NCBI RefSeq assembly: GCF_037042905.1
Contig: NC_087250.1
Location: 24,988,001-25,052,000 of the forward strand
Source of the DNA: Lytechinus pictus
Taxonomy: Eukaryota
Length of the DNA stretch: 64,000 nucleotides
Reading direction: 5' to 3'
Below, piece by piece: positions 1 to 64,000 of the stretch (position 1 is its first letter; each line of letters begins with the position of its first letter). The translations under genes and the position numbers were made by a program. The notes under the pieces were generated by a model. That model was not told the origin of the DNA. It worked only from the letters and a program-made list of their open reading frames with translations, and did no database searches.

Positions 1-46
<46 letters not shown>

Positions 47-69
47 ACCAATATATATATATATCTATA

Positions 70-115
<46 letters not shown>
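1..115. repeat. (TA)n microsatellite
   Basis: Almost pure ATATAT run with two interruptions (ctatacca). Confidence 0.95.
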
Positions 116-116
<1 letters not shown>

Positions 117-219
117 TTCGGGAATACTATCCTTGTATAGAGTGCTCAATGTCCTTCACAGGAAGAGCTTTGAATAATAAACACAAGTTCACAAGGTTGA
201 CTGGAGGTTCATCAAATTT

Positions 220-273
220 AATTGCAACTCTGAGTTTCACGCAACCTACGTGAGGTGCGATCGTCAGGCAAGT
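220..273 (-). ncRNA. Mirror copy of the minimal hammerhead ribozyme
   Basis: Reverse complement of 271-324, produced by the palindrome. Confidence 0.75.
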
Positions 274-324
274 TGCCTGACGATCGCACCTCACGTAGGT
301 TGCGTGAAACTCAGAGTTGCAATT
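271..324 (+). ncRNA. Minimal type-I hammerhead ribozyme (Penelope-type)
   Basis: Stem I agttgc, core CTGACGA, stem II cgcacct/aggttgcg, GAAA, short stem III (actc-a-gagt), GUU triplet, then stem I' gcaatt. Confidence 0.8.
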
Positions 325-529
325 AAATTTGATGAACCTCCAGTCAACCTTGTGAACTTGTGTTTATTATATATATATATATATATATACATCTTGGTTT
401 TCCACGTATTGGCAATAATAATAATAAGACATCAGAAATGCGAAACAAATTCACGAGTAATGCAGTTTTTGCAGTGCCAACAATTAAGTTCTTTTATTCA
501 CTCTCCAAATTTTTGGTAGACATCTACCT

Positions 530-1125
530 TATTCAGGGAAGATTCGTGAATTGTGACAAGTTTGAATGACAGTTGTTTTTATTAAAGCGTGCGCGATCTC
601 AGCGGGACAAGGGTAACCACTGCTAGGTGCGCAAAATGCTGTTATGAATGTATAGTGCGCGCTTTTGGGTAATAGACCATTAATGACGTAAGTTACGTAA
701 TAATAAAAGAGAAAGTCAAGAAGGGGCCTAAGCTTTCGATCCTAGCAGAATCTTCGTCGGAGGCAAAATGATAAAAGATAAAAATAATAAAAGAGTATGA
801 TTTAGGTTTCGTAACAATAAAAAGATTTCGTAATAAAAAGAGTGTCTAGCTGAGACCGCGCACGCTGCACATTGCACAGAGAGATAATAATAAACAAGAT
901 AGCAGAATTAAGGAAATTAAGGCAAAGAGGAGAAAGATATGATTATCTATAGAATGTGAATGCGTTGAGCCAAGACAGATCTTTGTTGAGGCCACTTTCA
1001 AACGTGCGGCTTTTGACGATATGTCTCAGCTCAGCCCATTTCCGTTCCTCTGCCGATCTGTATCCTCCGCCGAAGATGCAGACTTTGATATCTTTGACAG
1101 AGTGATTAGGGAGGTTGATGTGAGA
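530..1125 (-). mobile_element. 5'-truncated Penelope-like retroelement (GIY-YIG C-terminus plus 3' region with hammerhead remnant)
   Basis: 943-1125(-) translates SHINLPNHSVKDIKVCIFGGGYRSAEERKWAELRHIVKSRTFESGLNKDLSWLNAFTFYR*. This fits the PLE GIY-YIG tail pattern (HFN..H...D...; R...E..I....T...GLN.D). The 3' boundary is approximate. Confidence 0.8.
726..764 (-). ncRNA. Degenerate minimal hammerhead ribozyme
   Basis: gcct-CCGACGA-agattc tgcta ggatc-GAAA-gctt-aggc. The CUGANGA core carries a U>C change; stem III is the palindromic aagctt. Confidence 0.65.
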
Positions 1126-1514
1126 AAGAACAAATCATTCCAAAATACTATGCTAGCGTGATTGGTAAGAAAGGGAAATAAACAACAAAGATGACAAAAT
1201 AGCAAACAACAGCGGGAAATTAAGGTAGAATGGAATGAGTCAAAAGTTCTATTGGAAAATTAAGAAAACGGACAAGAAAAAAACAGAGAACTATAAACAC
1301 AACCGGGCTTTTATTTCGTTTTATTTTTTTATTTTGAATTTATTATTATGTTTTTTTCTCTTTTTAGGGGGGTTCTCTCTCCTCCAAATTTAATCATTCA
1401 ATCTTACAAAGACTTGTTGCACAAGGCATTTGCATGTTCTAATTCTTTATCTGTTACTGTGTTAGAATAAAATATTGCTGTGCTTGATATCGATCCGAAT
1501 CAGCATTCATGTTG

Positions 1515-1680
1515 GAGGTGCCGTGACCGAGTGGTCTAAGGTGCCTGGCTATACATGGAGAGTCCGGGATCGATCCCCGCGGCTACGACACCTTTGCTCT
1601 TATATCCTTCATTCAGATAAATGGAAATGCTTTACGCATTATTTGTAAGTAGGTGTGCACTTGTTTGTTTAAAAAAATGA
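1515..1680 (+). mobile_element. tRNA-derived SINE (degenerate)
   Basis: A-box-like gtgaccgagtgg and B-box-like gggatcgatccc, with an A-rich tail. Confidence 0.6.
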
Positions 1681-3600
1681 AAAGCGTATCTCCCCTAATC
1701 TATCCTCTGTTGGAAATAATTATAACGGGACTTTACTCAGGGTACCTCCTCGCTCTTTTTGTTGTAGAATTAAGACGTTTATGTCAAGGTTTTTTTTCTG
1801 CACCACTTTTAGAATCATTATAAACCTTTTTCTATTGCCTTTTTTCATTAATATACCTTTATGTATTTTGTACTAATTTCAAATCATTCCAATGCTGTAA
1901 ATTATACCCCCCCCAATGATCGGTAATAGACGATATTGAACAAATTATTCGCGTTTTTGTTCTCACTGTCTCAATCTAACATAAGCATTAATAAAACATG
2001 AGCACACAAGCCATTAGTAAAGGTGAGGTACAAATTATTTTGAAGGCCCATCTTACCATTATTCTTACAAGGGATAGTTTTTTTTTTTTAACATGCGGTT
2101 AAAGTTCAGGTCATAATGACTCGCTTGATAGATTACATGTCAAGAGTCCGGGTGAGAGTAAACGCCATCGACATTCAAGCAAGCCGATGGCACAATTGGA
2201 ATACTCCCTCCTCCGTGGTTTTAGGTCCAACCTTTTATATCATGACATTCTTTTTCTTTCACGAAGATTATTATAAAACCCCGGTTTAACCACTGATGTG
2301 TAGAAGATAATTGATTGACATGGAACGTTGTTTCGTCTTGCAGTCGCGCGTGACTTGCAAGTTGACTATTGTTCTCAAAGCAGCCTCCTCATTGGTTAAT
2401 CATTTCGCCTTTTTTGGCAAGCGGTTACTAGGGCATTTCGGTTAGCTCGGCGGTGGCAAAATAGATTTTTTTCATGGAGCAGGGTCAAAACGGAAGTCAA
2501 ACTTCGAAGGCGTTTTTCTCTTGATTTTTATTTTCAAGAGCCCAATTCTTCTTGCATTCTAAGGCTAATATCTCTACTAATATTTACTTTTAAGGGTCGA
2601 GTGATATATCAAATTAAAGGTAAAGAAACGGGGTATAATAATCACTAAAAAAATTGGATTTGGAACATTCCGACTTGTCTCTCATTTCGGTATGTCGAGT
2701 CACACATATATATATATATATATATTGTAACGAAATGAAAGGTTTATTTGATTATCAGTATTGTTTTGGAACGGCAAAGTCTGTAGAATAATTTTTAATC
2801 CATATGCATAGTTGTATAGCGAAATTCATTAATCGCTTGTAATCGATTATGTAGTGATTTCCTGTAAAAAATGTAATTATGCCTTTTTGCTGAGAAATAT
2901 CGAAGTTTACAACTGTATAATTGTTTTAGCTAATTATCTTTAATAATTTTACACTGTTTGGATATACAAAAGAAGTGACAATCACCATTGTCTTAGCTGA
3001 AAAGATTTATTCTATGACTTTACCTATTTTCAAAAAGTGATAAAATTTTAGTGCCTGACAAGCTCCCTCTGGAATCGATTAGTTAGATCGATACAGGTCA
3101 TAAAAATGTATACTAATGATACTAGAGGGCGTACTTCGTCAAATCTCTGTGATTACGCGGAGACCGGCCGCCATTACTCGATAGGTTTTCGCAGCCTGCC
3201 ATGCGCGTACATTACCTATGGGGCATGTACAGTGATAGCACAGAAACGGAACAAAATGATGACATACGAGCTTGAAAGCAAATGGAAAAGCAAAATATTG
3301 TAAATCGCACTGGATTAAAGTTCAAATTAACAAAGAATCTATCAAAACTAACGACAAAACTGCCTATATAGACCTATCTATAGGGCATAATATATCCTAC
3401 AAATAATACAGTCCTACGATAATATGATCCCCAATCGTTTTTGCTTTGGTCATAACATTTCGATGTATCATATATATGACTTCTTTTTTTTCTGATGATT
3501 TGGAAGGGATGAATATTAAAAATAACATCCAGCTCGGCCTAGGCATATCGTTCAAGGTCCTGCAAATTTAATATGATCTGGTGTTCAAGTTGACCTCAGA

Positions 3601-4000
3601 AATTTCATAGGCCCTTTCACAGTGTCTGATGCATCCGAGACACAAGCTATCGAAAATAACACGATTGCATTTTTTTTTCAAGCATAGTTTCCTAATTACT
3701 ATGATGCTGATTGCTGATAATTTATTTCTTTACTTATGATAATTTTTACAATTCATTTTCCATATAGATCTACACATAGAAATCATATATAGAATATAGA
3801 AATTTCATAGGCCCTTTCACAGTGTCTGATGCATCCGAGACACAAGCTATCGAAAATAACACGATTGCATTTTTTTTTCAAGCATAGTTTCCTAATTACT
3901 ATGATGCTGATTGCTGATAATTTATTTCTTTACTTATGATAATTTTTACAATTCATTTTCCATATAGATCTACACATAGAAATCATATATAGAATATAGA
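3601..4000. repeat. Exact 200-bp tandem duplication
   Basis: 3601-3800 is identical to 3801-4000, with AGA microhomology at the junctions. Confidence 0.95.
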
Positions 4001-6294
4001 GCCTATAACTCCTTTCCCCATGGTTTTAAACGTCGATGTAACCAACATCACAATAACTCGTGAGTCATAAAATGACTTTTATTGATAATATTTGAAAATG
4101 ATTTATGCATTGGTCCAGTTAATTGATAAGTTTATGATTTAAATTTCCAATGCTGTCAACCATCCGGTCATATTGATTACTTATATAATTACGCGCGAGC
4201 AATTAAGAAATGTTTGTTGACAGCAAAATTTGCATATCAAATGCACGCATGCAGTATAGTACAATTTTGCAATGTACAGGAGGCCATGGGGTAAAGTGTA
4301 GGATGTTTACCGTGTGTTATTGACTTGCAAACATTTCAATATTTCGGAGAGTAAACAAATTACAATGCGTGTTTAACGCAACATAGAACAATTTCACTTT
4401 GATTTTCTGGAAAGTCTTTGATTCACTCCGGCTGAAATGCTATGCAGATCGGCAAACCGGCTGAAATATTCTGTTGATATAATTATGGCCGGAGTTTGTG
4501 ATCCTATAATGATTGGACCAATATTATGTGAACAAATCAAGGATAGAATAATAAGAAGGAGAGGAATAAGGAGGAGAAGAGAAGAAAAATGGCGGGAAGA
4601 CTGAGGATATTTGTATTATACTACAAAGATTGTTATTACTAAAACTAAGTGTAAAAAACCAGTTGATAACAATATCATGAAAGAGATTCATAAATGCAAA
4701 CTTAATAAACTTATATAAAAACGGTTGCAAAATTGTGAGTACTAAAACCAAACATAATATTATTTGAATATTGCAAAACTGAAAATACTTGGAATAAGAT
4801 GTTATACAAACTGTCAGCTGTTGAGTGATCATCATAATTACCTGTCTTGAAATTGTGTTAATTAACTGTGTCTGTGTTAAATTTATGGCAAAGATTTCCA
4901 AACACTGGCACCGGCCTATGTCATAAACCGGTAGACATGCGTTTTGCATATTCAGTTTTGTTTGTCACTTTAAAAATATATCTAATTTGATCTTCTAATT
5001 TTATTCTTTTAATTTCATTGGCTAGCCTATGGACCTGAGTCTGATTATTCAGGTTTGTTTTATAATAAGGTTTTCACGGATGAACAAAATTATAATATCA
5101 TTTACATACGGGGCCGCAGAATGATTTTGAAACAGGGGGTGCATAAAATCACAATCATTTATTATGTCATGTTCATTTTCACTTTAGGGAGGGATCCATG
5201 CAGTCGTGCCCCTATTTTATTTTTATCATAGTGTGTCAAAGTAATTTTGATTGGGTGCGTATGACACTTTAATTACACCCACCCCTTAAAAAGCGAATAA
5301 AAAATCGATTCTAGAATGTACACTGGTGTAACGCCAAGAAAAGTAATGAGATACCCTTTATACTACTTGCTATTATAATAGCGCATAATCAAAGATCAAA
5401 ACACTAACTTATACAAATTATTGTTAATGATATATTTCTTACAAATTAAAGCAAGTTACATATAGTAGGCCTATATAGAAATTAAAATATTATATCCAAC
5501 ATGAACAAATTGGTCATGAGAACATCAAGTAACGTGAATTAAGGAAATGTGGATAAGGACGATGCAGTTAAAGGTAGGGATATCCAGCGGAGAAGATGGG
5601 CTAATTCACTGTCTTTTGAATTAATTGTCAATTTTTCCATTAATGTACGTTTATATTTTTATTTTTATCTGATATGATAAATATTATTATCTATTATCAT
5701 CTAAAATAGGCCTTTAAACAGAGAGGTAAATGCAAAAATTATAAGAGAATTTCATCCCGAGAAGTCAGGTATAAATGCCAAATTCACAGCATAATCCCCA
5801 TGTAATCACACTAATGATTAATTGAGATGCAATTTGTCATTAATATTTTCGATCGTAATGAGGTTGGATTCTTTTCTTCAAGAAAAAAGGCCGGAGACGG
5901 CATTCCTTTTTCACAGCGTTACAACGCACGAGCTATGTGTACATCCGGGTACTTCTGTAAATCAAGACCTATCGAGCAATGGCCGACCACGCTCCGCGCA
6001 ATCACAGACGTTAAGTACGCGCGCCTATGGCGACTCCGCACTCTAGCGTAATTAGTATACATCTCTATGATACAGGTCTACTTTCTGCTCGATTACAAAC
6101 CAGGCTACTATGCCGACAAGTAGTATTTCCTACCATAAACTCTGCTCAAGTTCTACTTAATCCTGCTGCGACAGGGTGAGCATGTACGTATTCTAGTAAA
6201 GTTTGAAGAAAGGAATTCTTAGTACTCATGCTTGTCGTTATGTTGAGTACAGAGCTACAGAATGCATGGTCTGAAAGCAGAAGCACGAAAGTGT

Positions 6295-6575
6295 TGGAAG
6301 TACTGACTGGAAAAAGTGAGAAGTACGGAAAATACTGACTTTACCGAAGTACGGAAAATACTGACTTTTCCGAAGTACGGAATATACTGACTTTACTGAA
6401 GTACGGAAAATACCGACTTTCCTGAGATACTGAAAATACTGACTCGAGAGAAGATACGGAAAGTACTGAGACGAGAGAAGAGACGGGAAATACTGACCTT
6501 ACCGAGATTCCGAGATGAGTGAGGATGCTTGAAAGTTCTGATATTACCGAGATACTGAAATTACGGAAATACTGA
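6295..6575. repeat. Degenerate ~25-bp minisatellite (gaagtacggaaaatactgacttt)
   Basis: Repeated aagtacggaaaatactgac units; probably internal to an unclassified element at ~5800-6747. Confidence 0.7.
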
Positions 6576-6852
6576 ATGCTGGGTATTCGGTCTTCAACAT
6601 GGTTGTGCGGTTCCACGAGATATGATATAAGATATTGTGAAGGAGTAAAGAGTCAGAAGTGAAGAAAGACGGACTTTACATCAACTGGTAGTATATTGCA
6701 GCTGAAACGAACCAGCTCGTCAGGAAAGAAAGTCGATTCGGCTACAATATAAATATATATACTGCTACGTAATCAAATTTTGAGGTACTTCAGAGCGTCT
6801 TTGAGAAGTTTTCCTTCTTAAATATTATTACAAAATCAGATTTTCTTCTCAT

Positions 6853-7130
6853 TTAACCCTTGCTCAGGCATGGAATGCGATTCTTGAAAATCAACATAGG
6901 GCCTAAACATACTGCATAGTCTTTGCTGTAAGGATGTGCAATGTAGATTCGTAGAGCGGGCTGTGTGGGGTTTCTCATGAACAGAGGCTGTGATACTTCA
7001 CATATGAACTGAACTCCATGAATATCGCTTGAAGACAGAGCAAAGTACTGAAGATGACGCGTTGAGAAGGTAACCCTGCCTTCGGAGGTTTCGACAGATT
7101 TAGGAAGCAATGTCCTGTACCCGAATTCTC
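6853..7130 (-). CDS. ZU5 C-terminus / UPA-like start; last identifiable exon
   Basis: VTFSTRHLQYFALSS...LRIYIAHPY. It either ends at the stop at 6853 or splices at a gtatgt donor (exon end 6913) to exons I could not identify. Confidence 0.8.
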
Positions 7131-7308
7131 CTAGAATATGCAAAAGACAAGAAAATATTTAGTGTTAAAAATAAATTATCGTGTTGAGTCCAAATGTGAC
7201 TGCATATCAATATGAAGAGTTTCATATTAACACCCCCAAAGCAGACAAAAAATCAAACAAGAGAATTAATTCTTATTAGAAACGTATACTAACTAAATTT
7301 GATATTAC

Positions 7309-7653
7309 CTGGACCTATTTTGCTGTAAAGCTTTACACTCAAGTCTTTCTTCTTTTGCTTGTCTTGGTCTGGTGTGATGCAATGAGGAAGCACTGTAGTT
7401 GCCGATTTGAGAAGGTCATGGTTGAAGGAACACTGGATGATCGGTGTTATGAGAACCTCGCCAGCATCCAGGGGTAACTTGGATGAACTTCCTTTTAGGA
7501 CAGTGAGAGTAACAAGTGATCTCATTCCTTTGGGAATCGCTCCTGAAGGAATGGACACTCTGATGCCAATGTCATCTAGCTTCAGCTCTCCACCATCGTG
7601 ATCAATGATGCCATGTGTAAACGGAATAAAGAAACCCGGGTGATGTTGCATGG
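7309..7653 (-). CDS. ZU5 domain exon 2
   Basis: GIIDHDGGELKLDDIGIRVSIPSGAIPKG...ITPIIQC...LPHC is a classic ZU5; phase 1-1. Confidence 0.9.
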
Positions 7654-8292
7654 CTGTTATTGGGAAGTATAAAACATGGGGTCAGCAAATAGATATCATG
7701 GATATTGTGGCCTTTTCAAGAGAAGATCTTTCAATATCATACATGTACATTCAATGATTTAAACTTGAAATGGAGTGATTAAAATAAGATGAAACATCAA
7801 TAAATATTCTATTGAAATACGATAGATGAAGAATAACCTGTAGCACATTTCCTAACACTGATACGTACATTCTAGAAATGAATGAACACACATTGAATTC
7901 GCCTCCAAGTTGTATTGATTGCACAATGATACGCTGAAGAATGAAGCAGAATCACTATTGATGGGTTAGAGCTACAAGGGTCGGCAAATAGCTATTGTTG
8001 GGTTCTTTAAGTGATGATCTTTCAGTGAATAAAACTAGAACTGGCATGATTATTATATGAGTAAGTATCAATCAACATGTCTCTTTCAATGAATTACAAT
8101 AGTTGAAGATTAGCTATGGTAAATTTCCTAACCTCGAAACGGGCATTCAATAAATATCACGAATGAACACACATCCTGAATTCGGTTAAACTAACAAAAG
8201 CTTTATACGTCTTTCTTACAAGAATTTATAGATTATTTACTTTTAAAACAATTTTAACTTTGATATTTTCGTACATGGCTGGAAGTGCCTAC

Positions 8293-8541
8293 CTGTAGCT
8301 ATGTGTTCTGCAGCATCAGGAAAATTAAAAGCTTGAGCAATTTCAAGCAACCTCAGCCTTGTTCCTCCTTGTTTGACCCATCTCTGAAGCATTTGGAGAA
8401 TCACCCGACGTATCAAGGCAGGTTCAAAGGCCAAATACGATGACATCACCTGAAGAATTTCAGAAGCTGGTAGAACCAGCCGTTGGGTGAGGTCGATGAA
8501 GTCTGGAGTTGTACGAATCTTGGCAGAGATGTCACCAATAC
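8293..8541 (-). CDS. Death-fold domain 4 exon
   Basis: FIDLTQRLVLPASEILQV...VILQMLQRWVKQGGTRLRLLEIAQAFNFPDAAEHI; phase 1-1. Confidence 0.85.
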
Positions 8542-8752
8542 CTTTTTCATAGGGGAACATAATCACATAATAACCTAACGTTGAATGAGGACTCATGTTT
8601 CCCATATGCCAAAATATATACTAAAACATTTTTTTTGGTAATTTTAAATCATTTTGACCAGTTTCCATTCCAACGACATTATCTACAAAAAGCGTGTTAA
8701 AATCAATACCAGTAAAGGAGAATTATTATTAAAATGTAATTCGTTATCCAAC

Positions 8753-9046
8753 CTGTATAAGTATCTCCGATGTTGTATCCTTGAAGAAGCGCAGTCATCT
8801 TCTCTCCCTTTTCTTGTCTTCCTAAACGTTTACACCATTGATGAAGGAGTTTCCATGCTAGTCTCTCCATTAATGCAGGGTCGCGAGGAGCAATAAGACT
8901 TATGATGTCATTAACGTCCAAACGAAGAGCTTTAGCTACTTGTAAGGCCAACGTGACATTCGCTACTGGACGAACAACTGCACAAAGTTCTGAATTACCA
9001 GGTGAACCTCCATACTCGTCGAAGTCTCCAACAATTTCATCTTTGT
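8753..9046 (-). CDS. Death-fold domain 3 exon
   Basis: ALQVAKALRLDVNDIISL...LAWKLLHQWCKR...MTALLQGY; phase 1-1. Confidence 0.8.
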
Positions 9047-9445
9047 CTACGATTTAATAATAAATGTTGGCTTAACGTTTTAATAAAGATAACCTGTTAC
9101 ACCCTGCGTACACATAATTGATAACAACTTCATCTGAATTTTGTCTTCAGCATAAATGTTGCCGATAATTCAGGGTTTTAAGCTTCAGATATGTGCATCT
9201 TTATTATTACTATGACTCTTTTATTTTCCTACTAAGCCCATCCCCCCCCCACCACACCCCCCCCCCTCCATCCCTCACACCTCGATCAGTTTATACACCC
9301 ATAAGCGATCATTATTTTATCTATAACCCCCCCCCCCTGCGCTTTAGAAAAGTTCGCTAGGTAGATGGCGCATAATAAATACTGTATCTATAATTATTTA
9401 TTAATCACACCCTCTCTCTCCATCCATACCCTGCTTCATTCGTAC

Positions 9446-9586
9446 CTGACCCTAAGTATTCGATGATCTTCCAATCTTCATTGTCTTCCTTTTCATCTTG
9501 TGCTGGTTCTTGTTGTGGTGATGGGTCAGCATTCACTTCCGGGTCAAGAACAATCTCACCATCATCTTCATCTCTATTCTCATCAT
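9446..9586 (-). CDS. Acidic linker exon
   Basis: cag|DDENRDEDDGEIVLDPEVNADPSPQQEPAQDEKEDNEDWKIIEYLGS|gt; phase 1-1. Confidence 0.85.
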
Positions 9587-9909
9587 CTGCATAATATTGT
9601 ATATATTGATAGGGTGTAATGCATTTGGGAATCTTACTTGATAATAACCTTTGAAACTCATCGTCTTGTGCCGTACAAATCAGTGGTTTGCTGTTTACAC
9701 GCGACCCCCCCCCCCCCCCCCAAAGAAATAAATATAAATCACAGGAAAATATTGACCGTGTTTTGGAGTTAATGGCGTTTTTTTTTTTTATTATTTACTC
9801 GCCATATTTTGACGAGGCAAGTGCTATCCACTTCTATTTGTACGGTCGACCGTTTCTGTGAGAAAAAAAAATAAAATGTTTTGACAACTATAGTGAAGCC
9901 CGGCATAAA

Positions 9910-11791
9910 GGCAGTTTATAATCACTCGCGTCGCGTGCGGGTTCGTAATCACTCGCGTTTTGAATTTTTGGCGATTTTTTTATTTCGGTGCGATTTTTTT
10001 TTACGGTGTATTCAATGGGACAGACATGCAGAGAAATAAAATGAAATTGAAATTCGAGTTTCGTTTTAAGCCGGCAATTAAGTGCCTTAAAATAAAATGT
10101 ACTCGACTACTGTTCTAAGTACCAAGAATAGATAACACGCTTGATCCGCCCCAGACAGCTGGCAGCAGTCTGTTTCGAGGAGTTTTCAAACATTTTTTTT
10201 TTAATTTCTCTGTATTTGGTGAGTGGAGCCAACGGAGTTCAGCGGAACAACCAACATGATTAATAAACACAGAGACCGAAGCTTTTGGTCAAGATCAGCC
10301 CCTGTGGCTGTGCGCGCTCTCACGCGCGACGATCAAAGCCAAGGTACCGTACCGTACCGGTGCCTTTCTGAAAACTGAAGTTGTGGGCTACATCATTCAT
10401 CCAGGCCCCTGATCCAACTCCAAGCACGAGGTAACTCAGATTGAGCCAAAAATAATGGATTGGAAAACAGAAGACATGGCTTCAGGGAGTCACAGGTAAT
10501 AAAAAATTCCTAATATTACCAGTATTTGTTATTTATGTTTTACATTCTCAGTCTTCCCCTTATTTTATCTTCTCTTTCTCTTCTTCTACATCCTCCCCTC
10601 AATTTTCTCTTCTTAGTTTCATTTTTACCCCCCTTATGTCCTCCATCTTCTTTTTTCTTCTACTTCTCCTCCTCCTTCCTTCTTGCTTTTCTTCTTCAGC
10701 ACTATTTTCCTCCCTCATTTACGTTAGTGTAGAATAATTCACAAAGAAAGGGAGAAGCAAGATAAATAATGATATTATGAAATTGTAGCACCTCACTATG
10801 CTTTATAAATAATACCTCAGACTTCAGGAGAAATCCTCCAAAGCTAAATCGAGAGTAGCCTTTCCTCCTTTTTCTTTTATTCCTTTCTCCTTTCTTTCTC
10901 CCTTCCTTCCTTGCTTCTTTCTTCCTTTCTGTCTGTCTGTATTTTTTTTCTTTCTCTTTTTCTCCCTCTTTCCCTTCCTTTCTCCCCCCCCCCTCTCTCT
11001 CTCTTTTTTAGGGGGAGCATCCCCCCGCTTCCGCCGCCTATGGCTCTAAGATTTAATCTGGCGTGCAATGGCCTACCGTAATTTACGTGTAGGAATCATT
11101 TCACCTGATGAAATAGTGAATGCTTCCAGATCGTTTCGTGTTCCAGCAACAGTATTATCGTCTTCGGTCTCAATCATAAATATTAATATGTCATTGAAGC
11201 CCTCGCTGGCATGCTCATGCATTGGATGATTTTCACCGACCAAAAATAAACAACAACAAAGACATAAGAGATTCAGTGAAATTCAAGTTAGGTGTCAAGA
11301 GGCTAAGAGTGTCGAGAGAGCACGAAAAAGTAAAAACATGTACGACTTGCACAAGAATCTTTTTAAGGATACCGTAGACATTAGTTCGTGTGTTTGCGTG
11401 TGTTTGCGACCAATAACTTCAGTACAGTGCCGGTACCAAATTGATCAGTGTGCGGAGAAAGAAGTACATGTTGGGGTAAATGGGAGATAACGATGTGGGA
11501 TGTACACAAAATCAACAGAAATCAGGTCAAATATGTGGAATGTGATTATGTTAAAACAGTAGTCAAAATTTGCTTGTTATCTTAAAACAGTGGTCGAGAA
11601 CATTTTATTTAAGGCACTTGCCGGCTTAAAACGAAACTCGAATTTCATTTTCCCAGTACGTTTGTCCCATTGAAGACACCGTTAGAAAAAAAATCGCACC
11701 GAAATAAAAAAAAAAATCGCCAAAAATAAAAAACGCGAGTGATTACCAACGCGACGCGAGTGATTACGAACGCGAGTGAATATAATAAGCC
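9910..11791. mobile_element. Non-autonomous TIR DNA transposon (MULE/Merlin-like) with ~200-bp TIRs and 8-10-bp TSD
   Basis: ~9910-10120 is the inverted, diverged match of ~11581-11791. Direct repeat (cc)ggcataaa at 9902-9909 and 11792-11799. Confidence 0.75.
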
Positions 11792-12055
11792 GGCATAAAT
11801 GCTTGTTCGCGCTTGCTGTTTCAATTATCATTTGTAAATTTGTACCTTTTTTCTTCAAAGAACCATACAAAATTGTAAGGTATAGGTGGATATATGATTT
11901 CTTTCATTATGCTGTGAAATAAAAAGGACCATTGCAATAAATTTTGACAAGTTATATAAATTACTAAAATCGAACACCACTATACTTAAACAACTTAATA
12001 TCATTTTTTTTTCCATTAATTTTGCATGTTCTTTTCTTAACATGATGTCGATTAC

Positions 12056-12315
12056 CATTCATGTCCGTAGCTTTTGAGGCCTCTTTCAACGATTTCCAGA
12101 CGGTCCTAAGTTTCTCATCCGGTTTATCTGATGATATCTGAGATGCTTTCCACATCGAGAGCATTTGGATGTTAGCATCTTTCCTATTGTACAGGGATCG
12201 ATGCTCGATGTGGTGCAATTCTATCTCGTCAAATCCAAGTTGAACCCCGATTTCATAGAACTTCTCTTTGCTGATATGACGGGCAACTTGTAACAGCGTT
12301 GTATCAGGAATCTCT
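12056..12315 (-). CDS. Death domain 2 exon
   Basis: EIPDTTLLQVARHISKEKFYEIGVQLGFDEIELHHIE...ANIQMLSMWK; paralogous to DD1; phase 2-1. Confidence 0.9.
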
Positions 12316-12591
12316 CTGTATCATTGGATTGAAATCATGAATTCACTATTGGTAATTTAAGCCATTATTATACATATCAACTTGAAACAAGTCAAGTAAC
12401 AACATTGATATTTTTTCATCATTACTGTAATTCAGAAGACATATTCAATATTCAAATGATTTACGTCCAATTTCCAATGTTTTGAATAGAGTAGAAAATA
12501 TTTTCCCTTACACATTATTTTCATATATTGCTGGCTTTTTTTTTCATTTGTCTATGATAACACGTAAACTATACATACTAAAGAAACTTAC

Positions 12592-12628
12592 TCGGTCGGG
12601 TCAATGTCTTGATGGGAGTAGACGATTC
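12592..12628 (-). CDS. Probable linker mini-exon with non-canonical (TCG) acceptor
   Basis: Polypyrimidine tract ...ctctcacctCG|GIVYSHQDIDPT(E)|gtaagt. Its phase 1-2 is what joins DD1 to DD2. Confidence 0.6.
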
Positions 12629-13234
12629 CGAGGTGAGAGCAATGTAAAGAAATGATTATGACAAAATAGATTTGTAGTAGAGAGAGAAAAAAAAAATCAA
12701 TGATAAACTTAATGATCACTGAACGATTGCTCTACATAATAATGCATGTTGATCATCCTACAAACCTAAATGATCTTAAAATACAAACGAGAAAGTGGAG
12801 AATCATGCAAATCAATTTACATGCAATATACAAGAGTTATGTAGTGCCCTTTTTAGAAATTGCCAAATACCCAAACTGTCCATTTTTCTTTTAATTCACA
12901 AAACAAAGATGAAACCATTATTTATTTTCAATTAGTAACAAGATGAAAAACAAGACTAAAACCATTTTTAAATCCACAAACAAAAATTAAATTCACTACT
13001 CTTTTTTTTGTGATAAAGGACTACAGAGATCAATGCCCGAAGCTACAAACTGATAAGAAATTGTCATATATCCGTACTGTCCATTTTCAAGCAATATTTG
13101 TGATTTTACAAACGAAGATGCAATTAGGTCATGAATCTGGAAGAATTCATTCTGAAACTAGTAACAAAAATAATTCTTATCCATCTTTGAACATACAACA
13201 TGTTACATATTTACAACAAACGCGAAACTCAAAC

Positions 13235-13521
13235 CTGGAAAGGTTGTATCATTTGATGATGAGTTATATGATTCCATAAATGTGATGAGAGTATTCTTTG
13301 CTGCTGGGGTAGATGATTGTCTCCCCCTCCATACCACCAACATGTCATAGGCGGCTTGCTGCCTGTCTCTGAATCTCCTGTACTCTACCCGATCCAACTC
13401 AGCTATGGTGAAACCAAGAGCTATGCCCAAATCATAGAACTGATTTACGTCCATTGTCTGAGCTATTGTTAGGATGTCTATGTCCGATTGTAGGTCACTG
13501 TTCTTCACTTTTTCTATTGTC
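13235..13521 (-). CDS. Death domain 1 exon
   Basis: DILTIAQTMDVNQFYDLGIALGFTIAELDRVE...QAAYDMLVVWRGRQ is a death-domain pattern; phase 2-1. Confidence 0.9.
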
Positions 13522-13659
13522 CTAGAAGATAGATTGAAATAATAAATGCGTAGTGTTAAAATATCACAAACTTAACAATTATAATTTATAATTGGTATAG
13601 TGTCGAAAATTTGTCTATCTGACGGTCAATCGGATCGGGGTCGCCCTAGCCACTAACCC

Positions 13660-13731
13660 GTCTCTGTGGTCTAGTGGTTAAGGCACCGGCGTTCAAAGCT
13701 GGGGGCCCGGGTTCGATTCCCGGCAGAGACA
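13660..13731 (+). tRNA. tRNA-like gene with UCA anticodon (opal-suppressor-type cloverleaf; may be the head of a repeat family)
   Basis: GTCTCTG TG GTCT AGTGGTTA AGGC A CCGGC GT-TCA-AA GCTGG GGGC CCGGG TTCGATT CCCGG CAGAGAC A. All four stems pair, A and B boxes are intact, and a T6 terminator follows. G32 is atypical. Confidence 0.7.
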
Positions 13732-13920
13732 TTTTTTCGGCATAACCAATTTTTCCAAAGGGTAGATAGCTCTGGGGAACCTTGATTTAAGCTACGCCTA
13801 CCATTGTTCTCTTCATCCATTTCTTTACAATATTTAAATAAAAAGAGTTGCCAAAGCTGTTGTACATGTATAACTTTACACATTTATATATGTATATATA
13901 TATATATATATATATCTATA

Positions 13921-14521
13921 TCTTCATGGGGCGAGTCTACCACAATGGGCAACCTGAGCAACCAAGAGAGAATGCGACATGTTCCAGGTGTCTCCAGTGG
14001 GTCATCACTCGTCCAGGTGCATCGGAGAGCTGATATGCAGATACTGCAAGAAACCAGGGCACGTACAAAGTCAATGCCAGCAAAACGAGAAAGTGTCACG
14101 AAACGCCCGGGATACCGCAACAGTAATCCTTGATGTTGTCGATCAACCGAGATCAGTCTACATGGAGAAAGCAAAACATGTTGAAAAGAAACGCCAAGCA
14201 ACACTCGCGGACTTCCTGCGTCAACAACCTTCGCTCCCCATGAATGATCATCGTGAGAAAGCGTCCGTCGATACCGTTGCTACGTATGCATCCGACTCCG
14301 CAATTCAATATGTTGGCTCGCAAGCGGCAAGAAAGATACCGAAGAATAAGAAAAGTGAAAACAATCAAAGGTGCAATGATGGAAATAGCGCTGATGATGA
14401 AAGTGAAAGTGATCAATCCATCGTATCACCTGAAAGCCCACCAGTAGGGTCAACTGGCAACAAATCCACAGTAAAGCCTGTAAAGCGGAAGCAAAAAGCA
14501 AAGAAACCAAAACACAAGTAA
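13921..14521 (+). pseudogene. Tx1 ORF1 (gag-like) C-terminal remnant
   Basis: GRVYHNGQ...CSRCLQ/(frameshift)GHHSSRC...CRYCKKPGHVQSQC, then a low-complexity basic tail. Confidence 0.8.
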
Positions 14522-14570
14522 AGCTTGTTAATGATCAGATTGAAAATCAATGGAGTAACAAACTTGCACA

Positions 14571-17500
14571 GTGGATTCACCTATGCACTTTGTCTCGTTG
14601 AATGTTCGAGGAATAAGAAATAAACAAAAAAGAAATAAAATATGGTTATGGTTTAGACAACAAAAAGGTGATGTAATATTTCTTCAGGAAACTTTTTTGT
14701 CAAAGGATCTTGAAAAAACTATATATGCAGAATGGAATGGACCGTGTTATTTTAACCATGGCACCCATCATTCATGCGGAGTTGCTATACTTGTCCGAAA
14801 AAATGTAAACATAAATATTGTAAATGTTCACCACAAACACGATGGAAGAATTATTGCAGTACGTTTTATTATTGATGAAAATAAATACTTATGCCTCAAT
14901 GTATATGCACCAACAAAAAAGAACGAAAAGAACAAATTTTATAAAATGCTTCATGTTTGGTTAAAAGATGTAAAAGATGAAGATGATATAATTATTGCAG
15001 GTGGTGACTGGAATATAGTTCAGAATAAAAAGGTAGATACCTGTGGAATGTCATATACGCATTCAAAAAATGAAGTCTTTAATTTATTTCAGCAAAACAA
15101 TAATTTGAGTGATATTTGGAGACAATTTCATCCGTCAAAAAAACAGTTCACCTGGAGACAGATGTGTTTAGGTATCTTTTCACGTCTAGATTATTGGTTG
15201 ATAGCAAAACATTTAACTTGTAAGGTACACTCCACAGATATCAGGCCAGCATTCAAATGCGATCATAACGCTATTTCTCTTAAACTGAAAATGTGTAAAC
15301 AAAATAGGGGTAAAGGGTATTGGAAAATAAATAACTCTCTTCTAAATGATGAGAAGTACATAGCTGAGATAAAATGTGTTATACAGAAAGTAAAAGCAGA
15401 ATATTCATATTTAAATGATCAACTGAGATGGGAAATGTGTAAGATGAAAATTAAAGAATTAAGTATTAAATATTCTAAAGATAAACAAATTAGAAATAAA
15501 ATGTACTATTCCAAATTGGAAAAGGAATATACAGAAATTTGTGAGAAAATTGGTGTCAGTGCAAATGTACGAGATATTGAAGAGATGGAAAAAATAAAAT
15601 ATGAGTTAGATGCCTGGTATAAATATAAATGTAAAGGTGCGTTTGTGAGATCTAGGGATAAATGGCTAGAGCATGGTGAAACGTGCACGAAATATTTTTT
15701 ACAGTTGGAAAAAAGAAGAAGTGTTAAAAAAGAAATAAATTGTGTAGAAATTAAAGGTAAAATAGTACATGACGGTAAAAAAGTTTTAGAACATATATTA
15801 GATTATTATGAAAATCTGTATAAAGGGGATTGCAATCAAGATCAAGAGTTCGATGAATATTTTACAGGATTAAAATTAAACACTTTATCAGAAGAGCAAG
15901 CAAATTTATGTGAAGGTTTATTAACGGAAAGGGAGTGTTTTTATATACTCATGTCAATGAACACGAACAAAGCCCCAGGTAGCGATGGCCTGAGTGCAGA
16001 GTTTTACAGGTGCTTTTGGAATGATTTAAAAGATATGTTAATTAGTAGTTTAAATACTGGTTATGAGGAGAAAAAAATGTCATCCTCCCAAAGTCAAGCT
16101 GTTCTCACATTGTTATATAAAAAGGGTAATAAAGCTTTATTAGAAAATTGGAGACCAATATCACTCCTTAACATTGATTATAAAATAGCTGCAGGTGCAT
16201 TGGCAAAAAGAATGAAACAAATTATTCCGCATATTATTTCGGATGATCAATCGGGATTTAGGAAACATAGGTCGGCATTAGAGAATGTGCGACTTGTACA
16301 AGACGTTATTGACTATTTTAAAATGAATAATCAATCAGGTGTTATCATGTATATATATTTTCAAAAAGCGTTTGATAACGTTAGACACGATTTTCTGTTC
16401 ACTACTTTACGTAAGATGCAATTTAAAGAGCCATTTATTCATTGGATACAAACGTTTTACACAAATGCAAATGGTAATGTCTTGAACAATGGTTGGTTGT
16501 CACAAAAAAATTATTTTAATCGAGGTGTAAGGCAGGGATGCCCGTTGTCGGCTCTATTGTTCTTGGTAATTTCTGAAATATTAGCTCAAAAAATCAAACA
16601 AAATCCATTGATTAGAGGTATAGCTGTACCAACTAAAGAAATATCTCTAGCCCAGTACGCCGATGATACTATAGTATTCGCCAATGGAACAAATTCTGTA
16701 CAAAATATAATGACTGAGATTAATAGATTTGGAAATATAGCAGGGCCGAAAGTCAATTGGTCTAAATATAAAATAATGAAGTTAGATGAAAATATAGAGT
16801 TAAATGACCTAGAATGCACGGTCGATCCAGTAAAATGTCTTGGAATATATGTTGGTAAAAACCATGTTGATGTAGAAAAAAGAAATTGGGAAGGGAGACT
16901 TGGAAAAGTCGAAAATATACTTAATTTATGGAAAATGAGAAATCTGACTTACTTTGGAAAAATATCTGTCATTAAGATTTTAATAGCATCACAATTTGTT
17001 CATGTTGCTTCGGCAGTTCCTGTGCCCGATTATATTTCAAAGGCATTGAATAAAAAATTATATACATTTTTGTGGAATTCCAAAAAAAATAAAGTTAAGA
17101 GAAATGTATGTTTAAACAAAGAAATTGATGGTGGGTTAAACATGGTTGATATGAAAGCCAAATTTTCATCACTTCGATTAGCATGGATTTATAAATATAT
17201 GGATGAAATAAAGGGAGCATGGAAAACTCTTTTTACCTATTGGACAAATAAGATTGGTGGTTTTCCATTATGTTTACATTATAATTGTAATAGTGTAGAC
17301 ATTGTTAATTTAGGGAAAAGGTATAATCTACCCTCCTTTTATATCGATTTTCTATATGTTTGGGCAAATTTGAGATACCAAATTTTTTTTAAAATTACTG
17401 ATATTCCAAAACAAGTTTTTATGGAATAACAGTAATATAAAAATACAAAATGAAACACTAAATTTTAATAAATGGAGGAAATCTGGTGTATTGATGGTAA

Positions 17501-18340
17501 ATCATGTTATAAAAGAAGGTAAATGGAAAAACCTCAATACGGTATTTGATGATTTTGAAAACAGAAAATGATTATACAATTTTGAACTATATACAAAAGT
17601 TGAAGAAAGCATTTCCCAACACCTGGCTGGAAAATAGATCAAATGCACAACAAAAGGAAATAACGATTATATTTAATCTTATTGAAATATCAAATGGTGA
17701 TTTAATTGATGTAAATATCTTGAAAGCTAGGCATTATTATCATTATTATTTAGAACATAACAAAACAGAAGCATCTTTCTTTATGTTTTGGCAAAATTAT
17801 TTGGGACTTCAGATAGAAATTAATTGAGACAAAGTCCTGTATTTTAAACTTAGACAAATAAAAGATAACAAGGTTAGAGAATTTAATTTTAAGCTCCTGC
17901 ATAAAATACTTCCGTCCCAATCAAATTAATTTAAATGGGGTTTAAAAAATGATGATAAATGTAATCTTTGTTTACTTAAGGGAACAATTATGCATATGTT
18001 GATAAAATGTGAGAATATAAAACCTCTATGGAAAATGGCAGAAGACACAATTCTTTCTGTTTCTAAAGTACAGGTCTGTGTTAATGAAAATATAGTAATT
18101 TTAGGTTGGAATATACAAGAACCGAAATACTGGTTAATTAATATCATTTTGAATTTTACTCAATACACCATTTACAGAAATTATATTGAAACGAGTATGA
18201 AAAAAGGTTATTACTTTGTTAATGTAAATAGATTATGGATGAATTTGAAAATGAAACTGAGATGGTATTTAAGTTCAAAATATGTTACCAAAAATAAGAA
18301 TACAAAAGAAATTGACAAATTGCTGGAACTCATTTATTGA
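14571..18340 (+). pseudogene. Tx1/L1 ORF2 (APE endonuclease, reverse transcriptase, C-terminal Zn finger), frameshifted after ~17420
   Basis: SLNVRG, FLQET, GGDWN, SRLDY, DHN; KAPGSDG, NWRPISLLN, RQGCPLS, YADD. The expected LDF.KAFD reads IYFQKAFD. The C-terminus (LWNN, FKLLH, CNLC..H....C...W) is split across frames. Confidence 0.92.
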
Positions 18341-18674
18341 TTGATTAATTTGATTACTGTATATACTTTGTGATTTGTAAACTGTATTATAGAGATGTAA
18401 ATAAAGTCCCTCGAAAGAGGTTTAAAGAGAGAAAAAAAAATATATATATATATGTTGCAGTGCTCTATTATGCATGACGTAGCAACATAATTTTCAAAGT
18501 CTTTGCGGAATTGCGGCCGTTGTGAGGAGTTAATTGAAAATGATGTCGTCACACGTCCAACCGAGTCAAAAAGGATATTAAATGAAATAAATTCAATATC
18601 TATTTTTAAGGAACACATTGAGCCCCCTTGAACGGAAAAAAAGAATCTAACCGTTTTAACCGATAGAAACTTAC

Positions 18675-18720
18675 CTAATGAAGTTTGCCTGTTCAGAGGG
18701 AGTTTGGCTCTCCGGTCCAT
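18675..18720 (-). CDS. Linker mini-exon
   Basis: ttttag|DGPESQTPSEQANFI|gtaagt; phase 1-2. Confidence 0.85.
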
Positions 18721-19090
18721 CTAAAACCAAAAGAAAATGAAGAGAGAATTTGACGTAAAACCAACATTTTTCTGTTTACAATGAGAATACACTTTTATTT
18801 TATCATTTGAAAATAATCATCGGCATTAACATATCATGAAGTGTATATCTAATGCCAACGATAGTGTCAAAGAATGTGTAATGTACATGATGTGCACTAT
18901 GTTATAATGGTATATCATATTTGAATACCGTTCATCTTAGTGCATGGAAATAAATGACATCTCAAAGTAAAACGGTGGTTTCTGGTAGGTAATTATTAAA
19001 TCCAACGGCAATACGTTTATTCATGTCCTTAGTGATTGAAATAGGAAACATAACATTTTATCATTTGAAATATAAAACCTGAAATTCTAC

Positions 19091-19253
19091 CTGTATATTT
19101 AATGACAAAGGCAATAGATCGTGATATCCCAAGCTTTCCAGCCTGTGTTATCGTTATGGTTATCACTGCAAAATTTACATCGTCTTCAATGTGCGGTACG
19201 TACAGCGATATACATTGGCTCATCTTTGCTTGAAGATCCCTAAGAGAAACAAT
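19091..19253 (-). CDS. UPA-like exon
   Basis: cag|IVSLRDLQAKMSQCISLYVPHIEDDVNFAVITITITQAGKLGISRSIAFVIKYT|gt; phase 0-1. Confidence 0.85.
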
Positions 19254-19422
19254 CTGTTTGGGGAAAAAAGAACGGCACAAGAATAGTGAAATACATAAAC
19301 TGCCAAGATCCCCCCCCCCCCTCAAAAAAGGTATTCTTTAACTTGCTTCGGAATTAGTTGTATGCTAACAAAGAGCCGGATTGCAAAGAGAACCCATGAA
19401 AGAGGTTATAAAGCTCGATTAC

Positions 19423-19551
19423 CTGGCTTTCAACTTCTACACCCTCACGATGGCATGTGATCGTGACGTCACCAGACCTTGTTTCAAAGCTGAATGGAAC
19501 CGAGGGATGGCATCTACGGCACGACTGTTGCCTCGAATCCTCTTGTATAAC
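19423..19551 (-). CDS. UPA-like exon
   Basis: tag|VIQEDSRQQSCRRCHPSVPFSFETRSGDVTITCHREGVEVESQ|gtaatc; phase 0-0. Confidence 0.85.
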
Positions 19552-19894
19552 CTACAAGGATTGATATATTCTATTTTTATTTATATTATTTTGTCCGCCA
19601 ATATACAGTTACATATTTTTTTTAATGTCTTTATTTCATGCAATCTTTTGACAAATTTATATAAGTATTTCAATGATGCATTTTTTCTAACCAAAATAAT
19701 CAATTAAAGTCCAAGAAATACTGTTCTACCTGCAAATATTCATCTTATGCGGGTGGAGATTGACAAATTTAAATAATTTCCTACCAAATGTGAAATTTAA
19801 CCGAAGATTGACAAAAGAATCATAACGTTTTCAAAGCAGTTGTGAAATGGTAAATGACCGAGAAGTATTCTGTAGCAATGTTGTTTATACGTAC

Positions 19895-20142
19895 CACTTC
19901 GTTTCCAGGAAGGTCATTATACAACTGAAGATTAACTGCAAACTCTTGTCCTCTTTCGATCCTGTCTGGGATGTATGGAGTACACATAACTTGCTGTCGG
20001 ATCACATGTTGTTCAAGAGGAATCAGAACCCACCACTCAGCACAGTGGTTGATGTACAGCTCAAGATGTCTCTTGTACAGTCTGCAGTATGGTGGTTTGT
20101 CTGTTGAGCTAGATGATTGCTTTCTTGAAGTTCTTGGTAGAT
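19895..20142 (-). CDS. ZU5 C-terminus / UPA-like exon
   Basis: ...RHLELYINHCAEWWVLIPLEQHVIRQQVMCTPYIPD...VNLQLYNDLPGNEV; phase 1-0. Confidence 0.85.
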
Positions 20143-20454
20143 CTTATTTACCAATCCCAAAAATATAAAAGATCGATTAAAATGGAATAAATCATGTCAG
20201 GACTTTCAAAGTTACATTAGAAAAAAAGTATTAGTAGACGCTGTAGAAGCTGCCGCCGGTGTTGGGGGTGTGCACGATTGCGATGCTAATGATGCACGAT
20301 AATGCTACTGTTGGTAATGATGATTGTAGAATGGGAAATGAGATATTTTTTTATAGATATAGGTTAGTACCAAAGTCATTTCAAGAAGGAAAAATCACAG
20401 TCATGAGTAAAGGTGTATTTTGTTTGACTCCCATCTCATTCTTTATGGACTTAC

Positions 20455-20796
20455 ACTTGATTGAGTCCCACACTCGGCAAACGATGTCTGGTTTCACCTG
20501 CTCTGGATTGACGACCAAGGAAGAGTGCGGGATAGTGATCTTAACGGGTTGGTTGAAGGACAAGGGTTGAGGGTCGCATTTGATTCCATAGCAAGCCATT
20601 GATTCATTTTTTGAGCTACCAACACCCGGATTGTCTCTTATGATGGTTAGGGTGATCTGACAAGAGTCGTCATGTGAAATGGCTCCTGTGGGAATGTACA
20701 TCGATACCCCATGGTCTTCTAACTTGATTTCTTGACTGGTATTACTTTTGACTTCTGCAGAAACCTCGACAGACTTGGATGGCCTATTAATGATTT
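20455..20796 (-). CDS. ZU5 domain exon 1
   Basis: EIKLEDHGVSMYIPTGAI...ITLTII...YGIKCDPQPLSFNQPVKITIPHS is the ZU5 signature; cag/gtaagt boundaries. Confidence 0.9.
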
Positions 20797-20914
20797 CTGA
20801 AGGGACATAAGGTGAATATTTCCATAATACATAGGACAATGCATTGAATGAAACATGAATCACGCAATTTCATACATGTATCACAAGTTGGTTTAGACTT
20901 ACGTTTTCTGATAA

Positions 20915-21370
20915 TGTTTCTCTGAAGGGTAGTGAGTGGGTACGCGACCTCGGTGTGATGATCGACAATAAGCTTACTCTTCAACATCATATCAAGTATA
21001 TTTGCAGGTCTGCGTCATATGGTATTTTCAAAATTGGGAAGATTAGGAAACTACTTGACCGACCCACGTCTGCCAAACTAACACATGCATTTGTTTCCTG
21101 TCACCTAGATTATTGTAACGCAATATTTTCTAACCTCCCTCGTACATACCTACTTCCACTTCAACGGGTTCTAGCACCTCCTCAAGACCCCTCTGTTCAT
21201 CATTTACATTGCAGTTAACTCCTGGACCGCGAACTTCTACAAAATATGGTGACCGTGCTTTTTCTTCTATTGCCCCTTCTCTTTGGAACAAGTTACCCTC
21301 TTACATGCATAGTGCCAAGTCCGTCAGTCAGTTTAAGGCCCTGCTCAAAATATACCTTTTTAATCAATGA
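20915..21370 (+). mobile_element. L2/CR1-group LINE 3' fragment
   Basis: VRDLGVMIDNKLT...IGKIRKLL...LTHAFVSCHLDYCNAIFSNLP...LQRV; later YGDRAFSS.AP.LWN.LP...FK.LLK.YLF. Confidence 0.85.
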
Positions 21371-22696
21371 ATCCCAGTTGTGGGTCGGTTATTGGAGGTG
21401 CACACCAGTTTTAATCTGTTAGTATTTTTTTTCTCTCTTAATGATTTTTGTCACACCTTGTGTTATTATGCCAACTGATTTTTTTTCCCAGTAGACCGGC
21501 CAAACATAAAAAAGTGCTCTAGATAAGGATTCGACGGCAAAATTTGTTAATGCTTGGCATCCCAGCTAAAAGTCTTGCAAAAATATCCAGGAATAGCGTA
21601 CGGCCGGATGCCAAGCGCAATTTTGCGTAAAAGTGTCATTTTTAGCGTAAAATCTGAAAGAATGTCGAAAATCACGCATTTTGGTATTTTGACGGTTTAT
21701 CATCATATTTTTGATTATCTTTGATATAAAATTATTTTTATTTAGAGTTTCAAATTATAAGTCTCATAAACATGCATTTCAAATTTGAATATTACACACA
21801 CATATATAGCACAGTGAAACATAAAACCGCGATTTCCTCAAAATAAAAGTTTGTGAAAACTATCAATAGTTTGAAGTTTTTTACGCAACTTAAATTCCTC
21901 GATTTAAATGCGTTTATCCATCGAATGTATAGTAAATATCCTAATGCCACAAGAATGCCACAAGAATTTTCAAGTAAGATGGAAGATATCTCATTTTATG
22001 TTATCCGAAAGGAGACAATGTGCATTTTACTAGGTGCGCATTTTGAAAGAAAAATTGAAAATACCGTACATTATGTACATAATTACATGTATAAGTACAT
22101 ACTAAAGCGAGTATTTATTACATGTATAAGTACATACTAAAGCGAGTTTTTAATTGGATAGCACAATTTGTCAATTTTTTGCATCCCAGCTAAAAGTCTT
22201 GCGGAAATACTGAGGAATAACGTACGGACGGATGCCAAGTGCACTTTTGCGTGAAAGTATCATTTTAGCGTAAAATCTGAAAGACTGTCGAAAATCACGC
22301 ATTTTGACCTTTTGAAGGAATTTGTAAGAAATTTTGATTCCCTTTGATATGCGATCATTTATATTTGGAGTTTCAAATTATAAGTCAACTAAATATGCAT
22401 TTCAATTTGGAATATTACACAGACATATATGGCACTATGAAATATAAAATCGTGATTTTGTGAAAACTATCAATGGTATATTTGTGTTCCGCATCTCAAT
22501 TTCGTCTATTTTAGCGCTAACCAAATAAATACATAATAATTGTTGTCATGTCACATATAGTGAAAAAAATTGAAATAAGATGCAAGATATATAATTTTAT
22601 GTTATATATGCGAAAGATAACAATGTAGATTTATCGGATGCGCATTTCTGAAGAAAAAAAAACAGCGCACAATATTACATCTATATATTGCACATC

Positions 22697-22858
22697 AGGG
22701 GAGCGTTTCATGAAAGTACTTGTCGGACGTTTTATCCGACAAGTCCCATTTTATCCGACAGTTACCATAGTAACAGTACCTCTCAGCCAATCAACATCAG
22801 AGAAAGGTGTCAGATCTGACAACTTGTCGGATGAAAATGTTGATGAAACACTCCCCAG
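22697..22858. mobile_element. Small palindromic MITE
   Basis: ggggagcgtttcatgaa...tccgacaagt / acttgtcgga...tgatgaaacactcccc inverted ends. Confidence 0.65.
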
Positions 22859-23022
22859 GGGCCGCAGAACGGTTTTCAAAGTGGGGGGGGGGGGGGGCTG
22901 AGCCAAAAGTAGGGGCTGACCATTCAAAAAATCACAATCATATGGTCATTTTTACGTTTTTGTACACGATTTTTGAAAAAATCCCCCCAGCGACCCCCCC
23001 CCCCCCGCTTCCGCGGCCCCTG
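22856..23022. mobile_element. G/C-run MITE (caggggccgc...gcggcccctg)
   Basis: Terminal inverted repeats with poly-G and poly-C tracts. Confidence 0.65.
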
Positions 23023-25223
23023 CACATAAATTATATAGACCTACTAATATCAATCAGTGCGATACTCGTCATGATATTATAAAGGATTATGTTTACTTTT
23101 GTAGAGTTCGATCTTCTTGCTATTTCCGCGAATGAATTGGTGCTGAACGTAAATCTACCTGTGGCGATATTCATAAATAGGTCTGATATTTAATTTGCTG
23201 TTACCATGGTAACATTAATTTTATAGGAATATCTATATCCCAAAACATAGAAAATATACATGTATGAATAAAACGTTTGAATTAGCATTTTTTAAACTAC
23301 TCTTTCAATCTACATTTTACTTCAGTTATTGGATTATCAAAGTCTAAAAAAAAATGGTCGCGGCCACGGCAATACCTTATTTTTGTCTCGCCTGCATAGC
23401 AGAGCAGGACTTAAGGGGCCACTTTTCCGGCGGAGGCGACGGCAATTTCAATTAACAGCGTCATATCAACCTTGGAATCTTAACCAAGGTTACGTTTTTT
23501 GAAATTTCATTATAAGTTTGAACGTATAGAAAAAAATTAATGACACTTATAAGAGTATTCAGGTATTACTGATCGTCTTGCAAAAGATTTAGATCACATG
23601 ATTAAGGTCAAAGGTCATTTAGAGTAACTGAACTTTGGCCATAATTATGTGGGTATCTTTTTGAAATGTCATAACTTTTAAATTTTATTGATCCAGTTCA
23701 TGATTGAACTTGAACATAAGGGTATTAAAGTATCATCGATCATTTTGCACAAATTTCAGGTCACATGATCAAGTTCATACGTCATTTAGGGTCGATGAGC
23801 TTATTATTTTATTATCACATAAATGGCGCTTTTGTGAATAATGATTACTTTCAGTTGTTTCCAATGTTCTGCTGCTATAATTGTTGTGTGAAAATACACT
23901 GTATGAATAATAAATGTTATTTGGTCTGTTGCATTGCAAGTTATAATTTTCATTCAGTTCATTTTACTTCATGACAATTTTCGCGTTTGCTATTATCATA
24001 GGTCCATGTTGTTATATATCGTAGTCTAAGACGGGGGCCGGACAGCCCGACCCTGAGCAGCCCTGGACATACATGTATGTATTGCCAATGCCATTTTGGG
24101 AAATGCAGTTGTACGACCATCTATACAATATCTGCGCTGGACGCTGGTCATTAGCCTTAAGATTTATTTGTCATAATGGTCGTGCGATTGCATTTCCCAA
24201 CATGGCAATACATGTGATGAAATGAGCTTTAAGAATTAAAATGTGAACTTTAAGAACCTACTCTTTTGGTATTTCAAACATCATTCTCCACAGATGAAAA
24301 CTCTTAGCTCATGCAAATGGCTGTTGACCGATCTATTTAAATTTCTGGTCTAATGAACTGTTCAATTAACTGATTAAAGAGACCGTAGTTGCATGAAACA
24401 GTGCCTTCTACATTCTAGAATTGGGAAAATGAGCTACGGACACTGACGTAAGCCTTTAGATGGAAGATGCATTGAAGTGAGGGGGAGGGGGAAACTTGCC
24501 CCCAAATAAATTCAAGAAAAAGCACAAAACAACATAAGCAAAATAATGGAAAGCTTGTTGGGGAGGGGGTCATTTATTTATTTATTCATTCTTTAATTTA
24601 ATGATATATCTATATATATATATTTATTTATTTATTTATAATGACCTAAATTGAATGTAAATATTGTAATTTAAAATATTTTTTCTTAATAAACACAAAT
24701 TCTTCCCTAAATTAAGGCTTTTGTTTAAAAGACTTGGTCAGTCAGCTCGCTCACCAGCAGCGTAGCTAGGATTTTGTCAGCAGAGGAGCAGGGGGAGGGG
24801 CTTTGTATTTTGCAGGGGGTACCAAAATAGATTCATTTATCAAGTATTTATTATTAAGTACATATTAGCTTTATTCTCACAATGTACGATTAAGTATCTG
24901 ACAAGGCCTATTTGAATAATGCGAGCGCGAAGCGCAACCAGTTTTTGTAAATGCCATGAAAATTAGAGCTGAAAGTTAGAAAGTTACACGATTCGAAAGT
25001 GTAATCATGAACATGATTCGTATCTAATTGTAATGTTACAAATTTCAGAAATGTTTAATATTCTGACATGAAAACGGAGCATTTAATACATATTCTTTAA
25101 ATAATATATAGGCTATTGATGCGAGCGCGAAACGCAATCTGATTTTTATATTCCAATCCGTAAACTGAACATTTTGATGACGTTTTGAAATAAAAAAATA
25201 AAAAAATTTATGAAATATTCAAA

Positions 25224-25420
25224 GGCACGATAGCTCAATCGGTAGTGAGGGGGTTTCGGATTCCGGTGGCTTCGGTCCGATTCCCACTTGGTGCGCTAGT
25301 GCCAAGTAAGGCATTTAAATGCCTTACTAGTAATGGTAGTAAGGCATTTTAATCCTCATTATAGGTCCCTCGGAGAGTACCTTAAGCCATCGGTCCTCTG
25401 GTTGCTTGTTTAGAAGCATT
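25224..25420 (+). mobile_element. tRNA-derived SINE (degenerate)
   Basis: ggcacgatagctcaatcggtag A-box and ggtccgattccc B-box-like sequence. Confidence 0.55.
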
Positions 25421-27435
25421 CATGCTTTCTTAGCAAATGAGGTAAAATGAAAATCGTCAAATCATAAACAATAATCAGTATTAAATTATAGGATATGATG
25501 CCAGCGCGAAGCGTGAGCTGGAAATTTCGAATTAAACGAATGATTTTAAACATGTTTTTAATGTAGAAAAAGATGAATATCTTACTAAACAAAAACGTTA
25601 GCGCAAAAGCGCGAGCTAAAATTGGGAGAGACTATATAAGAGCTAAAAATTGGACATACAGTATGCACATATTTGATAATGGACTGGATGCGTATTTAAC
25701 TAAACAATGTGAGCGCGAACGGCGAGCTATTTTCTTCTAATTTTCTAAGAAGTTGACACTTCAAGCATGTTTTTTTTTAAACATGCAGATAGCAAGTTGT
25801 TTATCTCATTTATTAATGCAAGTGCGAAGATCGAGTCGAAAATTTATTTGGCATCTTTTTGTAATCCCGTGTAGGGTGCCTATCTCGCTAAACCAAAATA
25901 AAATATACACTCGAATCGCGAGCAGAATACTTTGGGTATATTATCTTGAAAACGGGATACTTTCAGCTCCGTGTAAACATTCCGGACACTACACATGACC
26001 TCAGGCAGCGGGGAGAGGGGGGGGGGGGGGGGCAGAGGCAGTTGCGGCCAGAAATTTTCACCCCCCCCCCCTCCCCGATAAATTGTGCATGTCCCCTTTC
26101 GGATAATAGATCTTCCATCTTATTTGAAAATTCTTTTAATATTTGTGACATTAGAAACGATCGATATTCAATAGATGAACCAATTTAAATCGAAGAATTT
26201 AAGTTGTAAAAAACTTTTATTTTGGGTAAATCACGATTTTTTTTAACGTCATATTGCCATATACATGTATGTGTGTGTACTATTCCAAATTAAAATGCAT
26301 ATTTAGTAGACTTATAATTTGAAACTCCAAATATAAATGATCGCATATCAAAGGGAGTTAAAATTTCTTACAAATCCCTTCAAAAGGTCAAAATGCGTGA
26401 CTTTCGACAGTCTTTCAGATTTTACGCTAAAAAAGATACTTTCACGCAAAAGGGCACTTGGCATTCGCCCGTACGTTATTCCTCAGTATTTCCGCAAGAC
26501 TTTTAGCTGGGATGCAAAAAATTGACAAATTGTGCTATCCAATCAAAAACTCGCTTTATTATGTACTTATACTTTGTTATTAAATACTCGCTTAAGTATC
26601 TACTTACATGTAATTATGTACATAATGTACGGTATTTTCAATTTTTCTTTCAAAATGCGCACCTGGTAAAATGCACATTGTCTCCTTTCGGATAACATAA
26701 AATGAGATATCTTCCATCTTACTTGAAAATTCTTTTAATATTTGTGGCATTAGGATATTTACTATACATTCGATGGATAAACGAATTGAAATCGAAGAGT
26801 TTAAGTTGCGTAAAAAACTTCAAACTATTGATAGTTTTCACAAACTTTTATTTTGAGGAAATCGCGGTTTTATGTTTCACTGTGCTATATATGTGTGTGC
26901 AATATTCAAATTTGAAATGCATGTTTATGAGACTTATAATTTGAAACTCCAAATAAAAATAATTTCATATCAAAGATAATCTAAAATATGATGATAATCC
27001 GTCAAAATATCAAAATGCGTGATTTTCGACATTCTTTCAGATTTTACGCTAAAAATGACACTTTCACGCAAAATTGCGCTTGGCATCTGGCCGTACGCTA
27101 TTTCTGGGTATTTTTGCAAAACTATTAGCTGGGATGCCAAGCATTAGCAAGCATTAACAAATTTTGCCGTCCAAAGTATAAAAAAATAGTTTTGGCCGGT
27201 CTACCGCCCTATAAATGTTTTGTATTATTATTATTGTATTGTGTCTACGTGTGAGTAGGAACAGTGGTCATTGGTGGCAACTACCAAACCATTGTTGGAA
27301 GGATATTTTTTTCTTAATTACCCTGATTGTAAGTTACGTTCCAATTAACACGATTAAAAGTTAAGAATTCTAAATAAATGATAATTTGTATTCAGAAGTG
27401 ACAATAAGGTGAACGATTCATGTTATGTTTCTTAC

Positions 27436-27470
27436 CTCTATTAGACTGTACATCATCCGATGAAGGTGAT
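27436..27470 (-). CDS. Linker mini-exon
   Basis: tttcag|..SPSSDDVQSNR..|gtaaga; phase 2-1 bridges the flanking exons exactly. Confidence 0.8.
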
Positions 27471-27650
27471 CTGAAAGTAATCACAAACCAAATTAACTAT
27501 ATTTGAAGTCCTTTTTTTTGTGTAATATACAGTATATGCCATCTTTTCTCTACCAGGTATGAAATGAAAACATTGGTACATCTACTGTGTCTCGGAGGTG
27601 AAGTAGAAATGACTGTTCTTGTTTGCACACTGAACTGCTCATTTGCACTC

Positions 27651-27971
27651 TAATAATAATGATAATAATAATAATATACAGTTCTTGTATAGCGCATATC
27701 ACATTATGAATAATGTCTCTATGACAGCGCTTCCAAAGGACTTGGATATTATTACCACAGCTGTAGCTTGGCGGCCGTAAGTACTCAGATTACAGCGCAC
27801 ACGCATTTCAAGGAATAAATTCCTGCCAGGTAACCATTCACCTCACCTGGGTCGAGTGCAGCACAATGTGGATGAATTACTTGCTGAAGGAAACTACAAC
27901 ATGGCTGGGATTTCAACCCACGACCCTCTGTTTCAAAGTCCGGAGACCAATCCACTGGGCCACAACGCTCC
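27651..27971 (-). mobile_element. tRNA-derived SINE with LINE-like 3' tail and (TAA)n
   Basis: Minus strand: ggagcgttgtggcccagtgg...gggttgaaatccc head, central gctgcactcgacccaggtg core, gcgctatacaagaactg(tat)n tail. Confidence 0.85.
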
Positions 27972-28199
27972 ACTAACCACCCTAAATGATGCAAGGTGCA
28001 CTTCCCCAAAAGAATGTAATTCTTCTCCCACTAATTTTACCATTGATAGTGCATAAATTAGCAGCAACCTCGAGAGTTGGAAACTTTACCCCTTGTCTGT
28101 TTCTTAGTTAGTGCACAGCATGGTGAATATTTTGTTTAGTACTGTCCATCAAGCTTATTCCCAACTTTTTCATTTACCAACAGTAGTTGAAATAATCAC

Positions 28200-28357
28200 C
28201 GTGACAATATCATCTGCCTAACTCGCTCATCTTTGGCATAGTGGATCGGTAGGTTGCCTGTCTCGTCCTGTACGTTTAGCTTGGCGCCATTCTCAATGAG
28301 ATAAAACACCAACGACTCATTTGGAGATAACCTGCCATTGTAGTACTCGTCGGATAT
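28200..28357 (-). CDS. Terminal (capping) ankyrin exon
   Basis: cag|ISDEYYNGRLSPNESLVFYLIENGAKLNVQDETGNLPIHYAKDERVRQMILS|gt; phase 0-2. Confidence 0.9.
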
Positions 28358-28845
28358 CTGAAAAAGAGAACAGCTTTCATTATTTACTTGAAAAGTACAA
28401 CCTGCTTTTACATGGGAATATTTTGTTTTAAGAAATGATTACGCTAGCCAATACGAATACATTTGCAGTGTCCCCTACAATCACTCAATTGGTTAGCTAT
28501 ATATATATATTATAATAATGTTAATATTCTGGGTCGTAAGTCTATAGACGCCCGTCGCTGTAATGAAATGATAAAATGTTTCAAAGCAATTAGTTTGTTC
28601 CATGGAAATGCATTATATTAACGTTAATGAAGGGATACTTTTCAGCAGAATGATCTTCTATCATTAAGCGAATTTAATTCAAAGCTACATGGTGAGTTGT
28701 AACCTTTGATATCTGGATTAAGACAAGTTTAAGCCAGTTTTACAACCTATATTTTGATCATTTATGATGTCTTCTAGAACACTTGTATAAGTCCTATCAA
28801 TATTGCAAACAATGTTATGGAGCCCCGTTCCTTTGAATAAATCAC

Positions 28846-29028
28846 CTCTCTGAGTGTATCAGTGTTTTGAACTATCACGTTGTTCTTGTAGCATAATCTG
28901 ATAGCTTTATGAAGACAGGTCTGGCCGTCAGAAGACTGCAAATTGAGATCACATCCATTGGATATTAACTTTTCGATGATAGCTGTATGGCCATGTATTA
29001 TAGCAAGATGGATGGGTGCTGTATCGTA
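28846..29028 (-). CDS. Ankyrin-repeat exon
   Basis: cag|YDTAPIHLAIIHGHTAIIEKLISNGCDLNLQSSDGQTCLHKAIRLCYKNNVIVQNTDTLRE|gt; 183 nt, phase 0-0. Confidence 0.9.
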
Positions 29029-29428
29029 CTGGATGGAAAGACAGATAATCTCCGTATAACTAAAGCAAAAACATTTTTGCGGGCTAATTTTCCATTGTCA
29101 CTGACCTGCCTACAGCTTTAACATTAATAAGCGTTAACATAGTGATGAATGGGCATTTCCAGTGTTCCATTTTTAGTTTCCATGGCATTTCTGATCATTT
29201 TGAAGGCTAAATACTAAGATAATCGTGTCTAGCCCATGTGTAATTTGTCCCGGCTCCTTTTGAAACTTAGCATCTTTGTCTTAAATGATGGTGGGTAAGT
29301 TATAATCTACAAAATAAAAAACACAATCCTTTATCGAATGTACATTACAGAAATAGTCCGAATATAAATATAGAAATAGAACAATAAAGGAAAATTAAAG
29401 TACAGTTCCTTCCAAGAAAATTAAGTAC

Positions 29429-32400
29429 CTTGGTATTCAACTTGTTTCGTGTTGCCTTATTCACCTCAGCTCCATCGCTGAGCAGATAGTCGGTGATATC
29501 AAGATGACCATGCATAACCGCAATGTGTAATGCAGTTGAACCAGTACCATCTCCTTTATTCACCTCAGCTCCTTTGCTAATCAGGTATTTAGTGATGTCA
29601 AGATGACTATTCTGTACAGCATTGTGTAATAGAGTCAGACCATCTTCTCTCGCTGCGTTCACTTCAGTGCCTTGACTAATGAAGTATGAAATGATATCAA
29701 GATGACCCTTCTCTGCAGCGCTGTGACATACAATATTAACGTCAGCTCCTTTGCTGATCAGATACTCCGTAACATCATAATGATGATGTTTAACTGCACA
29801 GTGCAAGGCGGTTAGTCCATCTATCCCAAACTTGTTCACCTCAGCGCCTTTACTTATAAGATGTTTAGTAACATCAAGATGGCCACCCTCAGCAGCGATG
29901 TGTAAAGCTGTCCATCCACCATCATTTCCCTTATTGACCTGAGCTCCTTCATTTAGTAGATATTTGGTGATATCGAGATGGCAATCCTTAGAAGCAAGGT
30001 GTAGTGCAGTTGAGCCATTATTAGTGTTATTATTCACCTCAGCTCCTTGACTAATCAAATATTTAGTGATGCCGAGATGACCATTCTGTACAGCACTGTG
30101 TAATAGAGTCCGACCATCTTCTCTTGCTGTGTTCACTTCAGCTCCTTGACTAATGAAGTAAGTAATGACATCAAGATGTCCCTTCTCAGCAGCAGTGTGA
30201 CATACAATATTAATGTCAGCTCCTTGACTCATCAGATACTTGAGTACATCAACGTGACGATTGTTAGCAGCAATGTGTAATGCAATCAAACCATCATTAT
30301 CTCTTTTATTTACCTCAGCCCCTTGACTGATCAGATACTTGATGACGTCGACGTGACCATTTCTAGCAGCACTGTGTAATGCAATCAAACCATCATTATC
30401 TCTTTTATTTACCTCAGCCCCTTGACTGATCAGATACTCGCTGACGTCGACGTGACCATTTTTAGCAGCACTGTGTAATGCAGTCCGACCATCTTCTCTT
30501 GCTGAATTTACTTCAGCTCCTTGACTTATGAAGTAAGTAATGACATCAAGATGGCCCTTCTCTGCAGCAGTATGACAAACAGAATTAACGTCAGCTCCTT
30601 TGCTGATCAGATACCCCGCGGTATCTTGATGATGATATTTAGCTGCACAGTGTAAGGCGGTGAGCCCGTCTATTCCGAACCTGTTCACCTCTGCTCCTTT
30701 GCTGATCAGGTATTTAGTAATATCAAGATGACCATTCTGTACAGCAGTGTGTAATACAGTCCGACCATCATTATCACCTTTATTAACCTCAGCTCCATGA
30801 CTGATCAGATATTTGATAACGTCAATAAGACCTTTGTCAACAGCTCTGTGTAATGCTGTAATTCCCTCATTATCCTCCTTATTTACCTCAGCCCCTTCAC
30901 TGATCAGATACTTGGCGACGTCAACATGACTTTTGTAAGCAGCACTGTGTAATGCAGTCTGACCATTATTATCTCCCTTATTAACCTCAGCTCCATGACT
31001 GATCAGATATTTGATGACGTTAATAAGACCTTTGTCAACAGCTCTGTGTAATGCTGTAATTCCCTCATTATCCTCCTTATTTACCTCAGCCCCTTCACTG
31101 ATCAGATACTTGGCGACGTCAACATGACCTTTGTAAGCAGCACTGTGTAATGCAGTCCAACCATCATCTCTTCCCTTATTAACCTCAGCCCCTTGACTGA
31201 TCAGATACTTGATGACGTCAACATGACCATTGTAAGCAGCACTGTGTAATGCAGTCAAACCATCATTATCTCCCTTATTAACCTCAGCTCCTTGACTGAT
31301 CAGATACTTGATGACGTCAACATGACCATTGCAAGCAGCACTGTGTAATGCAGTCCTACCATCATCTCTTCCCTTATTAACCTCAGCCCCTTGACTGATC
31401 AGATACTTGATGACGTCAACATGACCATTGTAAGCAGCACTGTGTAATGCAGTCAAACCATCATTATCTCCCTTATTAACCTCAGCTCCTTGACTGATCA
31501 GATACTTGATGACGTCAACATGACCATTGTAAGCAGCACTGTGTAATGCAGTCCTACCATCATCTCTTCCCGTATTAACCTCAGCTCCTTGACTGATCAG
31601 ATACTTGATGACGTCAACATGACCATTGTAAGCAGCACTGTATAATGCAGTCCAACCATTATTATCTCCCTTATTAACCTCAGCACCATGACTGATCAGA
31701 TACTTGATGACGTCAACATGACCATTGTAAGCAGCAATGTGTAATGCAGTCCAACCATTATTATCTCCCTTATTAACCTCAGCTCCTTGACTGATCAGAT
31801 ACTTGATGACGTCAACATGACCATTGCCAGCAGCACAGTATAATGCAGTCCAACCATTATTATCTCCCTTATTAACCTCAGCTCCTTGACTGATCAGATA
31901 CTTGATGACGTCAACATGACCATTGTCAACAGCACTGTATAATGCAGTCCAACCATTATTATCCTCCTTATTAACCTCAGCTCCTTGACTGATCAGATAC
32001 TTGATGATGTCAACATGACCATTGTAAGCAGCACTGTGTAATGCAGTCCAACCATCATTATCTCTCTTATTAACCTCAGCTCCTTGACTGATCAGATACT
32101 TGATGACGTCAACATGACCATTGTCAGCAGCACTGTATAGTGCAGTCCAACCATTATTATCTCCCTTATTAACCTCAGCACCATGACTGATCAGATACTT
32201 GATGACGTCAACATGACCATTGTCAACAGCACTGTATAATGCAGTCCAACCATTATTATCTCCCTTATTAACCTCAGCTCATTGACTGATCAGATACTTG
32301 ATGACGTCGACGTGACCATTTCTAGCAGCACTGTGTAATGCAATCAAACCATCATTATCTCTTTTATTTACCTCAGCCCCTTGACTGATCAGATACTCGC

Positions 32401-34828
32401 TGACGTCGACGTGACCATTTTTAGCAGCACTGTGTAATGCAGTCCGACCATCTTCTCTTGCTGAATTTACTTCAGCTCCTTGACTTATGAAGTAAGTAAT
32501 GACATCAAGATGGCCCTTCTCTGCAGCAGTATGACAAACAGAATTAACGTCAGCTCCTTTGCTGATCAGATACCCCGCGGTATCTTGATGATGATATTTA
32601 GCTGCACAGTGTAAGGCGGTGAGCCCGTCTATTCCGAACCTGTTCACCTCTGCTCCTTTGCTGATCAGGTATTTAGTAATATCAAGATGACCATTCTGTA
32701 CAGCGGTGTGTAATACAGTCCGACCATCATTATCACCTTTATTAACCTCAGCTCCATGACTGATTAGATATTTGATGACGTCAATAAGACCTTTGTCAAC
32801 AGCTCTGTGTAATGCTGTAATTCCCTCATTATCCTCCTTATTTACCTCAGCCCCTTCACTGATCAGATACTTGGCGACGTCAACATGACCTTTGTAAGCA
32901 GCACTGTGTAATGCAGTCCAACCATCATCTCTTCCCTTATTAACCTCAGCCCCTTGACTGATCAGATACTTGATGACGTCAACATGACCATTGTAAGCAG
33001 CACTGTGTAATGCAGTCAAACCATCATTATCTCCCTTATTAACCTCAGCTCCTTGACTGATCAGATACTTGATGACGTCAATATGACCATTGTTAGCAGC
33101 ACTGTGTAATGCAGTCTGACCATCATTACCTCCCTCATTAACCTCAGCTCCTTGACTGATCAGATACTTGGTGACGTCAACATGACCATTGTTAGCAGCA
33201 CTGTGTAATGCAGTCCAACCATTATTATCTCCCTTATTAACCTCAGCTCCTTGACTGATAAGATACTTGATGACGTCAACATGACCATTGTAAGCAGCAC
33301 TGTGTAATGCAGTCCAACCATCATATCTACCCTTATTAACCTCAGCTCCTTGACTGATCAGATACTTGATGACGTCAACATGACCATTCTTAGCAGCACT
33401 GTGTAATGCAGTCCGACCATCATTATCTTCCTTATTAACCTCAGCTCCTTGACTGATCAGATACTTGATGACGTCAACATGACCATTGTCAGCAGCACTG
33501 TGTAATGCAGTCCAACCATCATCTCTACCCTTATTAACCTCAGCTCCTTGACTGATCAGATACTTGGTGACGTCAACATGACCATTGTAAGCAGCACTAT
33601 GTAATGCAGTCCAACCATCATCTCTACCCTTATTAACCTCAGCTCCTTGACTGATCAGATACTTGATGACGTCAACATGACCATTGTCAGCAGCACTGTG
33701 TAATGCAGTCCAACCATCATCCCTACCCTTATTAACCTCAGCTCCTTGACTGATCAGATATTTGGTGACGTCAACATGACCATTGTCAGCAGCACTGTGT
33801 AATGCAGTCCAACCATCATATCTACCCTTATTAACCTCAGCTCCTTGACTGATCAGATACTTAACGACGTCAACATGACCTTTGTAAGCAGCACTATGTA
33901 ATGCAGTCCAACCATTATTAGCTCCCTTATTAACCTCAGCTCCTTGACTGATCAGATACTTGATGACGTCAACATGACCTTTGTAAGCAGCACTGTGTAA
34001 TGCAGTCCAACCATTATTATCTCCCTTATTAACCTCAGCTCCTTGACTGATCAGATACTTGATGATGTCAACATGACCATTCTTAGCAGCACTGTGTAAT
34101 GTAGTCCAACCATCATTATCTCCCTTATTAACCTCAGCTCCTTGACTGATCAGATACTTGATGACGTCAACATGACCATTGTAAGCAGCACTGCGTAATG
34201 CAGTCCAACCATCATCTCTACCCTTATTAACCTCAGCACCTTGACTGATCAGATACTTGGTGACGTCAATATGACCATTGTTAGCAGCACTGTGTAATGC
34301 AGTCCAACCATTATTATCTCCCTTATTAACATCAGCTCCTTGACTGATCAGATACTTGGTGACGTCAACATGACCTTTGTAAGCAGCACTGTGTAATGCA
34401 GTCCAACCATTATTATCTCCCTTATTAACCTCAGCTCCTTGACTGATCAGATACTTAACGACGTCAACATGACTATTCTCAGCAGCACTGTGCAATGCAG
34501 TCCAACCATCATTTCTCCCCTTATTAACCTCAGCTCCTTGACTGATCAGATACTTGATGACGTCAACATGACCATTCTTAGCAGCAATGTGTAATGCAGT
34601 CCAACCATAATCTCTCCCCTTATTAACCTCAGCTCCTTGACTGATCAGATACGTGATGACGTCAACACGACCATTCTTAGCAGCATTTAACAACACATTA
34701 CTCTCCTCAATATCTGTTCTAGCACTGCTGACATTTCCTGATATATTTTCCTGAGTGTTTCCCAATACATTTTGTGCAGATGTGTTTTCCATTCTGATTT
34801 CTGACTTTCGATACTGCTTCAGCAACAT
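29429..34828 (-). CDS. Giant ankyrin-repeat exon (~54 repeats, mostly 99 bp) with internal TGA at 32279-32281
   Basis: ORFs 32279-34828 and 29345-31456 are in the same frame. Consensus GxxxGWTALHSAAxxGHVDVIKYLISQGAEVNK. Donor AAG|gtactt at 29429, phase 0. Confidence 0.95.
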
Positions 34829-35766
34829 ACTAATCCCTCACCACACCTCTAACTCTCGTCTGGATCCATTTTCCAAATATAATTCACAATTTCTAAAATT
34901 ACCATTACTTTATAAAAATACCAGAAAAACCCTATCACCATGCAGCAACACAGAGATGCCTATATTCCTCCTTTCTGCTTAACTGTTTGAAAATTTGCAG
35001 GCCAACTTGCTCGTTTAGAGCGCGATGTTGTAATTTATTCTCAATTGAGCTTTAGAATCATAAAATAAATTTACATTGCAGATATCACAAATCTCATCTA
35101 TAGTGAGATCTTTATGTAAACAAGGTTTTAATCGCTGTCATAGACAGGGGACTAGGGGTTGAACCCCAGAGAAACCCCTTGTTTTGATTTGAACAGATAA
35201 AGAAAAATCAGACAAACAAAACACTGAACATTTGATTAAAATCGGACAAGGAATAACCACCAAGTTATGACATTTCAAAACAGTTCTAGGTATATCTTCA
35301 TGAATATTCAATGGGCAAATTGATGATGCTTAACCCCACTTGTTCTTTTGTATTTTATTATACGAAATTAGCTTAATTCAATTTTTTTCCTCTGAGAACT
35401 TAAAATTTGGATTGTAAACTGATTTAGTGCATTAGATATTCATTGCTGCAACTTATTTCATGATAAGGGACATATATTATTCACACATGTATGAAACAAT
35501 GAAAAAAAATTAATTTCATGTAATAACATGCAGCCTGCTATGTAAGGCAAGCTTACATGATATCTTGTTTTGAAATTGGCCTATCATATTGAAATATATG
35601 ATAGGTAATTTTGACCAAAATTTTCCATGAGGTAACTACAAAATGGTCTATAATATACACCCCTCCTTCACGAACTTGTCATTTTTCTACTACGCCTCTG
35701 TAGTATTTATCGGTCCATATTGTAGTTTAATGTATTCTTATTCCATTCTTCATACCTGCTTCAAAC

Positions 35767-36310
35767 CCCCGGGGGGTGGGGCACTCAGTATAGAATGCAT
35801 AGTGGGTATGTGCCGCGGAGGGGACACCCATTTTCACACTCAAATTTCCGTTCCAAAGCGTAGCATTTTTGTCTTATTGAGAAAAAGAACAAAGAAAGCC
35901 GCTCCAAAGCATAGCATTTTCTTCTTATCGAGACAAGAGAAAAAAGAAATCCGCTCCAAAGCTTCGCATATTTTCCGTTACGCCGTTCCGTCCGCGTTGA
36001 TCTGCTACAATAAGCCGCATTATTGGTGAAAAGCGGCCGCAGAGCGCTGTCCGACCATCGCCTCTGCGCTAGCGCACCCGGCGCCCGTGCCGCTTGGCTA
36101 ACTGCATGCACGTTCCACAGGAATGCATACGCACTCAAACGCAGGCGACCCGTTCCAAGGACCCCCGTTTTCACAAACATTTGTAGTTCCGAAGCCTGTT
36201 CCGAGGACCCTCCGTTTTACAATAGGCCCGCTCCAAGGCCCCCGTTTTTTGTCTCGCCCGCGGCACGTACCTACTACTTTTTTGGTCGAGTACCCCCCCC
36301 CCCCCCGGGG
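35767..36310. mobile_element. MITE with CCCCGGGG termini
   Basis: Inverted ends ccccgggggg..actc / gagt..ccccgggg; flanking direct repeat ttcaaac. Confidence 0.8.
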
Positions 36311-36618
36311 TTCAAACCCAAGCACAAGCCTCTCTCATATTCAGAGGAAGGGAGTTCCAAAGTTTGGGAGCAGTGAATATAAAAGCGTTCTCCGTAAGTG
36401 CCGTTTAAGTCATTTACAGGTGATACAAAATTTTGTCCCCACCCCAAAAAACATATATTGAGGGCAAAACGGGTCCCTATTTGTTTGTTTTGGTTGAAAT
36501 TTTAGCAAAATCCACCAATGTCCCCCCTAAAATAAAGAAAATAATCAAATTATTTCAAGACAAAATTCCTTGTCTAATATTGTCCATTGCTTAAATGAAA
36601 AGTGACAAATTTTCGCCA

Positions 36619-37027
36619 CTGGGCCCCGTTGCATAAAAGTTACCAATATGGTAACTTTGCCATTTAATGGTAACTTGCCTGGAATCCTTGATTTTGATTG
36701 GTTGGTGAACAGCGTGACCATGGTCGTTACCATTGGATGGCAAAGTTTGTTTGTTTGTCTGTTTGCTTGCATTTATTTCTGCGTTCAAAAACACAATACA
36801 AAAATATTTACAATTACAATATACAAAATAATTCACAATATAAACAATGTAGTCATATTACATGATAAATACAAATAAGAGTGTGAGTATAAATTAATCT
36901 TTTATAAATGTAAACATATATATATAATGTAATAAATGAACGCAGGAGACCACCATCGTGAGCGGTTAGGCTTGAATTGATGGCGGCCTCATAAGTTACC
37001 ATAATAGAAAGTTTTATGCAACGGGAG
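36619..37027. mobile_element. Palindromic MITE interrupted by a retroelement 3' tail (~36745-36992, minus strand)
   Basis: cccgttgcataaaagtt ... aaagttttatgcaacggg ends. The insert has a (ttgt)n tail and is flanked by aagtt. Confidence 0.6.
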
Positions 37028-38444
37028 GGGGCAAGTTACAATGATATATATTACAATAATATCTACTGTATAGACATGATAGATTGTAGACTTGCGTCCG
37101 TCAACGATCTTCATTCTCATTTCCCTTGAATTTGAATTAAAAACATTTTTTCATTGCTAACAAAAGTGAAATGTCTTAGTGTAAGTGAAATGAATTCGTA
37201 AAACTGAGCACATTGGGGGATTTTGCCCTCAATCAAGCTGTTATTATGTGCCATTGATCTTTCTAACAAACATTAAAATGACTTTGACAGCCCATTGTCG
37301 GATCAAGAGATATTCAATTACCTATTAGTCAATTTTATCAGCTAGTATTAATATCATAGATATAACCGAGAATATACAACTAAGAATCTCTCATTGAACT
37401 TTCGCCATTGGTACTCAACATCAAATTGACAGCATGAATGTAACCTTCATAAAAATATTTAATTGTGATATTTACTTTTATATTGTTAATCCGAAGGCTT
37501 TACGATTCAGTTTTTTTTCTGACTCATTCCAAATCACCAAAGCAAAGACATTTATGTGATACACATCGGATTTTGGTTAGCAGGTTTATAGAAGTCAGAA
37601 AAGAAAGTCACTTCTAAAAATAGCCAACCTTAAGTGTAATAATAAAATGTATTAATTTCGTAAATCTGCCGAGATTCTTGTCAAATAAATACAGTCACAC
37701 TTGAAATAAGATAAATCCTAGGCTTGAACAAAATTCTTTAAAATGCTCTAAAATTATTGAATTCTTAAAATTCGTGTTTGGATGTGTTATATGAGTATAA
37801 TAAGAATTCTAGAGGACAATTTTTTAACTGCATGATGAAGCCATTTGATTTTAGGCAGCATTTTATTATTTATCTTAAGAGTATCGTCATCAATGAAAAC
37901 TCGAAACATTTAGTCATTTGTTTGTTTTCAGTTGGAACTTGGCCGAGCACGATTGATGAATAATTGTCTTTTTTATCATTTAATAAACACGGTTGATACT
38001 GCATTTTATCGCCACATTGATAAAATACGGTTAAATATCTAATTGAGTTGTTATATCATGTATATGTTGATAGTTCCATCAAAATATTTATTTTAATAAG
38101 TTAAAACGACGCAAGTACTGATTATTTTCGATAATAAATGGGTTCAAATGACAGCATCATCAGTTCGTCTATAACCATTTCGTTAGTCTAATAACCACTC
38201 CTTATCATTCATTTTGCCCAATTGACCAAATAGTGGACTTAACTGTTTAAGTTTCTACTTTCATCCAGGAGGGGGGGGGGGGGGCACATCATATTACAGA
38301 CGCCTGCAGCAATTATATCCCGATTGAGGAGTATGCCTGCAGTAACAGGAAGAAGGAAGAGAAAGAAGTTTAAGTAGTTGTTCGAAAAAAAAATATTGGA
38401 ATTTTACTTACAACCGAGTGCACTCTTTTAGTATCAGGCCTATT

Positions 38445-38670
38445 TCTCTTTTTTTTTTTTTTCTTTCTTTCTTTCTTTCTTTCTTTCCTCACTCCCTCCC
38501 TCCCTCCTTCCTTCTCTCCCTCTCTCTCTCTCTTTCTTTCTTCCTTCCTTCCTTCCTCCCTTCCCCCTCTCGATCCCTCTCTTTCTTTCTGTCTTCTTTC
38601 TTTCTTTCTTTTCGTTCTTTCTTTGTTTTTTCTTTCTTCCCTCCTTTTATTTTCATCTTCTTTCTTATTT
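38445..38670. repeat. Polypyrimidine low-complexity tract
   Basis: (ttct)n, (ct)n and (ttcc)n runs. Confidence 0.9.
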
Positions 38671-38739
38671 TGTTCTGCTGGGAAACTGATTATGCTGAAG
38701 CTAACAACTAGTTTGAATATGTTATGTCAGGTTTTTATA

Positions 38740-40350
38740 ATAAACATTTCCCCCTAAAATGGAAAACAGTAAGGTGAGAGGAACTTGGATGAGTGACAGC
38801 ATCTTTAGTTCAAATTAATACAAGAAATTTTGCATAAACCAAGCAGTTCTAATGAATCTAAATATAAAAGAATCAGAAATGCTTTAAATACTACAATAAG
38901 GAATGTAAGGAAACAATATTTTGGGAAGAAATTTGCTGCATTTAAAAGCAACATTAAAGCAACATGGAATCTTGTAAACTTAAACTAAATAAAGGGGACA
39001 AAGGTTTTTGTGACATTAAAATGAAGTGTATTGGCGAATTAACTACTGACTTGATTTTAATTTCCAATGCATAAACCAAGCAGTTCTAATGAATCTAAAT
39101 ATAAAAGAATTAGAAAATGCTTTAAATACTACAATAACGAATGTAAAGAAACAATATTTTGACAAAAGAAATGCTGCATTTAAAAGTAACATTATAAAGC
39201 AACATGGAATCTTGTAGACTTAATAAAGGGGACAAAGGTTTTTGTGATATTAAAATGAAGTGTATTGGCGAATTATAACTACTGACTTGATTTTAATTTC
39301 CAATGCATAAACCTAGCAGTTCTAATGAATCTAAATATAAAAGAATTAGAAAATGCTTTAAATACTACAATAACGAATGTAAAGAAACAATATTTTGACA
39401 AAAGAAATGCTGCATTTAAAAGTAACATTATAAAGCAACATGGAATCTTGTAGACTTAATAAAGGGGACACAGGTTTTTGTGATATTAAAATGAAGTGTA
39501 GCATTAATTCCTAAGGTTGAAAAAACAAAATTTATTGGTGTAAACATTGATTCAAAATGACTTAGAAAATTTTCATACAAAATATAGAGATGAAAATATA
39601 AAAGAATATATATCCAGATTGTTACTTTTTACCAGCTAATATTGCGTATGTTGTATTCCACACTTATATTGCCATTTTGTCTTAATTGTAACTTAATTAA
39701 TTTGGAGTATAGTACTTTTCAATCTAACCTAAAGAAATTTGTTGCAAAACAAAATGAAATATTTAGAATCATAGCTGGAGCAAGCCCAATATCTAAAGTT
39801 AGCACATTATACTCAGAGTTTAAACTGCTTACTTTAGAAGATATTACAACCTACCAGCAATTTATTCTTATTTATCAGTGTATCAATCGGCTTATGCTTG
39901 TTAATTTTTCTCATTTGTTTGATACAAATCTAAATTTATATACACGCTCCTCTTCATTAATTCATTTGCCAAGACATATGACCTGTTCTTATTAACATAA
40001 TATTCGTGGAACAATTTACCTACAGACATGAGAAATGCACCAACTTTGAATACTTAAAAATAAAAAAAAACTTACGCCTGTTCCCTAAATTTTGTAATTT
40101 GCTTTGCAGTTTTAGTTGTGGGATGATTGGGTTGACGATTTATTAAAATGATATACCAATATTTGCCTCCCCCATTTGTTTACCCCTTGTTTTGTATTGT
40201 ATTCTGTTTAGATAGGTTTTTTTCATGTATTGTTTATGTCACGGTGCACTCATCACAAGCGAGTCTTTCTAAGTTGCTACCTCCATTTTTTTGTTCAAGT
40301 TCTTAAAATGTATTGATGCTTCAATCGTTGGAAATAAATGTACTTTCATT
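38740..40350 (+). mobile_element. Decayed CR1-group (Crack/L2-like) LINE fragments with an internal ~237-bp triplication
   Basis: KFIGVNIDSK and RMLYSTLILP...QNEIFRII... RT C-terminal motifs. The unit tgcataaacc.agcagttctaatg starts at ~38831, ~39068 and ~39305. Confidence 0.7.
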
Positions 40351-42890
40351 CATTCACTCAAGTTTTATTTCTTGATTTCATGCTTTCCTCCTAATTGGTC
40401 TGGCGCCATCTGCGACAAATTATGCAGTCTGCTTTCCAGATTCGTACCGCAAAAAAATGTGAGCATCTCTTGTATTTTCTACTTTAAATTTTGACGAAAA
40501 CTGGTAAGTGTGACTGTGAAACTATGTTGCATGTATACTAGTATATATTTTAAGAGCGATGTCATGGTATGATTTATTATTAGAGGGATAAGTGCAGGTA
40601 CGTCAGAGATATGATAAACGAAGTGTGACCCTTTTGAGTAGGGACCCCAATGAAGACAAACAAACAAAAATCTCCTTCGTTTTATAATATTAAAATCACT
40701 TACTTGATTAAAATAAGTGGTACTAAACCATTCAGACAAGTCTTGTTATTCCAACATGTAAATGAAATTAGAAAAAAAGGGTTCAAACTTGGCCCAAAAC
40801 GTTCAATTTCCCCATTGACTCCGTCCGCGCGCGCGCTGCTTTGTGTCAATAAAGCTTTGCGGCCAGTTTTAGACAGTTTGGGACGGAGACAGCTGCGCGA
40901 AAATATCAGGTGATCGCTGGCGCATCGCGTAAGTCCGATGACCCCAAAATATAGTCTTGTAAAAGACGTCGCTGTCCCGCGCCGTTATTCAATAAATGAT
41001 CTCGGTCCCGAAATATTTCCACCCAGTTAAAGTCACTTTTAATGTACGTCCATCGAACATTGATAGAACAGAAAGGAAGCGTGAGTGAGTCAAGGAAATG
41101 AGAGAAAACAGAGAGGGAAAAGTAGTATTTAAATTGTTTTCAGATATTGCTTGTGTGCCATTTATTTGTGAAGTCATCAAGCTCGAAGAAGAGCAGAATG
41201 CAGATATTTTTATTGTTAGATTATTGTTGCATTGTTATGATTTGATTCCTTACTAAGTTACTTTAAATTTGCTCTAGAGTATGGTGATATTTGACATCTA
41301 ATTCATCGAACTGATAATCATGTCATGAGCTCTGTCTCTTAATCTTGGCAACCTACTACCTCGGAACATTTGCTCATGCAAAGGCCGTCCGACGAGTAAA
41401 AAAAAAACGCCCGTCTTAACATTTTAAATAGCTCCGTGGTTTGAATAAAAATGAATAAAACGGCCGTCGTATAAACAAATGTGACCGAGGTAGAGGCCTG
41501 TTGCAGGCTCCAGTGGCGTACGCGGGGGAGGGGGGGGGGGTAACAGGGGCTCAACTCAACCCCCTTAAATTTTTTATACTTTTGGGGGGGGGGTGAAGAC
41601 CAAGTCAAAATAGTGATGATTATTTATTTTTCATTTTTCGATCTTATTACCGCCCCCCAGAAAAAAACCACACCTAGCTGTCCTTACCAGATCATTCTCC
41701 CACGAGAATATGTTCACCTTTATTGTTCCCACTGAATGTCGACCTTACTCGATCATGTTCTCATATTTCTTTTTCTCTCCCCCCCCCCCCTCTTCGTACG
41801 TAACAAAGAAATACGCTATGGGAGAATGCTCTGGTAGGGACAGGGAGCTCTGTCTTGGGAGTGGGGGCGTTGAGGGACATTATGGAGGAAAAGAGTCAGT
41901 TGTTTGGATTTATATAGGTTATTTTTGTTCCTCTTCCTTTTCTGTTATTTTCTGTAAATGTTTCCTTAGTTATATCAGATACACTACAGTCACATTTGCT
42001 CTATGGTGGCAGAACGGTGAATAAAAAAAAACAGCCGTTTTAAAGATTTTAAAAAATAGCTATATCATACTAGGTGGGTTGGTTACTAATAGTTTGAATA
42101 GAAATGAATAAAACGGCTGTGTTCGACCACCGTACGGCCGCCGTAAATCAGATCAAAATGTGACTGAGGTGTTACATGCACGCTCGTAAAAATAAGGAAA
42201 GAGGGGGGGGGGTAGAGACAGTTATGATATTTTTATCGATCTGATTACGGTCGCCTTACCTCCCCCCCCCCAAGAAAAATAAAACTACCTCCCAGTCTCT
42301 ACCATTAGCATTCTCCCGTGAAATTGTTCCCACTTACGAAGAGGACGGGATGTCGACCTTGCTCATGAATGTTTTTTTCCTCGGTAACTGCTATCTTTTT
42401 TTTTTGGGGGGGGGGGGGGGAGTGGGGAGGGGGTGTTGAGTGACATCATGCAGGGTTGAAGGAAAAGTTTAAGTTAATTGTTGGGATTTTGGGTTCGGCG
42501 CCCCCCTATATATTCTTTTTTATTTTATATACGTACATGATTTAAAAAAAATCTCAGATAACGGTAAAAGCCATTGATCTTATCTCTGTATGCCTATATA
42601 TAACGACGTAAACCGGGACGTATCTTCCCTTTTTTTTTTTTTAGAAAGAGTGGGTCAGTGTATGAAAAAAAAATGTTTTCATGGAAAAGAATCAAGTTAT
42701 TAAGAACATTTAAAATTAATATTTGTATATACTGCAATTTAAAATAATTTAAGTGAGGTTTAGGGATGTTTATTTCGATTTCTCTCTCTATAACATAAAA
42801 ATACATTAATAAGGTTTGAACATTTCCGCAGTGGAAAATAAAATTTGAATTACATATTAATAATTATGAATTGTAATGGATGATTCTTAC

Positions 42891-42960
42891 CTGATGTGGT
42901 AAATGCCCTCGTCCATCTGGAGTATTCCCTGGAACGGAAAGGCAGGGGTACAACCAGCTC
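42891..42960 (-). other. Probable non-coding first exon of the ankyrin gene, containing a uORF start
   Basis: Strong donor CAG|gtaaga at 42891, TATA-like ttatataa at 42986-42993, and ATG at 42916. Splicing to the acceptors at ~34975-34983 ends this frame quickly. Confidence 0.45.
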
Positions 42961-43209
42961 GGGGATCCCTGGGGGTATTCTCGTGTTATATAATTCAGGC
43001 TAGAACACACTAACCCATCATGGGATCATTCAAAAGATCAATGGAAAGGGGTGCTTTTCACTGGTCAGCACATGAATGCTTTGACCCAATCAGAAGTGAA
43101 AACGCAAAAAAAAAACATGACTCATTTTATCTCATGAAATGTTCCTACCGAAGACGACGGAATGTCTGGCTTCCAAGACCTTATCGGACAGGCTGTTTCA
43201 TGTCTGTCA

Positions 43210-43406
43210 ACACCGCGGCAACTTCACAGAAACAAATTCTTTCACACCCTCCTTATTCCGAAAAATCCATGTAAATTACTTTCTTTTTGTTGTCAACACC
43301 CTTCTGCATTGATCTTTTGAAGTATACACCGCGGCAACTTCACAGAAACAACTTATTTTTTCACACCCTCCTTATTCCGAAAAAGTCCATGTAAATTACT
43401 TTCTTT
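43210..43406. repeat. Diverged tandem duplication (~116-bp period)
   Basis: acaccgcggcaacttcacagaaacaa...ccatgtaaattactttcttt occurs twice. Confidence 0.85.
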
Positions 43407-45798
43407 ACAGTTGTGATATTTTTGGCATTTCTTTACGTAATCAAATTATCATTTTTATTGTGCTGTCCTGCATGAAGAGTTCATATTTTTTGGGATCCTG
43501 CAGACTGAAGAAATAAAACGTTGCTTTTTAATGCAGGTTCCCTCATGTTTCTATTCGCCGTATTATTCAATTTAAATAAATGATGCCATGTCTGATTTGT
43601 ACGTCATGTTAATTCTTCTGATGTAATATTTGTTTGTATTATGTTCATGATTATGACTTGTGAAATAAGTGAAATAATGTCATATCTCAAAATTGACGAA
43701 GAGTTCCCCATAGCAAACTTCAGAATATTTTTCTTTTGGAAAACTCACCGGCACCGACCAGGGACACCGAAGGAGGGGGCAACTCTTTTCATATAATAAT
43801 TAACAAGTGAGTATTCTCGTCTGATCGTTGTTACATGATGATACCCTTACCCCCACCCTAATTCAGAATCCAACCCCTGACCTCTACTGGGATAGCTATA
43901 TAAAAGGGGTAATTAAGGGCCACCCCATCGATCCTCCATAATATCCCATGTAGGAAGTTGAGACTCATGGCGGAAAAAGGAGTCAAATCGAGAAATGTAA
44001 ACGAGCTATGTAGGCCCCCTCCCCGTGTAAAAAAAATCAATATAGGCCTATGGCACATCGATCCCTTGAAATCAGATGTAAATTCAATTTGACAGTCGCA
44101 TTGGATACCTAATTTATTTACATGTATATCGGGTTACATTGGTATAAAAGCCCCATAATAGCGTGACTTTTTTGTCACTTTTTGTCAACGCTTTAAAAGG
44201 TCCATATGTTTGAACCAGGGATATTGCATATCCCTGTTTGAACTATATTTTCACTCATGACAGGGCATGATAGACGAAGTGTTAGAAAAATGTTCCCATA
44301 AAAAAAGCAGATTACGGATGTAAAAGTCAGCTAGCGGGGGGGGGGGGGGGGTCTCTCACCGAAAACATTTTTTTTCCAACTCTCCGCTCAATCATATAAA
44401 TGGCCTCCAATTTTCAGGGTTTTTTTTTTTTGGGGGGGGGGGGGGTGTAAACGGATTCTTTGCAGGTATTGGCAGAAATTATTATTGTAATTCAGGAGAT
44501 AGGAGATACGTACGTTTTGGGGAAAATTTTCTCCAATTAGGATTTTTTTTTTTTAATATCCATTTATTTATTTTTGCTAAGAGCAAGGGCGCGCAGGACC
44601 GAGGGAACCCACCCGCCCCCCTCCGCCTATACATTAGAAAATAAAAAAATAACTGACATCTCGTAGAGTAATTTTTGTATCCTAATTTTACAACAATCAG
44701 TATGTTACTGTTAAAAATAAAATCTTAAATGTGTGTGATTGTGAGAGGGCATATATACATATATTGTGCGTAAACATTGCAAATTAAAACATTGATTTCT
44801 TAGATTTTTTAATAAACAAAATATACTTTAGTAGGCCTTAACAATTGATTACTAATCAAGCTATACACACCGGGGATTCCCCTATTTTAATTTAGCCCCG
44901 GGATTTAGCCCCCAGAGCGAATGTACAGTTGCAACGTACAGGTCCATGCTTTACACACGTAGTTTTTTAATCCACTCTAACTCCATTATTCCCATGCCAC
45001 CATCTCGGTCACAGACCTTCTCACACACAAGTGTAAACATCCTTGTACAGAATTCCCTGTATCACACGTATATGCCGCCATTATGCCATGTGCAATATCT
45101 CACACACACATGACCTTCCAAAACATCTCTCCTTGTATCACGGCGATTACACGTGATTAACATTTGTAACTGAGGAGGGGGGGGGGGCTGAATGTTCCTA
45201 AGAGAAAGATTGTGCTAGCCTTCATCCTTTCACATTTTAAAATTATTTTCATTTATTTTATTTGGATGATATCCGTTCACAACGTTACAGAGTTTCAACG
45301 AACTTTACAAATCATAAAAATTGCCTGAATCAAGACTAATACATGGTCTACGTTCGCGATAGGCCCCTCCCACCACTTCGCGCGATCTTCAACTTCATGA
45401 CGATAATTACGTCACGTACACGTCATATGGAGGTTTTTGCTTTGCATTTTAAAATTTAACAATAAATTCACTAATTTTTTTTTCTTAAATTAATCTAGAT
45501 ATAAGACTTCGTCTCAAAACCATCTTTTTTAAGAATGAAAAGTCCCAAAACGGGCCCCAAGATGTTTTAATTGAATATCTTTAAGTAGAATAGGGTGGGT
45601 CCTTCAAAAAGATTATACAGCTCAGCACGCACTTCCAAGACGGTCCCTGAGACATGAATCTAGGGAAAATCCCAAAAGATGCAGCAAATGCAGAATTTTT
45701 ATTGGTTAAATCAGGGGGGTGAAACTCCGCTTCTGCATCCGGTTAGACATGGGGAAATTTTGGAAGGTCAAAAGTGCACACTGCTCCCATTATTCCAG

Positions 45799-45936
45799 AA
45801 GCGGATCTAGAGGGGGGGTTGGGGGGGTTGCAACCCCCCCCAAAAAAAAAAAAAATCCGGGGACCATTTTTTAAAATCTTATCTTTTTTTTTAAACTTGT
45901 AATTTTATTTTATTCTATTTCTATGTATTTATTTCA

Positions 45937-45972
<36 letters not shown>

Positions 45973-46349
45973 TCTTTTTGGGGGAGGGGGGGGGGGGGTT
46001 GGGCGAACAAATGTCACAGAGTCCCTTGCCCCCCCATCAGCTTTTTTTAGGACACGGGCCACCGCCGAAGTTAACTGGCCTTACATTGCAGGAAAATGCA
46101 ACTTAATTTTACAAATTTTCATGGGGGTTAATTTGGCAACGACCTCTATACCAAAAAGAGTGGTGTTTTAGATGCAAGAAAACGCCATTTTCACACACAG
46201 ATTTTCAAAAATTTCCCCTACTGAGGGAGGGGGGACACCCCCCTCCCACACCCTCCCCCCTCGCTCGCTCTGCTCGCTTGGACTCGGTCGCTACGCTCCC
46301 TCGCATACCACCCCAACCCCCCCCTTTATAAAAAGCTGGATCCGCCCCT
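45799..46349. mobile_element. G/C-run MITE (gcggatc...gatccgc)
   Basis: Inverted termini with poly-G and poly-C tracts. Confidence 0.6.
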
Positions 46350-49300
46350 GTATTCGCGTACAAGCCTATGGACACCACAACTTCATGGCACACCAGCGAA
46401 ACGGAGGCGTGGTCATAATTGGCCTGCGCGCACAGCGTAAAGATATGCAAATAAGTATATTGTTACTAATTAGCATAATGCGCGACGTGATTGATTTTGA
46501 AATGAATTCGAGTTGCGTCTTTGGTAAATAATATTGATAAGGTAGATTATGTCATTCATTCCCCCGTTCACCCCCCCGGTATTCAGTTGTTAATTCATCT
46601 TTCCTTGTTTACATTTTCCTGTCGCGATTATTACTACATCAATTAATAAAATTATTTATTTGCTACAGCTATTTCCCTTGAAGAAATGTGGAAGCTTACA
46701 AGGAATTCATTAATAGGATTGAACTTAGGGATCTGCTTGCTCGATCTATTCATGCAGCCATCACTGCATATTATTTTCATTACATATCATTAATAGCCAT
46801 AATTATTTATATGTTTGGGGTTTTTTTTAGGGGGGGGGGTAAATACTTAAAATGATCAGAGAAATCTGAGCAAGAGAGCAAAGCAATTTAGAAGGCCATT
46901 TTGTCTTTATTTTGAAATTGAAATGAACTATCTGGTGCAAATCTTATAAAGATTAAAAAAATATATATTTTCTGAGTTTGGGATGGGAGCAAAATTAAGA
47001 CAGCCCAGTACCTCCCCCCTTCCCCCCGCATGAATTCACTCTCATCAAGGCTATCTTAAAAAGGTCACTTCCAAACAAGATGAAATTTTATTTGTACCTG
47101 CCTGCCCCAAAATCTATCCATCGATCCCACCCTTCCCCCCTCTCTCTTCCACACACACACATGCATGTACCACATAATCATGCGAGCAAACAATTATTCT
47201 CATATCCTTTTTATCCCACTCTTAAATCAAAGTATCAAACTCATTTATCTCTTTAGGAAGAATATCTAATTTGGCTGCACCTGATCTTAAAATGTCACAG
47301 TATGCCATACTTTTATGGGCTATCTTGCCATGCATGCATGGTATTTTGATACTTTATGTTATACTCTTACCTGTTGTCCTAGTATTATACCCATTGATAC
47401 CTGACAAACAAAATCAATCAATCAGTAGCACCATCATATTCCAGTCATATAGAAGTATTCTTCATTATCATCATTACCTACATCACAACACAGTTTGGTA
47501 GCAATAACATCATTATCACATATCTTTCACGCAATGTGAATAAATGAATCTTATCACGAATATCAAGATTAGAAAGTATATTTCAAATTAAAATATTTAT
47601 TAAGGAATCAATTTCTGAATATGTGATCAAAATATTTCTATCCTCTTTGTCTTGCCAAAGCATCACATTACATCAGCAAAATGCATATAATGAATGCAAC
47701 AGAAATTGCAAGGCTGTTACAAGGGAGGGGATATAATTTTTTGGGTAAAATCTAGAGAAAAAAAATTAAAAAAAATCACTGTCATAGGTATTGATAAGCC
47801 TAATATAGTCAATATAAGGGGACATCAAGGATGTCATTAAAAAAATTAACGATATACCTCTCTCTCAAAGTCGGTTACTCAAATATCAAGTATTTTTTTT
47901 CAGCATTTGCTGACAAGAAATAGCATGCTAATCTAACCGAGGGCACTTCACAAAAAAGGGAGCGCATTGCCACATTTCCTTCCCAAATCTGCACATTAGT
48001 AAATTAGTAACAAAATTGCTTATTGTCTATTGTTGTGAAGTGCTGCTAGAGCTGTGTTCTATTTCCAACCATTTTTTTTTTCATTTGAAGAGCTAATTTA
48101 GTTCATAATACGGGACATGAACAATACAGTGCTACAAGAACAAAAAGAGATTAAAAACGAACAAAACAGTGCAACTTTTCACTTCCCCCAAAAAATAAAT
48201 TCAACAGCTTAATGTCCAGCACTACAGATCCTTGTTTCATAAAGACGTCAATTATGGTAAATTTGCCCCAATTGTAACTAGCAACTAGCATGGGAACCTC
48301 AATGTTGATCTGTTACTTTAATGTTTCCATGGTAATTACCAGAATGGCAAAGAGTTAGAGTAGTGGTTAGACTTAATGAAATGGGGTCCAGGAGTGAGAG
48401 TAATTTCTTAATCCTTTGTTCTGTCACCTTGTTTTTTTTTAGTATGCACATTTTCAATGAATATCCATTATTTCTTATTGTCTTATGTATGTCTGTAGGC
48501 ATGTACATAGCACAGAACTTAGTAAAGACCCATTCTGAATTGATTATATTACCAGAATACAACTTATCCCTTTCAAACTACTTATATCATTAACAGTTCT
48601 TTCACTACTACTACATGTAGATGATTAGAACATTAATAAAGGGTGGGTAGGTGTGCCCTTTGGGAAAATATTTCAATCTTGTGTGAAACCTATGGACCTA
48701 AATATCAATACTCCAATTTTTTTTCTACAGATGTGTAGTTCAAGCAACATTCAATATGTATTGACATGTTTATTCAAATTCATTCAATTTTTAAAATGTG
48801 TACTAATTGTGATGAAGTAGCTACTTGTTATGAACTTGGCCTCCATATTTCTTCTTATAATCTGCCCTGGTGATACTCAAACTGCCTGCGGAACCTGCAT
48901 GGTAAACACAAAAAAGAAAAGAACAAAATGAGCTGCTGATATAAATTATTCTTACTCATCTAGTTCAGTTTATTAAGAAGTTTTAAACTTTTAATTAGGC
49001 CCTAATCTTCCATGCAATATTGTTTAGATAATGCACATGTAGTAATCTATATAGCCAGATAAAAATCATAGATCACTATTTATAGAGCATTATTCATAGA
49101 ACTTTTTTGATTTAGTGTGTAAACTCATTCAAATATATATAATAAAATTACTCTCAATATTTTGTCATTTTTTATTTCTGTCTACACAGTAACTGAGTTT
49201 TAAAGTGATATCACATATGACTCATGTAGATAAGATAAGATAAGAGACATGGACAATGAGTATGCATTGATGAGAATGGAAATACTGGTGAATCTGAATC

Positions 49301-50779
49301 CAAATAAATATTTACTCACAACGGAGCTTTACTATATGGGATAACATGATTCGGAAAAAGTTGCTATAGCCCCCCCCCCCCAAATAAAAAAGAAATAGGC
49401 CTTTTTTTAACGAAAACAAGCATACCTTACAAGTTTTCAGTTCAAATATCCTGTTCCTCATCAGATTGTAACTCTTGGTGATGTGTAAATGGTAGTTGAC
49501 TTTGTACTTCTGACTGGGCTGGGACTGCTAAGAACTTGATCCCATTGGATCTGCAATTCAAAATACACACAATACAGTTTAGAATTTTAGAGGTGATAAA
49601 CAAAATTCCTCTTTTAAAACAATATTTTCAAAATTTCCAGCTAGTCCTATCCTAAGCCTATGCATATTCCCAACTAGAAAAAAGCTGGTCTTGACCGAAA
49701 ACTTCCTTCTCTCTGTATTATGTTCCACTGACAAAATAGGCATAGGCCTACTTGGCTCTGTTTCCACTGACCATCTTCATTGTCAATAAGAGTCAGTAAA
49801 TGGTTCAAGCATATACGTGGCCTACTATAGCGAGGCCTTTTGTCAATCTTATACACCAAGCCAGCTTTGACAGATGTAGGATAATTATTATTTGTGTGAT
49901 AAATTGGCTCTCGCTCATTCACCAGTGCAAGACAATTGTTTTTTTTTTAAATTGTCTAGATCTATAAACATGTGAACCTCTACATCTAAGTGAGTTCCTC
50001 TTTAAGTTTGATTTTGATTAAAAAAAAAAGTTAGCTTGCTCGCAAGTTTAAATGACCCTTTGCCTTTCACCATAAATATGGTCAAGTGAGGAGGACAATA
50101 AAGATAAATCAATTGGATCAGCCCTCTCTCTACTTATACTTATAAAATTCAGAATGGGGCACTTTAAATTTTGTCACCCCTTCCCATAAAAAAAATTGCA
50201 CTCATGGTATACGATAACTGAGCAGTTTGAAACCTGACAAAGAAATGTTGTCCCCAAAAAATAAGAATCATTTAACTCCGTTATATAATTTTAGTCCAAC
50301 GGTAACGGTCCAGCCCTTATAAAAAAAAACCATGGTTTTACAACCGTAATCATGGTATAACCATGGTTAGGGGCGGTTTTACAATGGATCGATGGTAGTC
50401 CATGGTTTTAAATTCATAACCAAGGTAAATGTGTGGCGGAAGTGTGGTAATACCATTGTTAAAATACCATAGTTATAATAACATGATAAAAATGTCATTT
50501 TATGACGATTTTAAAACCATGGTTATAAAAACCATCATTATACCACAGTTTTAAGAAAGTTAAAAAACAATAGTTATAAAACCATGACAAAATCATCGTT
50601 CTACTTTGGTGAAAAAAACCATAGTAATTTAACCATGGTTGTAACCATGGTTTCACAGTAGTATAAAAACAATGGTTAGGAAACCTTGGTTTAACTCCCG
50701 TTCTACTAAGGTTGGAAATCAATGTTATAAAACCATGATTTAAACCATGGTTTTATGATAGCATAAAAACAGTATTTAT

Positions 50780-52620
50780 AATACCATGGTTAAAATTCCG
50801 TTTTACCAAGGTTGAAAACGACGGTTATACACCATGATTTTAACCATGGTTTTAAGATAGTTTGAAAATGATGGTTATATAACCATGGTTTTAACCGTGG
50901 TTTAATGAGAGTGTAAAAACAGTGGTTACAAAACCATGGTTAAATTTCCGTTTCACCAAGGTTGAAAACGACGTTTATACACCAGGATTTTAACCATGGT
51001 TTTAAGATAGTTTGAAAATGATGGTTATATAACCATGTTTTAACCGTGGTTTAATGAAAGTGTAAAAACAGTGGTTACAATACCATGGTTAAATTTCTGT
51101 TTTACCATGGTTGAAAACGACGGTTATACACCATGATTTTAACCATGGTTTTATGATAGTTTGAAAATGATGGTTATATAACCATGGTTTTAACCGTGGT
51201 TTAATGAAAGTGTAAAAACAGTGGTTACAATACCATGGTTAAATTTCCGTTTTACCATGGTTGAAAACGACGGTTATACACCATGATTTTAACCATGGTT
51301 TTATGATAGTTTGAAAATGATGGTTATATAATTATGGTTTTAACCGTGGTTTAATGAAAGTGTAAAAACAGTGGTTACAATACCATGGTTAAATTTCCGT
51401 TTTACCATGGTTGAAAACGACGGTTATACACCATGATTTTAACCATGGTTTTATGATAGTTTGAAAATGATGGTTATATAATTATGGTTTTAACCGTGGT
51501 TTAATGAAAGTGTAAAAACAGTGGTTACAAAATCATGGTTAAATTTCCGTTTTACCAAGGTTGAAAACAACGGTTATACACCATGATTTTAACCATGGTT
51601 TTATGATAGTTTGAAAATGATTGTTATATAACCATGGTTTTAACCGCGGTTTAATGAAAGTGTAAAAACATTGGTTACAAGACCATGGTTAAACATTCGT
51701 CTTAGCAAGGTTGAAAACAACGGTTATAAACCAAGATTTTAACCATGGTTTTAAGATAGTTTGAAAACGATGGTTATATAACCATGGTTTTAACCGTGGT
51801 TTAATGAAAGTGTAAAAACAGTGGTTACAAAACCATGGTTAAATTTCCGTTTTACCAAGGTTGAAAACGACGGTTATACACCATGATTTTAACCATGGTT
51901 TTATGATAGTTTGAAAATGATTGTTATATAGCCATGGTTTTAACCATGGTTTAATGAAAGTGTAAAAACAGTGGTTACAATACCATGGTTAAATTTCCGT
52001 TTTACCATGGTTGAAAACGATGGTTATACACCATGATTTTAACCATTGTTTTATGATAGTTTGAAAATGATTGTTATATAACCATGGTTTTATCCGTGGT
52101 TCAATGAAAGTGTAAAAACAGTGGTTACAATTAATACCATGGTTAAATTTCCGTTTTACCATGGTTGAAAACGATGGTTATACACCATGATTTTAACCAT
52201 GGTTTTATAATAGTTTGAAAATTATGGTTATATATAACCATGGTTTTAACCGTGGTTTAATGAAAGTGTCAAAACAGTGGTTACAAAACCATGGTTAAAC
52301 ATTCGTCTTAGCAAGGTTGAAAACGACGCGGTTATAAACCATGATTTTAACCATGGTTTTAAGATAGTTTGAAAATTATGGTTATATAACCATGGTTTTA
52401 ACCGTGGTTTAATGAAAGTGTAAAAACAGTGGTTACAAAACCATGGTTAAATTTGCGTTTTACCAAGGTTGAAAACGACGGTTATACACCATGATTTTAA
52501 CCATGGTTTTATGATAGTTTGAAAATGATTGTTATATAACCATGGTTTTAACCGTGGTTTAATGAAAGTGTAAAAACATTGGTTACAAAACCATGATTAA
52601 ATTCCCGTTTTACCAAGGTA
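50780..52620. repeat. 150-bp tandem satellite, ~12 copies, CCATGG-rich
   Basis: tgtaaaaaca recurs at 51061, 51211, 51361, 51511, 51661, 51811 and 51961. Confidence 0.95.
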
Positions 52621-52885
52621 TTGTTAGTCTGGGCCTATAAAGCTTGTCACGACTAACTCAGCTGTGGACTAACGAAGGTTTTTCATTACTCGTATTTCGT
52701 AAAAAGACAGGCTTGACTAACACCATTTGTGGTTTCTGACTAAATGAGGCATACGTGCACCTCATAATGTTGTACGGGGGGGGGGCAGTCTGCCCCCCCT
52801 GACGAGTCCCAACCCATGCAAAGTACGTATCCCTGCCCCCCTGACGAGCTTGAAGACCTTTATTGCCCCCTGACAAGCCTGAAGA

Positions 52886-52919
<34 letters not shown>

Positions 52920-52966
52920 TGTCAATTTTTATTTCTGGTACGAAATCCTATATTTGTGATTGAAGA

Positions 52967-53003
<37 letters not shown>

Positions 53004-55102
53004 TGTCAATTTTTTGGCGGACGGTTTTGCCCCCCCCTGTGGAAAATCCTAGGTACGCCACTGGTTGTACGACTAACTTTCGGCCATCCAAAGGCATGAC
53101 TAAAATTATAAAGGCCTGCGACCTGAATTACTAACTATAAGCAGGGCCGTTGTTGTTGATCTTGAAGGTAGTCGGGCCGGGGGTGGCCGCTGGTGTTTTT
53201 TTTTATTTTTAATAGGACTATATTATCTTTTTGTATAATTTCAAAATATGTCTGCCCAGTCACTAAACATTGTCTGTCTATACGTACATATATATCATTT
53301 GTCATTTTGAACCTGTCTACTTTATAATTGTGTTCAACACGAATTTTGCGCATTCCCCGCCTGCCCCCCCCCCCCCCCACCCCTCCCGCTCATTTTCGCG
53401 CCTTTTTTTTAATGCGCGTCGATGTACTAGTACCACCGAGTACCACATGTGTAACGCACAACCCGCACATGTATGCTATACACACCATAGACAAATGCAC
53501 ACACACACGTACGCCGTGCAGATACAATCAGCTTAATGCTTCGAAGGCCAAGGGCTAGCTAAGCTTCAAGTTCATGAAATTCAGGCAATTAACTGCATTC
53601 AACTAATTTTTTAACTGAAACTATAGGAGAACAGACAAATTATGGAACTGTCAGGAGATAGTTAACGGTAAGTAAGCTTATCTAATCAGTAATCTGTTGG
53701 GCATTCTCGTGAATTAGTCCACTCCTGGCACCTCCTTGGCCTTGCATGACTCGGAAATTGAACACTCGGCGGATTGTGCGCGTACCGTACCAAGCCCTAG
53801 TAGTACCGTACTGTACTGCACTCTGCAGCAGGCAGTGTTACTGTCAGTGCAGTGGATTATTTCAAGAGTTTGCCTAGGCTTAGTCTGTAATGTTGCTGCA
53901 TTTATTTTGATTAGGAGTGTTGCATGGGTCTAGAAATGTATTCTGACTTCAACTTGAAGTTGAAGCCAGGCATTGGGGCTGGCTACATGTAGGGCCTAAA
54001 AGTTATTTATGGCTAGGCATATATATTATAGGCTTGAGCTTGCCTTGGACTTTGCCTTTGGACAAGATTTATTATTATGGTGGAACACGTCGTACTCGTA
54101 GCCTAGTCCCGGCCCTAGCCTAGGCCTAACTTAGGCTAGCGCTTGGCCTACCTGAAAAAAAAACTTGTTGGCTGCCATCGAGTATGAAGAAAAATTTTGT
54201 ACTAGATCTCCTACTGGCTTAATTAACGTTAGACTATCGACTAGGGTCTAGATCTAGATCTATACTTTAACTTTTTAAAGTTTACGTTAACGGTTAGAGT
54301 ACGGTGTCGGTGGTCCTAATTAATGTTATACTTTTGAACGGCAACAGCATTCAGTCCACTGATCTGTATTCTTTTTTTTTTGATGGGTCTAGTCTCTAGG
54401 CCTAGGCTACAGACTCTGCTACTGCGGGTTAATTAGTCCTCATTTAATTAGCCTAGTAATACTTGATCAATGGATCAGCTAGCTGCAAAGTAGTATGTTT
54501 TAATAAATCCTTTATTTTTAAGCGGGAGTACAATTCATATGTCTGTATATGTTTTTCCATGTGAAAATCTGTTTTTTTTTGGGTAAGTTCAGAGTGTGGT
54601 TGTGGGAACGTGGCTGGCTCCTTGTTTCGACGATTTCTACAGCATGCATACACATTACGATAGTAGATCTACACAGTTGTACACAACTGAAAGATATGCG
54701 CATTTCCCTAGCCATAGCGGCGATGATTGTTACCAAAAGAAAAGTAATGCCAATAGTTCTAGTGTTTACTTTCGAGTCTCCTTGGTATTTTCATATATAG
54801 GCCCTACAACTATTCATGAAAAATCCGAGGCCAAACCACGTAATGTGGAATTTCGTCACAAATGGGTTAAGTTATTAATTTAGGAAGTGTTGTTCCATAT
54901 GTGTCACTAATAGTGGAATTGTCTGAAATTTGTATGAATTTTAAGTATGGTTGGTTATTATGAAATGAATGAAATTTCATGTGATGAAAAATGGAAATAC
55001 CATCGCTGGACCGTTGTGTCGTAATAGTACTGTATTTTAATTTCAAATCAAAATTTTTAATAGACTACAATACAATTTTCTTTCCTGGTAGCGGGAAGTT
55101 AA

Positions 55103-55696
55103 AGGGATGGTCCAGGCTGAAAATATTTATATCTAAAAGTATATAAATGGAGTAAAATTCACAGAGTAAAATGCTGAAAATTTCATCAAACTTGGATATC
55201 AAATAACAAAGTTATTGATTTTCAAAGTTTATCAATATTTTTTGGAATATGCACATCATCATGAATATTCAATAGGTGGGCTGATGATGTCACATCTCAA
55301 TTTTTTCTTATGTCATTACATGACATCGTAAATGTTTCATTTTTTCATACATGTGTAAATGATGTGTCTCCATTATGATGAAATAAGTTGAGGCAATAAA
55401 TAACTAGTCCACTTAATCAGTTGTCAATCCAATTGTTTTAGTTCTTGGTAGCAATTTTTTTTATTAAACCAAATTTCACATAATAAAACACAAAAGAACA
55501 AGTGGGGATATGACATCACCAGCCAACCTAATGAATATTCATAAAGACATGCCTAGAACTGTTTCACCGGAATAATATCATTTGAAATTCAAAAACTTTA
55601 TTTGTTATTCGATTTTGATTAAATTTTTAGCATTTTGCTCTGTAAATTTTCTTCTATTTATTGAGATATAAATATTTCCAGCCTGGACCATCCCTT
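55103..55696. mobile_element. Kolobok/piggyBac-type MITE (TTAA site)
   Basis: ttaa-agggatggtccaggctg ... cagcctggaccatccct-tcaa. Confidence 0.8.
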
Positions 55697-55949
55697 CAAT
55701 TTTACTAATATTCGAAGACAGGAAACTAATACTAGAAAAAAAGATAAATGAATGGAATATGTATCACCAAACCCAGACAAACATTGGAATATGTCTTGTT
55801 TGCCTCTTGCATCGAGGCAAAAACTGAATATTTGTGTCCATGTACATGCAATATCTTTTGATTACACACATTTATCCTGAAAGCTCTTTGCATACATTAT
55901 TTATTCAAAATTCAGGTTTAGTAAGAAAATCAATTACTTTTCATTCCAG

Positions 55950-57220
55950 GTACAAATTTTTATTGATATATGGCCAAAATCAAAGAAGGGTGTTGGTAAC
56001 CAACAAGTCAGAGGAGACCTCAAAACAGGAGCTGCTTAGGGTGGTGTGCACAACATTTGGAGTGAAAGAAGAAGATATTTTTCCTGTAGACATGGCAAGA
56101 CAAATTCTACGATTTTGCAGACATGGAAGAGGACGAACTTGTGACAGGGCCATTGAGAGTAAAAATTACAAACTACCTGTGGTCCTCGGTGCACAGCAAC
56201 TGGTGAATGGTGGAGAGTAAGTATCTGGTACCAAACAGAAACCCCAATTAACTCTCAATGTGCCATAGTCTTGCCAAAGTGCATGCCATTTAATTTCTTT
56301 GGCAATTGATTCATCCTTCTAGATAAATAAATTACTTGATTAATGGCCAAACTTAAAGGCATTTCTCTTTTTCACATGACATAGTTATATATGAGACTCA
56401 ACCAGATCGAAGGATTATTAAAGAGGATTAGAACTTGGCCAGTAAAAACGCTTTAAACGTGTATGGGGCACCTTAAGAGTTGATGAATTAAGTAAATGCA
56501 TAAAATATGAGAATATTTCTTGCATTATAACTTACTAATGTTTGAGTATCACTATTGATGCAGGAATCTTACAGTGGCTACATTGTTGTGACATTTTGTA
56601 ATGCATTTCTCTGTTAGATTTTACCTAAAGTTAATTTTTTAGTCTAATTCGCATGTATATGGTTCTGCTATGGTCTTTCACCAAATGTTAACTGGTACAG
56701 TGTGTTTGTGACAGATAGTCGCAAAGTGTGACCAAGTGGAGCTTTTCTGTTCTTGTCTTTGGCAACAAGACTGGCGTGTCGTTGCATAAAACTTGCTATT
56801 ATAGTAAAATTTGCTGTAAATATCTATTAAGGACTCGGATGAAAAGTGATTTGACAGAAACTAAATGAATGAGGATTCTAAATCTATTTGTTTTTTCTTT
56901 TTTAAGTATAATTTTTTATTCTTTGTTTTTTCTTTTTTTAAGTATAATTTTTTATTCTTTCCAAATCTGACACTGTTGCAAGGCACATAGAGTGGATGAG
57001 CACTGAAAAAAAGGCAGCCAGACTTCAAGAGAGTTGAGTTCTGCATGCAGAAGACACTGGCAGACAGAAGGGCATGGATCATAAATTATGTCCCTCGGCC
57101 AAGGATCACTGATGACCGACTGAAGTATCCTTGGCTCTTTGATGAGGATCAGGTAATCTATGCAGAGTTTTCTCACCAGATTTTGAAATATACTGAATAT
57201 CCCGAGATTGATTGAATGCT
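55950..57220 (+). pseudogene. Degenerate exons of an EnSpm accessory (SAMD3-like) ORF
   Basis: 55950-56216 reads YKFLLIYGQNQRRVL...TFGV...L*TWQDKFYDFADM. ~56980-57200 reads RHIEWM../QPDFKRVEFCMQKTLADRRAWIINYVPRPRITDDRLKYPWLFDEDQVIYAEF. Frameshifts and stops are present. The family call is from motif recall only. Confidence 0.55.
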
Positions 57221-57823
57221 GACGGACGTTGATAGAGTTGCTTATACTCAATGTTTCCCTATTACAGTGATTTACAGAATGTATTGGAAACTTCTAACTC
57301 CACATGGATTATCCAAACTTGCTCATAAACTTAATTTATTCAAGACTGCGTAAGGTGTGAACTTCATATGTGGTCCTTGTATGTAAAATTCAGGTTATTT
57401 TCTTGTCAAAGCAATATCACCTAAACAGCTTGAGGTATGGATGTAAAAACTTGGTGTTTAACATGTACCATCATTAGGAAGACGATTTGAATGGATTTTG
57501 GAATATGTAGGTCAAAGGTCAATTTGTGAAATTTATTTGTTTAAACACATTGTCACCTTAACAATTTGAAATATAAATGTGAAACTTGGTGCTAACATGT
57601 ACCACTATAGGAGATGATCTGGATATATTTTGGAATATGTAGCTCGAAAGTAAATTTGTGAAATTCAGGTAATATCTTTGTTAATGCAATGTCACCTTAA
57701 CAGTATGAAATATGGATGTAAAACCTGCTAGCATGTATCACTGGGAAGAGGATGCATTGAGTAGTGTATGTTTCATTGACTGTTTTTGAAAATTTGACTC
57801 AATGTCTCTAATCTTCAAATTAA

Positions 57824-58377
57824 AGGTCTAGTCCACCCCAGGAAAATGCTGATTTGAATAAATAGAGAAAAATCAAACTAGCATGAAATTTTAAAGTTTC
57901 GCTTATTTTCAACAAAACAGTGATATGCACAACTAGGTGAGCCAATGATGTCACTCACTATTTCTTTTGTTTTTTATTGTTTGAATTATACAATATTTCA
58001 ATTTTTACGAATTTGATGATTAGGACCTCCTTGCCTGAAGCACAAAATGTTAAAATAATTGAATTCCACGTGTTCAGGGACGAATGAAACTTCATTTCAC
58101 ATGACAATCACGAGAAAATCAAAATATTTCATACTTCATATAATAAAATACAAAAGAAATAGTGGGTGAGTGATGTCATCAGTTCCCTCATTTGCATACC
58201 GACTGAGGTGTGCATATAAGCATTTTGTGAAATGAAGCAAAACTTTAAAATGTCATAACTTTCTTATTTTACATCCGATTTTGATGAAATTTTCAGTGTT
58301 ATGCTTGTTGAATTTTTCTCTTTTTATTCAAATCAAGGTTTTTTTTTGTTTTTTTTTTGGGGGGGTGGACTTGTCCT
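57824..58377. mobile_element. Kolobok-type MITE (TTAA site)
   Basis: ttaa-aggtctagtccacccc ... ggggtggacttgtcct-ttaa. Internal inverted tgatgtca motifs are shared with 55103-55696 and ~35150-35520. Confidence 0.8.
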
Positions 58378-58626
58378 TTAATCTTGCCATATCTGTGCTA
58401 CCTCTGTGTGTGAAAAGTACATTAATTTATTTAGTTTATTCAGGGATTTTTTTTTTGTATATAAATATAGTCTTTCTACCTTGTCTTCTCAGTCAAACCA
58501 AATCTTATAAGATCAACAGCAAAAAAAAAACAGTTTTCAGGAGTATATGACATCATTCTGCATTCCATACTTAATTAAGCTTGACATATCTGTGCTAACT
58601 CTTAATTTATTTAGAATATTTATGAT

Positions 58627-59923
58627 TTTTTATGCCTCCGCCAACGAAGTGGCCGGAGGCATTATGTTTTCGGGTCGTCCGTACGTCCGTCCCGTTTTGT
58701 TTTGTCGAAATCTCAAGAACCGTGGAGTGGTTTTGCATCAAACTTGGTATGAGGGTATATCCTGGGGGGATAATACTTTGTTTTGATTTTATGGTCACGG
58801 GTGAAAGGTCACAGAGGTCGTTATATACCTTAAAATGTCCTGTTCTTGTGATAACTTAACCATTGGAGCTAATAACTTCAAACTTGGTACATTCTTTATA
58901 TACATACTAGAGGGAGAATGATCTGATTGGATTTTGGGGTCACATGGTCAAAGGTCACAGAGGTCAGTATGCCTTAATATATCTTGTTCTTGTGTAACTA
59001 AAGGAATGTTAGAGGAAGTAACTCCAAACTTGGTACATATATGCTTGATATAGGGGGGGGTTGCAGGGCCAAGTTCAAAGGTCATAAAGGTCATATACTT
59101 ACAACTTTTTTATCCATTTAGTAATTTTCTTGTGTTTTATGAATACTAAAAATTATTTTCATATGTCAAGTTTGATTGTAGGTCAGTGTATGCATGAAAT
59201 TGTTCTTGTGATAAACCAAAGACTTCGATAGATCAATTTCAAATATGGACAATGCAACCATTATGACATTGACTTGAGAAGTTCAAAGGTCTAAGAGTTC
59301 ATGTCTCTTGTCACAATTGCTTGTAGATTCAATATTAATGGTTCTTGGATGCATATATGAGAGTGATCAATATGATAATAGAAAATATCAATCAAGGTTT
59401 TCCGTTGGGTAGATTTAATTTTATTGAATAATTTTTGCCTTATCCAAATATAAGTGAACACCAAATGTTCAGGCCAGCTATGGTAGGAATCGAACTCACG
59501 ATCTCCTGGTTACTAGACAGGCGTCATACAACTAGACCACCAGGAATTAAGCCCGATGGCTATTGGCTGCTATTATGTGATATATCAACACAGTACTGTA
59601 CCTGCTGCTATTATCTGAATCAAACCAGCTATCAGCCATCGGGCTTCTCGGTGGTCAAGTGGTATGACGCCTGTCTGATAACCAGAAGGTCGTGGGTTCG
59701 ATTCCTACCCGAGCCGGCCTGTAAAATTTTTTCTTAGCAGCTCAAACATGCACTGAACATTCAGTGTTTATTTATGTTGGGATAAGGCATAAATTATTTA
59801 ATATAAAAAGAATAGAACAAATTTGAAGATTTATGGGAAATTACCTGTGCAACATATTTCTGATCTAGTGGCAATGGCGGAGGCATAAATTTCGACTGTG
59901 TGCAGTCGAGAATCCATCTAGTT
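58627..59923 (+). mobile_element. Helentron-associated non-autonomous element (HINE/DINE-like)
   Basis: 5' ttttatgcctccgcc sub-TIR followed by a (gtcc)n microsatellite. 3' ggcggaggcataaa, hairpin tcgactg..cagtcga, then ctagtt. Internal ggtcaaaggtca repeats. Confidence 0.75.
59418..59808. mobile_element. Palindromic element with two divergently oriented tRNA-Thr-like heads
   Basis: The left arm (minus strand) ggtggtctagttgtatgacgcctgtctAGTaaccaggagatcgtgagttcgattcc mirrors the right arm at 59650-59720. Outer AT-rich inverted ends. Confidence 0.75.
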
Positions 59924-60739
59924 ATTTTCTTTTGTTTTTTGTATAAAGTCTTTCTAACATGTCTTCTTGGCCAAATCAGTTATATGAAATCAGCAGTAAT
60001 AAAACAGTTTTCAGGAGTACATGTATACATTCCTTACTTAGTTTAGCTTGCCATATCTGTGCTAACTGTTTGTGTGAAAAGTACAAAATTTATAAAGAAT
60101 GTATTAAAATTTATGTGGGTTCTTTTATAGATATGTATTCAAACCTGCCATGTATAAAGACTTGCCTCTTTTGTCAGCTAACTTGGGTAATGTTTCCAGA
60201 GCTGTACATGTAGTACTGTATTAGATGTGTTTGACTTTATTTTTATTAAAAGTTTTCATTGCGTTGTTCTTAACACTGATTTGCATTTTGTCCCTTTTAA
60301 GGTCATTGTGTGATCACTCACTGATTGATACAATAAGTGGCGATGTGTAGTGTGGAATATGACCTCTGTCATATTATCTGTCTGACTGACCTACAATTTA
60401 AATGTAATTTCTTATTATACCATCACCAATGTGGCTCTTTGATGATGTAGCCGAATGTGTACATTGTAACTGTATTTTAATTGACTCTTTTCTTTCGCTG
60501 ATACACTAGAAACTCAATATACAGAGATTCCCAATATAACAGTCAAATTTGCTGGTCCAAGGTCCTTTTGTTATCGCTGTTTCTGTTTTTAAATCATTGT
60601 TTCACCTTTTCTTAACCATAGTAAAGACACTTTGAAACGATGGATTTACCACAATAAAAACAAGGTTGTAACCACGGTTAAACCATGGTAGCCTTGGTTT
60701 ATCTACAATGAAACCATCGATTAACTGTGGCACATAATG

Positions 60740-61880
60740 GTTAAACCGTGGTATACAATGGTTAAACCATGGTTAGACAGTACTTTGACATGGTTTTACC
60801 ATCATCATACAATATTGCACTAATGGTTAAAAGGTGGTTTTACCATATGATTGATCATGGTTTTACCGTGATTTGGGTTGTAATTATGTGGTTTGGCTGC
60901 TGTAAAACAATGGTTTCACCGTTTTCTAACCATGGTTTCACCTTCGCTTTACCATGGTTTTACCTACCCTTTACCATGGTTTTATACTTTCGTAACCATA
61001 GTTTCACCTTTTCTTAACCGTGGTTATAGTACGGTAAAAACACAGTTGTGACCATGGTTATGCCATGGTAATGTCATGGTAAGTGCGTTCCAATTTAACA
61101 CCTTTTAACCATGGTTACCATGGTTTACCCATGCTAAACCTATAGTTTAACCGTGGTACACCATAGTTAAACCATGGCTAGACAGTACTTTGACATGGTT
61201 CAACCATCATCATACAATATTGCACTATGGTTAAAAGGTGGGTTTACCATACAATTGATTATGGTTTTACCGTGATTTGGGTTGTAATTATGTGGTTTGG
61301 CAGCTGTAAAACAATGGTTTCACCTTTTTCTAACCATGGTTTCACCTTCTCTTTACCATGGTTTTATACTTTCTTAACCATGGTTAAACTATGGTAAAAA
61401 CATAATTGTGACCATGGTTATGCCATAGTAATGTCATGGTAAGTGCGTTCCAATTTAACACCTTTTAACCATGGTTACCATGGTTTACCCATGCTAAACC
61501 TATAGTTTAACCGTGGTAAACCATGGTTAAACCATGGCTAGACAGTACTTTGACATGGTTTAACCATCATCATACAATATTGCACTATGGTCAAAAGGTG
61601 GGTCTACCATACAATTTATTATGGTTTTACCGTGATTCGGGTTGTAATTATGTGGTTTGGCAGCTGTAAAACAATGGTTTCACCTTTTTCTAACCATGGT
61701 TTCACCTTCTCTTTACCATGGTTTTATACTTTCTTAACCATTGTTAAAATATGGTAAAGACACAGTTGTGACCATGGTTATGCCATAGTAATGTCATGGT
61801 AAGTGCGTTCCAATTTAACACCATTTAACCATGGTTACCATGGTTTACACATGCTAAAGCTATAGTTTAACTATGGTTAA
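60740..61880. repeat. 360-bp tandem repeat, ~3 copies, CCATGG-rich
   Basis: aagtgcgttccaatt recurs at 61081, 61441 and 61801. Confidence 0.9.
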
Positions 61881-64000
61881 ACACTAGTGCACCATGATTT
61901 CACCATAATTAAACCATATCTTACTATGGTTAAACTATGAAATTACTGTACGATGGATCCAATGCAAAACCATGGTTTTACCTTAACATCAAACCATGGT
62001 TTTTTTTTACAAGGGAGGCAGGGACTAGAATAAAGTTAATTTAAATCTTCGTAGAAAAAGTCAAACCAGACAGATCTAGAATTTCATTTTTAGAAATCAA
62101 GATCTAAGTTAGACCTATCCTAGGGCCTTACTTTTTAGTAAAAAAAGACTAATGTTAAAATCTGTCTCAAACCATTCCACAAGTGGGCAGTGGCAAATCT
62201 ACCGATATCAATATCATTCCAAATAGATTTAGGCCTAGTTCATTTAAATAATTGATTTAAAATTAATTTATTTTTAAATGCAGAGAATTATATTGATTCA
62301 TATAAAGATGGAATAGCGGTGTCAACAAATCAGTAGGCTCAGGCCCAACTTTCACTCAAGCTTGTCAGTGACATTAATTCCCAACACCTAATGACCTAGC
62401 CTACATCGCCATCGGCAATTTCGCAGCCGGCTGGCACCGGCGGTATCAATGCCCATTTCCCGCTCTGACTATATTATTTGGCTTAGATTTAATGCAGCTT
62501 TGCCGTTACTGAACAAGTCCACATCTACCCCTGATATATGACAGTATACTGAAATACAGATTTAATAAGGACGGACATGAAGCATTCTAATTAACCAACT
62601 TAGTTCTACGAAAAACTATTATTTTCTGAGAAAATATGTCAGTCAGATCCGGAGTCAGATCTCAGACTCAGTAGGCCTAATGGAAATAAATATGGAAATT
62701 GTGGTTTCCGTAGTAAACTACACAAAGTACATAAGACCCTGACTGCGACGCCGAACCCCAGCGGCAAACACATTACAATTACAACCGAGATCAAAGCACG
62801 TAATTGAACTTAACTTACTTTTATTTGTATGGAATGCCATTACTTTGATGTAGATGTTGCCTCATAATTTTCTGCTCAACTGAATTTCACTCAGAAATCA
62901 TGGTTCCGGATACTAATTCTATAAACAGATAATTAGTCTTGCTATCGTATTTCAAATGTTGAATTTCGCAGAGTAAAAAAGAACGACACTTCGCACAGAT
63001 ATCGTAGGGAATTGTGGGAAGGAAAAAAAATGTTTAATGCATGAGGACATGAATAAAACATTAGCGTTTTATCCAATCATACAGGTGCATTATGCGTATT
63101 TTGACGTCATTACTCATGAATTAAACATTGACCTTCCAAAATCAACCTTCAAATTGGCCAAATGGCAGCCATGTTTGTTATGTACAAAACCTATGGAAAA
63201 TCAAAAACGCGCGAAAAGAGTTCCCTCTCTAGCTCCCTTCGGGAGCTTACGTATACGTAAGATCGTATCTCTGTGGGTTAAATTTTGGAGGGCGCCGCCC
63301 CCAAATCAAACTTAGCTCGCTCACACGCAATCCTGGTGACGTCATGGTGACGGGTCGCGTGTGCAAAAGTTTGAATTTCCCCATTGACTTTATACACATA
63401 CAAACTCTGCAGTTCATGTGGAATACAAGGACAAAGTACGATATTTTCCCATTCAAAGAACAAGTAGAGGTAAGCCATTCGAAAATATAGAATACTAAAT
63501 AATTACTGACAAACAATTACCGATCCTTTTAATGCCAAATTTACCATAGCTACCTGAAATAACTCAATTTAGGGTGAAATTATCAGTCAAGAGGGATGCA
63601 TTATTGGGGCTTCGTAGGATCAACGGACGCGCTCGACGCACTCGCAATGGTATGTAGGGATTTTGATAGAGCAAATACCGAATGTACCGTTGTCCCTATT
63701 TTGAGCACCGGAACCCACCACACCAGCACCACGAGTATCGCGGATGATTCTTCCCGAAACTTCCCGGGAGGCATTCTTCATTGTGCTGTCGGGGGGCGGG
63801 CGCGGATCTCGAAACTGATCTGATTGAACACTCACACTCACAGACACAGTCACAGCATTACGAATATTACGAATTCAACGAATCCCATCCTTTGGGCCTA
63901 AGACCATCACCGCTAATCATTTTATAAACAGAGCGCTGGCAGCTGACGCCCATCAAGGCTCAAGCCGGTCGTAAAACACGCTCTCACTGATGGACAGCGG

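Follow-up and report, generated by a model that had tools for sequence, protein, structure and literature searches.

Does a 28-kb stretch of the Lytechinus pictus genome hold one gene that joins a very long ankyrin stack to ZU5, UPA and death-fold domains, and to which known proteins is its product related? A sequence-only reading had proposed a 17-exon minus-strand gene with consistent splice phases, encoding a PIDD-like cytosolic sensor of a new class. Coordinates given here are positions in the window, i.e. the 64,000-nt stretch of DNA that was analysed, and the focal gene is the 17-exon minus-strand gene at 6853..34828.

Gene model and ankyrin array

The exon ends of the focal gene were set by tblastn of relatives, and the 35-nt exon 4 was located by homology. 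The resulting model bears out the proposed exon number and phasing: all 16 introns are of the GT..AG type, the phases are consistent, there is no frameshift, and the coding sequence comprises 8,574 nt, or 2,857 codons, over 28 kb (Table 1). A full-length LINE is found inside intron 9.

Table 1. Features of the focal gene, in window positions
Feature	Position	Strand	Description
Whole 17-exon coding model	6853..34828	-	2,857 codons; ATG at 34828, stop 6853-6855
Exon 1	29429..34828	-	1,800 codons; ~54 ankyrin repeats (33-residue units and four 26-residue short units)
Higher-order repeat copy 1	32250..34208	-	1,959 nt, ~20 repeats; ends approximate, from 99-nt identity bins
In-frame TGA, codon 850	32279..32281	-	conserved Gly codon of ankyrin repeat, exon 1
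Higher-order repeat copy 2	30291..32249	-	ends approximate
Exon 2	28846..29028	-	divergent ankyrin repeat
Exon 3	28200..28357	-	final ankyrin repeat, weak
Exon 4	27436..27470	-	35-nt linker exon; restores phase between exons 3 and 5
Exon 5	20455..20796	-	first ZU5 (ZU5a); alternative donor 20457 in RefSeq model P0003
Exon 6	19895..20142	-	UPA, first part
Exon 7	19423..19551	-	UPA, middle part
Exon 8	19091..19253	-	UPA, last part
Exon 9	18675..18720	-	short linker
Exon 10	13235..13521	-	death domain 1 (DD1)
Exon 11	12592..12607	-	16-nt linker exon
Exon 12	12056..12315	-	death domain 2 (DD2)
Exon 13	9446..9586	-	acidic linker, predicted disordered
Exon 14	8753..9046	-	death fold 3 (DD3); no Pfam hit, profile match to DD1
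Exon 15	8293..8541	-	death fold 4 (DD4), divergent six-helix bundle
Exon 16	7309..7653	-	second ZU5 (ZU5b)
Exon 17	6853..7130	-	beta-rich C-terminal tail and stop codon

At the focal locus RefSeq has only a 379-residue fragment. This model, P0003, 100% identical to the focal gene across exons 5, 8 and 10, starts at a Met inside exon 5, lacks the ankyrin exons and reads into an intron at its end. In the RNA data, which comprised two contig sets and about 25% of each of two raw RNA-seq runs (tissue unspecified), none of the 15 joints listed out of 44 matched a predicted intron. Both observations would fit a split arrangement, which we consider very unlikely: a first gene with ankyrin repeats only, whose end would lie within or downstream of exon 1, and a second one for the ZU5 and death domains, with its start close to exon 5. 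The donor at the end of exon 1 is a phase-0 GT, and the frame reaches exon 5 only when exons 2-4 are used together. In the RefSeq relative P0004 the counterparts of exons 2, 3, 4 and 5 belong to one and the same protein. Ankyrin repeats are likewise joined to the ZU5 part within the single RefSeq models P0002, P0006, P0041 and P0210; P0002, P0041 and P0210 additionally bear death domains and a second ZU5, and in P0041 and P0210 the ankyrin repeats are combined with the whole C-terminal module. The start of P0003 at an internal Met of the domain, and its intron read-in, resemble a truncated prediction. The 28-kb focal gene is a single gene of L. pictus.

The repeat array of exon 1 is far beyond chance (99-nt period, 40.5 copies, 85% match). 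With Pfam Ank one half of the exon gave 24 stretches and the other 27, and 51 loop motifs were counted in the ankyrin array; after splitting of four 59-residue units and one 66-residue unit the gene has ~55-57 repeats, in agreement with the ~56 proposed before. The 5.4-kb exon consists of two higher-order copies of 1,959 nt each, which are 82-100% identical per 99-nt bin over most of their overlap and 100% identical over a stretch of ~300 nt.

Domain architecture and nearest known proteins

In the focal gene the ankyrin repeats are followed by ZU5, UPA, two death domains, an acidic linker, two death folds, a further ZU5 and a short beta tail. In single-exon searches Pfam ZU5 matched exon 5 (3e-12) and exon 16 (9e-15). 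The Pfam Death profile scored 22.5 bits on exon 10 (cutoff 22.6) and 19.9 bits on exon 12, was not significant on exon 15 (E 0.07), and exon 14 had no Pfam match. In hhalign comparisons the values were 99.1% for DD1-DD2, 96.0% for DD1-DD3 and 97.9% for ZU5a-ZU5b, whereas a UPA after the second ZU5 reached a probability of only 17%. The domain order of the sequence-only reading therefore stands up to the second ZU5, with a fourth death fold that is predicted mostly from structure; its C-terminal UPA is not borne out by this comparison.

The structural evidence for that fold comes from a stand-in, P0091, which is 74% identical to the focal gene and on which the structure of DD3-DD4 was judged. 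Its model contains 161 residues with pLDDT >=90 and two bundles that pack together, one of five to six helices and one of six. The top VIA-align match was the FADD death domain (Z 10.5, rmsd 2.3, 82/87 residues) and at least 44 of the 50 matches listed were DD, DED, CARD or PYD, a structural match that does not separate DD3 from DD4. The best PDB profile match of death fold 4, likewise not significant, is the RIPK1 death domain (E 0.12). An AlphaFold model of the relative P0012 (mean pLDDT 70.6) was compared by Foldseek. The best match was the ZU5-UPA-DD unit of UNC5b (3g5b; E 2e-10, 404 columns, 383-residue chain), followed by ZU5-ZU5-UPA-DD of ankyrin-B (4d8o; E 3e-8). These predicted structures support the presence of a ZU5-UPA-DD unit of the UNC5/ankyrin fold, in line with the supramodule proposed earlier. 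The second ZU5 is closest in a PDB sequence search to that of ZO-1 (E 3.5e-7), and also matches UNC5B (E 1e-3).

The family shares with UNC5 a single ZU5 that is directly followed by UPA and a death domain. UNC5 itself spans the membrane as a netrin receptor and has Ig and TSP ectodomains, whereas the focal protein has no membrane segment; it begins with an ankyrin solenoid and has three more death folds and another ZU5. The tandem death domains behind a ZU5 module resemble those of MACC1/SH3BP4 (ZU5, UPA, SH3, tandem death domains), which are not known to have the solenoid, the second death-domain pair or the second ZU5, and have an SH3 that is absent here.

PIDD1 (LRR, ZU5-ZU5-UPA, DD) is likewise cytosolic and places a repeat domain before a ZU5/UPA/death-domain unit; in the focal gene ankyrin repeats replace the LRR, one ZU5 replaces two, and there are four death folds. 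The PIDD/RAIDD death-domain complex (2of5, Z 9.5) is among the top death-fold matches of the P0091 model, and the PDB sequence search returned no PIDD chain. At the place of the PIDD cut site the first ZU5 of the focal gene carries H-S-S, in keeping with the His-x-Ser of PIDD, with a nucleophile in third place. Other family members have Leu, Ala or Asn there, and the cut-site residues thus vary within the family; self-cleavage is therefore not a family-wide feature.

Canonical ankyrins (24 ANK, ZU5-ZU5-UPA, DD) also carry ankyrin repeats N-terminal to ZU5, UPA and death domain, the P0091 model also matches the death domain of ankyrin-G (Z 8.7), and some relatives of the focal gene are auto-named 'ankyrin-1-like'. 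The resemblance in domain order is superficial, and we regard it as hardly conceivable that this sea-urchin gene is orthologous to canonical ankyrin. Only one ZU5 precedes its UPA, against two in ankyrins; it has four death folds instead of one, a further ZU5 at the C-terminus and a single exon with 55-57 near-identical repeats; the PDB sequence search gave no ankyrin chain at E <=1; and it belongs to a multigene family of ~27-28 loci, whereas echinoderms are reported to keep a single canonical ankyrin gene (PMC5135030). As the sequence-only reading held, the gene is none of ankyrin, UNC5 and PIDD1: its architecture combines known modules of their type, the ZU5-UPA-DD parts included, in an arrangement unlike any of these.

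The urchin family and the in-frame TGA

The DD3, DD4 and ZU5b exons had 27, 28 and 32 matches in the L. pictus genome, clustered on contigs C6, C8, C9 and C21; the family is tandemly clustered and comprises about 27-28 loci. Species were named for 55 of the 59 related proteins, all 55 from three urchin species, and distant matches come from Diadema. The relatives found here are from echinoids only, which agrees with the expanded lineage-specific family that had been anticipated. RefSeq labels them 'uncharacterized', as in the case of P0210 (L. pictus, 2,478 aa), P0041 and P0012 (S. purpuratus, 930 aa), which represent other loci and are 44-57% identical to the focal model over 946-975 of its final 997 residues, with the same domain order throughout. 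A literature search found no published description of these three proteins. Since these full-architecture relatives are in RefSeq and all modules are known, the term 'new class' was an overstatement.

The solenoid varies as had been suggested. Across seven paralogues the ankyrin frames range from 430 to 3,421 codons; the longest, in a neighbour 62.7 kb away, is unbroken and holds ~100 repeats. This neighbour spans ~21 kb and has tblastn matches for 12 of the 15 downstream exons E3-E17 (E4, E9 and E11 unmatched). Amino-acid differences between canonical units (43 in the focal gene, 91 in the neighbour) concentrate at 8 of the 33 repeat positions, which fall on the usual ankyrin binding face. 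In the 43 focal and 91 neighbour units, respectively, nucleotide diversity at these positions is 0.35 and 0.32 for codon positions 1 and 2 taken together, and 0.30 and 0.24 at four-fold sites, a ratio based on only five four-fold sites and given without a formal test; in the remaining codons it is 0.086 and 0.036. Fungal NLR-type proteins, whose near-identical ANK, WD or TPR repeats differ from one another at binding positions, would appear to work alike: in both, one exon encodes a long array of very similar repeats, paralogues differ in repeat number, and variation is confined to the binding face. The focal gene, of an animal lineage, has no NACHT/NB-ARC ATPase, and ZU5 and death folds form its output module; any non-self recognition by it would be hypothetical.

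The ankyrin exon is not an open frame: the sequence-only reading missed an in-frame TGA at codon 850. It lies near the 3' end (in gene orientation) of higher-order copy 1, where 36 of 49 repeats have the Gly codon GGA. The focal copy could be a pseudogene of recent origin, a null or silent allele, or the site of a base error in the assembly. That it is a recently dead or silent member, truncated after 849 residues of ankyrin repeats and with its downstream exons out of use, is a serious possibility towards which we do not quite lean; the family may then function through other copies. In line with this, RNA depth was 0 on the exon-only bins 28389-29602, 19891-20497 and 18677-19283, and 0-0.13 in bin 12000-12606 (same runs and contig sets, tissue unspecified), the RefSeq annotation is a fragment from an internal Met, and intron 9 carries its LINE whereas the intact neighbour is more compact. 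Against it, the 8.5 kb of coding sequence are otherwise open, with canonical introns and no frameshift, and the RNA runs are from unspecified tissue. The sole defect is a single G-to-T relative to the majority GGA, and the surrounding block shares 94% identity with its sister copy, so that the TGA might represent an allele or an error of the consensus. The focal gene is one copy, possibly broken, of an urchin-only ankyrin/ZU5/death-fold family.

Proposed role

Neither a signal peptide-like start nor a membrane segment was seen in the focal protein (highest 19-residue hydropathy 1.31), which suggests a cytosolic protein, compatible with its earlier placement. By its looks it would be an intracellular sensor or scaffold. 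The long solenoids of canonical ankyrins are where many membrane proteins bind, and a lineage-specific offshoot of ankyrin-like adaptors could serve in structure or trafficking rather than in death or immune sensing, its solenoid anchoring membrane or cytoskeletal proteins and its ZU5 and death folds providing fixed protein contacts. The nearest solved folds, UNC5b and ankyrin-B, and the likeness of the second ZU5 to that of ZO-1, a junction scaffold, are consistent with such a role. We nevertheless consider it rather unlikely, as some 27-28 paralogues in clusters, with repeat numbers that differ greatly and variation centred on the binding face, are unusual for a housekeeping scaffold, and as echinoderms are reported to keep one canonical ankyrin gene (PMC5135030).

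With some reserve we favour a sensor-type working model for a family member with a variable ankyrin stack, two ZU5 domains and four death folds. The solenoid would be the variable ligand-binding part, and the ZU5-UPA unit would keep the adjacent death domains closed, by analogy with UNC5b and ankyrin. The four death folds could be released by ligand binding, or by cleavage within ZU5 or the acidic linker, and might then seed a death-fold oligomer and recruit death-domain adaptors. The sensor reading is plausible, and immune or death signalling, a PIDD-like action and the nucleation of a signalling platform are candidate roles suggested by the domain content of this urchin family.

Gene model and ankyrin exon

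The minus-strand gene was assembled from 16 coding blocks, placed by stop-to-stop frames and by tblastn of the relatives P0002, P0012 (930 residues, S. purpuratus) and P0003, plus a 35-nt exon that was recovered via homology and closes the gap in phase that exons 3 and 5 would otherwise leave. P0003 is a 379-residue RefSeq fragment, annotated as "uncharacterized protein" of Lytechinus pictus, with 100% identity to exons of the studied gene. Joined, the 17 exons comprise 8,574 nt (2,857 codons); with splice sites chosen by coordinate, every intron is of the GT..AG type and all phases fit. The exon 5/6 joint can be drawn in two ways, with donor and acceptor at 20457/20132 according to P0003 versus 20455/20142 as supported by the paralogues, and both keep the frame. 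On inspection, the sequence on either side of the gene (35000-64000 and 1-6800) contained no match to the exons of the family and no long frame encoding a recognisable protein.

Features of the locus and of its nearest paralogue (window coordinates unless a contig is named)
Feature	Position	Strand	Basis or remark
Ankyrin exon (exon 1)	34828-29429	-	99-nt unit array
In-frame TGA, codon 850	32279-32281	-	inside ankyrin exon
LINE-type retrotransposon	14559-17429	+	unbroken 956-codon frame, antisense in intron 9
tRNA-like sequence	13660-13731	+	Rfam tRNA 60.9 bits; ARAGORN anticodon TCA, labelled SeC
tRNA-like match	59482-59540	-	Rfam 32.7 bits
tRNA-like match	59644-59719	+	Rfam 47.7 bits
Purine-rich low-complexity stretches	10540-11100 and 38340-38760		composition
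Gene surroundings	35000-64000 and 1-6800		frames inspected by eye, at least 110 and at least 90 codons
Neighbour paralogue	C6 (NC_087250.1): 24932185-24953166	-	outside window; 62.7 kb from studied gene, nearest paralogue

The exon order and phases agree with those of the sequence-only reading, which had proposed a 17-exon gene with consistent phases and about 56 ankyrin repeats, and which had overlooked that the ankyrin exon is interrupted by a TGA. We count 55-57 repeats, four of them short (26 residues); by exon, Pfam Ank stretches number 51 for exon 1 and one for exon 2, with a weak match for exon 3. The repeat unit of exon 1 is 99 nt long, present in 40.5 copies with an 85% match, and is overlaid by a higher-order tandem duplication of 1,959 nt (approximately 30291-32249 versus 32250-34208). 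In 99-nt bins, identity between the two copies is 82-100% across the greater part of their overlap and 100% across about 300 nt. Some 30 nt separate the TGA from the junction of the two copies. The TGA stands in place of a repeat's Gly codon, for which 36 of 49 repeats have GGA; a single G-to-T change explains it. Selenocysteine was set aside, as the codon is the only one of its kind and stands at a conserved Gly position.

RNA data of L. pictus (tissue unstated), comprising two raw RNA-seq runs and two contig sets, were mapped to positions 12000-30200. The depth was 0 in all exon-only bins of this region, so far as these four sets go, and no expression of the studied copy was seen in them. 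Cover was restricted to intronic repeats (13214-14427, 22319-23532 and 27175-28388), and none of the predicted introns is among the 15 RNA joints listed (29 more joints exist beyond these). In the relatives, the exon joins are present in RefSeq predictions. Decay of the studied copy is a live alternative, to be read with the TGA and the uncovered exons on one side and the fitting splice phases on the other.

Very high summed RNA contig depth was found over the intronic stretches 22319-23532, 25300-26100 and 27700-28030, where many reads continue into unlike sequence; these are dispersed repeats with transcribed copies somewhere in the genome. Some joints, for example 22897 to 26010, have G-runs between their ends and resemble artefacts of the repeats or of the library. 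The tRNA-like sequence in intron 9, 139 nt upstream of exon 10, is surrounded by a region (13214-14427) in which RNA depth is high, variant bases are numerous and reads fit in part, and looks like a tRNA-derived dispersed repeat, not a single-copy gene. RNA depth is near zero over the LINE in the same intron, the frame of which holds an endonuclease/exonuclease/phosphatase domain (Pfam, 2e-12) and a reverse transcriptase (Pfam, 1e-41). One of the two tRNA-like matches far upstream of the gene is a tRNA-Ile (GAT) according to ARAGORN. The two purine-rich stretches are probably simple repeats; their frames are rich in Lys, Glu, Arg and Gly on one strand and in Ser, Phe and Leu on the opposite strand.

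ZU5, UPA and death folds

In single-exon searches Pfam ZU5 was found in exon 5 (ZU5a, 3e-12) and exon 16 (ZU5b, 9e-15). The Pfam Death profile reached 22.5 bits for exon 10 (DD1) and 19.9 bits for exon 12 (DD2) against a cutoff of 22.6, and an E-value of 0.07 for exon 15 (DD4), while exon 14 (DD3) had no Pfam match in such a search; on whole relatives the Death profile scored 42-63 bits, above the cutoff. Profile comparison within the family (hhalign probabilities) linked ZU5a to ZU5b (97.9%) and DD1 to both DD2 (99.1%) and DD3 (96.0%, E 4e-9), and gave low values for DD1-DD4 (13%), DD3-DD4 (17.6%) and the UPA of exons 6-8 versus the C-terminal tail (17%). DD1 and DD2 are thus recognisable as death domains from sequence (Pfam Death, and hhalign to each other). 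A DD4 exon profile built from 20 loci retrieved nothing significant among PDB sequences, the best match being the RIPK1 death domain (E 0.12).

Structure was predicted for P0012, which is 57% identical to the studied gene over 946 residues (mean pLDDT 70.6, pTM 0.41). The model starts with a ZU5 beta domain and a beta region of 176 residues, followed in order by a bundle of six helices, a shorter one (DD2 is truncated in the P0012 gene model), a disordered acidic stretch, two further bundles and a second ZU5. Foldseek ranked the ZU5-UPA-DD structure of UNC5b first (3g5b; E 2e-10, 404 columns) and the ZU5-ZU5-UPA-DD structure of ankyrin-B second (4d8o; E 3e-8). The model of this 57% identical relative places the gene in the ZU5-UPA-DD supramodule structural class.

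For the acidic linker (exon 13), DD3 and DD4 we used P0091 as a stand-in (74% identical to the studied gene). Its model has 161 residues at a pLDDT of at least 90 and shows two helical bundles. With a predicted bundle of five to six helices (pLDDT >90) and its hhalign link to DD1, DD3 qualifies as a death fold; DD4 is predicted as a six-helix bundle (pLDDT >90). A Foldseek search of the DD3-DD4 model against the PDB gave no match at E <=0.001. VIA-align, run against 48,161 chains, ranked the FADD death domain on top (Z 10.5, rmsd 2.3, 82 of 87 residues). For helical bundles, Z values under about 13 count as weak, and the match covers DD3-DD4 jointly, not one bundle; at least 44 of the 50 matches listed are death-fold proteins. 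Because of these Pfam, hhalign and VIA-align results, including the weak Z and the unsplit DD3/DD4 match, three death domains are counted as shown and the fourth as likely. For the acidic linker, conservation of an LC3-interaction-type motif was considered and dropped, as P0012 lacks the aromatic residue.

The reading from sequence had listed four death folds and a C-terminal ZU5, possibly followed by a UPA, in a protein that is none of ankyrin, UNC5 and PIDD1. DD1, DD2, DD3 and the second ZU5 were confirmed and DD4 is likely, whereas a UPA behind ZU5b stays a candidate (hhalign probability 17%). The distinction from the three known proteins holds. Canonical ankyrins (ANK1-3) have a 24-repeat membrane-binding domain, two tandem ZU5 domains before the UPA and one C-terminal death domain, whereas the studied gene has 55-57 repeats, one ZU5 followed by the UPA, four death folds (the fourth a likely one) and a C-terminal ZU5. 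Ankyrin is moreover single-copy in echinoderms (one gene, according to PMC5135030), versus about 27-28 loci here. Canonical ankyrin was rejected because of the single ZU5 before the UPA, the four death folds and these many loci. Solved structures show little similarity in sequence (ZO-1 ZU5, 3.5e-7; UNC5B, 1e-3; TNFR1 death domain, 0.04), and no ankyrin chain is among these matches.

The UNC5 netrin receptors are type I membrane proteins with an Ig and TSP ectodomain. The studied gene has no Pfam match to Ig or TSP; it is not UNC5 because it lacks a membrane segment (maximal 19-residue hydropathy 1.31). PIDD1 carries N-terminal leucine-rich repeats, whereas the N-terminal part of the studied gene matches ankyrin repeat families only. 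PIDD1 also cleaves itself at His-Phe-Ser motifs in its ZU5 domains; at the corresponding places the studied gene has H-S-S (first ZU5) and H-C-I (second ZU5), and the third place in the first ZU5 is S, T, C, L, A or N in other family members. It is not PIDD1, since the leucine-rich repeats are absent and the cut-site residues are not conserved.

An echinoid family with a variable solenoid

Exon queries against the L. pictus genome yielded 27 matches with the DD3 exon, 28 with that of DD4 and 32 with that of ZU5b; among the last are two exons that each matched in two pieces, and two weak matches on another contig. The first ZU5 gave 72, about 25 of them close. The exons of DD3, DD4 and ZU5b share the same genomic clusters, and the resulting 27-28 or so loci lie on C6 (24.5-25.0, 17.8-18.1 and 6.1-6.2 Mb) and on contigs C8, C9 and C21. 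A word-based protein search retrieved 59 relatives; the 55 with a named species are all uncharacterized and all derive from S. purpuratus, L. variegatus or L. pictus, in line with the proposed expanded, lineage-specific family. Among longer proteins four relatives were found, one of them a 2,478-residue L. pictus model (P0210) that combines ankyrin repeats with the complete C-terminal module. Single alignments with P0012, P0031, P0041, P0210 and P0211 cover 946-975 of the last 997 residues, and the same exon-by-exon module order recurs in several loci and species.

HMMER found only 218 matches at E <=0.001 (46 at <=1e-30) among 1.84 billion representatives. Ten distant matches that were looked up came from Diadema (four), S. 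purpuratus (three), Lytechinus (two) and the sea star Acanthaster (one), the last being a different multi-DD protein. Unusual stacking of death domains was observed in other echinoderm proteins, P0174 (Acanthaster planci) and P0155 (Diadema setosum): one of the two combines ten Death stretches with a ZU5 and a death-like domain of bacterial type, and the second, a HOIP-like RBR ligase, carries three death domains. Full-text literature searches, which did not extend to Robertson et al. 2006 (sea-urchin apoptosis genes, possibly with death-domain architectures listed), found no description of the architecture or of the LOC identifiers. We firmly conclude that the studied gene is a member of an echinoid-restricted family that combines known modules in a new order.

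The longest ankyrin frames of seven paralogues measure 3,421, 1,819, 1,278, 1,150, 863, 560 and 430 codons. The longest, unbroken, belongs to the neighbour paralogue and holds 97 loop motifs, or about 100 repeats; 12 of the 15 downstream exons (E3-E17) were matched there by tblastn at 67-100% identity. If spliced like the studied gene, this neighbour would encode about 4,400-4,500 residues. With 55-57 and about 100 repeats, each mostly within one exon, the arrays are remarkable as proteins; a review (PMC8229355) puts the highest number of ankyrin repeats in one protein at 33.

Among the canonical units (43 in the studied gene, 91 in the neighbour) the amino-acid differences are concentrated at eight of the 33 positions, and in the framework codons all differences are synonymous. 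For these two sets of units, the nucleotide diversity in the eight variable codons (positions 1 and 2) is 0.35 and 0.32; five four-fold sites give 0.30 and 0.24, and the remaining codons 0.086 and 0.036. By this crude measure, the diversity at the variable positions would be at least neutral and possibly diversifying. The eight positions are presumably the ones that are randomised when ankyrin binders are designed. The principle behind that randomisation is confirmed in PMC8683736.

Possible function and meaning

By analogy with the behaviour of these modules elsewhere, the ankyrin solenoid may bind, the ZU5-UPA part may gate the death domains and the death folds may oligomerise. It is conceivable, at a low probability, that the family consists of sea-urchin cytosolic receptors, in which a giant ankyrin solenoid recognises and a platform of double ZU5 and four death folds provides the output. 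Unequal recombination among the near-identical 99-nt units would have diversified the solenoid, giving paralogues with anything between about 8 and about 100 repeats and variation centred on the binding face. Such receptors would be to animals what the hypervariable repeat receptors are to fungi and plants, and would add a new arm to echinoderm innate immunity. That the family acts as a scaffold is a live alternative.

Automatic annotation fragments these genes, as the studied locus shows, and domain censuses therefore undercount them. The family would be a natural test of the gating of death domains by ZU5-UPA. Sea urchins are a reference case of innate immune gene expansion, and echinoderm innate immunity includes expanded TLR, NLR and SRCR families. 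With about 27-28 clustered genes in which a rapidly changing binding surface is linked to death-fold signalling parts, the family would be a candidate for a further recognition system.

What the first reader, a model, noticed from the sequence alone, without database searches (positions are those of the whole stretch)
31300..34690. Natural-DARPin-like array: near-identical 99-bp repeats vary mainly at ligand-binding positions
Seen: framework codons (TALHSAA..GHVDV.KYLISQGAEVNK) are nearly invariant even at silent sites. Substitutions cluster at the hairpin (D/R, N/D/Y, N/D, W/R/L/Q), the end of helix 1 (Y/K/D/N/E/C/G and N/K) and the last residue (G/E/R). Known: these correspond closely to the surface positions randomised in designed ankyrin repeat proteins. 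A similar pattern of high internal conservation with hypervariable sites is described for fungal NLR repeat domains. Inference: unequal crossover or gene conversion shuffles a small alphabet of binding modules and generates allelic (possibly somatic) recognition diversity.
Basis: partly seen in the sequence, partly recalled or inferred. Interest (0 to 1): 0.78.

Follow-up and report, generated by a model that had tools for sequence, protein, structure and literature searches.

The report
Fast-shuffling sea-urchin ankyrin sensor gene
A sea-urchin gene opens with about 54 near-identical ankyrin repeats that differ mostly at the residues such repeats use to grip other proteins and that are reshuffled between sister genes; the repeats are predicted to be spliced to cell-death signalling domains, so the family is likely a fast-diversifying intracellular immune sensor, although this copy carries a premature stop and neither expression nor function was tested.

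Summary
Window 29429-34828 (minus strand) is one 5.4-kb exon of about 54 ankyrin repeats. In the 29 uniform repeats inside the finding, 66 of 99 amino-acid differences fall on the 7 named sites. Diversity at the six DARPin-randomised positions is about three times silent diversity (codon model omega 2-3, P about 1e-4; 3 of 614 neutral simulations reach it), and 15 of 16 arrays first tested show an excess. A stricter count of distinct mutations gives omega 1.0 here, so positive selection is likely, not proven. Repeats are mosaics, and a sister gene 96-99% identical over most flanks has 98 repeats in another order. It is neither an NLR nor a canonical ankyrin. It evolves like fungal NLR repeat domains and PRDM9. 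Nothing supports somatic diversification; no RNA or population data were available. The scan already noted this pattern on paralogous DNA of the same genome.

The parts
29429..34828 (-). Single 5.4-kb exon encoding a short leader and about 54 ankyrin repeats; open frame except one TGA
   Evidence: Pfam Ank families; 10-unit model folds as an ankyrin solenoid, pLDDT 85
32837..34618 (-). Uniform core A, units 1-18, variable mainly at repeat positions 33, 1, 2, 3, 5, 13, 14 and 20
32264..32836 (-). Diverged block, units 19-24: an internal duplicate of units 39-44 (3 differences over units 19-23)
32279..32281 (-). In-frame TGA in unit 24 (codon 850 of the model), at the point where the unit switches from tail type to core type
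30878..32263 (-). Uniform core B, units 25-38
29456..30877 (-). Diverged C-terminal repeats (units 39-52 and last unit), shared almost letter for letter with the neighbouring paralogue (7 mismatches in 1450 nt)
28200..29028 (-). Two exons with further ankyrin repeats (28846-29028, about 28200-28357)
   Evidence: Pfam; tblastn; splice model
19091..20796 (-). ZU5 (two exons, 20455-20796 and 19895-20142) and UPA-like beta-sandwich (19423-19551, 19091-19253); no Phe-Ser autocleavage motif
   Evidence: Pfam ZU5 E=3e-12; low-confidence model matches UNC5b 3g5b; motif survey
12056..13521 (-). Death domains 1 and 2 (13235-13521, 12056-12315) with a 16-nt microexon between
   Evidence: Pfam Death E=1e-4 and 8e-4, both just under the curated cut-off; DD1 fold matches PIDD DD 2of5, Z 9.5
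8293..9586 (-). Acidic linker exon (9446-9586) and two further death-like helical exons (8753-9046, no Pfam hit; 8293-8541, weak Death hit)
   Evidence: the third unit is called death-like by inference only
6913..7653 (-). Second ZU5 (7309-7653, 6913-7130); the gene probably ends before the window start in a last death-domain exon (L020:7428-7757)
   Evidence: Pfam ZU5 E=9e-15; terminal Death E=0.036; linking exons not mapped
13958..18340 (+). LINE retrotransposon (zinc-knuckle ORF1; endonuclease-reverse transcriptase ORF2) in an intron, absent from the neighbouring paralogue

Best explanation
This is the variable repeat exon of a sea-urchin ankyrin-ZU5-UPA-death-domain gene family: its 99-bp repeats are mosaic and differ in number and order between sister genes, likely through germ-line unequal crossover and gene conversion, likely under selection for new residues on the binding face, and the intact family members likely act as cytosolic non-self sensors. 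Shown: one exon holds all uniform repeats; variation sits on positions 33, 1, 2, 3, 5, 10, 13 and 14; repeats are recombinant; close paralogues share flanks but not core repeats. Inferred: each array is a modular binding surface; binding or clustering on a microbial or foreign protein releases a UNC5-like ZU5-UPA-death-domain module, without self-cleavage, and the four to five death domains seed a PIDDosome-like complex that signals death or NF-kB. This particular copy is likely a null or truncated allele: a TGA at the junction of an internal duplication would end the protein after 849 residues, before every signalling domain.
For: Variation pattern: (14 of 16 arrays P<0.05). Excess over silent diversity: ratio 2.9 (bootstrap 1.55-6.03) in the 34-unit core and 3.37 in the 29-unit core, above 1 in 15 of 16 arrays, lower bound above 1 in 10 of 16; neutral concerted-evolution simulations reach 3.37 in 1 of 386 and 2 of 228 kept runs; codon model omega 2.1-3.0, P about 1e-4 here, above 1 in 12 of 13 arrays fitted and P<0.05 in 10 of 13. 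Mosaicism: four-gamete conflict 0.11 at <=10 nt and 0.40 at >=25 nt, P=0.001; P<0.05 in 11 of 16 arrays. Turnover: the neighbour has 98 scored units against 50, 16- and 11-unit block duplications, and none of the 28 core units 1-17 and 25-35 has an identical unit there, while most flanks are 96.6-99.4% identical. Architecture: 17 exons join in frame with GT-AG sites, and public models of relatives carry ANK, ZU5 and Death in one protein (P0001, P0039, P0108). Family: 26 arrays at 11 or more places, 14 to over 155 units, 4 of 26 with a stop or frameshift in the part read. Precedent: Dyrka 2014, PMC4986451 section 17.
Against: Counting distinct mutations instead of pairwise differences gives omega 1.0 here (17/15.5 against 23/21.1 sites, P=0.55) and 1.16 pooled (P=0.031; 1.14, P=0.062 without this clade). 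Tree-based omega is inflated by recombination, which is present. Arrays are not independent (several clades) and L008 shows no pattern. Position 20 on helix 2 is also under apparent positive selection here, and position 1 is fixed in DARPins. In 7 older, diverged arrays the ratio is only 0.89-1.49. The public model at this locus (P0002) starts after the ankyrin exons, so the splice to ZU5 is not shown for this copy. No NACHT, signal peptide-based or known effector link, no ligand and no expression data. The ZU5-UPA-DD model has mean pLDDT 48.
Confidence: 0.55

Rival explanations
1. Neutral turnover: a minisatellite-like coding array is homogenised by recombination; fold-critical residues are held by purifying selection and surface residues simply drift, so the DARPin-like pattern needs no selection for diversity and no receptor role.
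For: Distinct-mutation omega 1.0 at the surface and 0.38 in the framework; 4 of 26 arrays broken, including this one; surface positions are the tolerant ones in any ankyrin repeat (established knowledge); relaxed purifying selection is common in young repeats (PMC5120217, passages).
Against: Neutral simulations with whole-unit or 40-nt conversion give a median ratio of 0.8-0.9 and exceed 1 in only 36-41% of runs, against 15 of 16 arrays above 1 and 3.37 here; positions 5 and 13 stand out in both this gene and its neighbour; 22 of 26 arrays keep long open frames.
Confidence: 0.17
2. The binding face is under diversifying selection, but the partner is not a pathogen: a self-derived, fast-changing ligand (gamete or allorecognition factor, transposon protein, or another paralogue), or the protein is a scaffold that tunes death-domain signalling.
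For: All sequence evidence for selection applies equally; PRDM9 shows the same repeat dynamics in an intragenomic conflict (PMC5120217, passages); canonical ANK-ZU5-UPA-DD proteins are scaffolds (PMC5135030, passages).
Against: Death-domain tandems, tandem gene clusters with birth-and-death and a loose proximity to NACHT genes (6 of 11 clusters within 1.5 Mb, post hoc) fit sea-urchin innate immune families better (inference).
Confidence: 0.17
3. The internal duplication and the TGA are an assembly error (two haplotypes or misordered repeats joined at unit 24); the real allele is shorter and intact.
For: The TGA is the first differing base after the inferred junction; the two block copies differ at only 3 sites over units 19-23; no read support could be examined.
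Against: Similar block duplications occur without stops in the neighbour; 22 of 26 arrays up to 10 kb are frame-intact, so base accuracy is high; the array is 5.4 kb, short enough for long reads (inference).
Confidence: 0.12
4. Somatic shuffling of repeats in coelomocytes creates a clonal receptor repertoire.
For: Only the architecture: a single exon of 91% identical 99-bp units is a good substrate for mitotic recombination; somatic change is discussed for the sea-urchin Sp185/333 (Transformer) family (recalled; only the listing of PMC3342357 seen).
Against: No data; germ-line paralogue differences explain everything seen; no cassette or pseudogene donor layout or signal sequences were noticed around the array.
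Confidence: 0.05

Closest known systems
[quoted passage not shown] 2014, PMC4986451)
   Same: Repeats over 85% alike, concerted evolution, repeat-number change, positively selected sites on the inner helix and hairpin of the concave face (section 17 read).
   Different: No NACHT or NB-ARC here; repeats are N-terminal, 14 to over 155 units against 7 to over 16; effector end is ZU5-UPA and death domains; animal host; polymorphism among individuals shown there, untested here.
UNC5 / PIDD1 / ankyrin ZU5-UPA-death-domain module (PDB 3g5b, 2of5, 4d8o)
   Same: ZU5, UPA-like sandwich and death domain in that order; PIDD1 also has an N-terminal repeat domain (LRR; PMC3210808 passages).
   Different: Four death-like units then a second ZU5 and a probable last death domain; no Phe-Ser autocleavage motif as in PIDD1, CARD8 and NLRP1; a multigene, fast-changing family, not a conserved single gene.
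Canonical ankyrins (ANK1-3; PMC5135030)
   Same: N-terminal ankyrin repeats followed by ZU5, UPA and death domains; best PDB sequence hits.
   Different: Canonical: 24 conserved repeats and tandem ZU5-ZU5-UPA. Here about 54 homogenised repeats in one exon and a single ZU5 before UPA.
Designed ankyrin repeat proteins (DARPins)
   Same: Consensus-like framework with variation at positions 2, 3, 5, 13, 14, 33; best fold match 6mol, TM 0.76.
   Different: Natural, far longer, small polar or aromatic alphabet, extra variation at 1, 10 and 20.
PRDM9 zinc-finger minisatellite
   Same: Single coding minisatellite, homogenised framework, positive selection among repeats (mean dN/dS 2.7 in PMC5120217, passage).
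   Different: Binds DNA, single gene, meiotic role.

Membership tests
Ankyrin repeat | 33-residue helix-turn-helix-hairpin repeat | tested here: met
   Pfam Ank E=2e-165; model pLDDT 85 with paired helices every 33 residues, fold matches DARPins and ankyrins
High-internal-conservation repeat domain (fungal NLR type) | At least 85% identity among repeats over 100 or more residues | tested here: met
   29-unit core 83.8% aa mean pairwise, 91.4% nt; 99 differences from the majority in 29x33 residues is about 90% identity to consensus, and runs such as units 9-12 and 32-35 exceed 85%. Borderline on mean pairwise aa.
High-internal-conservation repeat domain (fungal NLR type) | Positive selection at concave-face positions | tested here: inconclusive
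   Met by diversity ratio, simulation and codon model; not met by the distinct-mutation count in this array
High-internal-conservation repeat domain (fungal NLR type) | Recombination among repeats | tested here: met
   Four-gamete conflict rises with distance, P=0.001; block duplications
High-internal-conservation repeat domain (fungal NLR type) | Repeat-number polymorphism among individuals | not testable with these tools
   Only contigs of public runs were offered; shown between paralogues only
NLR / STAND receptor | Central NACHT or NB-ARC domain | tested here: not met
   17 in-frame exons from the array to ZU5-2 leave no room for it and have no such Pfam hit; none of 73 NACHT matches in the genome lies in this gene (lower bound)
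Canonical ankyrin | 24 repeats followed by tandem ZU5-ZU5-UPA | tested here: not met
   About 54 repeats plus further ones; one ZU5 before UPA; definition from PMC5135030 passages
ZU5-UPA-DD module (UNC5/PIDD/ankyrin) | ZU5 followed by UPA sandwich and death domain | tested here: met
   ZU5 over Pfam cut-off; 3g5b is top Foldseek hit E=7e-4 and aligns to the UPA part at Z 8.7; DD Z 9.5 to 2of5. Model confidence is low (pLDDT 48), ZU5 part unresolved.
Autoproteolytic ZU5/FIIND (PIDD1, CARD8, NLRP1) | HFS or SFS motif with Ser nucleophile at the end of ZU5 | tested here: not met
   No Phe-Ser at the matching strand in 17 of 17 family proteins where the motif was found (18 examined) or in ZU5-2; register inferred, motif definition from PMC3210808 passages
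Innate immune receptor | Expression in immune cells, ligand binding, signalling | not testable with these tools
   No RNA run listed
Somatically diversified receptor | Different sequence in somatic cells and germ line of one animal | not testable with these tools
   No such data

The most novel reading that the evidence does not exclude
Sea urchins run a previously undescribed, NACHT-free class of cytosolic immune receptors: dozens of genes whose giant single-exon ankyrin arrays act as natural DARPin libraries, recombined in the germ line fast enough to give each animal its own binding repertoire and wired straight to a multi-death-domain signalling stalk; in the boldest form the shuffling also happens in coelomocytes (about 5%).
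Probability: 0.35. Interest if true: 0.85.

Novelty: new variant of a known kind. Interest (0 to 1): 0.57.

Why it matters
Homogenised repeats with a hypervariable binding face are documented as a diversity engine in fungal NLRs; highly conserved ANK/TPR/WD repeats make up only 0.8% of such repeats in metazoans (PMC4986451, passage). A multigene animal family that couples this engine to death domains without an NTPase would add a new sensor layout to invertebrate immunity, in a genetically tractable urchin, and is a natural counterpart of engineered DARPin libraries. Public annotation labels members 'ankyrin-3-like' or 'uncharacterized' and often splits or collapses them, so the family is easy to miss. 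The claim is directly testable by long-read amplicons. This copy itself is likely broken, and function is untested.

Tried and rejected
Expression and alleles: the look-up of sequencing runs listed 8 runs, no RNA holder, all as contigs. Laying 4 of the 8 on 9400-29390 showed contigs running through exon-intron borders and no exon-exon joint among the 15 joints shown (532 more not shown); uninformative on expression. One run covered the gene's exons 5-20 times deeper than two runs of the same study; the tool warns that contig depth is no copy number, so it was not used. Whether the TGA stands in other animals remains open. Exons linking ZU5-2 to the last death domain were sought by tblastn and comparison with the neighbour and not found with confidence. 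That the neighbouring gene is a falsely duplicated haplotype was rejected: its upstream DNA does not match (only 345- and 284-nt pieces within the 10 kb compared on each side), its ZU5 region is 86% identical and it lacks two intron insertions. Two stretches upstream of the large C8 ZU5 cluster (L033, L034) held no such repeats, so that cluster was not counted. Protein-level check in other urchins: pattern P<0.05 in 4 of the 5 public models with 6 or more uniform repeats; 6 of 11 had too few, weak because such models collapse repeats. ankAT-1 (PMC2976814) could not be read, so kinship with it is untested. Literature searches that found no description of this family: (open-licence papers only; subscription papers and supplements were not seen and could hold one). 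No complex was predicted: no candidate partner.
Full report
WHAT IS THERE. The finding lies on the minus strand inside one reading frame from 34837 to 29345 that is broken only by a TGA at 32279-32281. It holds 52 delimited ankyrin units (48 of 33 residues, 4 of 26), a leading partial unit and a last unit, and ends at a GT donor at 29429. Pfam and a single-sequence AlphaFold model of 10 units (pLDDT 85; best fold match the extended DARPin 6mol, TM 0.76) confirm the fold. A public protein 100% identical to the downstream ZU5 exons, on a contig of the same length as the window's contig, is labelled Lytechinus pictus, so this is a sea urchin.

OBSERVATION. I number repeat positions as in DARPins. 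The randomised set (2, 3, 5, 13, 14, 33) is recalled from Binz et al. 2003, which I did not see; the register was checked on the alignment to PDB 5le2, whose three modules differ at these positions and keep Asp at 1. That DARPins bind through randomised positions on the concave face is from PMC8229355 (passages). Of 33 full-length units in the finding, 29 form a uniform core; 4 diverged ones and one short one were left out. Framework silent diversity is 0.06, low but not nil. Positions 20 and 9 also vary.

SELECTION. Three measures were used, with the six DARPin positions fixed in advance. (a) Distinct mutations per site, robust to copy number but quick to saturate: the six positions carry more amino-acid changes than random sets (P=0.018 here; P<0.05 in 14 of 16 arrays), but against silent changes omega is 1.0 here and 1.16 pooled (P=0.031), framework 0.38 and 0.51. 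This is the result against positive selection. (b) Pairwise diversity with transition weighting: ratio 2.9 (bootstrap 1.55-6.03) for the 34-unit core of the whole exon and 3.37 for the 29 units in the finding; above 1 in 15 of 16 arrays, lower bound above 1 in 10. Three further uniform arrays gave 3.90, 2.78 and 2.34; seven old, diverged arrays gave 0.89-1.49. Simulated concerted evolution with neutral surface sites reached 3.37 in 1 of 386 kept runs (600 run) and 2 of 228 (300 run). (c) A two-class codon model on repeat trees: omega 2.13 and 3.0 for the two cores (P about 1e-4), above 1 in 12 of 13 arrays fitted (the three largest were not fitted), P<0.05 in 10; positions 5 and 13 stand out both here and in the neighbour, position 20 here as well. 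Recombination inflates (c), and paralogues are not independent. Pooled over 16 arrays the excess lies at 13, 5, 1, 3, 10, 2, then 33 and 14. Reading: surface variants are not more numerous than silent ones but reach higher frequency within arrays, as expected if selection keeps them while the framework is homogenised. Likely, not proven.

SHUFFLING. Four-gamete conflict between sites rises from 0.11 within 10 nt to 0.40 beyond 25 nt (P=0.001; P<0.05 in 11 of 16 arrays), and hairpin types combine freely with helix-end types: 25 distinct surface words in 34 units. The diverged block, units 19-24, recurs as 39-44 with 3 differences over units 19-23, so the array is a head-plus-block joined to a second core and tail. 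Unit 24 changes from tail type to core type between codons 18 and 28, and the TGA is codon 28: the stop sits on the inferred crossover. The next gene on the chromosome is a recent duplicate, 96.6-99.4% identical over most of its 3' half and 99.5% over the tail repeats (86% around ZU5), yet has 98 scored units in an intact frame with 16- and 11-unit block duplications; 10 of our 48 units match it exactly, all in or at the edge of the tail block, and none of core units 1-17 and 25-35 does.

THE GENE. Seventeen exons join in frame with GT-AG ends into a model of at least 2836 codons: ANK array, more ANK, ZU5, UPA-like, DD, DD, acidic linker, two death-like units, ZU5. A last death-domain exon lies just before the window; linking exons were not mapped. 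Death hits are weak by Pfam (E 1e-4 to 0.07) but DD1 matches PIDD and ankyrin-G death domains (Z 9.5, 9.3) and the UPA part matches UNC5b (Z 8.7; top Foldseek hit) in a low-confidence model. The Phe-Ser self-cleavage motif of PIDD1, CARD8 and NLRP1 (PMC3210808, passages) is absent in 17 of 17 family proteins where the site was found. The public model at this locus covers only ZU5-UPA-DD, but models of relatives in L. pictus, L. variegatus and S. purpuratus join ANK to ZU5, several also to Death. With the TGA the product would be 849 residues of ankyrin only, and the transcript a likely decay target (inference). A LINE absent from the neighbour sits in an intron.

FAMILY. Own-genome searches (lower bounds) and 35 fetched stretches gave 25 further arrays (27 stretches with repeats, 8 without), 14 to over 155 units each, on at least seven chromosomes, mostly in tandem clusters; 4 of 26, this one included, have a stop or frameshift in the part read. 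Most lie next to a ZU5 match; I did not model each gene.

MECHANISM. Shown: layout, mosaic repeats, turnover between paralogues, concentration of change on the binding face. Inferred: germ-line unequal crossover and conversion as the engine, diversifying selection, and a role as cytosolic sensor in which the ankyrin solenoid binds a foreign protein and frees or clusters the death domains. I put this at 0.55; neutral turnover 0.17; selection by a non-immune partner 0.17; somatic shuffling 0.05; and, as a separate matter, misassembly of the stop junction 0.12.

KNOWN SYSTEMS. It works like the highly conserved ANK repeats of fungal NLRs (PMC4986451: passages and section 17 read) and like PRDM9 (PMC5120217, passages); concerted evolution of metazoan repeats is rare and linked to host-parasite conflict (PMC5100051, passages). 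It is not an NLR (no NACHT) and not a canonical ankyrin (PMC5135030, passages). Marine-invertebrate expansions that combine death folds with ankyrins or UPA-ZU5 are noted for TRADD-N proteins (PMC8195603, passages), but the passages seen do not describe this family. PMC10855541 and PMC9356045 (passages) mention urchin ankyrins without it. PMC12222747, PMC13449251, PMC2873952 and PMC3342357 were seen as listings only. Seven searches found no description; subscription papers and supplements were not seen.

EARLIER SCAN NOTES. After my own reading was fixed, the scan's index showed seven notes on paralogues in this genome with the same reading, including the neighbour. They are not independent support; one gave the lead to the last death domain.

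VERDICT. Real feature, new variant of a known kind, interest 0.57: a clear diversity-generating signature in an apparently undescribed animal family, but no expression, population or functional data, and this copy is likely broken.

Noticed in passing
window 32279-32281: The nonsense codon lies within about 30 nt of the inferred unequal-crossover point, which may mean error-prone recombination, chance or misassembly.
   Followed up: partly
L017+L016 (G000:C6:24943000-24953050): Neighbouring paralogue with 98 scored repeats in one intact 9.9-kb frame; best candidate for functional work.
   Followed up: yes
L025+L026 (G000:C6:18147000-18163000 and beyond): Array of more than 155 repeats, over 15 kb, with one frameshift and one stop.
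   Followed up: partly
L028 (G000:C6:6064500-6068900): Array built from a three-repeat higher-order unit instead of a single repeat; L007 has a four-repeat period.
   Followed up: no
window 13958-18340 (+): Near-complete LINE with zinc-knuckle ORF1 and endonuclease-RT ORF2, inserted after the duplication from the neighbour; a second insertion at about 9912-11790.
   Followed up: partly
G000:C8:39.9-42.3 Mb and C37: About 30 further ZU5 matches (30-37% identity) in a regular tandem cluster; two upstream stretches held no ankyrin array, so probably another expanded ZU5 family.
   Followed up: partly
genome-wide: ANK-ZU5 clusters lie near NACHT genes more often than uniform chance (6 of 11 within 1.5 Mb, P=0.0008; 2 of 11 within 0.5 Mb, P=0.09); thresholds post hoc, both families favour duplication-prone regions.
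   Followed up: partly
window 12592-12607 and 27436-27470: Predicted 16-nt and 35-nt microexons needed to keep the frame; matched by paralogue protein models.
   Followed up: partly
window 50724-52619 and 61010-61871: Non-coding 150-bp and 360-bp tandem arrays built on a palindromic AACCATGGTT motif.
   Followed up: no
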